A stretch of DNA of 64,000 bases from Bugula neritina (lineage: Eukaryota > Animalia > Bryozoa). The number at the start of each line of letters is the position of its first letter. Position 1 is the stretch's first letter. Below the pieces are notes generated by a model. That model did no database searches and was not told the DNA's origin. It saw only the letters and a program-made list of their open reading frames with translations. Both the position numbers and the translations under genes were made by a program. The DNA lies in the NCBI GenBank assembly GCA_964035545.1, contig OZ037766.1, forward strand, positions 3,398,522 to 3,462,521, written 5' to 3'. Below are positions 1 to 64,000 of the stretch, one piece after another.

Positions 1-658
1 AACAATAAAATGTACAGAGATCCAGCAATGATAAACACACCAAGTGTGGCGTACTTGCAAGGGTCTTCATACAAGCTTTTTACAAGAGGCTCGGCATATA
101 TAACAAATCCTGTAGCTAAACCAGAGCAAGCATCTTGCTGGTTGTCACAATCCCTTCGAAAGGGTATGTAGACATTCTTAATCCTGTCGACTAGTTGATT
201 AATTTCAGCATTTATTTTATTCCTCCGATCTTCAGGCATGTTTTCTCCCATGTAAGCTTCTATATCCCTGCTAGCAGTTGTGAAATAGTCATTCATTTGA
301 TTTATAAAAATGCTTTCGACTGAATCCAAACCTTTGCATTCGATTATAGCCATAGTAAGATCATTGGCTATTTGTTGAATCTGCTTATCTGCATCAGATG
401 GTGTGGAATCTAAATAAAATAAAATACTTATTACATAACTCTATACTTAATACAACAGTTTCATCTAAATAAATAGCCTAGCTTGTTATTACTAAATAAA
501 AAAAAATTGCTGATAGTCGGGTTCGAACCCTGACACTGTTTTTTTGCTAGCAGTCAAGTAAACATTGTAGAAGGATAGTCAAAACTTGATGTTGCAATAA
601 ATAGTGAGAAATAGTAACTCAATAAGCATAAATTATGTTCTATACACTTACCTGCCAT
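1..658 (-). CDS. Cry delta-endotoxin domain I-like family, paralog A (3'-partial; exons 658-652 and 409-<1)
   Basis: Not in ORF track. Reverse strand ATGGCAG|gtaagt at 658-652, acceptor tttag at 411-410, then an open frame to the window edge: MADSTPSDADKQIQQIANDLTMAIIECKGLDSVESIFINQMNDYF...INAEINQLVDRIKNVYIPFRRDCDNQQDACSGLATGFVIYAEPLVKSLYEDPCKYATLGVFIIAGSLYILL. Aligns by eye with the 39113 ORF (KNTYIPFRSSWTNQQEV...YAEPLL...LLGVFIIVCNLYLLML). Confidence 0.85.
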
Positions 659-3600
659 GTTGAAATCCTTGAAACGGCTGCACTACGAATAACTGTGATA
701 GTGAAGGTCTATATAAGCAAGCGAGCTTTATCAAGCAAGTATATAGCTAAAAAGCTTTCACAATCAGCAATGAAAACAAAAGCTTTTTTAGCTTAATTCT
801 CATTAATAATTTAGACTGAGGTCCACATGTTACAATAGTCCCATCTTTATTCAAAGTTGCTTTTACTTGTTACGGCTTGAAAAAGTTTTCTATATAATAT
901 AACCAGTTTACATTTCCCCTTGCAGTTATATATAAAGCTGCATAATTATACAGTCTATATTATAGCATGCATTTCTAAGTCCCTTTTTATTTGGTTATTT
1001 TCAACAATATATTATTATAACTTAGCAAATAATATTTAAGTTTTTCTAAACTTACTCATTTCAGACATAAATTGTAAAAATCATGCATTTTAATGTCTAT
1101 GCAAAATCACAGTTCAGGTCAAAACATGTGGAATTGATTATTTGTTATTGTGATTTGAGTATTTTTTTATCTTTTCTTTATATTGTCCACCTTTGCTTTC
1201 AGCAACACAAAGCTTTACCTAGCTTAAAACCTTCAATTTTCTTTAATAATTTAGGCTTGATTTGGTTTGAAACAATAAGAAAGGCTATCAAACTCCTACA
1301 TAATTATCATAAGAAGCTATACTGTGCTATCACAAACAAATCAATTCTTCTAACCTTTACATATGACAAGGAGTCAACATTAATCTATTTTATTCAGAGA
1401 ATAGGAAGAGCAAATGCTTGCTGACATCTCATCTGTTGTACTCTGAATGTACTAATCTATTAATAGATCAGCAACTACAAAGTTTGCAGAAATGTAGATA
1501 TATCAACCAATAACATAAGTAAAGACTTATAGCCAGTTAGGTGAATGTGAAACTTATTAAACGTGTGTGTCTGGTAAAAAATGCTATGCTTTGATAGCTC
1601 AGAATTCTCTTGCATATTTTAATAGTTGGAGTTGTCAGCACATTATATAATAGTTAAAGGTTAGAGTTATCTATCAGCAGTTCTGCATGCTTAGCAGATA
1701 ACTCCAACTCTGCAAAAAGTTATGAAATACCCCATTTTGAGATACTATAATTTTGCAAAATGGTGGGCGTGGCCAAACATCTCTAAAACCTGAAAAGATA
1801 AATCAAAATAAAACAAACAAATTTTAAATTTTTTGGGACAGCAAAGTTTGCATATTATAGAATAAACTAGATTTATAAATTTCAGTTTTGTTGCCACTTT
1901 TCTACTTTTAAGTATGCGTGATGACTACTTTAAATATAACAGAAAGTTTTTGAATAAACATATAGTTTAGGGATAACTAGTTTAGAATTGTAGAAAAGAT
2001 GCTACGTTATACTGCCAAACATCCTAACAATGAAAGTGGTAAAAGCTATGCTCACGTTGAAACAAAAGCTGTTGATTTACAAAGTGTTTAGCAACCACAT
2101 TGTCCTATGTGACAAACCAGTTGAATGTGGTAAAGATATTTCTATTTTTGGAAAATTTGATTTCCGTTTTTTCACAATGACAGCTACAGATAAAATAATA
2201 ATTAATAATAAAGAAGATGGAAGCATTTAAAAATCAATCTGTTGACTAAAAAGAAAAATTACTTTTATCTAAAGTCATTTCATGATTGCAACACCAAATA
2301 CAATACAGTAACTCAAATTAATTTTATTTGTCACATTGAGTAATAAGTCATGAGCTATGAACAGCACTAAGAATTATAATCTCATTTAATCTCTTAAAAT
2401 TTTCATCATTTCCTGTGACCTATAGTTTTTTATGTAATTGTTTTACAAATCAATCTGCATTCTTTTTATGAGATACCCAAAAAGTTATTGTTATGGCAGC
2501 AGTTAATATACATTAAAATATTAAAATAATATGCACAATTATCTACTATTAAAATGCATTAATAAAGCATTAATAAAGTTGTAAAAAAGCAGTAGAAATA
2601 TTTGGAAGATAATAAAATGATTAATAAAGTAAATCTAAATAAAATATTCAGTTTCAACTTTTCAGCCTCACTTTTCTGTCTACATTGAGCAGGTGAGTAA
2701 ATTATATCCTAATGCCAGTATTACAAAGTCTGTGGAAAAATAGTATTTGGAGTAGGTTTTTAAACTACATGTATTTCCATCTGTTAATAAAAGTTTATTA
2801 AAACTAGGCAAAAAGATGATTACGGTTATATAGCTAGCTACCTTATTGAAAATAGTTTTCTGCAGCTTTTCTATCTTATCTTGGTTTTTCTGAATTATAG
2901 AGGGAGTACACCATTATATAGTTAACTTAATGGATTTATCACCACACATTATAACACAGCCTTAACGTTGCCAAAGTAAACACATGTGGTCTGTCATTAC
3001 GCATATACTTTGTTTTATAATATGTTTTGCTTAGTTAAATAGATTGAAATTACTGGACGCAATTGGTTAAAAATGGCTTTCTGATGTAAAAGACTATGTC
3101 ATAAATCCAATAGTGAGTAAACTGTCAAAATATTTTCATTTTAGTGAAGTTTAAATGAGCAAACCTTAATTCTCTGTCTTAGAGCTATCGATTTTTATGA
3201 ACTAATCTAGAAAACTTTGTTCATTTATTGAATATTGTAAAATAAACTATTCAAAGTTTAATAAAATCACAATTTAAAATCAATTTACAAATTAAATTAC
3301 TATAGCGTTTTTAGGCTATGGCATTATTATAATATAACATATCATGAACTAAAGTTTATTTCAAGTTTTTTGCCAAATATGGCTAAATCGAAAAATTATT
3401 CTAGAACTTTTGAGGGAATAACATTACCTGCCAATGACTTGCTAAAATTTTGAAACATAGTTCTATCTGTAATGAAAATAGTTTGTCCTTTAGCTGGACA
3501 TTGAATTTCTGTTGTATCATGCAGCTTTAATTGAATATGTTGGCTTGTCATAAACTTGGCAAGTATATAAATTTTTCTGCCACACTTGTTTATCCGTTTT

Positions 3601-3789
3601 GAGCTTGATACATTATTGTATGCACGAGCTGCGTCTTTGCTACTAATAATAATAAGGTCATGAATTTTACTTCATAGTTTTGTCTGCAATAAAACTGATA
3701 GCTATGAGCTAATAAAAAGAGACAAGCGTTATTACATTTATATCAATATCTTTGACAGGTTTTAAAAAAATTTAAGTTATATTACATAT

Positions 3790-3910
3790 TGTTATATTTT
3801 GGCTCCGCCCATTTATTCAATATTGTATATCCGGTTTTTGTTAGTTGTAACGCTGCGCATACCAGCGTGGTTTTATTCAATTGAAAATATACCTCAGTGA
3901 ATATATAACA
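3790..3910 (+). repeat. 5' LTR (121 bp)
   Basis: TGTTATATTTTGGCTCCGCCC...GAATATATAACA; differs from the 3' LTR by one substitution and a 2-bp indel. Confidence 0.96.
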
Positions 3911-3913
3911 AGC

Positions 3914-3929
3914 TGGCGACGATTGATGG
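3914..3929 (+). promoter_or_regulatory. Primer-binding site (probably tRNA-Ser)
   Basis: TGGCGACGATTGATGG 3 nt after the 5' LTR; close to the TGGCGACGAGGATGG complement of the tRNA-Ser(GCU) 3' end. Confidence 0.8.
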
Positions 3930-3971
3930 TCTTTATTTTTATTATTTTGAACTCAATATTTTTCTCTAACT

Positions 3972-5198
3972 ATGCCCGTGGGCAACATAAGTGAATTCAA
4001 GCAGGACACAGAAGATTGGTCTACTTATAAGACCAGATTTACGTCATGGCTAATAGTGAATGATATTAATGAAAATGAAAAGCGAAAGGCAGCTTTTATT
4101 GCTATGCTTGGGAGTGAAGCTGTAAGCCTATTAGTAAGCTTATCAGCCCCTACATCAATCAACGAAATAAATTATACTGGCTTGCTGGAGCTGTTTGACC
4201 ATCATTTTGGAGCTAAGAATGAGGTAGCAGAAGCGTATGTATTTGATACCAGAACGCAATCACCTACTGAGTCAGTGTCTGACTTTATTCTGGCTCTCAA
4301 AGCACTGTCTACACACTGCAACTTCGGACCCACTGAGCAGTTAAAACAAAAGCTACGGAACAGGCTTGTGGCTGGTGTCAGGTCTGACACAATCAGACAA
4401 GCATTGATAAGAGAAGGCACAACTCTGACATGGGATAATGCTGTGACTTTAGCGAAGCAAATGGACGATTATCAGTCAAGTGCTATGGCTAAACAAGCAC
4501 TGCCATCAGAACCTGTGAATGCAGTCTATTCGGAAAGACAACCCACCAACAGAGGTCCTCATGCTTCAAGGTCCCAGGCCTCGAACAGTCACACAGCCCC
4601 ACGCCTGGGACCGCCATTATTCGCAGCTAAGTATTCTAACAGTAATTATAACACAAAATGTTGGAGATGTGGTAGAGGTCATCATCCAGCTAGATGCAGG
4701 TTTAAAGATGCTAATTGCCACTCTTGTGGGAAAAGAGGACACATTAAACCCATGTGTAATGGAGAGAGAGTTCAAACAAATATTGCTCAACAATATCATC
4801 CTGTACATTCATATGAAAGTGATTTATCATCAGACATGGCTAATATTGGAATAGCTAGCACTCTTTTGGCAGAAAAATCTAATTTATCTAATCCATATTC
4901 TGTTACTTTGCAAATTAATGATGCTAATGTCAATATGGAAATCGACACTGGTGCTTCAGTCTCATTAATTCCCTATTCTCTGTATCAGAAACATTTTAGC
5001 AATGTAAAACTTTCACCTTCTAATGTAAAATTTTGTAGCTTCACTGGAGATGTGGTGAATTGCAAAGGTAAAATGGAAGTGAATGTCAAACATTTGGCCA
5101 GACTAAACGGATGTGGCTTCATGTGCTTGGTGCATCAAAGTTTGCCCTGTTGGGAAGAGACTGGCTGGGAGAGTTGCAAATTAATTGGCAAGCCATAA
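3972..5198 (+). pseudogene. gag: Gag plus aspartic protease portion of the retrotransposon polyprotein
   Basis: CWRCGRGHHPARC and CHSCGKRGHIKPMC zinc knuckles; protease motif MEIDTGAS; frameshift near 5095 separates it from the RT frame. Confidence 0.92.
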
Positions 5199-8022
5199 AG
5201 AGCGTGGTAAGTTCATCGGTAAATGGCATAGAACAATTGCTGGCTGCGTACTCTGATATTTTTAAAGGTCAAGGTTTGCTAAAAGGTTCACCAGTCAAGC
5301 TTGAGTTGGTTGATGGCGCTACCCCCAAATGCTCTAAACCTTACAGAGTGCCTATTGCACTTCAGTCTGTAGTAGATAAGGAGCTTGATAGGCTAATTAA
5401 TGAAGGAATTTTGACACCTGTTGAACACAGTAGCGGGTCCACTAGCTTACTCTTTATCCCCAAACCTGACGGCTCGATCAGACCTTGTGGTGATTTTAAG
5501 TCAACACTCAACCCTCTTCTTAAGGAAGTAGCACCACCTCAAATAAACATGGAAAATATTCTGTGTGGTTTAGCAGAAAACAAATATTTCTCAAACTTAG
5601 ATTTTGCCCAAGCATATAATCAGATGGTCATACATGAGTCATCCAAAGAGTTGCTAACACTGGTCACCCATAGGGGCTTGTATCAGTATAACAGACTGCC
5701 GTATGGTATCAAGACTGCTCCGTCCTTGTGGCAAAATGCCATATAACATGTGCTTAAGGGTATAGAGGGTGTTCATATATATTATGATAACATATTGGTT
5801 GCAGGGCGAACTGTAGAGGAACATAACCATAGGCTAGAGTTGGTTTTCAAACGTATAAAAGAACATGGTTTGAAATTAAAGCACTCAAAATGTTCTTTTC
5901 TGAAGCCAGAAGTGAAATATCTTGGTCACATAATTAATGGTGAGGGCATTAGGCCAATTCCTGCCAAGTTAGATAGCATCCTTGAAACTGAGGCACCTAA
6001 GGATAAATCGAAAGTGAGATTTTAAGTGGGCCTACTGAATTTTTACAGGCATTACTTGCCCAACCTTGCTGCGACTGTTGCCCCTTTGAATGCTTTGCTT
6101 GAGGCCAATGCTAAATTTGTTTAGGATAAGACGGCCCAGAATGCTTTTGAAAAATCTAAAAACTTATTGAGAGAAAGTAAGCTGCTAGTTCACTTTAACC
6201 CAAACTTGCCTGTGAAACTAACGTGTGATGCCTCAAGAGTAGGCATAGCAGCAGTTCTTTCACACGTTATTGATGATGTAGAACGCCCCATACAATTTAC
6301 ATCTCGAAAATTAACATCTGCGCAGGTTTTGTATCCACAAATAGAGCGAGAAGGTTTGGCTGTTGTTTTTGGGTTAGAAAAATTTAGGCATTTCTTATAT
6401 GGGTGGAAGTTTACTCTAGTGAAGGACAATCAGGCTCTAAGTAGAATATTTGCCCCAGAGAGGGGGCTTCCGGTTATGACAGCAGAGCGTATTCAAAGGT
6501 GGGCTTTAAAGCTTTCAGGATATGATTACACTGTTGAGTGGCGCAGAAGCAAAGATAATATGGCAGATTTTCTTTCCTGGTATCCTGATTCAGTAGCTGC
6601 TAGTAAATTGAATGAAGAACCCCATGCCTTTATTTTTAAAGTTGATATCTTGGACTTCCTATCACTTCCTTACAGGTTGCTAAGCTCACTGCTAAAGACC
6701 CAACACTGTGTAACGTATTCAGACTAGTGAGAGAGGGCTGGCCTCAAAAATTGTGTGAGGCCGACTGGGATCTGAACCCTTTCTTTGCTAGGAGAAATGA
6801 GCTATCTATTATGTCAGGAGTAGTTATGTGGGAAAATCGAGTAGTTATCCCACGTTCTCTTCAAAACCCTCTGTTAAAGGAATTGCATGTTGAGCATTTA
6901 GGTATATGTAAAATGAAATCTGTAGCAAGGTCATTTATGTGGTGGCCAGGTTTAGATAAAAATATTGAAGCAACTAGCAGGTCTTGTGATTCATGCATGT
7001 CTATGAGTAATGACCCTAAAGCAGTTAATACACACCCATGGCTACCCACAACTCGACCATATCAGCGCATTCATATTGACTATGCTGGTCCTGTAGAAGG
7101 TCATATGTTACTAGTAGTGGTGGATTCATATTCTAAGTGGCCTGAAGTGTGTGTTACAAAATCTACCACTTGCCAAAGTACTATAAACATGCTTGGGTTA
7201 ATCTTTGCTAGATGGGGTGTGCCTATGGAGCTGGTCAGTGACAACGGACCACAATTTTGTAGCGAAGAGTTTGAAGCCTTTTTGGCACATTTGAGCATCA
7301 AGCATAAGAAAAGTGCACCCTATCATCCAGCCACTAATGGTTTAGCAGAGCGGTTTGTACAAACAGTCAAAAGTGCTCTAAGGGTCTCTCAAGGTTTAGA
7401 TTTACAGTATCGGTTAGACAGGTTTTTGTTGGCTTATCATAATGCTCCTCACTCGACTACTGGTGAGAGCCCTGCAACTTTAATGCTTGGTCGAACATTG
7501 AGAACAAAGCTTGATTGCTTAAAGCCTGACATAACATCAAAACTACATGATGCAGGTCCTATAGTTATACACCGTAAATTTGACATAGGCTCAGATGTTT
7601 GGGTGAGGTGTTACTTTGGAACTGTTAAATGGAAAAAAGGGGTAATAATTGACCAGGTTGGCTGGTTGTGTTATTTCGTACAGGTAGGAGAAAAAAAATG
7701 GAAACACCATGTAGACCAACTCAAGCACCGGGAAGTGAAAATAGCTAATGACCAAAATGAAACCACTCCTTTAGATATCAGTGTTCAGCCATTTACCGGT
7801 GTGCCATGTGATTTAATTTCTAGGAACACACCTCCTTCATTAAGCCATTTGCCGCCAGTCTCTGCACCTCAAACAGGTCCAACCTCTGAGCACATGGAGC
7901 CTCATCCTGATAGTTTTCAAACTCCTGCAACTGTGAGTACACCTTCAGCACCTGTCACCACACCTCCAGAGCCAAGGCGTTCAAATAGGATACGTAAGCC
8001 AAGAGTGCTGTTAGACTTATAA
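5111..8022 (+). pseudogene. pol: Pol (RT, RNase H, integrase), disrupted
   Basis: RT motifs LDFAQAYNQ, RLPYG, YYDN (catalytic YxDD mutated); RNase H TCDAS, IEREGLA; integrase HHCC, IHIDYAG, SDNGPQF, AERFVQT. In-frame stops at 5744, 6023 and 6122 and a frameshift near 6645. Confidence 0.93.
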
Positions 8023-8132
8023 TACTTTTAATTTTATTATTTTACAGTGACATTGTTCTTTCATTTCTTTCTGTCTTACTTTGGATTTATTACTTGTTTT
8101 GTTTCTTAAATGTTTTGTAAGTCAAGCTTTGT

Positions 8133-8142
8133 AAAGGGAGAA
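8133..8142 (+). promoter_or_regulatory. Polypurine tract
   Basis: AAAGGGAGAA just before the 3' LTR. Confidence 0.85.
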
Positions 8143-8144
8143 TC

Positions 8145-8263
8145 TGTTATATTTTGGCTCCGCCCATTTATTCAATATTGTATATCCGGTTTTTGTTAGT
8201 TGTAACGCTGCGCATACCAGCGTGGTTTTATTCAATTAAAAATATACCTCAGTGAATATAACA
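8145..8263 (+). repeat. 3' LTR (119 bp)
   Basis: Near-identical to 3790-3910; followed by CATAT. Confidence 0.96.
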
Positions 8264-8859
8264 CATATTACATATTACAATATAAAACAAAGGAATGTAA
8301 CTTTATTATAGAAGGCAATCGAACAAATAAAAGCTATGTAAATTAACAATTTTGTATTTTGAAAGGTTACATATAATATTGTGATGGTCAATGCTAATTT
8401 ATAATCAATAATCAAAAATTAATTATACATCTATATAGAATCAAAAGGATTAATATGTTATTGTGGCGTTTATAGCTCATCAATATTTTACAAGGCACTG
8501 CTTCTTCAAAGTTCTTTAATTGATAGCTTTTACTGGCACCTGAGCAACATTATTTTTTATATTCTACATGTATAGACTATTTTTTATAATCATGTTGCAA
8601 ATATTTATAGGAAGTGAGAAGCAAAACTTAAAAATATCAATTCTTTCCAGTTACAGCACTATAAATTTTATGTATAAAAAATAAATAAATTTTTAATATA
8701 GAATTCTGGAATAAATTAAGTTTTTTGCATTAAGTTTGTGGCTGTCACATGATTCTTGCCAAGGAAAAATATAAATAGAAAATGGAAGTTTAAATCACCA
8801 TATTTTATAATCTGATCAACATATATGATGGCAAGCCAACTGTCTAATTGTCATGCCAA

Positions 8860-8952
8860 GGTGGTCATTTATGATGCTGATTTTGTGGTATAAAAGAAAG
8901 GGAAATCTTCAAGTGAAAGCAAACTACTATTTGTCTCTACATCCAGCAGTTG
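8860..8952 (+). promoter_or_regulatory. Promoter and non-coding exon 1, peptide gene copy 1 (diverged)
   Basis: GGTGGTCATTTATGATGCT motif, TATAAAAG at 8889, donor cagttg|gtaagt at 8953. Confidence 0.7.
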
Positions 8953-9319
8953 GTAAGTTCATATTGTCACCTAAAAAGTATATTAGGTGTGTATTATTTT
9001 TTTCAAACTTTTAAATTTATTTATTGCTCAACACTTATTTAATATATTGAGCTATTATAATTGTAATATAAAAAATTATTCATATGTGACATCAAATGCT
9101 ATTAAACGTCAATAAAAACAGGCTATGTATACTTTCAAAATCATGTCATCTGGTGTAGTCATTCTTCAAGTTTGAACTGCTAAATATAACTACTTCTTAT
9201 TAAACTAGAAACTTCTATATATAATCCAATAGTTGCTTATGTAACTTTCAATTGTGATTTGTATTATATATATTGTAAAATTATTTTCTTGATGACTGTT
9301 TTAGAATCAAACTATCAAC

Positions 9320-9469
9320 ATGAAGGTTCTTGCATTTTTCTTGGTTGCATTCCTCATCATTGCTGCTGCTACTGCCAGCCCCTGGCCTCACCGGAAGCCC
9401 TACTACCACAGGCCAGTCTACAAACGACCGCATGTCTATGGAAAATACAACAAAGGAATCTACTACTAA
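9320..9469 (+). CDS. Secreted Tyr/Lys/Arg-rich peptide precursor, copy 1 (49 aa)
   Basis: MKVLAFFLVAFLIIAAATA-SPWPHRKPYYHRPVYKRPHVYGKYNKGIYY*; acceptor tttag 14-15 nt before the ATG, CAACATG start context, gtaagt directly after the stop. Confidence 0.9.
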   Translation: MKVLAFFLVAFLIIAAATASPWPHRKPYYHRPVYKRPHVYGKYNKGIYY

Positions 9470-12400
9470 GTAAGTACTCAATATGCTAACATTTAGTAAT
9501 ATTTTTTTAATATTTTCCAAGTGATTGTCTCAGAGTGATTAAATACAATAGGCCCCGCCACAACATACAAGTATTTCTTACCCTAATATTAAATAAAGCA
9601 GCTTAATCTAATATTTTGAAAAAAACCTGCCTGATTTATTTATATTTTTGAAAAAATGATGCTTTAATAAGTCACATGGAAAACTCGCAAACTTTTAATA
9701 GTAGAGAAGACAATCCTCAGCATACTATGAGAAGTCATTAGTCATTTGGAAAATGAATTTACATCAACTTGATTTGACAATATATAGGTGTATAGCTAAA
9801 GAGATATAGCAAAATTGATTTTAAACACTTTCTCTGGAAAGACTCTCTTGCAGCACCCTTATTCACTAAAACAGCGTAAAAAATGTATAGTGTTTTATTA
9901 GCAGTAATCTGGTGAACATACATAATGCATATTAATATAGGCATAACATGATTGCGGAACAGACGAGTATTTTAATATGTTATATAGAAACTAGTTTCAG
10001 CAGCAGCAAACCCACGGCAAGCTTCCATGCAGTGGTAACAAAAAATACTCAGCAGATCTTCATTGTTTTATATATGAATTTCTTTTTATTTGGTATATTT
10101 TCAGAATAAATGAAGCAACTGCTGTGTAAAGCTATAGATTTATCACTTAATAAAGTGACACATAATATAAAACTCAGTTGTGCTAAATTTTGAATTTTTT
10201 TTTTAAATTCCTATTTTATCTTGCATTTGCAGCACCTCAAATTAAAATCACACATATAAACATACTCATTCTCCATTTAATTTTAATAGACAGCTTACAG
10301 TTGAAGCTTTGTTCTTCTCTTTAATTATAAATTGCATTTAAAAATTTGTAATTAATTAGGATTATTTTCTACATTATTAAAAGAATGTGTGCAATGATTC
10401 ACATATATACATACTATATCACATGGTCAAGTATGAATGAAATGTGCCAAATTGAGTTTCAAATAAACAGATTTCTGCTGTCAGACATAACCATAAGTAT
10501 CAAATTTAAACTTTAGAATTAAAACATAAACAAATTTTACCTTATAAATAGACAAAAAATAAAAATTGTTTATTACCATATTATACTAGATTTCCTTATT
10601 GAGCAGTGCCGGTTTTTATTTTAATAGCTTAATATAACTTCTATATATTAGGACATGAAATTTTATGTTTATGCCAACTTTTAGCTCGGGTTGTATTGCT
10701 GTTCTTGTAAATATACAAGTTGTTTACATGCATGTATAATTAATAATGCTTTGTGTGTTGCAGAAAACGTTGGCACACTTTAATATTTTGTATTATTTAA
10801 TGAGAACAATAAAATTGCTGCACCAACCTAATTGTAGATAATGTAATAAGATGAGCTCTATAAAAGTTGTATTGATATAAATATTTTTTCATGCATGTAA
10901 TAAGTGTAAATTCAAATCACATGCCACAAGTTTAAGTTTTAATATTTTTACCTACAATATAGCAAATTCAGCAAATGCTGACATATTAAACTTTAATATC
11001 ACTTTGTTAAGTTATAAATACATGCAGTCAAATTATTGAGCTGTTAAAAAGAGTTGAGGAATTAAATTATTAGAAGTTTGTAAACTGCCACATTTAATCT
11101 GCTACCACAATTATATTTCATAAACTATATTAAATTTTAGGAAGTGAAAGATGTCATTTTGAACGCCTTGCAACTTTTGAGTTATGCATTCCAGCTTGCA
11201 ATAATTGCAAAACAAAAGTTATCAATTGACTAAGCAATCAAAAAAGTTAAAATTTGACTTTTAATTTTATTTTATATCGAGTAATTTTTATAACATTTTT
11301 TTCATTATTAATGTTATAGGCCTATAGTCAGCTTAAAATTTCAATAGTTGTTCAGTGCTTTTCGGCATACAGTATATAATGTGCCAATTCCAAAGACTGA
11401 AATATAATTAAAAACACAATTTGATGTTTTAAATTTGATACAAATATGTTCAATGAAAGATCATATTATATGTATCTTATAGGTTATAGATATAAAGCAG
11501 ACAGATGTAATATAAACTTGATTTAACTCGGTTTAAAGAAATAAAGCAGCAGTTATATCGTGTCTTGAATTGCAGTGGCATGAATCTGCAGAGACTATAT
11601 TGTTATAGCTTAGAGACTGGTTAATCAGACAATTCTTATAAATTGCATTAGTTTTTGAGTGGCCATAAATTTTGCTGCAAATTATATATTGTAAGTTAAA
11701 AACTGTTTTAAAGTAAAACTGCTACGGGACAAAAAATGTGAGCTTTTAGCATAAGCGGTTCAAAAGCTTTTGAATTTAGTTCTATATATAATATAGTCTT
11801 GCAGATTACTTTTCGACTTTGTTTGCTAAAATTATGTTTAAAAACTTCAAGTTAATTATATTTTTTAATAACTATTTGTATATATACTTAACTTGCACAT
11901 GTTTAAATAAAAACCATGCATAAAATAGCTTAGAATTAAACATTTTAGCTTGCTTTTGTATGTAAAACGCAATATTATTTTACTTAAATTTACTGCTAAT
12001 ATATGCAAAAAGATATTTTTTCAAAATAGAGTGGTGGTTTAGTTTTCATAATCTTCTCTTGTCATATTTTTTCTAGTATCAACTTTGTAAAGTTGAAAAG
12101 CTGTTAGTCTGACGGATGATTTAAATTTAAAGAGGGCTGCTTTTTTATTTCAGTTTTTGAAATTCTATGTAATATGCTGAGTTAAAATAACATTGGTTCA
12201 CTGTTTTCTTTACAGCCAAAACATGACTTGCTTTTTGCTAATGTGGAAGTATATTTTAATATCTAAAGATGATAGATTTAAATTAATCAGTGTCTTATAT
12301 TCATGTTTAAAATTTACAAAAAATTGTTGAAATATAAATAAATTTATAAAAGACAAAACAGATTGACTGTCACATCCTGAGTAACGCGTGTATTAATAGA

Positions 12401-12477
12401 ATTGGAAACATAAATTATTATATTAACTTTTCTTCTCCCACCAAGTGAAGTCATAAAGAGTCACCTCCTATACCACA

Positions 12478-12569
12478 GGTGGTCAGTTATGATGCTAAAA
12501 TTGTGTATATAAAGAAGGGAGTTTGGTTGGTGAAAGCAAACTGTTCTATACTCTCTACAAACACAGTTG
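12478..12569 (+). promoter_or_regulatory. Promoter and non-coding exon 1, peptide gene copy 2
   Basis: GGTGGTCAGTTATGATGCT, TATATAAAG at 12506, donor at 12570. Confidence 0.72.
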
Positions 12570-12919
12570 GTAAGTACACTAACATAATACTAGCCTACAA
12601 ACATATTAGTATATAGGAAGCTTGTTTTATAAGTACGTTGTTTTATATTATTTTTTGAATTGGGTTTAATTCATCTGAAATCAGTATTTGATAAAAAAAG
12701 ATTCAATTACGAATATATTTGAATTTGAATTATATAATACCCCTTTTGTGTATATATGTTGCTTTTATGTTTTGCATTTATAGTTCCTTCAGTGAATTTA
12801 TTAGCGAAATTTTTTCATAAAAATAAACATCTATAAAAGATGCTGTCATATATAAACAATATTGTATAAAGTATTTTAATAAACTATTTTGATGACTATT
12901 TTAGAATCAAACTATCAAC

Positions 12920-13078
12920 ATGAAGGTTCTTGCATTTTTCTTGGTTGCATTCCTCATCATTGCTGCTGCTACGGCCAGCTACAGACCTCACCGTAAATCC
13001 TACTACCGCAAGCCCCGCAGGCCAGTCTACAAACGACCACATGTCTATGGAAAATACAACAAAGGAATCTACTACTAA
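12920..13078 (+). CDS. Secreted Tyr/Lys/Arg-rich peptide precursor, copy 2 (52 aa)
   Basis: MKVLAFFLVAFLIIAAATA-SYRPHRKSYYRKPRRPVYKRPHVYGKYNKGIYY*. Confidence 0.92.
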   Translation: MKVLAFFLVAFLIIAAATASYRPHRKSYYRKPRRPVYKRPHVYGKYNKGIYY

Positions 13079-16000
13079 GTAAGTACTCAATCTGTTAACA
13101 TTTAGTTATATATTATTATAATATTATTATTTGTGTTCCAGGTAATTGCTTCTTGCATACATGTTGAATACAATAGATCCGCCTTAACATATAAGCACTT
13201 TTTACATTAAGATTCAATTTATATGCTTCAAGTTGCAGTAACAAGCATCTGCATATAAAAAACACAAACTGTATATTCTTTTCAAATTTCATTGCATGGT
13301 TACATGCAGTAAATTTCAGTTTTAAACCTCCTGCACGCTGCATAACTCAGTTTCTTTCAAGTTTAATGTCAATACATCATATTTTATCTGTGTGTATATT
13401 TCAACCGTTGTTCATCTGCGCTATATGTAACTTTTTTTTCTGTGTTTGTCATCTAGTCCTTGTGAACTCATGAAATGTAGCAACAGTAACCCAAACTTGG
13501 TTATAAATAGTTAATCATTATAATGTTTTGTAGTTCCCCAACACGGACCTCCACACGACCTCCAAATGACCTTGACATAATCTGACCACTCACCTTACAG
13601 CTACTATATAATTGCTCACATAAATTCGTTTTTGTTTTTCATTGTTGAAGTTTGAGAAATAAAATATATAAATAAGCAAACCCTAAAATTTGTATTTTGA
13701 ATATCATATAAGGTGAATTACTTTCCTTTGCATAAACTGCAACCTAAATATTTAACAACTGTATACGACTATATAGAGTTATTAGCATTCAGTTGTTCAC
13801 AACTCAATACAACAGCAGAACCTGTGAAAATTATAAAAATTAACGAAAAATGTGATACATATTCTATATTTCTGTTGAAAAAATTTAATAGCCATCATAA
13901 CATTATGTAGTCAAACTTTAAATCTGATAAAAGCATTTTGCTTTAACATCAATAAGCCTGCTAGGAATATTTCTGAAAAAAGTGATGATTTTGCAAAATC
14001 TTTAATAAGTTGCATGGAAAACTCACAAACTCTTAATAGTAGAGAAGACAATCCTCAGTATACTATGAGAAGTGATTATAGTCATCTGGGAAATGAATTT
14101 ACATCAACTTGATTTGGCAATAGGTGTATTATAGCTAAATGATTTGTGAAAAAGAAATATAGCAAAATTAATTTTAAACATCTTTTTTAGAAAGATTTTC
14201 CTGTAACACCTTTAATTAGTGAGACTGCATAAAAAAGTGTGTATAGTGTTTTACCAGTAGTAATCTTGTGAACATGATGTGTACTAATATAGACATATGT
14301 GTGCATAGAATTATTACAAAACAGAGAAGTATTTTACTAAGTAGAAACCAGTTTCAGCAGCAGCAAAACCACAGCAAGCTGTCAGTAGTATACCAGAAAA
14401 ATCTTCGCAGTTCTTCATTGTTTTATATATGGATTTCTTTTTAATTGGTATATTTCCAGAATAAATAAAGCAACTGTTGTGCAAATAAGCTATAGATTTA
14501 TTACCTAATAGAGTGGCACATAATATAAAATTCAGTTGTGCTAAATTTTAATTTTTTTTTAATTTCCTACTTTATCTTGCATGTGCAGCACCTCAAAAAT
14601 CACACATATAAACATACTCATTCTTCATTCAATTTTAATAGAAAGCTTACAGTTGAAGCTTTGTTTTTCTCTTTAATTATAAATTGTATTTAATAATTTA
14701 TAATAAATTATGATTATTTTCTACATTATTAAAACAATGTGTGCAATGATTTCATGTATATATACATACTATATCATGGTCAAGTATGAATGAAATGTGC
14801 CAAATTGAGTTTCAAATAAACAGATTTCTGCTGTCAGACATAACCATAAGTATCAAATTTAAACTTTAGAATTAAAAAATAAACAAATTTTACCTTATAA
14901 ATAGACAAAAAATAAAAATTGTTTATTACCATATTACTAGATTTCCTTATTGAGCAGTGCCGGTTTTTATTTTAATAACTTAATATAACTTTTATTAGGA
15001 CATGAGATTTCATGTTTATGCCAACTTTTAGCTCGGGTTGTATTGCTGTTCTTGTAAATATATACAAGTTACTTACATACATATATAATTAATAATGTTT
15101 TGTGTGTTGCAGGAAATGTTGGCACACTTTAATATTTCGTATTTGGTGAGAACAATGAAATTGATGCACCAACTTAATTGTAGATTATGTAATAAGATGA
15201 GCTCTAACGTTTTATGGATACAAATATTTTTTCATGCATGTTATAAGTGTAAATTCAAATCACATGCCACGGGTTTAAGTTTTAATATTTTCACCTACAA
15301 TATAGCAAATCCAGCGAATGCTGACATTAAACTTTAATATCACTTTGTCAAGTTATAAATGCATGCAGTCAAATTATTGAGCTTTTAAAAAGAGTTGATG
15401 AATGAAATTATTAGAAGTTTGTAAACTGCCACATTTAGTCTGCTACCACAATTATATTTCATAAACTATATTAAATTTTAGGAAAAAAAGATATTATTTT
15501 GAACACCTTGCAACTTTTGAGTTTTGCATTCCAGGTTGCAATGACTGCAAAGCAAAAATTATCAAACGATTAAGCAACCAAAAAAGTTAAAATTTGACTT
15601 CTTTTATTTTATATCGAGTAATCTTCATAACAATTTTTTCATTATTATTGTTATAGGCCTATACAGCCATCTTAAAATTTCAATAGTTGTTCAGTGCTTT
15701 TCGGCATAGATTATATAATGTGCCACTTCCAAAGACTGAAATATAATTAAAAACACAATTTGATGTTTTAAATTTGATACAAATATGCTCAATGAAAGAT
15801 CAAATATGTACATTATATAGGTAGATATGAAGCAGGCAAATGTATATAAACTTGATTTATACCTCGATTTTAAATACAAAATAAAACAGCAGTTAAATCA
15901 TGTCTCGAATTAATGCAGCAAAGACTATGTTATGGTTTAGGGACTGGTAAATTAAGAAGTTCTTATAAATTGCCTTAGTTTTTGGGTGGCCATAAATTTT

Positions 16001-16811
16001 GTTGCAAATTTTATATTGTAAATTAAAAACTGTTTTAAGCTAAAACTGCTACTGGACAAAACAATGTGAACTTTTACCATAAGTGGTTCAAAAGTTTTTG
16101 AATTTAGTTCTATCTAATTTAGTTTTGCAGATTACTTTTAGACTTCGTTTGCTGAAATTATGTTTAAAAACTTTAAGTTAATTATATTTTTAATAACTAT
16201 TTGTATATACTTGACTTGCATATGTTTGAATAAAAACTATGCATAAAAATAGCTTACAATTAAAGATTTTAGTTTGCTTTTGCATGTATGTAAAACACTA
16301 TATTATTTTACTTAAATTTACTGCTAATATATATGCAAAAAGATATTTTTCGGAAATAGAGCTGTGGCGGTTTAGTTTTCATAATCTTCTCTTGTTTTAT
16401 TTTTTTCTGGTATCGACTTTGTAAGGTTGAAAAGCTGTTAGTCTTATAGGCAATTTGAATTTAAAGAGAGCTGCTTTTTCATTTTAGTTTTTGAAATTCT
16501 ATGTAATATGCTGAGTTAGAATAACATTGGCTCACTGTTTTATTTATATTCAATGCATGACTTGCTTTTTGCTAATGTGGAAGTAGATTTTAATATCTAA
16601 AGATGATAGATTTGAATTAATCAGTGTCTTATAATCGTGTTTAAAATTTACCAAAAATTGTTGAGATATAAATAAATTTAGAAAAGACAAAACAGCTTGA
16701 CTGCCACATCCTGAGTAACACGTGTATTAATAGAATTGGAAACATAAATTATCATATTAATTTTTCTTTTCCCACCAAGTGAAGTCATAAAGAGTCACTT
16801 CCTATACCACA

Positions 16812-16905
16812 GGTGGTCAGTTATGATGCTAAAATTGTGCATATAAAGAAGGGAGTTTGGTTAGTGAAAGCAAACTATTCTCTATACTCACTAAAAACAC
16901 AGTTG
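16812..16905 (+). promoter_or_regulatory. Promoter and non-coding exon 1, peptide gene copy 3
   Basis: Same motif, CATATAAAG near 16840, donor at 16906. Confidence 0.72.
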
Positions 16906-17257
16906 GTAAGTACAATAACAGAATATTAGCCAACAAACGTATTAGTATATAAGAAACTTGTTTCAAAAGTACATTGCTTTATATTACTTTTTGAATTGAG
17001 CTTAATTCATCTAAAATCAGTATTGGATAAAAAAGGATTCAATTAAAAATATATTGAAATTTGAATTATATACATCTTTTGTGTAAATATGCTGCTTTCA
17101 TGTTTTGTTTTTCTAGTTCCTTCAGCGACTTTATAATTAGCACAATTTTATCAAGTATAATAATTTATAAAAGATGCAGCTATATATATGCACACAATAC
17201 TGTATAAAGTACTTTAATAAACTACTTTGATGATTATTTTAGAATCAAACTATCAAC

Positions 17258-17413
17258 ATGAAGGTTCTTGCATTTTTCTTGGTTGCATTCCTCATCATTG
17301 CTGCTGCTACTGCCAGCTACAGACCTCACCGTAAGTCCTACTACCGCAAGCCAGTCTACAAACGACCTGTTTATGGAAAATACAACAAAGGAGTTTACTA
17401 CTATGGTAAGTAG
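17258..17413 (+). CDS. Secreted Tyr/Lys/Arg-rich peptide precursor, copy 3 (51 aa, C-terminal GK)
   Basis: MKVLAFFLVAFLIIAAATA-SYRPHRKSYYRKPVYKRPVYGKYNKGVYYYGK*. Confidence 0.9.
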   Translation: MKVLAFFLVAFLIIAAATASYRPHRKSYYRKPVYKRPVYGKYNKGVYYYGK

Positions 17414-20400
17414 GTAAGTACTCAATATGCTAACATTTAGTAATATTTATAATATTATTTGTGTTTCAGGTAACTGCTTCTTGCATACATGTTGAATACA
17501 ATAGATCCGCCATAATATACAAGTATTTCTTGAACATTCAATTTATATGCTTCAAGTTGCAGTAACAGGCATCTGCATATAAGAAACATAAACTGTACTC
17601 TTTTTAATTTTTATCGGTTACAGTAAATTTTTGTTTTAAACTTCCTGTACATTGCATAATTTAACACCTTTCAAGTTTAGTTTCAATCTATCATTTTTTA
17701 TCTGTGTGTATGTGACAACAGCCATATCTGTTATATATGTAACTTTATTTTCTGTGTTTGTCATCTAGTCTTTGTGAACTCATGAAATGTAGCAACAGTA
17801 ACCCAAACGTGGTTATAAAGAGCTAATTATTATAATGTTTTGTAGTTTACCAACACAAACCTCCACATGACCTCCAAATGACCTTGACGTGATCTGACCA
17901 CTCACCTTACAGCTACTATATAATTGCTCACATAAACTCGTTTTTGTTTTTCATTGTTGAAGTTTGAGAATTGGAATATATAAATAAGCAAACCCTAAAA
18001 TTTGTAATTTGAATATCATATAAGGTGAATTAATTTCCTTTGCATAAACTGCAATCTAAAGATTTAACAACTGTATGACTATATAAAGTTATTAGCATTC
18101 AGTTGTTCGCAACTCAATACAGCATGCAACAGAATCTGTGAAAATTCTAAAATTAAGGAAAAAAGTGATAAGTTCTACATTTCTTTTGAAAAAATTTAAT
18201 AACCATCATAACGTTATCTAGTCAAACTTTAAATCTGATAAAAGCATTTTGCTTTAACATCAATAACCCTGCTAGGCATATTTTTGAAAAAGTGATGATT
18301 TTGCAAAAGCTTTAATAAGTTGCATGGAAAACTTACAAACTCTTAATAGTAGAGAAGACAATCCTCAGTATACCATGAGAAGCGATTAGTCATTTGGGAA
18401 ATGAATTTACATCAACTTGATTTGACAATAGGTGTATTATAGCTAAATTATTTGTGAAAAATAAATATAGCAAAATTAATTTTAAACATCTTCTTTAGAA
18501 AGATTTTCCTGTAACACCTTTAATTAGTGAGACTGCATAAAAAAGTATGTAGTGTTTTACCAGTAGTAATCTTGTGAACATGATGTGTACTAATATAGAC
18601 ATATGTGTGCATAAAATTATTACAGAACAGAGAAGTATTTTACTAAGTAGAAACCAGTTTCAGCAGCAGCAAAACCACAGCAAGCTGTCAGTAGTATAAC
18701 AAATATATTTTTGCAGTTCTTCATTGTTTTATATATGGATTTCTTTTTAATTGGTATATTTTCAGAATAAATAAAGCAACTGTTGTGTAAAGCTATATAC
18801 CTATTACCTTATAGAGTGGCATATAATATAAAACTCAGTTGTGTTAAATTTTAATTTTTTTTTAAATTCTTACTTTATCTTACATTTGCAGCACCTCAAA
18901 AATCACACATATAAACATACTCATTCTCTATTTAATTTTAATAGACAGTTTACAGTTGAAGCTTTGTTCTTCTCTTTAATTATAAATTGCATTTAATAAT
19001 TTATAATCAATTATGATTATTTTCTACATTATTAAAAAAATGTGTGCAATGATTCACGTATATACATACTATATATCATGGTCAAGTATGAATGAAATGT
19101 GCCAAATTGAGTTTCAAATAAACATATTTCTGCTGTCAGACATAACCATAAGTATCAAATTTAAACTTTAGAATTAAAACATAAACAAATTTTACCTTAT
19201 AACTAGACAAAAAATAAAAATTGTTTATTACCATATTACTTATAGATTTCCTTATTGAGCAGTGCCGGTTTTTATTTTAATAGCTTAATATAACTTCTAT
19301 ATATTAGGACATGAAATTTTATGTTTATGCCAACTTTTAGCTCGGGTTGTATTGCTGTTCTTGTAAATATATACAAGTTATTTACATACATGTATAATTA
19401 TTAATGTTTTGTGTGTTGCAGAAAATGTTGGCACACTTTAATATTTTGTATTTGGTGAGAACAATAAAATTGATGCACCATTTTAATTGTAGATAATGTC
19501 ATAAGATGAGCTCTAACATTTTGTTGATACAAATATTTTCTCATGCATGTTATAAGTGTAAATTCAAATCACATGCCACAAGTTTAAGTTTTAATATTTT
19601 CACCTACAATATAGCAAATCCAGCGAATGCTGACATTAATCTTTAATATCACTTTGTTAAGTTATAAAGACATGCAGTCAAATTATTGAGCTGTTAAAAA
19701 GAGTTGATGAATGAAATTATTAGAAGTTTGTAAACTGCCACATTTAGTCTGCTACCACAATTATATTTCATCAACTATATTAAATTTTAGGAAGTGAAAG
19801 ATGTCATTTTGAACACCTTGCAACTTTTGAGTTTTGCATTCCAGCTTGCACTAATTGCAAAACAAAAGTTATCAAATGACTAAGCAACTGAAAAAGTTAA
19901 AATTTGACTTCTTTTATTTTATATCGAGTAATCTTCATAACAATTTTTCCATTATTAATGTTATATATAGGCCTATAGTCAGCTTAAAATTTCCATTGTT
20001 GTTCAGTGCTTTTCGGCATACAGTATATAATGTGCCAATTCCAAAGACTGAAATATAATTAAAAACACAATTTGATGTTTTAAATTTGATACAAATATGC
20101 TCAATGAAAGATCATATATGTACATTATATAGGTAGATATGAAGCAGGCAAATGTAATATAAACTTGATTTATACCTCGATTTTAAATATAAAATAAAAC
20201 AGCAGTTATATCATGTCTTGAATTAATGCAGCAAAGACTATGTTATGGCTTAGAAACTGGTTAATCACGAAGTTCTTATAAATTTCATTAGTTTTTGGGT
20301 GGCCATAAATTTTGCTGCAAATTCTATATTGTAAATTAAAAACTGCATTAAGCTAAAACCGCTACTGGACAAAACAATGTGAGCTTTTAGCATAAGTGGT

Positions 20401-21128
20401 TCAAAGCTTTTGAATTTAGTTCTATATAATATAGTTTTGCAGATTACTTTTAGACTTTGCTTGCTAAAATTACGTTTAAAAACTTTAAGTTAATTATATT
20501 TTTTATTAGCTATTTGCATATATACTTATAAACTTGCACATGTTTGAATAAAAACCATGCATAAAAATAGCTTTGAATTAAAGATTTTAGTTTGCTTTTG
20601 TATGTAAAACGCAATATTATTTTACTTAAATTTACTGCTAATATATGCAAAAAGATATTTTTCAGAAATAGAGTGGTGGTTTAGTTTTCATAATCTTCTC
20701 TTGTTTTACTTTTTCTAGTATCAACTTTGTATAAGGTTGAAAAGCTGTTAGTCTCATAGACGATTTAAGTTTAAAGAGAGCTGCTTTTTTATTTCAGTTT
20801 TTGAAATTATATGTGATATGCTGAGTTAGAATAACATTGGCTCACTGTTTTATTTATAGTCAATGCATGACTTGCTTTTTGCTAGTGTGGAAATAGATTT
20901 TAATATCTAAAGATGATAGATTTAAATTAATCAGTGTCTTATATTCGTGTTTAAAATTTACCAAAAATTGTTGAGATATAGATAAATTTAGAAAAGACAA
21001 AACAGCTTGACTGCCTCATCCTGAGTAACACGTGTATTAATAGAATTGGAAACATAAATTATCATATTTTCTTCTCCCACAAAGTGAAATCATTAGATGT
21101 CTGTCCAATGATCACTTCCTATACCACA

Positions 21129-21220
21129 GGTGGTCAGGTATGATGCTAAAATTGTGTATATAAAGAAGGTAGTTTGGTTGGTGAAAGCAAACTGTTCTAT
21201 ACTCTCTACAAACACAGTTG
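21129..21220 (+). promoter_or_regulatory. Promoter and non-coding exon 1, peptide gene copy 4
   Basis: Same motif, TATATAAAG at 21157, donor at 21221. Confidence 0.72.
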
Positions 21221-21573
21221 GTAAGTACACTAACAGAATATTAGCCAACAAGCGGATTAGTATATAGGAAGCTTGTTTTACAAGTACATTGCTTTATATT
21301 ATTCTTTGAATTGGGCTTAATTCATCTAAAATCAGTATATGATAAAAAAGGGTTCAATTAAAAATATATTGAAATTTGAATTATATAATACACCTTTTGT
21401 GTACATATGTTGCTTTTATGTTTCGCATTTATAGTTCCTTCAGTGACTTTATTAGCACAATTTTTTCATGAAAATAAAAATCTAAAAAAGATGCTGTCAT
21501 ATATAAACAATATTGTATTCAGTACTTTTATAATAAACTACTTTGATGGCTACTTTAGAATCAAACTATCAAC

Positions 21574-21720
21574 ATGAAGGTTCTTGCATTTTTCTTGGTT
21601 GCATTCCTCATAATTGCTGCTGCTACTGCCAGCTACAGACCTCACCGTAAGTCCTACTACCGCAAGCCAGTCTACAAACGACCTGTCTATGGAAAATACA
21701 ACAAAGGAATCTACTACTAA
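21574..21720 (+). CDS. Secreted Tyr/Lys/Arg-rich peptide precursor, copy 4 (48 aa)
   Basis: MKVLAFFLVAFLIIAAATA-SYRPHRKSYYRKPVYKRPVYGKYNKGIYY*. Confidence 0.93.
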   Translation: MKVLAFFLVAFLIIAAATASYRPHRKSYYRKPVYKRPVYGKYNKGIYY

Positions 21721-24700
21721 GTAAGTACTCAATCTGTTAACATTTAGTTATATATTATTATAATATTATTATTTGTGTTCCAGGTAATTGCTTCTTGCAT
21801 ACATGTTGAATACAATAGATCCGCCATAATATACAAGCACTTGTTTCATTAAGATTCAATTTATATGCATCAAGTTGCAGTAACAGGCATCTGCATATAA
21901 GAAACATAAACTGTACTCTTTTTAATTTTTATCGGTTACAGTAAATGTTTGTTTTAAACTTCCTGTACATTGCATAATTTAACACCTTTCAAGTTTAGCT
22001 TCAATCTATCATATTTTATCTGTGTGTATGTGACAACAGCCATTATTTGTTATAGATGTAACTTTTTTTCTGTGTTTGTCATCTAGTCTTTGTGAACTCA
22101 TGAAATGTAGCAACAGTAACCCAAACTTGGTTATAAATAGTTAATCATTATAATGTTTTGTAGTTCCCCAACACCGACCACCACACGACCTCCAAATGAC
22201 CTTGACATGATCTGACCACTCACCTTACAGCTACTATATAATTGCTCACATAAATTCGTTTTTGTTTTTCATTGTTGAAGTTTGAGAATTAAAATATATA
22301 AATAAGCAAACCCTAAAATTTGTATTTTGAATATCATATAAGGTGAATTACCTTCCTTTGCATAAACTGCAATCTAAAGATTTAACAACTGTACGACTAT
22401 ATAGAGTTATTACCTTTCAGTTGTTCACAACTCAATACAACAGCAGAACCTGTGAAAATTAAAAAATTTACGAAAAGAGTGATAAATTATACACTTCTTT
22501 GAAAAAATTTAGTAGCCATAATAAAGTTATATATTTCAACTTTAAATTAGATAAAAAAATTTTTTAACATTAAGCAAATATAACAAACTATAGCAAAACA
22601 TTGTTTAAACACATTAAGTTGATTAAAATAACATTATCAGCTACATTTATTATATAATTATTGAAAACTTCATCAATTTGCTAAAATTATATGAATAAAA
22701 GCAGCTTAATCTAATATTTTAAAGACCTGTCTGATTTATTTATATTTTTGAAAAAATGAAGCTTTAATAAGTCACATGGAAAACTCGCAAACTTTTAATA
22801 GTAGAGAAGACAATCCTCAGCATACTATGAAAAGTCATTAGTCATTTGGAAAATGAATTTACATCAACTTGATTTGACAATATATAGGTGTATAGCTAAA
22901 GAGATATAGCAAAATTGATTTTAAACACTTTCTCTGGAAAGACTCTCTTGCAGCACCCTTAATCACTGAGACTGCATAAAAAATGTAGTGTTTTATTAGC
23001 AGTAATCTGGTGAAAATAATGCGTATTAATATAAGCATATGTGTGCATATAACATGATTGCAGAACAGAAGAGCATTTTAGAACATTATGTAGAAACTAG
23101 TTTCAACAGCAGCAAAACCACAGCAAGCTTCCAGTAGTAACAAAAAATACTCAGCAGTTCTTCATTGTTTTATAAATGGATTTCTTTTTAATTGGTATAT
23201 TTTCAGAATAAAAAAGCAGCTGTTGTGTAAAGCTATATAGAGTGGCACATAATATAAAACTCAGTTATGCTAAATTTCAAATTTTCTTTTAAATTCCTAC
23301 TTTATATCTTGCATTTGCAGCACCTCAAAAATCACACATATAAACATACTCATTCTCCATTTAATTTTAATAGACAGCTTAAAGTTGAAGCTTTGTTTTT
23401 ATCTTTAATTATAAATTGCATTTAATATTTTATGATTAATTATGATTATTTTCTACATTATTGGAAAAAAATGTGTGCAATGATTCACGTATATACATAC
23501 TATATCATATGGTCAAGCATGAATGAAATGTGCCAAATTGAGTTTCAATTAAACAGATTTCTGCTGTCAGACATAACCATAAGTATCAAATTTAAACTTT
23601 AGAATTAAAAAATAAACAAAGTTTACCTTATAAATAGACAAAAAATAAAAATTGTTTATTACCATATTACTAGATTTCCTTATTGAGCAGTGCCGGTTTT
23701 TATTTTAATAACTTAATATAACTTTTATTAGGACATGAGATTTCATGTTTATGCCAACTTTTAGCTCGGGTTGTATTGCTGTTCTTGTAAATATATACAA
23801 GTTATTTACATACATGTATAATTATTAATGTTTTGTGTGTTGCAGAAAATGTTGGCACACTTTAATATTTTGTATTTGGTGAGAACAATAAAATTGATGC
23901 ACCAACTTAATTGTAGATAATGTCATAAGATGAGCTCTAACATTTTGTTGATACAAATATTTTCTCATGCATGTTATAAGTGTAAATTCAAATCACATGC
24001 CACAAGTTTAAGTTTTAATATTTTCACCTACAATATAGCAAATCCAGCGAATGCTGACATTAATCTTTAATATCACTTTGTTAAGTTATAAAGACATGCA
24101 GTCAAATTATTGAGCTGTTAAAAAGAGTTGATGAATGAAATTATAAAAAGTTTGTAAACTGCCACATTTAGTCTGCTACCACAATTATATTTCATCAGCT
24201 ATATTAAATTTTAGGAAGTGAAAGATGTCATTTTGAACACCTTGCAACTTTTGAGTTTTGCATTCCAGCTTGCACTAATTGCAAAACAAAAGTTATCAAA
24301 TGACTAAGCAACTGAAAAAGTTAAAATTTGACTTCTTTTATTTTATATCGAGTAATCTTCATAACGATTTTTCCATTATTAATGTTATATATAGGCCTAT
24401 AGTCAGCTTAAAATTTCAATAGTTGTTCAATGCTTTTCGGCATACAGTATATAATGTGCCACTTCCAAAGACTGAAATATAATTAAAAACACAATTTGAT
24501 GTTTTAAATTTGATACAAATATGTTCAATGAAAGATCATATATGTACATTATATAGGTAGATATGAAGCAGGCAAATGTAATATAAACTTGATTTATACC
24601 TCGATTTTAAATATAAAATAAAACAGCAGTTATATCATGTCTTGAATTAATGCAGCAAAGACTATGTTATGGCTTAGAAACTGGTTAATCACGAAGTTCT

Positions 24701-25552
24701 TATAAATTTCATTAGTTTTTGGGTGGCCATAAATTTTGCTGCAAATTCTATATTGTAAATTAAAAACTGCATTAAGCTAAAACCGCTACTGGACAAAACA
24801 ATGTGAGCTTTTAGCATAAGTGGTTCAAAGCTTTTGAATTTAGTTCTATATAATATAGTTTTGCAGATTACTTTTAGACTTTGCTTGCTAAAATTACGTT
24901 TAAAAACTTTAAGTTAATTATATTTTTTATTAGCTATTTGCATATATACTTATAAACTTGCACATGTTTGAATAAAAACCATGCATAAAAATAGCTTTGA
25001 ATTAAAGATTTTAGTTTGCTTTTGTATGTAAAACGCAATATTATTTTACTTAAATTTACTGCTAATATATGCAAAAAGATATTTTTCAGAAATAGAGTGG
25101 TGGTTTAGTTTTCATAATCTTCTCTTGTTTTACTTTTTCTAGTATCAACTTTGTATAAGGTTGAAAAGCTGTTAGTCTCATAGACGATTTAAGTTTAAAG
25201 AGAGCTGCTTTTTTATTTCAGTTTTTGAAATTATATGTGATATGCTGAGTTAGAATAACATTGGCTCACTGTTTTATTTATAGTCAATGCATGACTTGCT
25301 TTTTGCTAGTGTGGAAATAGATTTTAATATCTAAAGATGATAGATTTAAATTAATCAGTGTCTTATATTCGTGTTTAAAATTTACCAAAAATTGGTTAGA
25401 TATAAATAAATTTAGAAAAGACAAAACAGTTTGACTGTCACATTCTGAGTAACGCGTGTATTAATAGAATTGGAAACATAAATTATCATATTTTCTTCTC
25501 TCACAATGTAGAATCATAAAGAGTGTGTCCAATGGTCACTTCCTATACCACA

Positions 25553-25644
25553 GGTGGTCAGTTATGATGCTAAAATTGTGTATATAAAGAAGGGAGTTTG
25601 GTTGGTGAAAGCAAACTGTTCTATACTCTCTACAAACACAGTTG
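25553..25644 (+). promoter_or_regulatory. Promoter and non-coding exon 1, peptide gene copy 5
   Basis: Same motif, TATATAAAG at 25581, donor at 25645. Confidence 0.72.
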
Positions 25645-25991
25645 GTAAGTACACTAACAGAATATTAGCCTACAAACATATTAGCATATAAGAAGCTTGT
25701 TTTATAAGTACGTTGTTTTATATTATTTTTTGAATTGGGTTTAATTCATCTGAAATCAGTATTTGATAAAAAAAGATTCAATTAAGAATATATTTGAATT
25801 ATATAATACACCTTTTGTGTAAATATGCTGCTTTTATGTTTTGTTTTTCTAGTTCCTTCAGTGACTTTATAATTAGCACAATTTTATTAAGTATAATAAT
25901 TTATAAAAGATGCTGCTATATATGCACACAATACTGTATAAAGTATTTTAATAAACTTCTTTGATGGCTAATTTAGAATCAAACTATCAAC

Positions 25992-26138
25992 ATGAAGGTT
26001 CTTGCATTTTTCTTGGTTGCATTCCTCATCATTGCTGCTGCTACTGCCAGCTACAGACCTCACCGTAAGTCCTACTACCGCAAGCCAGTCTACAAACGAC
26101 CTGTCTATGGAAAATACAACAAAGGAATCTACTACTAA
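25992..26138 (+). CDS. Secreted Tyr/Lys/Arg-rich peptide precursor, copy 5 (48 aa)
   Basis: Protein identical to copy 4. Confidence 0.93.
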   Translation: MKVLAFFLVAFLIIAAATASYRPHRKSYYRKPVYKRPVYGKYNKGIYY

Positions 26139-28084
26139 GTAAGTACTCAATCTGTTAACATTTAATTACATTCATAATATTTTTTGTGTTCCAGGTGATG
26201 GCTTCTTGCATACATGTTTATAAATACAATAGATCTGCCTTAACATATAAGCACTTTTTACATTAAAATTCAATTTATATGCTTCAAGTTGCAGTAACAA
26301 GCATCTGCATATAAAAAACATAAACTGTATACTCTTTTCAAATTTCATTGCATGGTTACACGCAGTAAATTTCAGTTTTAAACCTCCTGTACGCTACATA
26401 ACTTAGTTTCTTTTAAGTTTAATGTCAATTCATCATATTTTATCTGTGTGTATATTTCAGTTGTTTATCTGCACTAGATGTAACTTTATTTTCTGTGTTT
26501 GTCATCTAGTCTTTTTGAACTCATGAAATGTAGCAACAGTAACCCAAGTGGTTATAAACAGTTAATTATTATAATGTTTTGTAGTTCATGCACCAACACT
26601 GACCTCCACGCGACCTCCAAATGACCTTGACCACTCACCTTACAGCTACTATATAATTGCTCACATAAATTCGCTTTTGTTTTTCATTGTTGAAGTTTGA
26701 TAATTAAAATATATAAATAAGCAAACCCTAAAATTTGTATTTTGAGTATCATATAAAGTGAATTACTCTCTTTTGCATAAACTGCAACCTAAAGATTTAA
26801 CAACTGTAAGACTATATAGATTTAATAGCATTCAATTGTTTGAAACTTAATACAGCATGCAACAGAATCTGTGAAAATTCTAAAACCAATGAGAAAAGTG
26901 ATAAGTTCCACATTTGTTTTGAAAAATTTAGTAGCCGTAATAAAGTTATGTAATTTAACTTTACATCTGGTAAAAATATTTTGTTTTAACATCAAGCAAA
27001 TACAACAAACTATAGCAAAACATCATTTTATAAATACATTAAGTTGATTAAAATAACATAATCAGCTACATTTATTATATAATTATTGAAAACTGCATCA
27101 ATTTGCTAAAATTATATGAATGAAAGCAGCTTTTAATATTAAAAAGAATTGTCCTATGTAGTTACATTTTTGAAAAAAAATGATGTTGTTGCAAAGCTTT
27201 AATAAGTCACATGGAAAACTCACAAACTCATAATAGTAGAGAAGACAATCCTCAGTATACCATGAGAAGTCATTAGTCATTTGGGAAATCAGTTTACATC
27301 AACTTATTTAGACAATAGGTGTATATATAGCTAAGTTATTTGTGAAAAAGAGATATAACAAAATTTATTTTTAAACACTTTCTCTGCAGGAATTTCCCTG
27401 TAAAACCTTTAATTAAAGATAATGCATGAGAAAATTATATAAGGTTTGACCAGTAGTAATCTTGTGCACATAAAAAGCATTAATATAGACATATGCGTGC
27501 ATAACATTATTACAGAACAAAGGAGTATTTTAGGAAGTAGAAACCAGTTTCAGCAGCAGCAAAAACCACAGCAAGCTTCTAGTAGTAACAGAAAAATTCT
27601 GCAGTCCAATCTTCATTGTTTCAAATATGAATTTCATTTTGATATATTTTCATAACAAATTAAGCAACTGTTGTGTAAAGCTACAGATTTACCACTAAAT
27701 AAAGTGGCATATAATAGAGATTTTTCTTAAATTCCCACATTATGCATTTGCAGCACCTCAAAAATTGCACATGAACATACTCATTCTTTATTTAATTTTA
27801 AAAAAATTTTATAAAATTTTAAAGTTTTGTTTTCATGTTCAACATAAATTTTAAAATACAAACAGCCAACAATAATTATGTTTTTGCAGCCATAATTAAA
27901 ATTATCAACATAAATTCAACAGAAAAGCCTCTATGTTGTGTCAAAAATAAATCAGATTTGCTCCAACAATGGCAGTATTCAAAATTTGAATGCTGTCAAT
28001 TTGGAAAACCAAATTATTGCACACTTTTTATTTTAATTTAGAATCGCCTGCACAAATAGCTTTGCGTAAATAAGCAACCTGCAT

Positions 28085-28390
28085 GACATCTTACAGTAGA
28101 CATCTTACAGTAGACAGCTTACAGTAGACAGCTTACAGTAGACAGCTTACAGTAGACAGCTTACAGTAGACAGCTTACAGTAGACTTCTTACAGTAGACA
28201 GCTTACAGTAGACAGCTTACAGTAGACTTCTTACAGTAGACAGCTCACAGTAGACAGCTTACAGTAGACAGCTTACAATAGACATCTTACAGTAGACATC
28301 TTACAGTAGACAGCTTACAGTAGACAGCTTACAGTAGACAGCTTACAGTAGACAGCTTACAGTAGACAGCTTACAGTAGACAGCTTAGAG
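28085..28390. repeat. 14-bp minisatellite (GACAGCTTACAGTA)n, about 22 units
   Basis: Head-to-tail units with minor variants and no spacers. Confidence 0.95.
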
Positions 28391-30124
28391 TTGAAGCTTT
28401 GTTTTTATTTTTAATTATAAATTAATCAATTATGATTACTTTTTACATTATTGAAAAAAAAATTGTGCAATGATTCACGTATACATACTATGGTCAAGTG
28501 TAGCTTTATGAAAGAAATTCGCCAAATTGAGTTTTAAATAAACAGATTTCTGCTACCAAACATAGCCATGAAATGAATATCAAATCTAAACCTTTAAATT
28601 AGAACATAAACAGCATAAACTTTACCTCATAAATAGACATAAAAAGAAAAATTGTTTATTGCCATATTATAATAGATTTCCTTATTGGATGGACACAGAA
28701 ATTTATTGAGCAGTGCCGGTTTTTATTTTAATAACTTAGTGACTTTTATTTGGACATAAATTCTTATGTTTATGCCAACTTTTAGCTCGAGTTTTATTGC
28801 TGTTCTTGTAAATATAGAAGTTATTTATATACATTTATAATTAATAATGTTTTGTGTGTTGCAGCAAGTGTTAGCACATTTCAACGTTTTACACTTGATA
28901 ATAATTATGACCCCATTCATAATAGGTTTAGACTATGAAATTGATGTAACAATTTTATTTTATGTGATATACAATAAATTGAGCCCTATAATTCAGTTTT
29001 ATTGTTGAAACATCTTTTTCAAACATGCAAAAGTAATTTCATATTATAAGCAAAACATTTAAGATTCAGAGATATTTTTACATTTTTTATAGCGAGCATC
29101 AAATCAAGTGAATTTATATCCTTTAATATGATATTAGATTTCAAAACTATTTCATTAAGCTATAAATATATCAAAGCTGTTGAATTGTTAAAAAGATTTG
29201 TTAAATAGAATTATTATATATTTTTGAACTGTCACATTTAGCCCACTATCATATTTCATAAAAAATATGCTATATTTAACTTTTAAGAAGGGGAAGATGC
29301 CCTTTTATAAAGCCTTGCAAGTTTTGAGTCTTACAGTGGAACTTGCAATAATTACGAAACAAAATAATTTAAAACTCAGGCCTCAAGTATAATTATTAAA
29401 TAATTAGGTAACTAAAAAAGTTAAAATTTTTTTTTTTATTTGATATTGAATATCTGATAAAACAATCATTCTATTATTAATGTATAGTGAGCTTAAAACT
29501 GTAATATCGTTTTAGTGTTTTGCAGCATAGAGTTAGGAATAATGTGCCATTCATTAAGATTGTAATATAACTAAAAAAATCATTTAATGCTTTAATTATG
29601 ATACAAATATATTTAATTAAAGGTCATATAAATGGATTGAAATATATATAAAATTGATTTAAGTTGCTTTAAATAAATAAAACAGTAATTTGATAATGTA
29701 TTGAATTCCAGTAAAATAATTCTATAGAGACAATTAAATATAGTTTAGAAACTTGTTAACCAAGCGGTTTGCATAAAAAAGCAATAGTTTTTGTTATAGG
29801 TATAATCTTTGCTGCAATTTTCATTACATAAGTTGCAAACTGTTTTGAGCTAAAACTTATACTAGGCAAAGCAATGTGAGTTTATATAGCACAAGTTTTT
29901 CAAAAGCTTTTGATAATTTGTAGTCTTATATGGTTTTTCAAATTAGTTTTAAACTTTTTTACTAAAATTCTGTTTAAAAAATTTATAACAATTATTTTTT
30001 TCTTATTAGCTATTTTTATATCCTTATGCTTGCACATAGTTGAATAACAAGCATAAAAATAACTTAGCTTGCTCTCAAGTAAAACACAATATTCTTTTAC
30101 TCAAATTTACTGCTAATTTATATA

Positions 30125-30586
30125 TGAAGACCTCAAAGGAAAAATGGCATATGTCCAATTTTGCGAATTTTCACAAATTGAAAATTAAAATTTGGAAACT
30201 TGCAACTGCTATCGATATGAATCAATTCTAACCAAATTTGATATTATGGTTTTTGAACATGTTTCAAACAACTAGACAAAAAGAAATTTGACCAAGTTTA
30301 CATAAAATACACAATTTGCTAGTCTAAAAATATTTCACATGCGCACCGTCATTGGTCAATTGTTATCACATGACTGGACATAAGTTATTTTTCTTTTGTG
30401 ATGACTGGACATAGGTCTTTGTTGCTTTGGGGTGGGTTTGAAATCCAGCCTTAAAACCATGGACAAAATTTGTTTTTCTCTTTGATAATTTTATGACTAA
30501 AACTTTAATACTTGAGCTATCCAAGGGAAGAAAAATCTCATTTTTTTTGAAAATGGACAAATGTCGTTTTTCTTTTGAGGTCTTCA
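30125..30586. mobile_element. MITE / non-autonomous DNA transposon, about 460 bp
   Basis: Imperfect ~40-bp terminal inverted repeats TGAAGACCTCAAAGGAAAAATGGCATATGTCCA...TGGACAAATGTCGTTTTTCTTTTGAGGTCTTCA flanked by TA (or ATAT); absent from the paralogous site at about 35420. Confidence 0.9.
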
Positions 30587-31080
30587 TATGTTATAAAAAG
30601 ATATTTGCTCGAAAATTGCGTGGCAGTTCATTTTTTATAATCTTTCCTTTTTTTTCTATTCTTATAATCAACTTTGTAAGGCTGTTAGTCTGATAGTTTA
30701 CTTGAACTTAAAAAAAGTTATACCTCTTTATTTCAGCATTTGAAATTCTATAACGCTGAGCTGAAAGAATTTTGCGTCACTGTTTTATTTATAGTCAATA
30801 CATGACTTGCTTTTTGCTAATGTGGAAGTAGATTTTAGTATCTAAAGATGATAGATTTAAATTAATCAGTGTTTTATATTCGTGTATAAAATTTACAAAA
30901 AATTGTTAAAATATATTAACTAAAAAACAAGGTAGTTTTGTTGCCAAATTTTCTACCGCTGCATCCTGTGTAACGCGTGTATTAATAAAATTGGAAACAT
31001 AAATTATCATATTTTCTTTTCCCACAAAGTGAAATCATTAAATGTCTGTCCAATGATCACTTCCTATATATACCGCACAT

Positions 31081-31172
31081 AGTGGTCAGTTATGATGCTA
31101 AAATTGTGCATATAAAGAAGGGAGTTTGGTTGGTGAAAGCAAACTGTTCTATACTCTCTACAAATACAGTTG
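31081..31172 (+). promoter_or_regulatory. Promoter and non-coding exon 1, peptide gene copy 6
   Basis: AGTGGTCAGTTATGATGCT, CATATAAAG near 31110, donor at 31173. Confidence 0.72.
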
Positions 31173-31520
31173 GTAAGTACACTAACATAATATTAGCCTA
31201 CAAACATATTAGTATATAGGAAGCTTGTTTTTTAAGTATACGTTGCTTTATTTTGAATTGGACTTAATCCATCTAAAATCAGTATTTGATAAAAAAGGAT
31301 TCAATTAAAAATATATATTGAAATTTGAATTATATTACATCGTTTGTGTAAATATGCTGGTTTTATGTTTTGTTTTTCTAGTTCCTTCAGTGACTTTATA
31401 ATTAGCACAATTTTATTAAGTATAATAATGTATGAAAGATGTTGCTATATATGCACACAATACTGTATAGAGTATTTTAATAAACTATTTTGATGACTAT
31501 TTCAGAATCAAACTATCAAC

Positions 31521-31667
31521 ATGAAGGTTCTTGCATTTTTCTTGGTTGCATTCCTTATCATTGCTGCTGCTACTGCCAGCTACAGACCTCACCGTAAGTC
31601 CTACTACCGCAAGCCAGTCTACAAACGACCTGTCTATGGAAAATACAACAAAGGAATCTACTACTAA
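31521..31667 (+). CDS. Secreted Tyr/Lys/Arg-rich peptide precursor, copy 6 (48 aa)
   Basis: Protein identical to copy 4; one synonymous change relative to copy 5. Confidence 0.93.
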   Translation: MKVLAFFLVAFLIIAAATASYRPHRKSYYRKPVYKRPVYGKYNKGIYY

Positions 31668-33327
31668 GTAAGTACTTAATATGTTAACATTTAATTATAT
31701 TCATGATATTATTTGTATTCCAGGTGCTTGCATACATGTTGAATACAATAGATTCGCCATAACATATAAGCACTTTTTACATTAGGATTCAATTTATATG
31801 CTTCAAGTTGCAGTAATAAGCATCTGCATATAAAAAACATAAACTGTATACTCTTTTCAATTTTTACCGGTTACAGTGAATGTTTGTTTTAAACTTCCTG
31901 TACATTGCATAATTTAACACCTTTCAAGTTTACTTTCAATCTATCATATTTTATCTGTGTGTATGTGACAACAGCCGTTATCTGTTATATGTAACTTTAT
32001 ATTATGCGGTTTTATCGAGTCTTTTTGAACTTATGAAATGTAGTAACAGTAACCCAAGTGGTTATAAACAGCTGATTATTTTAATGTTTTGTAGTTCATG
32101 CACTAACACGGACCTTCACACAGCCTCCAAATGACCTTGACATGATCTGACCACTCACCTTACAGCTAATATATAATTGCTCACATAAATTCGTTTTTGT
32201 TTTTCATTGTTGAAGTTTGAGAATTAAAATATATAAATAAGCAAACCCTAAAATTTGTATTTTGAATACCATATAAGGTGAATTACTCTCTTTTGCATAA
32301 ACTGCAACTTAAAGATTTAAAAACTGTATGACTTTATAGATTTAATAGCATTCAATTGTTTGAAACTTAATACAACATGCAACACAACCCGTGAAAACTC
32401 TAAAATTAAAGAAAAAAGTGATAAGTTCTACATTTGTTTTGAAAAATTTAGTAGCCATAATAAAGTTATATATGTATGTAGTTTAACTTTACATAAAAAT
32501 ATTTTGCTTTAACATCAAGCAAATATAACTTAATTATTATTATAGCAAAACATTGTTTAAACACATTAAGATGATTAAAATAACACGATCAGCTATATTT
32601 ATTATATTGAAAACTGCATCAATTTGCTAAAATTATATGAATGAAAGCAGCTTTTAATATTGAAAAAGCTGTCCTATGTATAGTTACATTTTTGAAAAAA
32701 ATGTTGTTTTTGCAAAGCGTTAATAAGTTACGGAAAACTGGCAAACTCTTAATAGTAGAGAAGACAATCCTCAGTATACCATGAGAAGTTACTGGTCATT
32801 TGAGAAATCAGTTTACATCAACTTGGTTTGACAGAAAGTGTATATTTGTAATTTTGCAGTCTGATTTTCATTGTTTCAAATATGAATTTCATTTTGATAT
32901 GTTTTCATAACAAATAAAACAACTGTTGTGTAAAGCTACAGATTTACCACTAAATAAAGTGGCATGTAATATAAATTTTTCTTCAATTCCCACATTATGC
33001 GTTTGCAGCACCTCAAAAATTGCACATAAACATACTCATTCTTCATTTAATTTTAAAAAGCAGCTAAAGTTTTGTTTTCATGTTCAACATAATTTCTAAA
33101 ATACAAACAGCCAACTAATTATGTTTTTGCAGCCGTAATTAAAATTACCAACATAGATTCAACAGAAAAGCCTCTATGTTGTGTGAAAAATAAATCAGAT
33201 TTACTCCAACAATGGCAGTATTCAAAATTTGAATGCTGTCAATTTGGAAAACCAAATTATTGCACACATGTTATTTCAATTTAGAATCATCTGCACAAAT
33301 AACTTTGCGTAAATAAGCAACTTGCAT

Positions 33328-33587
33328 GACATCTTACAGTAGACAGCTTACAGTAGACATCTTACAGTAGCCAGCTTACAGTAGACAGCTTACAGTAGAC
33401 AGCTTACAGTAGACAGCTTACAGTAGACAGCTTACAGTAGACAGCTTACAGTAGACAGCTTACAGTAGACAGCTTACAGTAGGCAGCTTACAGTAGACAG
33501 CTTACAGTAGACAGCTTACAGTAGACAGCTTACAGTAGACAGCTTACAGTAGACAGCTTACAGTAGACAGCTTACAGTAGACAGCTT
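33328..33587. repeat. 14-bp minisatellite (GACAGCTTACAGTA)n, about 18 units
   Basis: Paralogous position to 28085-28390. Confidence 0.95.
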
Positions 33588-34102
33588 TGTTTTTATTTTT
33601 AATTATAAATTAATCAATTACGATTACTTTTTACATTATTGGAAAAAAATTGTGCCATGATTCACGTATACATACTATGGTCAAGTGTAGCTTTATGAAA
33701 GAAATTCGCCAAAGTGAGTTTTAAATAAACAGTTTTCTGCTACCAAACATAGCCATAAATATCAAATCTAAATCTTTAAATTAGAACATAAACAGCATAA
33801 AGTTTACCTCGTAAATAGACATAAAAATAAAATTTGTTTATTGCCATATTATAATAGATTTCCTTATTGGATGGACACAGAAGTTGAAACATTATTGAGC
33901 AATGCCGGTTTTTATTTTAATAACTTAATGACTTTTATTTGGACATAAATTCTTATGTTTATGCCAACTTTTAGCTCGGGTTGTATCGCTGTTCTTGTAA
34001 CTACAGAAATTATTTATATACATATTTATAATTAATAATGTTTTGTGTGTTGCAGCAAATGTTAGCACATTTCAAAGTTTTACATTTGATAATAATTATG
34101 AG

Positions 34103-34303
34103 CCCATTCATAATAGGTTTAGACCATAAAATTGATGTAACAACTTTATTTTATGTGATATACAATAAAATAGGCCCTATAATTCAGTTTTATTGTTGAA
34201 ACCCATTCATAATACCTAGGTTTAGACTATGAAATTTGGGTAACAACTTTATTTTATGTGATATACAATAAAATAGGCCCTATAATTCAGTTTTATTGTT
34301 GAA
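34103..34303. repeat. Local ~100-bp tandem duplication
   Basis: CCCATTCATAATA...TTTTATTGTTGAAA occurs twice; single copy at about 28912-29010. Confidence 0.8.
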
Positions 34304-35916
34304 ACATTTTTTTCAAACATGCAAAAGTAATTTCATATTATAAGCAAAACATTTAAGATTCAGAGATATTTTTACATTTTTTATAGAGCATCAAATCAAG
34401 TGAATTTATATACTAATATGATATTAGACTTCAAGATTATTTCATTAAGCTATAAATATATCAAAGCTGTTGAACTGTTAAAAAGATTTGTTAAATAGAA
34501 TTATTACATATTTTTGAACTGTCACATTTAGCCCACTATCATATTTCATAAACAATATGCTATATTTAACTTTTAAGAAGGGGAAGATGCTCTTTTATAA
34601 AGCCTTGCAAGTTTTGCGTCTTACAGTGCAGAACTTGCAATAATTACGAACCAAAATAATTTAAAATTCAAGCTTCAAGTATAATTATTAAATGATTAGG
34701 TAACTAAAAAAGTTAAGATTTAATTTTTTTATTTGATATTGAATATCTGATAAAACAATCATTCTATTATTAATGTATAGTGAGCTTAAAACTTTAATAT
34801 CTTTTTAGTGTTTTGCAGCATAGAGTTAGGGATAATGTGCCATTCATTAAAATTGTAATATAACTAACAAAAAACCATTTAATGTTTTAATCCGATACAA
34901 ATATATTCAATTAAAGGTCATATGAATGGATTTGAAATAAATAAATAACATATAAAATTAATTTAAGTTGCTTTAAATAAATAAAACAGTAATCTGATAA
35001 TGTATTGAATTCTAGTAAAATAATTCTATATAGAGACAATTAGATATAGTTTAGAAACTTGTTAACCAACCCGTTTGCATAAAAAAGCAATAGTTTTTGT
35101 TATAGGTATAATGTTTGCTGCAATTTTCATTACATAAGTTACAAACTGTTTTGAGCTAAAACTTATACTAGGCAAAGCAATGTGAGTTTATATAGCACAA
35201 ATGTTTCAAAAGCTTTTGACAATTTGTAGTCTTATATGGTTTTTCAGATTAGTTTTGAACTTTTCTACTAAAATTCTATTTAAAAAATTCAAAATATTTT
35301 TTTTCTTATTTGCTATTTTTATATCCTGAGCTTGCACATAGTTGAATAACAAGCATAAAAATAGATTAGTTTGCACCGTGAGTAAAACAAAATATTCGTT
35401 TACTCAAATTTACTGCTAATTTATATGTTATAAAAAGATATTTGTTCGAAAATTTCGTGGCAGCTCATTTTTTATAATCTTTCCTTTTTTTTTATTTTTA
35501 TGATCAACTTTGTATAGCTGTTAGTCTGATAGATTACTTGAACTTTGAAAAAGTTATACCTCTTTATTTCAGCATTTGAAATTCTATAATGCCGAGCTGA
35601 AAGAATTTTGCGTCACTGTTTTATTTATAGTCGACACATGACTTGCTTTTTGCTAATGTGGAAGTACATTTTAATATCTAAAGATGATAGATTTAAATTA
35701 ATCAGTGTCTTATATTCGTGTATAAAGTTTACAAAAAATGTTGAAATATATTAACTAAAAACAAGGTAGTTTTGTTGCCAAATTTTCGACCGCTGCATCC
35801 TGTGTAACGCGTGTATTAATATAGAATTGGAAACATAAATTATCATATTTTCTTCTCCCACAAAGTGAAATCATTAAATGTCTGTCCAATGATTGCTTCC
35901 TATATATACCGCACAT

Positions 35917-36008
35917 AGTGGTCAGTTATGATGCTAAAATTGTGTATATAAAGAAGGGAGTTTGGTTGGTGAAAGCAAACTGTTCTATACTCTCTACAAA
36001 CACAGTTG
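35917..36008 (+). promoter_or_regulatory. Promoter and non-coding exon 1, peptide gene copy 7
   Basis: Same motif, TATATAAAG at 35945, donor at 36009. Confidence 0.72.
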
Positions 36009-36361
36009 GTAAGTACACTAACATAATATTAGCCTACAAACATATTAGCATATAAGAAGCTTGTTTTTTAAGTACATGAGTTTTATATTATTCTATTAAT
36101 TAAGCATAACTTTCATCAGAAATCAGTATTTGATAAAAATGATACAATTCATAATATTATATTTAAATAAAAATTACATACACTTTTTGTGCTTATAATA
36201 TTTTGGTTATTTATAAGTTCCTATTTCAGTGCCTTATTATATTAGCATATTTTTGTTAATTATTAGAAATTTTAAAAAATGCTGTCATATATAAACAATA
36301 TTGTATTCAGTTCTTTTATAATAAACTATTTTGATGACTATTTTAGAATCAAACTATCAAC

Positions 36362-36508
36362 ATGAAGGTTCTTGCATTTTTCTTGGTTGCATTCCTCATC
36401 ATTGCTGCTGCTACTGCCAGCTACAGACCTCACCGTAAGTCCTACTACCGCAAGCCAGTCTACAAACGACCTGTCTATGGAAAATACAACAAAGGAATCT
36501 ACTACTAA
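36362..36508 (+). CDS. Secreted Tyr/Lys/Arg-rich peptide precursor, copy 7 (48 aa)
   Basis: CDS nucleotide-identical to copy 5; probable 3'UTR exon after tttgcag at 36853 with AATAAA downstream. Confidence 0.93.
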   Translation: MKVLAFFLVAFLIIAAATASYRPHRKSYYRKPVYKRPVYGKYNKGIYY

Positions 36509-38442
36509 GTAAGTACTCAATATATTAGCAATTCAATTTGCTAACAATTTAGTTTAACTCGCAAGAATAGTATTGTAAATATAGAGTACAGCAATGCTAA
36601 ACATGTCAAACTTAATATGTTAATAGTCTTGCAAACAGTTTTATTGCACTTTTTGCATAACATACTGATTTTGAGCAATTAAGAATTATTTTGAATTAAA
36701 TTTGAGTTAAGTGAGTCCAGTATAATTATGATTCAACTGTTTAAAATTTCGATATAAAGATATTATTATAGTTTTGCTATAGTTGTCACTTTTTTATTTT
36801 TGTCAAATAGAAACAATGCTCTTTTCTAAAAACTGATTAATTTGTTTTTGCAGATTCAAGAACCATGGATCTTTTCACCTTCTCTCACAAACCCGCCTGA
36901 TGATTTTCTAACAGCCCTTTTCTTTTGCTTTTTAATTTTAAAATAAACTGTTTGTGTTAAATTTGTTATTGTTTGAAAGTTGAAATAAAATATATTTTTT
37001 CTTCCTGCAAAACTCTATTTTATGTTTATGTACTCTAGCCAGTATATCATTTTAGCAACTGCCTCATTTTAGCTATACTGTATGTATAAATTAGTTTTAG
37101 TAGCAAACAATTAAAGATAAGTAGCAAGCTTGGTAAAGCACATGTATATATATATAAATATCATAATAGCAGCTTTCATTAAAATTAACTCATACTTTAG
37201 AGATTGTGAAGTCCAGCATTCTAGAAACACCTGATACTCTCACTAGCCCAATTTGTTTGAAAACTGCAAAAAGTGAAAGCTGTTTAAAAAGTGCCATATT
37301 GAGCCAACAATGATATTTAGATAATTCCAAGTTGTCCTTGAAAGACATTCCTTAAATTGCTTAGCAGAGTTGTTCCCCCCAACTTTTTCATACATCCATA
37401 CACAGTTATATTACGCACCCAACTTCATTAGTTACACGCAAACTATGTGGTAAGGTCTTTCTCAGGCTATAAACAAGAGTTACTTGGCATGTTTTCATAC
37501 TTTAGTTTTGCAGTCATTGCTTTTTTAAACTGACTTAAAATTGTTTTACGGGCATTTCAAAAATCAACTTGCTATATAACGTTAACAATGAATATTTATT
37601 TAAGCTTTAAAACAAATAATATCGCAACTCATAAGCTTCTTTAAATAGTGATTGTCAAAAGAGTAAATCATGCAATTATCAGTTATATATATGCATATTG
37701 AGATGAATAGAATAATCTTAGTTTATGCTGTCATAATTAAAAGTTTATAGAAAATTTTATTTAGTTATCTTTTAAGAAAATGTAAGTTTTAGGCTCTGGT
37801 CGCTGATTGTAAAGAATTCTACAATCTAAGTTTTGTGGACACTTGCAAACACAACTCCTTATACTTTGATATTAAATCTAGTTTTACTTCACTCAAAAAG
37901 TTATTTTTGATTGTTGACTGTTTTATTCTCCTAGAATTGCCCTGTAAAACACCTTATGCTAAACATCTCAGACTTCTAAAGTAAACTTCTATACTATTTA
38001 CTGAAAGTTAACAGAAATAATGCAAAGTCAATAAGACAATGCACCTTTTACTATAATGTATTGTTTTTATATTATAGGTTGTACATAGCAATAGCTGCCT
38101 GAACTCAAAATATGTTTATTATCTTGAATATTCTTATATATTATGATGGTTTTAGTAGATTTGATAAAATAAATAATAGAAAAAATTATGTTTATACGTC
38201 ATTTTCAACAAAAATTTGAATATGCTTAAACTATACTAAGTTAATATTTTTTTAAAACAGCAGCAACATAGCTTTTGACAGCGTATGAATGCCAGGTAGC
38301 TGCCGCTATGTTTTTATAATAGCTACATTAAATATGCTTTCCTGCAGCCATTAAGATTTAATAAAAAGAAAGGCTTTTTCTACTTTAAAAGGCCTTCAAA
38401 CTTTTAAATTTTACTTTATTTAGTTCTGCAGAAGATTGCAAC

Positions 38443-40222
38443 ATGGAACGTAAGTTTTCTTATAATTACTAATACTTTGATATCAAAATAAAACTGACTA
38501 TTTTTAGCTAAAATCCACATTAATTCACTTTAAAAGTAGTATCATGCTGTTGATAACATTTATAAAAGTTTTATTTCAAATTATTTGGCAGGAAGAAACA
38601 ACTCTAAAAACAAGGGTGTGGTAAAGCAAGTGCAATTTATCAGAGCATTTTTCAAAAAAAAGTTCTGTAACTTGTATAATTATATTTGTAACCTGTATAT
38701 ATGAATAACTGCTTAAAGCAGTTTTGTTTTTGTTTCTCATTATTTTCAAAGTTCAGAAAAATCTGTGCAGATATAAAATAATTTTTTTGATCAAGAAATG
38801 ATTACAATATTTTAATAAAAAAGATATTAACAAAACTTGTTTCATATTTTTCTTAATATAAAGCTTGCTTTTCTGCTACCGCAAAAAATATTTTTTAGCA
38901 TTTCAATATCATATAAAATTACCTGCACAGCTATTATATCATACCTATTAGTTTGTTTTTAATTAACTCTGAAAGATTAAATTGGTTATAATAAACTGAA
39001 CCTAGTGTACTATTCAAATTTTTAATTTCTGCAGCTTTCACAATTTATAGAATGGGTAGGTTGCTCTTAGAAGTATTTTTGTATTTTCATAGGTTCTTAC
39101 CAGAAGAGTCTGTTGTTGAGAAAATCAGTTTCTAAGCAGTGCATGAACCTCTCCTTTCGAGCTGGAATGAACAGCACAGATGAGATATTTATGCATTGCT
39201 TCCAAAATTATTTTGATAGTGAAAATAATCATATAGAAGCAACAATGGATGAATATATTGAAGGCGAGGAAAAGGCGTCTCTTAATAAGGAGATATACGA
39301 ACTTGTTGAGTGGCTCAAGAACACGTACATACCATTTCGTTCAAGCTGGACCAATCAGCAAGAAGTTTACGATTTATTAGCCAATGGTCTGACTAGTTAT
39401 GCGGAACCACTTTTAGCTCAGCTGTTTGATGGTCCTAAAAAGCATGCCTTACTAGGAGTGTTTATCATTGTATGCAATCTTTATCTGTTGATGTTACAGG
39501 AGTTGATTGTAGTGGATGTGAATGTAGCTTTTCCAAGCCAATCAGAGTTCTGGTCACGACTTCAAGAAGACGGAGAAAAGTATTCTAAGTACGTGTATGC
39601 ATGCTATGCAGACATTTCGTCAGTACGACGTAAAATGGTGAGTAATATAGCCATAGAAAAGAGACAAGATACACCAAAGAGACGTACACCAGGAGTGATA
39701 TTTTTGAGAGTTTGGACTGATGAATGGTTTGTACCACCGGAAGTATTTATTGACTATACAGTTAGTATTGGGCCAGGAAAGTATCTTTTTGGTGATGTGC
39801 AGCAGTTGAATGATAGAGCACATGAATTTCGTCACAATTACTTACGAAATGTTGACGATGACTTCAGGAGGATTTTAAACAATCCATTAATTGCTTGGTC
39901 GGCATGGAAAAGCTGCTACAAATTATTGCCCAAATTCCAATGGTCTGAGAACAGCGAGCTTCAAGGCACATCTCCTGGGGAGGAACCAAGAACTAGTGGT
40001 AAAATAGAACCAAAAACTATCAAAGATGACAAGCAAGCAAAGAGTGCGGAAGAAAAAGCAAAAAGTGCAGAGGGTGAAGAACAAACAAAGAGTGCAGAGG
40101 GTGAAGAACAATCAAAGAGTGCAGAGGGTGAAGAACAAACAACGAGTGCAGAAGGTTCGAAACAAGCAAAGAGTGTGAAAAATAAACGGAAAAACAAAAA
40201 AGTAACTTATGCTTTTTTCTAA
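38443..40222 (+). CDS. Cry delta-endotoxin domain I-like family, paralog B (378 aa; exons 38443-38449, 39093-40222)
   Basis: ATGGAAC|gtaagt splices in frame to ttttcatag|GT giving MERSYQKSLLLRK...; core LLGVFIIVCNLYLLMLQELIVVD...EFWSRLQEDGEKYSKY; C-terminal KSAEGEEQT repeats. Gene model strong; domain call is by motif resemblance. Confidence 0.85.
40040..40175 (+). repeat. Coding 27-nt repeat (KSAEGEEQT-like, about 5 units)
   Basis: AAGAGTGCAGAGGGTGAAGAACAAACA units inside paralog B. Confidence 0.9.
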
Positions 40223-41181
40223 ACTACTAAAAGCTTGAGAACAAAATATATATTTATAATACTTTAACATCTTTATATCACGGTTGATTTTATAATACTT
40301 CGTACTGATTAAATTTTTAAACATAAATATATCTTTTGTATGATTTAATTTTGTTTTCACATAGAATTTTAGAAAAATAGTTTGTTAAAAAGATAATATT
40401 TTCAAACATTAAAAAAAATTAAATTAAATTTTCAGCTAATTATATATATAGTTCTAGTATATTTCTTTGTTGACTGAGAGCAATAATCATACTAATTCAA
40501 TTTATAACTTATTGTTTCAACTATTTGTTAAAATTATGTACCTAATACTTTTAGCATCAAACACAAAAAAGTTTACCTAAATATTTCATTAGTTTTTAAT
40601 TTAGTTATTTAGATTTAAAATAAACACTTAAATAATCATTTCAACCCAGCCATTAATGTCTAACCAATTATAGTCAAACATTTGTTCAAGCCATCAAAAC
40701 TGCACATATTGCTAAGCTATTCAATTATGAATTTGTTGATCACTTATTTGCTAACTGATTAACTTGAGACAGTTTCTGAAACAAGGCATTAGGAAGGTTC
40801 AACTATATATGAGTTTATAAACATGTATAATTGACGTTGAAAAATTTGCATAACTTTCACCCACAAAAGAATATCTTCATAAAACCTTTTAGGTACAATA
40901 TTCTAGCGTCTTAAAAACATAAACTCTCTTATTTATACTTATACATCAGTTAAATATTAATTTTAAAACTAATATAACATAACTGGAAGTTTATTCATTA
41001 TTTAAATGCAAACTTAAGAAATACAGGTATAGCTATAGCAAAATTTTTAGGTCAATGTTGGTTGAAATGCTTTGTATGTATAGCATGACTTCTCCAAAAA
41101 ATTGCCTGCTATAATATTTATATAATTTTGTTTTTTACTCAGTTTAAAAAATTATAAAACTGCATATAAAAAAATAAAAAT

Positions 41182-41416
41182 TGTGTGTGTGTGTGCGTGT
41201 GTGTGCGTGTGTGTGCGTGCGTGTGTGTGTGTGCGTGTGCGTGTGTGCGTGTGCGTGTGTGCGTGTGTGTGTGCGCGCGTGTGTGTGTGTGCGTGTGCGT
41301 GTGTGCGTGTGCGTGTGTGCGTGTGTGCGTGTGCGTGTGCGTGTGCGTGTGCGTGTGCGTGTGCGTGTGCGTGTGCGTGTGCGTGTGCGTGTGTGTGTGC
41401 GTGTGTGTGTGTGTGT
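41182..41416. repeat. (GT)n/(GCGTGT)n microsatellite
   Basis: Pure alternating purine-pyrimidine tract of about 235 bp. Confidence 0.97.
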
Positions 41417-42909
41417 TTATAAATTTTTTCCCATTACAAAATGCATATATAGTTTATTTTTTAAGGCTTTTAGAAAGTTGTTATTGTTTAATATAATTTA
41501 TATTTAATAAGCATTAAAAACATAACTTTTTATAGTCAAACTTGTAAATAAAACAATCCTTTACAGTAGTAAATATGTTTTTTGTATTTCATGCAGTTAC
41601 AACTTACAAGTAGTAAATAGAATGGTGATCCAATTTACTTTTGCAAGTATAGGTAAAATTTACTGCAAAAATGATAGGCTTACGTTTGTTCGAATAATAT
41701 TTCTATATTCTGAACACATGTTCAATTGCAGTGTAAATACGAGTACAAATTATCTAGAACTCAGCAGGGAAACATAACTCCTTTTTGCTTTCCAACATGA
41801 AAACACAACTTCTAATTGGTAAAAGCTAGTATCAGCAGAAATGTCCTGCCAGAATAATAATATTGAATGAAAAATAAACTGAATTTATTGATAAAAGCTT
41901 TTCTATAAAACTGCTTTTGTCTTACAGTAATACTACTTGAATTATATAAGATTTAGCTATTTAAACTAATTAGACCATATTATATTCATTTCTTTATTAG
42001 AAAAAAATTAGTTTATATATTGTATGGTTTTCATAAAGTTTTTAAGCAAGTTTTAGAACAAAATTACATAGTGCATAAAAGTGAAAACTTGACTATGTAA
42101 GACATATAATACGATCCAAGAGCAACTTGGCAATCATATAAGCACTGCACTCAACTCTTTATATAGGCATGTCATAAAAACCAAACATGAGTTTTTTATA
42201 GGGTTTATACATTTTGTTTAATTTTGCATCTGCCTGTTAACTAAAAATATAAATATATATTTGCATAAGTCATATAATAGTCAGTGGTCAAACATATAGC
42301 GTGAATTCATCAGCTTGCATTACTATAAACAATGTTTGGGTTACAAATCATATGCTTGGAAAAATACTTTCGAGCTGAATAAAGCTATTTTCTAAGAAAA
42401 AATTTCGATGACATTATTGTACATATTATACAAATAAACTATTATATTTATAATCAACTTTTGAATTAATTATCTATTAAGTGCAAATCACATAATGTTC
42501 AAAATATTTCTATGTAGAATTGCAAAAGCTTGCAAAGATTTTTTCAAATAAATTTAAGATATTAAAAAGTTTCTCAAAGTAACAATAATTAAGTCATGTT
42601 GTATAGTTATATTTTTCTACAAGCCTGTTTTTCAACTATTATATTTGTTTGAGTAACCAAGGCAAACATTGCTGTGGAAACATTAAAAACCCTCTGCCAT
42701 GCTTGAGCATTGGGGGGGGTGTTTGGCTACCTAAAATATCTACGAATATAAAATCTAAGCTCATTGCTATTTTCATGTAGCCTGATTTTCGTCTATTTTA
42801 GATACTGGAAAAGCTATTTTTGCTTGTAGATGTATAGCATGAAAAAGCCTTAGATGAAAGCTTTTATACGATAAAGACACTGTTCCTATAGAAGTTCCTC
42901 AACATCAAC

Positions 42910-44882
42910 ATGGCAGGTTAGTGGTTCTGTTTATATTATTATGTTCTCCCTTACCTATATCTCGCGATGTATATGATGTCTTAAATATTTATTTCGCAAT
43001 TGACAACTATACACCTTTATCTGTTTATTCAATTGACAGCTAACATGTTTCTGGTACAGAAAGTTATGCAGATATTACTATTATTAAAGTTACTTTATAG
43101 CACCACTAATGATTCATGCTTATATATTAATGTTGGTAATTCTATTGTCTTCTTTTTCAAAAATTTTATTATTTTAGAAGTTTTAGTTTTTCCCATTATG
43201 CAAGTATAGGAATTAGCCTTGTTTGGTAAATGTTTTCTATTTTTCTTCCTCAGCCTAAATTACTATAAGTTGTGTGTTTCAAGACTCACTTGAATATCTG
43301 TGAACATTGCCTGATAAATTGGTTTTGGTTTAGCTCACATCTTTAAAAAACAATTTTTGCAGAGCTTCATCGAAAGGTGCCACCTGTTGGACTGACTGTT
43401 GGACCAGTTGATGAACCGGAAAATGGACCAGCGGTTGAATCAACTGCTGGATCAATTACTGGGCCGCCTGTTGGACCGGATGATGGACCAGTTGTTGGAC
43501 TGGCTTTTGAACCAGTTGCTGGATCCACTCTTGGACCCGTTGCTGGATCCATTGTTAAACCCGTTGTTGAACCCATTGTTGAACCGGCTGTTGAACCAGC
43601 TACCAAACCAGCTGTTGGACCTGATGGTGAACTGTCTGTTAGACTGGTTGTAGAGCCAGCCGTTGATCCAGCTGCTGAATCAGCTATTGCACCAGTTATT
43701 GGACCGGTTAATGGAACACTTGTTAGATCAACTGCTGAACCAGCTGCTGGACCAGTTGTTGAACCAGTTGCTGGACCATTTGTTGAACCAGTTGCTGGAC
43801 CAGTTGATGGATCGGCTGTTGGATCAGTTGTTGGACCAGTTGTTGGACCAGTTGATGGATCAGCTGTTGGACCAGTTGATGGATCCGTTGTTGGACCAGT
43901 TGCTGAACTAGTTGAACCAGTTGTTGGACCAGATGTTGAACCATTTGTTGGATCTGATGCTGAGTTTTTTGATAAAATGTTTGGCCTAAGTCCTCTTGGG
44001 AACATTACAGGCAATCTAATGTGGTTAATAATGGAGAACACTCCACTAAATGTATCTGATAGCCTTTTTGCTAGTAGAGTTGAAAACTACTTTACTGGAG
44101 AAAGCATGCTTATAACAGCCATAATGCAACGACATATTGAACAGGGAGATCTGGATCTATTCAACAGAGGGATTCATGCACTACTAGACTGGCTCCAGAA
44201 TACCTACTTGCCATTTCGTTCAACGTGTGATAATAAGCAGGAAGTGCATAACTTACTAGCCTGTGGTTTGGCAAATTATGCTCAACCCATTGTCCATCAG
44301 CTGTATAATGCCTCATCCAAACACAGCGTCATGTGTGTATTTGCCATGGTTGGGTCTATTTACATCAGCATGCTGCAAGAGCTGGTGAACGGAGATCCAG
44401 AAGCAGAAAAACCAGAAAACTCCTCATTTTGGCCAAAGCTTCAAGAGTCGGCTGAAGTATATGCTGAACATCTAAGTATTTGCTATCAAGAACTCTGGGT
44501 TAAAAGAGAAAACTGGATATCCAACCCAAATATGGAATCAAACACTTTTGGAGAGAACAGTCAGACGTTTACTGTCAGTTGGAAAGACCAATTCTGTGAG
44601 CCATTCTCAGGAATGTACACACCGCAATACGATTATGAAGATAGCATTACAATACATGGCGGTGACGATGGGAGCGAGTGTGATAAGTTGAGTGACTTTC
44701 TATCTGCGGTGATGGATTCACGTTACCAATACATTACAAAAGTTGAGTCTGAGTTGGAGTTTCTCCTGAACAACCCGTTGATGGTAGTCGACACTTGGAA
44801 GTCCTGCATTCAGACAAAGTTCTCCAGCTCTAAAACATTTGAGCAGTTCAACTTTCCTTTAAACGATTCATACGAAAAATAA
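42910..44882 (+). CDS. Cry delta-endotoxin domain I-like family, paralog C with Pro/Val/Gly/acidic N-terminal repeat (508 aa; exons 42910-42916, 43363-44882)
   Basis: ATGGCAG|gttagt splices in frame to tttttgcag|AG giving MAELHRKVPPVG...; core WLQNTYLPFRSTCDNKQEV...VMCVFAMVGSIYISMLQELVNGDP...FWPKLQESAEVYAEH...LNNPL. Confidence 0.85.
43383..43953 (+). repeat. Coding 12-nt repeat (GGACCAGTTGTT-like; GPVV/EPVA/GSAV tetrapeptides)
   Basis: About 47 degenerate units; explains the shadow ORFs in other frames. Confidence 0.92.
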
Positions 44883-45986
44883 TGTACTTGCATGATGTCA
44901 CTACTAACATCACTATTATGCTGAAAAACACTTTTTTTTACTAGCACAAAATTTGATGTCAGAGTGTTGTTGTTTAATTACTTGATATTATTTGAAATAT
45001 TCAAGCCTACTTTCAACTTATAGTTTATTTCATATTATAATTTTTGAACTTTGATAAATTTATTGTTATTATTCAGCTGCCATATCTTTATAAACTGTAG
45101 CTACAATTTGTGCTATTTCAAATCTCAATTATTTAAAACATTATTTTGAATGAATTCGTAATTCTTTATTAGATTGGTTATTTTTTCTGTCTCCCCAATA
45201 AAATAATTATAATAAATCATACGGTACAGTTGAAAATATGTAAACTGATCATGAGATTATATTTTGCAATATTTTGAAACAAACCACTACTCTTACAAAT
45301 AAAGCTAATTTAAGGCTCGCTTATTCAAAATAAATCAGAAAACTGATAACTTCAAATTCAAACTTTGGGTGTGCAAAATAATATGTTTGAATATTTATAT
45401 GATAGGTTTTTGCGATGTAATGTGAACCTCTGAAAAATTGCTAGGAATTTAAGGCAGCCACCAAATTTATTGTTGAACAAATTTCTAAGCAATAAATTCG
45501 CATAATAATTTTTACAAAACCAGCATATACAGTATTATTATTATGCAACATGTCATTGTTCTAGACTACTTATCCACAACTACTTGTTGGTACCAGGTTA
45601 CTGTATCACTGAAACAATTATGCATTTGCATTTATTAAACAATGAATCCAAAACTGTTTAGGATTATTTTGCAGTTAAATTCTAGCTTTGTTGGTAATTA
45701 AAGTTCAAGAAGGCGAAAACTATTCAAAGACATTTGTTTCAACCAATAAGTGTGTAACTATAACTGGGGATATTCTTACTCAGATTATCACTACAAGAGA
45801 CAATAAATTTTATGTAATGCAGACTACAAAGTTACATGTATATTTCACTCCTTAAACAATACTTAATCCTCCATTTTTAATAAAACAGCCAGTGATTCAA
45901 CCTATTGAAAGTAAGATTAAAAAAGATAATCCTTTTGTTCTTATCTAATCTTTTACAATTATTTTGAATTAATCACCTGGTTTTTG

Positions 45987-46083
45987 TATATATAAACCTT
46001 CGAAAGTGAGATATTTTCAGACAACCCTGTTCTTAGTCCAAGGCAAAGAAATTAGTATATTTTAGAGCTGCTTCAAAGCCAAG
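45987..46083 (+). promoter_or_regulatory. Probable TATA box and non-coding exon 1 of the 148-aa secreted protein gene
   Basis: TATATATAAA at 45987, donor AAG|gtaaca at 46084, acceptor tttttag at 46787, 10 nt before the ATG. Confidence 0.55.
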
Positions 46084-46797
46084 GTAACATATCAATTTGT
46101 TTCAGTCAGTTTTATAGCTTTGCGATCAGTGATTTCTATATATGAACCGTTTTACGTAATATAATTATTATATTTTAGTAGATTGCGAATTTATTGGACA
46201 ACATTTTAATGCAAATTATAATATTTTTCAAGTTTAGCAAAACTTCATTTGTTGATAAAATAGTTCATAATCTTATCTAAAATATTTAAAAGTTAACCGA
46301 GGCTTGGGGTTTGCTACTAAAACTCTTATTGACTTTTTGCGATGTATCATTCTTTTGTATTAATTAAATTTTTAGGCTCTATAATAAAAAATTCAATCAT
46401 GTAGGGTTGTTTTATGCTGTAAATTAATCTCACAATAAAGAAAAAAAACAAAATGTATTTAAATATTTCTTATTTTTTACACAATTCATTTATCTGACAT
46501 GCATCTTTTCAAACCATGAAACAATTATTTTATAATGCCCAGAAATTCAGTGAATTTTAATAATATGCCAAATAGCAAAAAAAATTTTTAATTTTAATCA
46601 AAAGCTTATTGATCTGCACTTATAAAATACCTCTTATGCTTCACGTGTAGTTTTTACAATCTGTGATGAATACCTGCTGCAAAAACTTTAATTCAATTCG
46701 TTTATTTTAATAAAGTATTTTTATGGATTTGCAATGATTGCTGTTATAATAATATAGTATATTAATTGTAAGGATTTCTGTTTTTAGACAAAACAAG

Positions 46798-47244
46798 ATG
46801 CGAATTGAAAAAGGGTTATTGGGTATGTGCCTCATTATCACTGCCGCTCTAAGTTATCCAATCAGGATGAACCAACGAAACAAAATTATGCCCGCAACCC
46901 AAAACTTAGGAGGGGTTTTCATGGAAACTTTGGGTAATGAGATTCTTGCACGCAGCAATGGCCTGTCCAACTTTAGAAGTTATCTTTCCAAACCAGCAGT
47001 TAATGGGAATATCTATGAAAGCATGAATCACTACAACAGATGGAAGAAAGCTCATGGTCTGACAGGTAACTTTGGAGGTTTGAATAGCATTGGTAACAGT
47101 TTTGTTGGGTTGAATAGTGTGGGTGATGACCATATCGCTCCGAAAGACTTTGGTAGTAGCATGGATCTTAATAGTTTGGGTGGTTTTGTTAATCCACTTA
47201 ATGATTTACAACGAATGATAGTTTTAAGAGCATCTTTGCAATAG
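46798..47244 (+). CDS. Secreted protein / possible peptide precursor, 148 aa
   Basis: Signal-like MRIEKGLLGMCLIITAALS-YP; Gly/Asn/Ser-rich body with GLNSIG, GLNSVG, DLNSLGG repeats; GC content higher than flanks. Confidence 0.78.
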   Translation: MRIEKGLLGMCLIITAALSYPIRMNQRNKIMPATQNLGGVFMETLGNEILARSNGLSNFRSYLSKPAVNGNIYESMNHYNRWKKAHGLTGNFGGLNSIGNSFVGLNSVGDDHIAPKDFGSSMDLNSLGGFVNPLNDLQRMIVLRASLQ

Positions 47245-47855
47245 TTCTGTTGATGAACATTAGTTATTTCTTCATTATACTTATATTATACAACTTTTAT
47301 TAATTAACTATGAATATATATATGTTATTTTCTTTAAATATATCCTCCTTTGTTTCAATGTTATTTTGTATAAAAATGTAATTTTTCTATTTGTTGTTCA
47401 CAAATTTTTATATTGTATTAAAATATTTTAATTATAGATATAATATCCATGCTTAGATCACCTTTTAAAAAAATAATTCATGCATAAATATACAATTAAC
47501 AAAACCTTCACCATATTTATGTTATAGTAATTTAAATTTTCTAAAATAGATGTTCAATATTGTTCCTACAATATAGCAATGCACGCAGTGTACCTCACTG
47601 TAATTCAATAATGTTGGCCCTCCATGCTAAAATAATATTTTATACAATTATTTTACTTTTTCAACCAGCTTTAGTACTGAGTGACAAACTTTGGATTATC
47701 CATATACTTGCATTTTATTATAAAAGTTGAAAAATAAATTGGTACAAAAGGAAAAGTGTGATTGGTATTTTACTTGTAAACATTAATTCATGGATTGGGT
47801 TTTATTCAGGTCAGTTTCTATAACTTATATAGTGTTAGTAAACATAACACTATAA

Positions 47856-48107
47856 TAGTAGTAGTATTAGTAGCAGTATATAGTATTAGTTATATTATAG
47901 TAGAAGTAGCATTAGTATATAGTAGTAATAGTATTGGTAGTAGTATAGCATTAGTGGTATAGTAGTATATATTATAGTATTATTAGTTATATAGTATAAG
48001 TAGTATTAGTAGTACTATCATTATTAGTAGCAGTAGTAGAAGAAGTATTATTATTAGTAGCAGTAGTAGTAGAAGTAGTAGTAGCAGTAGCAGCAGCAGC
48101 AGCAGCA
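47856..48107. repeat. Degenerate (TAG)n/(CAG)n microsatellite
   Basis: Visible trinucleotide tract. Confidence 0.85.
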
Positions 48108-48312
48108 TACATTCTCGGAACAATGTTGTACAAAGACTATATGCAGTATGTTACGGTTAGAAAAAATATATCGTAAAATCTTTATAGATTTACTGAGTAT
48201 ACAAAAGGTTGTTTTGATGATAAAGCTGTGTGAATGCTTTTTTAAAGCTGTAGCTGTTGGTTCAGAAAAGTTTTCATTCAGACGAGAAGGTCATCTATAA
48301 CTTGAGTTCGAA

Positions 48313-49471
48313 ATGGCAGGTAAAACTATATGTTCAGATTAATTCTAATATTTTGTATTTATATGTTTACATGTCAAACTAATTAATATAAATGCATAGG
48401 CTACAAAGAATTACATTTGAAAACTTATTAGAAATAATATTTAACTACTGTATTATATGGGCTAAAAATTATTTTGGTGTTTTAGTTTTTAATGCTCATA
48501 CACCGCCAGGCAGCGAACATGGCTCAGAAGATAATTTAGATCTAGCAAACTTAGCCTTGGACCTAACTACAGGATTAGTAGGGAACCACGGGATTGGCTG
48601 CCTAGAAAATTTATCTGACTTCCTTATAGCAGACAACTACCTTTCAACACCCGACACCTGGTATATTCAAAAAGTTACGAAGCAATCCATCCCAGATAGC
48701 TCATATTTTGAAATTAACAATGAGTTAGGAAAGTTCCTTGTATGGGTTAGCACGGAATATTTACCCCTGCGAAGCACCTCTGATGACAAAGCAGAGATAT
48801 TTGAGGATGCTTGTTTCAACATGCAAATAGGCTTCGATCCTCTTAGGAATTTACTATGGAGTATTAAAAGGTTTAGAGAATGCACTATCATGGTGCTTGG
48901 TATTGTCGCTAACCTTCATTTGTTGTTTCTCCAAGACGCTGCAGTGCTAGACCCAAATGTAGCACATCCTACACAATCTGTGTTTTATAAACATATGATT
49001 GAGACAGCTGAACATTATGCTATACGCTTCGAAAAGTGCTTCCATCATATCAAGACTAAAAGATTGGGAATGATATCTCAGTTAGACTTCTACGTTCCTC
49101 GAGATGAAGGGAACACGGCGCTTGTCGCTTATTGGACAGACATAATGAAAGAGAATGATAAATTCATTGACTATATCGGGTATTGCAACAATGTCTATAA
49201 GTCGGGAACATTTCAGCAATTGAGAGAAAGAAGTGAGAAAGCTCATCAAGAATACATAGAGTCTATAAAAGAAGAAGTACTTAGCAAGTTTGGGTATCTC
49301 TTAGAAATTCGGTCAAAGTGGAGAACTTTTGTTGGTCAACATTGTTTACCAACTAAAGCATACGGACATTTTGGTGGGTATCCAGAGCCCCAATCCAATT
49401 TGAATGATCAAAGTGACGTAAGGCAAGAGGTACCTGGAACTGCCTTAGAGCCTCAAGGTTCCAGCCTGTGA
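48313..49471 (+). CDS. Cry delta-endotoxin domain I-like family, paralog D (330 aa; exons 48313-48319, 48486-49471)
   Basis: ATGGCAG|gtaaaa splices to ttttag|TT giving MAVFNAHTPPGSE...; the first ~31 aa of the ORF-track protein are intronic. Motif TIMVLGIVANLHLLFLQDAAVLDP...SVFYKHMIETAEHYAIRFEKCF. Confidence 0.87.
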
Positions 49472-50389
49472 GTAGCATTCAGTTGTATCATAAATTACGG
49501 TCAATTTCAGTAGCAAATTTTAAATTACTATATGAATAATATTTAGTTTTTTGTGACTGGAGTAATTAAGCAATCTGCTATTCTAATTATAGTTTTTAAT
49601 CGTAAATAAAACAATTTCTTATAATAACTTTAATAAACTAAATGTGAATAAATATTCAATTAAAATATAAACAAAATTCTGTTCACAATCCATCTGTTAC
49701 TGGTTTTGTAAATTCCTGGTACTGAAATGCAAAGCTTTTATTCTTTAGATAGTTACAGCATAATTCGTTGACAATTTCAATTCATGTATTGCAATCAAAA
49801 GGTTTTCTTTCTTTATAATGCTATATCAAAACATTTCAATAAATTCCAACTAAGAAAGGGGTGCCCATCAAGTTTAAATTAGCTAAATGTCAACATTTTG
49901 AGGGAGGAATTTAGTATATAAATGCAATTTATAGACCTAATTTGTAAATAATATATTTATATTTGCTACCATAAACTCAGTTTGGGATACTTTACTTCAA
50001 TTCAATTTCTTAATACAATGTATAGTTTGGCTTTCTATATGGCTTATGCTATACTGTTCAATCTTATTGTATTTTTCAACAGGTGAGCATAATAAAGCAC
50101 TAGAAAACACAATACAATACAGCAACACAATCCAATCAAAAATAACACTGTTTGTTCCAAAACAGAGCAGCAAAAAAACTTTCAAGTCATTTAAAATGGA
50201 TTGAGAGATTAAATCAATTTTTGTGTCTCTAAGTAAGAGTTATCTTTTCTTCTCAGTAAACTCGAGCAATCCATGTAATATACATACAAGTACAAAGCTG
50301 AGTCGACAAAGAGTTGGAAAACAACAACTGGTGTTTTATAAACCTGATCCGTTTTACAATACAGGGGACAGCAATCATAAGGGAGCAAA

Positions 50390-50596
50390 CTCACAAAAGT
50401 TTAAAGTCACCATCCTGTGAGAAGCCTCTGCTGTAAAGGGTTTTTGTTGAACCGGCTAAGGACTTATTTAAATGAGACACAGAAGCAATTATGACTAGAT
50501 GCTCTTCCTAACATAACCAATGGCCTTTTTCAGTGCTCGAACCCATGGCCTCGTATTCACTAGGCAAACGCTCTAACCCCCAGACCAATGCTGCTA
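50390..50596 (-). mobile_element. tRNA-derived SINE (boundaries approximate)
   Basis: Reverse strand AGCAGCATTGGTCTGGGGGTTAGAGCG...GGGTTCGAGCAC (A-box and B-box like); absent from the paralogous site near 53920. Confidence 0.65.
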
Positions 50597-51385
50597 TAGT
50601 CTTATAAGGGGTGCAAAAGGCAGGTCAAATTGGAAGATAAACTATTGACCTAAAAATGTGATTTTTTTGCTAAATAATTTAATGAATAGGACATTATTTT
50701 TCATCCAATGATTTTTCAGCACTTATATGGAATCTAAATGTTAAAGAGGCAACTCAAAATCTTTCTCCGCCATGCTTATAACTAGTATATAGTAGCAGAT
50801 TCTAAAATAATAATTTTGAGCCACATATATTTTATTAACTTGCCCATGCTGGTCACAATAGTCCACCTGAACATATTGCACCCTGATCACTGTTGTTAAT
50901 TAGTTTGTCTTAGAAGTTATATTTCTCTCAACTATAGTTGAGAGATTGGTAAAATCTGTAGACATAACTATACATATTTTCCATATTTTGTAATACATTT
51001 TGGAATAGAGTAGTATTCTCAACTCATTAAAGTATAGGAGCAGACAACTTCACTGTAACACTTTGCAGATGCCAATTATTATGATGTAATACATTAAAGT
51101 TTTAGTACAAGGTTTCGCACAATTATGCTATAATATGACAAGTATTTATTATTTTATGAAACTATTATGATAGCTTTGCCTGTGATTTAATTGTGTAAAT
51201 TGTATTTTATAGAACAAAATTTGTGAAAGACAAAGCAGTTTCTACACATGCAACCTTTTTCATATCAAGGAAATAAATGAAGCACAAACCCTAAATCTCT
51301 TAACTATGACTGTTAACTTCTCACATCAAATTCAAGCAAATTAATATTCTACTTTCAGTTTGATTGAATATATGTTTTTTTACCA

Positions 51386-51683
51386 TGTTGGTTGTGGTGT
51401 TGGTTGTGGTGTTGGTTGTGGTGTTGGTTGTGGTGTTGGTTGTGGTGTTGGTTGTGGTGTTGGTTGTGGTGTTGGTTGTGGTGTTGGTTGTGGTGGTGGT
51501 GGTGGTGGTGGTGGTGGTGGTGGTGGTGGTGGTGGTGGTGGTGGTGGTGGTGGTGGTGGTGGTGGTGGTGGTGGTGGTGGTGGTGGTGGTGGTGGTGGTG
51601 GTGGTGGTGGTGGTGGTGGTGGTGGTGGTGGTGGTGGTGGTGGTGGTGGTGGTGGTGGTGGTGGTGGTGGTGGTGGTGGTGGT
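51386..51683. repeat. (TGTTGGTTGTGG)n followed by pure (GGT)n
   Basis: About 9 12-mers then more than 60 GGT triplets. Confidence 0.97.
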
Positions 51684-51913
51684 AAAAACTAAATTGTGCA
51701 GAAACTATATCTATTAATAGTTATGTATGCAGTGTTTTGTGATTAGAAAAAAATATATAATATTATAGTAATATATATCTATTCACTGATTACGAGAAAG
51801 GATATTTTGTTGATAAAGCTATATGTGAAAGTTTTTTGTAAGCTTTAAAGCTGTAGCTGTCGGTTTAGAGAAGTTTTTATTTAGTGGTTAAAGTCCCATC
51901 AGTTGAGTTTGCA

Positions 51914-53042
51914 ATGGCAGGTAAGACTATATATTCAGATTTATTCTGATCACATCTTGCTTATCTATGTTTATAACCTATCAAGCTAGAATTGATATAT
52001 AAATGCCTAAGTTATAAATTTACATTTGAAAACTTATTAGAAATAATATTTATATAATTACTATAATGTATTGGCTTGAAAATATTCTTGTGTTTTAGCT
52101 GTTTATTCACATACCCTGTCAGACAGTGAAGGGAGTATAGAAGAAGAGTTAGATCTAGAAGGCTTAGCCTTAGACCTTTCTATGTCTTTGGTACATAATG
52201 AGGGGATTGGCTCCCTTGATCTTACATTAAATGAAGTTCTTGGAGAAGACGACTTCCTCTCAGTGCCTGACACCAGGTATATTCAAAAAGTTATGAAGCA
52301 ATCCATCCCAGAAAGCTCATATTTTGAAATTAACAATGAATTAAAAAACTTTTTTAAATGGGTTAAAGAGGAATATTTACCATTCCGAAAGAACTCCGAT
52401 GACAGAGTAAAGATATTCGAGTGGGTTTGTTTACACATACAAATAGGCATTGAACCTCTTTTGAGTTTACTATGGAGTATTAAAAGATTTAGAGAATGCA
52501 CTGTCATGGTGCTTGCTGTTGTCACTGGTCTCCACTTATTGTTTCTCCAAGACGCTGCAGTGCTAGACCCACAAGTAGCACATCCTACGCAATCTGTGTA
52601 TTACGAAACTATGATTGAGACTTCTGAACATTATGCTAGACGCTTGGAAAAGTGCTTTCAAGATATCAACACTCAAAGATTGGCAATGATATCTCAGTTA
52701 GATTTCTACGTTCCTCAAAATGACAGAAACATTGCACTTGTAGCTTATTGGACAGACAAAATGAAAGAGAATGATAAATTCATTGACTATATCGGGTATT
52801 ACAACAATGTCTATAAGCCAGGAACATTTCGGCAATTGAGAGACAGAAATACCAATGCACATAAAGAATACGTGGAATCTATAAAAACTGAAATATTTTG
52901 CAAGTTTGGGTATCTATTAGAAATTCGTTCAAAGTGGAGAACTTTCGTTGGTCAACATTGTTTACCAACCAAAGCATACGGACATTTTGGTGGGTATCCA
53001 AAGCCTCAATCCAATTTGAATGATCAAATTAACATAGGATAA
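51914..53042 (+). CDS. Cry delta-endotoxin domain I-like family, paralog E (316 aa; exons 51914-51920, 52099-53042)
   Basis: ATGGCAG|gtaaga splices to ttttag|CT giving MAAVYSHTLSDSEGSIEEELDLEGLALDLSMSLVH...; motif TVMVLAVVTGLHLLFLQDAAVLDP; close paralog of D. Confidence 0.87.
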
Positions 53043-56000
53043 GAGGTGCCTGCCTTAGAGTCTCAAGATTCAAGCCTATAATGATCGTAACCTTTAGTTT
53101 TGTTTTAAATTACGGTCAACCTGAGTAGCAAATTTTGAATTACTATGAATAATATTTAGTTTTTTGTGGCTAGTAGTTAAATAACCTGTTATTCTAATTA
53201 TAGCTTTCAGTTGTAAATTTGTAATTAAATTTGTAATTAAATAAAAAGATAAATAAAATGCTGTTCACAAACCACCTATTACTGATTTTGTAAATTCCTG
53301 CGTACTGAAATGCAAAGCTTTTTTTCTTTAGGTATGGTAGCTACAGCATAATGCATTGACAATTTGATTTCATGTATTGATATCAAAAGGTATTTTTTCC
53401 TACTATTGCTATATCAATATGTTTCAATAAATTCTATAAAGTTGGCAAAGGGTACCTATCAATTTTAAATTGGCTAATAGTCAATTTTTGAGGGGGAATT
53501 CAGTATATTAATACACCTTAGATTTGATTTGTAATTAACTACTATAAACACAATTTTTTATGATTTACTCGTTTACTAATTTACTATTTCTTAACATAAT
53601 GCAATAATTTGGCTTTCTATGGCCTCAGCTATGTTCAATGTTATTGTATTTTTAATCAACCATTGAGCGCAATATAAAACAGCAACACAGTTCAATCTAA
53701 AATAACGCAGTTTGTTCCAAAACAGAGCAGCAAAAAAAATTTGAAGTTATTTAAAATGGGTTGAGAGGTTACATCAGTTTTTGTGTCTCTAAGTAAGAGT
53801 TATCTTTTCTTCTCAATGAACTCTAGCAATCCATGTAATATACATACAAGTACAAAGCTGAGTCGACAAAGAGTTGGAAAACAACAACTGGTGTTTTATA
53901 AACCTATGATCAGATTTACATTAAAGGAGGAGAGGGGGGCACAGCGTCAAGTATTAGTAAGAGAGCTTGTTGAGTTAGAGTTGTGATATTTTTCTTAAAT
54001 AAAATAGATAGGACATTGTTTTTCAGCTATTGTATTTTCAACACTTATAGGGAATCTATATGTTAAAGAAGCAAGTCAAATTCTGTCTTCGCCTTTTTTA
54101 TATAAACTAGCACAGATTCTAAAATAATATTTTTAACTCACATTTATTTTAACTTGCCCACCTGAACATATTGCACCCTGATCACTGATATTAATTAGTT
54201 TACCCCAAAAGTTAGTTGAGAGATTGGTAAAATCAATGGACATAACTACATATTTTCCATAGTTTGTAGTACATTTGGGAATAGAGTTTTAACTCTAAAC
54301 TTGTTGAAGTGTAGGAGCAGACAACTTTAGTACAACAAGCTTTAGATGCTTATTATAGTTTTACCTGTTAGTTATAAAGTGCTTAATATAATTTAATCGT
54401 GTAAATTGTATTCTATAGGAGAAAAGTTGAAAGATAAAGCAGTTTCTACACATGCAATCGTGCTCATATCAAGGAACTAAATAAAGCACAAGCCTTAAAT
54501 CTCTCAACCAAAGTTATTCAAGACGTTGTTTCTCACATCTAATTAAAGAAAATAAATTATCTAAATTTTCAGTTTGATTAGATATAATTATGTATTTTAC
54601 TAATCTTCCTTCTGTTTCCACATTTTTTTATATGGCAATTTTGGCAATATACATCTTTTCTGAAGCTTGTTATATGTAGCTTATGGTATAAAGATATGTA
54701 TTAGTATAGCCTAAGGTTTCACCATCAGGAGTAATCATTCCTTGTCACAGCATTAAAGCGCTGATTTGTAGGAAAATGTCATTTCAACTCATGATCATAC
54801 ACTTTCCAAGTCTTAAAATATTAAATCAGTAAATAAATAAAAACAATTATATTTTAGCCTGTCATTTTTTATCAAAATCATATTTTTGTAGTTGCTTTTT
54901 ACTGCTTGAACTTGCTCTATAGTTTTCCCATAAATATTTAGCAGAGTTAAAAGAACTTCTGTATTACATACTTATAGTAAAAACAAACTGAAAGCTATCA
55001 ATACAATTCATCTCCTGTGAGTACAGTTTCTACTCAGGGATAAAAATCTATAGATGCGTGGATATTATTTAATTTTTCTATATCTAGGTTTGACTTAGCT
55101 TTGATAGTCTTTGTCTCGCATTGCTTGCCTGTATATAAAATGTTTTAATCGCTGTTGGAAAAGATTCACTGTTTGTCCAATTGTATTTGCTGGTTATATA
55201 TACAATGTGTACAGAAAGTTAAACTACCTTTTACATATGATCAGTATCTATAAAAACTCAAGCTATGATGCATCTTAGCGTTTACATGCTTGACAATTTG
55301 CATTACAGAGATTTTCATCCTTTATTTAACTATAATGACTGCTTTCAACTCCTGTATCTTCTGGCAAAACTGTCCCTCGTCATCTGTGTTGTTTTAGCTC
55401 ATATTTTGTGATAGTAGTTGACAGTGAACTATTACTAATGAATGTGGAATTATAACCACCAGTAAAACCACATGCACTGGTGTCTCATTTTCAACCAAAA
55501 AAACTGACACCCTACAACAGATAAGCAAGAATAACTTACTGGTGAACTCTGGAATAGATAGAAATATTACAGCACCACTCTGTTTTCGTGTATCAGAACA
55601 ACGGGTGGTCAATCAATGCGCTCTTCCTCCAACAACCAGCAGTTAACAAGCTACATTGCTAGTGCTCAGTAAAGCGTGTCAAGTATGGTTAATTATTATC
55701 GCAGTAAAATATGTAAAAAATAATATCATTAGTAGTCCACATACTTGAGGTCACACATAGGGCCATCTGCAGTGATATATTCAGTAGAGTAGTACTACAT
55801 GTTATAATAGTCTAATGCGACAGGATTGGCTGATTTATATCATGCTTCATATGATTACTCCTGTGTGCAATAAATATTTCAGAAGCTAGTTGGCTTTGTA
55901 TAGCATCTGGTGGAACAGGAACATATGTGTTGTGATTGAGCGCACCAGAGAAGTGTAGGTACTTACCTAGTAGTGTGTAAGTCAACAGGGGTAAGTGAAT

Positions 56001-57765
56001 TACAATTTTAGAAAGCTTGATCAGTGTTCTGTTAGCCATGTTGATGTTCAATGCATCCTTGTAAATTAGACTAGACATGCATAGTGCATGAATAGTTTTA
56101 GGCTGTGCATCTAATATGGGAGTATCTCGGAAGTGCAGTTCTCTCAAATTATATGCATGTTGTATTTACATGAAGTTTTATGTAATCATCAATAAACAAT
56201 GATCAAAATGAATTCATTTAGAATGACAATGATAATTTATGCAGTACATTATATTTGCTAAAACATCATATAGAGACTTTATTATTAAACTGTATACTCC
56301 ATGTTTTTGCTGCTAACACTTATTTTTGAAAAAATGTTACTGAAAAATTGTTATACTTATAACAACAAATAATGTATGAAGTGTAGATGTTCTGATTTTT
56401 TGTCATGTGAGCTTGTCTTAGTTTGCTTTTGGCGATGACTCATCACCATTTATGAGTGTGATAAATATAGCTATTAGCTATTTTCAATTTTCATGAAGAA
56501 AAATGTTTCAAATTTCTTCTTCAAAGCTTGATTTTTGGTCAAGAAACTTATCAACTTTACTGTTTTTGAAAATAACTTATAACTAATATAATTTTATTAT
56601 TCATTACTGTACTATTTAAAATCCTACTATATTTATAGCTTTACTTCCTGATATAGATACCATAAACAAAGCTGTTAAATGCTGAAATAGCAGTCAGCAC
56701 TTATATTTCTTGGCAATCAGTTGCAGTTATCTTAATTCTACTAGTGTTCCTAGAAGAGTGTTACTAGCTATAATAAGCTGAAATAGGCTACTATAGAAGG
56801 AATGTGGGGATTCTCAAAAATGTCTGTTATTAATTCACAGTTGTAGTCTAAAATTATCTCCTTCAGTGACATTCAAGCACAAGAACCATGAATCCAAATA
56901 AAGTAATACTTGGCCATGTGTAGATGATTAGTGCATAACTTAAATAGAGACCGCATACTCTCTTTGCAGCCAACTACTTTCAGAATTTAGATGTTTAAAA
57001 GTTCAAACTGACAATACAATCATATTTATTAGATTGAGATAAGATTTATGTTAGTCTGACAGAGTGTGATTTAATCATTTCTGAACTCTATTGGATTCAC
57101 TTTACAGTTTCTAACCATGAGCATTTTCCAACATTCTTCAGCAGATGAAAGCTTTTACATTGCGTCAAACTAGTAGCATAGAAGTATAGGCTTTTTTTAA
57201 AAAGATAATGTGCAAATCTCCCAGGCAACCTGAATTTATGTCAATTATGATAGTTGATGTGAATCTCGTTATGGATGGTTTATAGTTATCCAATTTAAGT
57301 TCAGAGTTTAGTCACAGCAAAGATTTCAAACAAGTTTTTCAACCAACAATTTTAATGCTATAAACATATTGAATCAGACATTGTTCAGAATGATGCAGGA
57401 AATATTTCAGCTGAGACTAGAAAAACCTATTCTAGTGTTTATAATTGGTTCATAATAGCCTCGCCAAGCTAGTCTTTTGGCAAAAACATTATCTGGTATC
57501 TAGAACTATTTATGTAGGACTAAAAGTCAATGTTTTGAAAGAATAAAAAACCTATTAGCTAGAAATGTAAACATAACGTGGCATAGTCAATGCTTTATAG
57601 CACAGCTTTATGGATAGTGACAGATCTGTGATTTATTATGACAGTTTGCAGGGTTGGTATAAATAATCTGATTTCATTTATATTATTACTTGTTCTATTT
57701 TAGTAGTAGATCTATCCAAGCCATAGTACGAGTTCTACACTCACTCACAGTCTGCAACTACAGCT

Positions 57766-60700
57766 ATGGAAACTGGTGTAGAAGTTTCACTAGACCCTCA
57801 CATCAGTGAAAATGAACTTCGAATGTTGGAGTACGGCAAAAAAGAGCAAGACTTTCTCCAGTTCATCAATCACATCAGACGAGAGAGAGATACTGCTGTG
57901 ACTCCAGACCAACCAGCGCCAAGACCTCTTCACCCAAAGGGCATTCAGTGTCTTCTCGCTCTTACTAAACTCTTGGAAGAAACAGTCAAACTGAAGCAAG
58001 CGGAGATCAATTCTATCAAAGACTCTGAAGATCTCAATGAGTTGCGCAGACAAGCAGAAAGAATGGTATGTTACAGAACTTGTGTACAAGATAGTATTGG
58101 TTGGAATTTATTGGCAGCAGATCTTCAAAGATATGTCAAATGCTGCTGAATTGGATGCTGAATCTATAATGTGCTAGCCATAATATGATGTTGGTTTTGC
58201 ATTTGGTTTGGTTAAGTTAGTTATAGTAAGAAGAGAGCGGCTCTGGTAAAACTAAATGTACCGCAGCTGCAATTTGATGAGCCGAAATGTTGCATAAGTA
58301 ATTTAGAATACATGTTAAAGCCTATGCAGCTGAACCTGACAACATCATCAATTTTAAAGAGAGAAGCATAAATCCACAATTCTTAGTGTTATAGTTTTAG
58401 TATTGCTCAAATAGAACTCTGTATATATTAAGTGTGAAACTCAACTTTCAATCTTAGCTAAGCAGAACTCATATATTATATCTAGTTAATCTTCAATGTA
58501 AGCAACTTTACATGCAGGAAGTAAAATATTTCAGTAGAGAAAAAGTTAATTAATCCATTACTATACAACACCCAAAATTTGTCATTTGCAACATAAAAGC
58601 TCAGAACTTAATCTGGTTGAAGAACCATTTTCTGGTAAACCATGTTGTCACCATCATCTTTAATTTGACCAAATTTTCTACAACCCAGCACAATATGTGT
58701 ATATACACTGCATGTACTGGTGAAATCAGCTGTATATATTGAATGCTTGAATCACACAACTCATGTACCACCATCATACATATTATGATCTATATTTTCT
58801 ATTCTTGTATGACTGAAGCTTGCAGTAAACATATTACGAACTGAGGTTTGCAATGAGTGGGAAGGCTGGTGTAGTTTCATTTTGCTCCCTGTATAACTAG
58901 TAGAACAGAAATGCTTTTTAGTGATTGTCATCTACTCAATAGAATTGATATCTGATGTGTATATAGCTGCATTTCACTTTTTTAATCTTCAATTGACCTG
59001 GGCATTAGTTGTTGAACTGATTGCTTCACTGTTCTCACCTAGACAACTGTAGGTCTGTGTTTCAGTATGAATGTCATTTCAATTTCACCTTCTAACAACT
59101 CATTTAGGAAGTAACTTGAAACAGAATTATAATTTGTCACTTCATAAGATACCAGTTGCTAGTAGCTTAGTAATGAAAGTTCTAATTGTAGCCTCAAGTA
59201 CTGGTTCCTGGTCAACATTCACAGACTAATGATTCAGTCGTTATGACTCAGATCATTGAGGCTTATGCAACCAGCTTTTTGCTTGGCTTATATCTTTATT
59301 TAGTAATTAGTAGTTTAGTTTGACTTGTCGAGAATATAGTTGTTGGTCACGCAGCTGTGGGTCACGCAGCTGTGGGTCACGCAGCTGTGGGTCACGCAGC
59401 TACGGGTCACGCAGCTACGGGTCACGCAGCTGCGGGTCACGCAGCTGCGGGTCACGCAGCTACGGGTCACGCAGCTACGGGTCACGCAGCTACGGGTCAC
59501 GCAGCTACGGGCCACATAGTCGTTGGTCACTTAGTTGTGAGCTTAGCAGTGGTCAGTCACTAAGTTGTTTGTCTTGTAAGTCGTTTGACAAAATATGCCC
59601 TTGAATCAAATATCAATATGCAGTAACTTGGGGATTTGCCAAATGTTTTATTACATTTTTTTTTAATTTCAACATATTTATACATTGAATCACATCTATT
59701 TTGTACAAGGAAAAATCATTTGGAGCTATAACATTATGCAATAGTTTGTTATTTTTTAACTTCAAACCCATGCATTACTGATGGTAATAATTTATATTTG
59801 TTTTATAATGAATTGGTGCAACTATTGGTGTATGTTAGTATATTTATTTAATATAGTGTACACAGTTATCAGTTTGTATTATCATAATATAATATACACA
59901 ACTATTGGTTTATGTTAATATATTATATAATATAATGTAAGAAAGCTATTAGCTAATAAATGATGGAAGTTTTGACGTGACCTGTCACATACTTCATCTG
60001 AAAGTTTTGCTCTTGTAGAGTCTGATAGATCATAAAAATTTTCACTTTGACTCGCCCACAGTCGAAGGAGGGAACAACAGTGATGATCAATCTTTTATTG
60101 AAGACTACAGATCAAGTCGTCTTCAAATCGATCAAGATCACAATGATAACCATAAAACTAAGGTAAAATAATAATTTGTCCTACTTGACATAGACCAATG
60201 ATTTTCAGATTATATCTGCTATGAAATCGAAAGAATACATATGTCAAGTTTGAGCAATTTTTAGAACAAGTTAGTAAAAGTTTTAGCCATACAAAATTGA
60301 ATTTTCTAAGTATTATTTTCTTTATGTTTTAATGTCATAAGTCACCTTCTATCTCGAAAAATGATAGCTGCACTAAGTAGAGTCAAGTGAATTAAAGTGG
60401 TATACATGGTATTCTATTGTGATTTCTAGTCTCTGCGAGTTGGCACTCAAATGTTGTCAGGAACACTCGGACGGGTAAAGACTAAGTTCCTAAAGACGTC
60501 TGCAAGTAGCAAAGAGTCGCCGACCATTGAAAACAAGAAATACCCGGCTGTGACACCAAACAGCAGCAGCTCAGCATTTGGTCAGCGAAAGAACAAACAT
60601 TATGGTTAGTTCAAAGACTAGTTGCATCTTTGAAGCTAAATTCCTCTATTTTACAAACAAGTATACTAACTAGCATGAAATACAGGCATGTGACATGTTG

Positions 60701-62323
60701 AAATATCTCTGCTTACAACCATAGTTAGGGAATTATGACGCATGCAGCTCTACTTGCATGGGTTTCCATCAGCTCCAGGAGAGAAACATTGGCCACCGGA
60801 ATGGGCTGCACAGTTTCCACTACTTTGTTTATATCATTTTAAAACCATGCTGGTATATTAAAGCATGTCTGACACACTTCCCTTATGCAGTATAGTAAAA
60901 TATTTATATGTATTTCAGCTATCATCTACATACTGTTTGAAGGTTCTATGCTCGAACAAACAAATTTTGTGTTCATGCTTTTATTTGGCCCAGAACTCTG
61001 TGTTTTTATAAGACTAATAGTACATGTACTGTACCTATTACTCACTTTCTTCACATACTATTCTTAGCTGCTGCAACACACAGCTTAAAAATTTGAACCT
61101 CAAACTGGCCAAGGTGCATATAAATCTTTCAAATGAAGTATATATCAGAGAAGTTTTAATTAATTGAAATATATATTGATAGATTGATATAACTTATACT
61201 ATGCACCTAATCATGTTTCAGAGTACGGTCAGTCACCTCATGGAGTTGCTGGTTTGGTGCATACATCTAGCAATGAATTACTGAGTGAGTTTCATGTCTA
61301 AACTTAGGTTTTGACGTTACATATGTACCAAAACATTAATGGAAATCAGAGATTTAACTTCTGGAAATGTATTTGTAAAGGTTTTATATCAAAATGATTG
61401 GTTTGGATAACAGCTTAGCTTTTGATGTCAACACTAACCACTTTAGCTATGAGAGTATTTCCACATTGTTCTCCAATAACCATCTCACTCAGATAAGCGG
61501 TAGGGGGGGGGCTGTTGGATGCCCGCTTACATGTTATAGCTGTGTTTGTTCTTGGTGCAAATTGCATACAGTCATTGCAGATATGTCTAACCGTCGTCAT
61601 CGACTACGTCTACCACTAATAAGCATCAAACTGGCCGAGTTTTGTGACTGTCAGGGTGCTTGTTCGTGTAGCCAGAGAAACTGCAATAGCTTTTATCAGA
61701 GACGGTTGCTAACACCGCCTACACCCTCAAGTTTGGGGGGTGTGTGGTGTGGCTCCATGGTTGATGAGTCAGCTGTAGATCCTATTACAATAGAAGATCC
61801 AGTTTGTGGTTGGTGATTTAGTTATAGCTTATTGTGCTTTGCTCAACCTTTATTCTTCTCTACTAACATATACTAAACAAAACTCTAATGCTCCTTTGCA
61901 CATTCCTGCTTAATTTCAGTTTGCTCTAACAGCTGTTTGGTAAACACATTGTTGCTTTTTTTTGTTCCTGGAAGTGATGGCTACAGACTATGAATATATT
62001 AAGTAATTCAATTTTATTTCTACATTTTTCTTGTTTCCATTCTTGATTTTTATTCGTGTATTTGCTTCCTATAAAATTCAAGTTTTAAAGTACCCTAGTA
62101 CAACTAGCTATTCAACTCCTATCCATACTACTTAGACATAATATATGTATATAGCTGAAGTTTTTGTTTATATTATCAGTAAATAATTTAGTTTACTGTG
62201 TTTTTTCCTTTAGCTACAGTAGGAAGTGGGGGATTATCCTCCCTCAATGGGTTTCAGAGAACCTCATATAACAGGCACATGTCTGAAGCACCCAAGACAA
62301 ATCAGTCTGGAAATGATGAAGAG
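57766..62323 (+). CDS. Unidentified multi-exon gene, 5' part (exons 57766-58065, 60019-60162, 60430-60604, 61222-61284, possibly 61581-61808, 62214-62323; probably continues downstream)
   Basis: All exons are bounded by AG/GT and join in compatible phases (0,0,1,1,1,0) without stops: METGVEV...RQAERM/SLIDHKNF...NHKTK/SLRVGTQM...KNKHY/EYGQSPHG...NELL/.../TVGSGGLS...GNDEE. An in-frame stop lies upstream of the ATG. Helical or coiled-coil-like first exon, then low complexity; family not recognised. Confidence 0.75.
59345..59511. repeat. 15-bp intronic minisatellite (GGTCACGCAGCTRYG)n, about 11 units
   Basis: Direct tandem units with degenerate flanking copies. Confidence 0.95.
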
Positions 62324-62351
62324 GTAAGCTGTAATGTTGAGATTCCTAGTA

Positions 62352-62656
62352 TCTCTTACAGTGTAGTGGGTAATATGCTGTCTTGCAGGTTGTAAGTCTC
62401 TGGTTTGATTCCTGGTGGGGGCAATTATTTTACAAGTGATTTGGGTCTTCAGTGGTGGAGTAGTATTACTGCAGGGAGTTGAGGGGCTGGTGGAGCCTAA
62501 GAACTAATGGAGTAGTAAGGGAGGGGGCAGTGACGTTTTGGAGAATTGGGTGGAATGTAGTCTTTAGATTTTCCAGTAGTTCCCATAGTATAATATGATA
62601 GCATGCTAGCTTGCAAGCTGTAATTTTGTCTGTGGTTTGGTTCCTGGTGGGGGCAG
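62352..62656 (+). mobile_element. Two degenerate tRNA-like SINE heads (about 62352-62423 and 62581-62656)
   Basis: GTGTAGTGGGTAATATGCT...GGTTTGATTCCTGGTGGGGGCA and a second diverged copy ending GGTTTGGTTCCTGGTGGGGGCA. Confidence 0.5.
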
Positions 62657-64000
62657 AAGTCTCAGAATAAGCAATTAGTTTTCTGGTGGTAATTGAGAAA
62701 TCTTGATGTGATGATTGTTTAAATTAACTGTTTGAAAGTCAAAGGAGCTGTCATTCTCTTATGAACATGTTAAACAATAGTATAACAATAGGGTGAAAAT
62801 TCCGTTACTTTTATATAGTAGCTTCTGATATTTACAGTAAGTAGGTATATCACTAAAGCTCTGCAACAATTTGAAAACTGAAAGAGCATTTAAAAAAAAT
62901 TAATTTGCTTGATTTCCTTTACAACATAGTGATAAATAATTTATTTTTCTAGCATAGTAGAGTTGACCCTTGATGGTTTGTTTGTTATTGAAGTTATAAG
63001 AGAATGTATTTTGTTTTACAATTATAGCAATTATGCAGCTGCTAAAATAGGATATTTCATTTGTCCCACTCTTTCAAAGAGTTACGACATTCGCATCACT
63101 TTGGTATTGTTATTCAATTAATGGAAGAAATTCTATGAATCAATCAATATAAATAACAATAATATGTCAAATTGGAGAATTCTGCAGTAAACAAATGCAT
63201 TAAACATTTAGGTATGTAAGTTTAGTCATTTCATTAGCATATTATTGTAATATTATTTTTAAAGTACTACATGCATTTTGTAAATAACACTATTAAAAAT
63301 ATATTCTTTCTTATTCAGTTAATGCCATATAAAAATTTGATAGTCATACTAATGAAAGTATTACCAAAATTCTAAAAACATATTATGCAAACTATTACAG
63401 ATCATTTTCCTGAAAACTTCTAGCTGGTTGAGTGTCATACAGCACATTTTGAGTTTTTTTATTATAAGTTTTGGTTTTAATGGTTACAAGTTACAAAACA
63501 CACTCGTCACCAACTTTAGGCTGTAATTAGTATGATCTCCTCAGTTTCTCATTCAATCTGTATCATTATTTTGAATGACTCATTATTTACTTAATATTCC
63601 TAAGGCAAATAAATCTACATCCATACCACACCTCCACCTTATCCCTTCCCCACCCACTCACCAACACTCTTATTTTGTTGAAAGGAGAGAGTGATTGTAG
63701 AAGTTTTTCTCCTGTAGTGTACAAACTCTTTGCAATTACAGTTTGATTAGTACAATTTACATATAACACCTAATTTTGTTCTTTTTTATAGGTCTTTTAT
63801 ACAGTAAATAACCATATCGAGAGTATGAATATTAACTATACAACTATAGTAGACGCAATATTTTGCTATGTAAATAAACACATGTATATGGTTTGATGAC
63901 TGTGTTAATGTGAATGCTATTAGTGTTACCTAATCATATGACGTGACAGAAAAAACATTTTATTTGCTCTTCTTTCAGTAAAATTTCAGTCTTGGCATCT

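Follow-up and report, generated by a model that had tools for sequence, protein, structure and literature searches.

The 64,000-nucleotide stretch of Bugula neritina DNA analyzed here (the window) carries a head-to-tail array of very small genes. Six-frame translation yields exactly seven intact plus-strand open reading frames of this kind, 48 to 52 amino acids long. All seven begin with the same 19-residue signal peptide, predicted from its n-, h-, and c-region pattern. The initial annotation had counted seven copies of 48 to 52 codons with an invariant 19-residue signal peptide, and each of these points was borne out. The array and its coding sequences lie as follows.

8860 to 36950, plus strand: whole array, seven head-to-tail units
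8889 and near 8952, plus strand: TATA box and exon 1 donor of copy 1
9320 to 9469, plus strand: copy 1 coding sequence, 49 amino acids, from six-frame translation
12920 to 13078, plus strand: copy 2 coding sequence, 52 amino acids; TATA box at 12506
17258 to 17413, plus strand: copy 3 coding sequence, 51 amino acids; TATA box at 16842
21574 to 21720, plus strand: copy 4 coding sequence, 48 amino acids, major form
25992 to 26138, plus strand: copy 5 coding sequence, 48 amino acids, major form; TATA box at 25581
31521 to 31667, plus strand: copy 6 coding sequence, 48 amino acids, major form; TATA box at 31111
36362 to 36508, plus strand: copy 7 coding sequence, 48 amino acids, major form; TATA box at 35945

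The tandem units measure about 3.6 to 5.5 kb (ATG-to-ATG distances of 3600, 4338, 4316, 4418, 5529, and 4841 nt), and the central ones are approximately 88 to 89% identical. Copy 1 is the most divergent: its mature part contains Pro-Trp and an extra His, and its exon 3 was lost through a deletion of about 830 nt. Copy 2 has in-frame insertions of 9 nt and 3 nt, and copy 3 ends in Tyr-Tyr-Tyr-Gly-Lys, a possible amidation signal. In copy 7, intron 2 and the 3' flank are unlike those of the other copies and are shared by the final copy in the B. neritina draft genome.

The genes are real, with three exons of which one is coding, and the splices are visible in RNA contigs from a sister lineage. 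The structure is given here for copy 4.

21157 to 21220, plus strand: TATA box (21157) and noncoding exon 1, with the donor after 21220; an exon 1-like loose end occurs in RNA contig X2
21221 to 21558, plus strand: intron 1, 338 nt, GT to AG, within the 5' untranslated region (UTR) and ending 15 nt before the ATG
21559 to 21720, plus strand: exon 2, which holds the entire coding sequence, with a donor immediately after the stop codon
21721 to 22163, plus strand: intron 2, 443 nt, GT to AG, within the 3' UTR; the joint from 21720 to 22164 is present in RNA run X2, and a matching loose end is also found in run X1
22164 to 22308, plus strand: exon 3 (3' UTR), with ATTAAA near 22288 and its 3' end taken from an RNA contig

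Because a TATA box, splice sites, and a conserved exon in the 5' UTR accompany every copy, and because spliced RNA contigs exist, the reading frames are not chance occurrences. Transcripts, whose absence the initial annotation had named as grounds for rejection, were thus found in a sister lineage. Assembly duplication was likewise ruled out: the flanks of the units differ by 5 to 30%, orthologous copies occur in an independent draft and in two metagenome assemblies, and spliced RNA is present. Nor are the reading frames borne by a transposon, as the Gypsy element at 3790 to 8260 is separate from the array and missing from the other assemblies.

Copies 4 to 7 encode one and the same 29-residue mature peptide, with 8 Tyr, 5 Lys, 4 Arg, 3 Pro, and no Asp, Glu, or Cys, the composition reported earlier. 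Tyr makes up 28%, Lys plus Arg 31%, Pro 10%, and Gly 7% of this 3.7-kDa peptide, whose pI is about 10.2 and whose net charge is +9. Across the peptides compared, the net charge ranges from +7 to +11 and Pro from 9 to 17%. Pro-Val-Tyr occurs twice, once continuing as Val-Tyr-Lys. An amphipathic helix was ruled out, as the amphipathic moment is no higher than that of shuffled sequences (P = 0.72). The initial annotation had also stressed that many tyrosines stand next to Lys or Arg; this is true of only four of the eight, compared with 4.3 expected from composition (P = 0.73), which is the chance level. Among the upstream subfamilies, only one reaches P = 0.05 for such adjacency, and three fall below chance.

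The seven-copy view missed a larger cluster, of which the array is only one subfamily. The family comprises at least 31 Tyr-rich genes lying within 210 kb, with about 40 family matches on the contig. All 31 genes have a Met-Lys-Val signal start and a splice acceptor near the ATG, and most have a donor shortly past the stop codon. The family pattern is a single coding exon with a Tyr-rich, acid-free mature part, and the array copies fit it. A promoter motif common to the subfamilies was ruled out; there is merely a weak similarity in the TATA region. Taken over the 31 genes, the mature parts contain 24.6% Tyr, which accounts for 93% of all aromatic residues, less than 6% aliphatic residues, and almost no acidic ones. 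Several compositional classes are represented, including Tyr/Asn/Gly/Arg-rich and His-rich relatives, and 12 of the 31 members end in Gly-Lys or Arg-Gly, which are possible amidation signals.

The array evolves by concerted evolution. The mature coding part is identical in four of the seven copies and 87 to 100% identical among all copies in the window; coding exons have been homogenized within each lineage rather than diversified, and introns retain positional orthology. Direct orthologues are present in GenBank as the B. neritina draft-genome hypothetical proteins EB796_010975 and EB796_010977, which are 86 to 90% identical to the array peptides and have the same flanking genes. Both are annotated with false N-terminal extensions and have no assigned function, so that the initial description of the peptides as unannotated holds only in part. 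The stretch of draft contig seen carries three copies, one of them inverted, compared with seven here. No relatives outside Bugula were found among 5.8 billion proteins or 1.84 billion representatives, no Pfam family was matched by the peptide, and neither the JGI metagenome contigs nor the ESM Atlas (best 0.76) contained a homologue outside Bugula. These searches agree with the initial impression that no described family could be recognized, and a match to a characterized family, which was to count against that proposal, did not appear. The peptide family is Bugula specific, small, secreted, Tyr rich, and cationic. The array, the composition, and the absence of a known family together support the proposal of a dosage-amplified, secreted, cationic, Tyr-rich peptide of no described family.

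What the peptides do can be approached through their composition and through the oxidases encoded in the genome. The adhesive, sclerotizing, or antimicrobial role proposed at the outset is still the right shortlist, but the specific argument from DOPA was not supported. Using Pfam PF00264, the locus's own exons, and a bacterial tyrosinase as queries, we found only one tyrosinase-like locus (on contig C7), and PF00372 revealed no arthropod-type phenoloxidase; these numbers are lower bounds, as short exons can be missed. When the tyrosinase-like gene was inspected exon by exon, Phe was found where the CuB ligand His216 of the Streptomyces tyrosinase stands, so at least one CuB histidine has been lost. 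Haem peroxidase loci are numerous (87 exon matches, with tandem clusters), and so are multicopper oxidase genes, which also form clusters. No oxidase gene lies within the 264 kb examined, a span that includes 200 kb upstream.

We favor, with a probability of roughly 0.4, the reading that the array encodes a peptide produced in large amounts for a matrix, cuticle, or cement, in which it would be hardened via tyrosine cross-links. The 29-residue peptide would be made in bulk and secreted, together with its Tyr/Asn/Gly/Arg-rich and His-rich relatives from the cluster, into the cuticle, the ovicell or brood wall, or the rhizoid or larval cement. Its Lys, Arg, and Tyr residues may bind polyanions and surfaces, and a haem peroxidase or laccase-type oxidase might then cross-link it oxidatively (Tyr-Tyr or Tyr-Lys), by the route taken in insect chorion and in the Pro-Val-Tyr-Lys proteins of plant walls and not via DOPA. 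The Tyr-rich, acid-poor composition of the 31 genes is typical of cross-linkable structural proteins, the lack of an amphipathic moment is in agreement with such a role, and the homogenized coding exons fit selection for the dose of one product. In extensins, Val-Tyr-Lys has been named as a motif for cross-linking by peroxidase (PMC8160292, PMC3149072), although a three-residue match can be due to chance, and peroxidase-mediated di-tyrosine hardening is established for small Tyr-rich proteins of the insect eggshell (PMC13409908). Extensins, the plant wall proteins, and chorion proteins are likewise secreted and rich in Tyr, carry Val-Tyr-Lys or Tyr-Tyr sites, and serve as building blocks that peroxidase hardens, but they are far longer and repetitive, and the resemblance is one of motif and composition only. 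The presence of peroxidases is permissive only, because they are common in all animals, and no oxidase gene is present in the DNA examined. A composition close to that of mussel foot proteins also speaks for this reading, and the small size and low Gly content of the peptide speak against it.

The composition also invites comparison with the mussel foot proteins, for which we used the table of PMC5132118. The array peptide has the Mfp-like profile of a small, secreted protein with 20 to 30% Tyr/DOPA and 25 to 30% cationic residues (cosine of 0.88 to Mfp-5), and the upstream subfamilies approach Mfp-3 (0.7 to 0.94). By analogy, it could be a true DOPA wet adhesive, its tyrosines hydroxylated by tyrosinase in a gland and the peptide priming the surface to which larvae or rhizoids attach. 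Its 28% Tyr and 31% Lys plus Arg match Mfp-5 (30% DOPA, about 28% cationic) and Mfp-3f, the several compositional classes recall multicomponent glues, and the animal is a sessile fouler. Like Mfp-3 and Mfp-5 of Mytilus, the peptides are Cys free and strongly cationic and form multivariant families. However, at 29 residues the peptide is shorter than Mfp-3 (5 to 7 kDa) and of a size usual for antimicrobial peptides, is Gly poor (compared with about 20 to 29% Gly), contains Pro and Val, belongs to another phylum, and shows no sequence homology to these proteins, as only Bugula matches appeared in the two protein collections. Because Tyr-cation adjacency is at chance and the sole tyrosinase-like locus found lacks a copper ligand, DOPA chemistry is weakened, and we regard it as quite unlikely.

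A linear cationic antimicrobial or antifouling peptide, comparable to mussel myticalins or crayfish astacidins, is somewhat less likely than the favored reading. Released over the surface of the colony or within the brood chamber, such a peptide would bind bacterial envelopes by charge and perhaps shape the symbiont community. A net charge of +9 in 29 Cys-free, Pro/Arg/Tyr-rich residues and the possible amidation signals of the family suit this role, and Arg-Pro-Val-Tyr is also found in apidaecin (PMC7736402). In myticalins, a conserved signal peptide is combined with a cationic mature part of 23 to 42 amino acids that contains Pro-Arg-Tyr repeats and is often amidated, and the genes have three exons and a short intron immediately ahead of the ATG (PMC5577615), much like the array genes; this layout, shared by the multigene myticalin/modiocalin families, is common and no proof of kinship. 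Unlike in those families, the array has no anionic C-terminal propeptide and no dibasic Lys-Arg release site, as the reading frame does not extend beyond the cationic part; the stop codon lies in exon 2, the mature region is homogenized rather than hypervariable, and there is no homology, nor a sequence match to any known peptide. Proline-rich antimicrobial peptides are defined by at least 25% Pro (PMC7736402), a level that the peptides compared do not reach; their net charge is positive, as in that class. Amphipathicity is absent, and almost any peptide so charged kills somewhat in low salt. Very unlikely, in our view, is a neuropeptide, hormone, or pheromone precursor or a gamete or brood-coat peptide. 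The signal peptide, the basic pairs (Arg-Lys and Lys-Arg), and the possible amidation of copy 3 are features of such precursors, but two of the three pairs are followed by Pro, and Pro after a basic pair blocks convertase cleavage. There are no repeated flanked peptides, hormone genes do not resemble a 31-gene family of low complexity, and a text search of the neuropeptide survey of B. neritina (PMC4990251) gave no trace of the peptides.

As a fouling species B. neritina is of major importance, and it hosts the symbiont that makes bryostatin. In the literature searched, no adhesive, cuticle, or antimicrobial peptide of this species is described. The Bugula peptide family probably helps to build or protect the outer wall or the glue of the colony. 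A bolder proposal, and rather an unlikely one, is that bryozoans evolved their own multicomponent underwater cement or cuticle from 30 to 40 tiny Tyr-rich cationic peptides, cured by peroxidase or laccase without tyrosinase or DOPA. As the 29-residue peptide can be synthesized, its cross-linking, adhesion, and killing are directly testable, and so is the makeup of bryozoan glue and cuticle. The apparent absence of a working tyrosinase tests whether a mussel-like composition implies DOPA chemistry. If true, a cement or cuticle cured by peroxidase or laccase would give bryozoan adhesives their first molecular parts list, and its components would be the shortest natural peptides of their kind.

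Six-frame translation of the window yields seven plus-strand ORFs that share a 19-residue leader (identical in 7/7), and together with residue counts it bears out the numbers that the initial annotation gave for this array.

Start 9320, plus strand: copy 1, 49 residues
Start 12920, plus strand: copy 2, 52 residues
Start 17258, plus strand: copy 3, 51 residues
Start 21574, plus strand: copy 4, 48 residues
Start 25992, plus strand: copy 5, 48 residues
Start 31521, plus strand: copy 6, 48 residues
Start 36362, plus strand: copy 7, 48 residues

Because the leader combines a basic residue with 13 hydrophobic ones and ends in Ala-x-Ala, signal cleavage after Ala19 is likely, judging by the residue pattern alone. 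Copies 4 to 7 have one 29-residue mature peptide in common, with 8 Tyr, 5 Lys, 4 Arg, and 3 Pro and without acidic residues or Cys (computed values: 3731 Da, pI 10.2, net charge +9). It contains Pro-Val-Tyr twice, once continuing as Val-Tyr-Lys, and three Tyr-Tyr or Tyr-x-x-Tyr sites. The position of Tyr next to Lys or Arg, to which attention had been drawn earlier, is uninformative, as 4 of the 8 Tyr adjoin a basic residue versus 4.3 expected from shuffles (p = 0.73). The units are arranged head-to-tail and measure 3.6 to 5.5 kb each, those in the middle of the array being about 88 to 89% identical. A 14-nt minisatellite of 19 to 23 copies (window 28085-28399 and 33328-33587) occurs only in the spacers following copies 5 and 6 and is the mark of a separate duplication of these two units.

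The closest proteins are the B. neritina hypothetical proteins EB796_010977 (90% identical) and EB796_010975 (86%), from a separate draft genome, along with three JGI metagenome proteins. The peptides had been called unannotated; in fact, these two orthologues are in GenBank, although only as hypothetical proteins whose models carry false N-terminal extensions ahead of the same Met-Lys-Val start. The window's introns are only about 76 to 90% identical to their draft counterparts, and therefore this 216-Mb genome and the draft probably come from separate lineages within the B. neritina complex of sibling species. No Pfam family was matched, a search of 1.84 billion representative proteins gave one match and none outside Bugula, a family-profile protein search returned Bugula-type matches only, and the JGI metagenome contigs and the Atlas gave no match and no usable match, respectively. 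The earlier view that this is not a described family thus holds across these collections, on sequence criteria. Our literature search, which covered a minority of subscription journals, found no paper on this family; short Tyr-rich cationic secreted peptides in tandem clusters are already known from mussels, tubeworms, and insects.

In every copy a TATA box stands about 60 nt ahead of a conserved donor. The 5' UTR intron is about 340 nt long and ends 15 nt before the ATG; there is a single coding exon, with a donor immediately after the stop codon. Transcripts of the array genes were sought and matching contigs were found in two sequencing runs, both guessed to be RNA: X1, RNA-seq of a symbiont metagenome from 2016, and X2. 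Contigs from both runs cover the coding and 3' exons. The X2 contig joins 21720 to 22164, with removal of a 443-nt GT..AG intron, and its 5' loose end is similar to exon 1 of the first-position copy; in the X1 contig a loose end falls at this 3' junction. As the indels in these contigs agree with draft-type alleles, transcription is that of sister-lineage orthologues and not of the window's own alleles. Copy 1, the most divergent of the seven coding sequences, has undergone a deletion of about 830 nt (junction at window 9586-9594) that took away its exon 3 and poly(A) signal; its orthologue and the remaining copies retain exon 3 there. Copy 1 may be decaying or may use an AATAAA at 9592. The 3' flank of copy 7 is peculiar to it within the array and recurs in the last draft copy.

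The surroundings of the array contain several other elements.

3790-8260: Gypsy/Ty3 LTR retrotransposon
1-440, minus strand: paralogous long-exon ORF
39143-40222, 43977-44882, 48392-49471, and 52182-53042, plus strand: paralogous long-exon ORFs
46798-47244, plus strand: ORF of about 148 aa

The retrotransposon, with gag-protease, reverse transcriptase, and integrase in separate frames and 116-nt LTRs that are 99% identical, lies about 630 nt upstream of the copy 1 TATA box. Neither the draft nor the metagenome assemblies contain it, which marks the insertion, from these comparisons, as recent and polymorphic. The five long-exon ORFs (about 290 to 360 aa, 24 to 72% identical) lie on both sides of the array. 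Pfam gave no Cry domain I-like match for these paralogues, and neither PDB sequences nor the Atlas gave one for ORF 39143-40222. Tandem repeats of 12 nt (43381-43963 and 51389-51683) stand just upstream of ORFs 43977 and 52182, the former within a 512-codon open frame running into ORF 43977. The ORF at 46798, which encodes a signal peptide, a Lys-Lys site, and three short repeats (Leu-Asn-Ser-x-Gly), looks like a neuropeptide precursor, of the pedal peptide/orcokinin type or FDSIG-like.

Exons and introns of the array have different histories. Among the seven copies the 57-nt signal region has only three variable sites, and the mature coding part is 87 to 100% identical versus 66 to 96% for the introns. 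In the intron trees copies cluster by position across lineages: copy 1 joins the first copies of the draft and metagenome assemblies (100/100), and copy 7 joins the draft's last copy (100/100; here the tool warned of a long branch). In the coding tree they cluster by lineage (96/93). A codon that is Ser in every draft copy is Thr in every window copy, and one silent base likewise separates the two sets. Coding sequences grouped by lineage and introns by position are the signature of exon-confined gene conversion, under selection that retains many copies of one product. Such homogenization fits selection for dose better than diversification of the defense-peptide type, although a defense role is compatible with it.

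The array belongs to a wider family. In 200 kb of upstream sequence there are 24 further single-coding-exon genes, 54 to 170 kb before the window's start, in both orientations, encoding 69 to 100 aa and falling into five subfamilies by composition (Tyr/Gly/Asn/Leu; Tyr/Arg/Ser/Asn; His/Gly/Tyr/Asn; Tyr/Arg/Asn; Arg/Asn/Gly/Tyr). The first eight coding bases are identical in all 31 genes, an acceptor lies close before the ATG in 31/31, and in most a donor follows within about 20 nt of the stop, which argues for a single origin. A family-profile search of the genome gave 40 matches, all on the window's contig (C2); nine lie beyond the main cluster (about 2.37-2.44, 15.78, and 19.86 Mb), mostly as pairs in opposite orientation. 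Summed over the 31 genes, the mature parts contain 24.6% Tyr, 15.8% Asn, 12.6% Gly, 11.7% Arg, 9.8% Ser, about 6% each of Lys and Pro, 0.1% acidic residues, and no Cys; Tyr makes up 93% of the aromatic residues, and 12 of the 31 genes end in Gly-Lys or Arg-Gly. No other subfamily is as short or as rich in Lys and Pro as the window array.

We favor, at a probability of roughly 0.4, a structural role: the peptide would be secreted in bulk as a unit from which cuticle, the brood wall, or cement is built and would then be cured through Tyr radical coupling, all steps after secretion being ones that we infer. This reading is preferred because of the mussel foot protein-like composition, the Val-Tyr-Lys and Tyr-Tyr sites, and the precedent of the insect eggshell, in which small Tyr-rich proteins are hardened by peroxidase via di- and tri-tyrosine (PMC13409908). 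Mfp-5 is the foot protein that the 29-mer closely resembles in composition (cosine, 0.88) and Mfp-3 the one that the upstream subfamilies resemble, but the 29-mer is Gly-poor and half the size. Val-Tyr-Lys is the motif cross-linked by tomato extensin peroxidase (PMC8160292). The genome has 87 haem peroxidase exon matches, in many loci and tandem clusters, and 18 multicopper oxidase matches. One of the latter (G000:C13:35207-35560) lies in an uninterrupted 619-aa frame and may stem from contaminating bacteria or from gene transfer; the others are intron-rich.

A true DOPA glue, which shares the resemblance to mussel foot proteins, seems improbable. The Pfam PF00264 search found a single locus, on contig C7, which was also the sole match with its own two copper-site exons and with a bacterial tyrosinase; PF00372 had no match in the genome.

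G000:C7:2089560-2092700: L034, the sole tyrosinase-family locus found

Read exon by exon, L034 has Phe in its CuB exon at the position of Streptomyces tyrosinase His216, and a pacifastin/VWC-like module precedes the tyrosinase domain; it is a probable pseudoenzyme. These tyrosinase and oxidase searches give lower bounds, so an active tyrosinase may yet exist, but within them there is no sign of a tyrosinase expansion as in mussels or tubeworms. An NCBI-based survey of spiralian tyrosinases has no Bryozoa entry (PMC11667028). The strongest rival to the structural reading is an antimicrobial role, which we consider rather unlikely. Mussel myticalins match in size, Pro/Arg/Tyr make-up, amidation, and three-exon layout, but they carry an anionic propeptide and hypervariable cores (PMC5577615), both absent from the array peptides, whose Pro content is below the 25% threshold that defines proline-rich antimicrobial peptides (PMC7736402). 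A role in signaling or in a gamete coat is more improbable still than a DOPA glue. Structural and defensive roles could also go together. The Bugula peptide is easy to test and is relevant to fouling.
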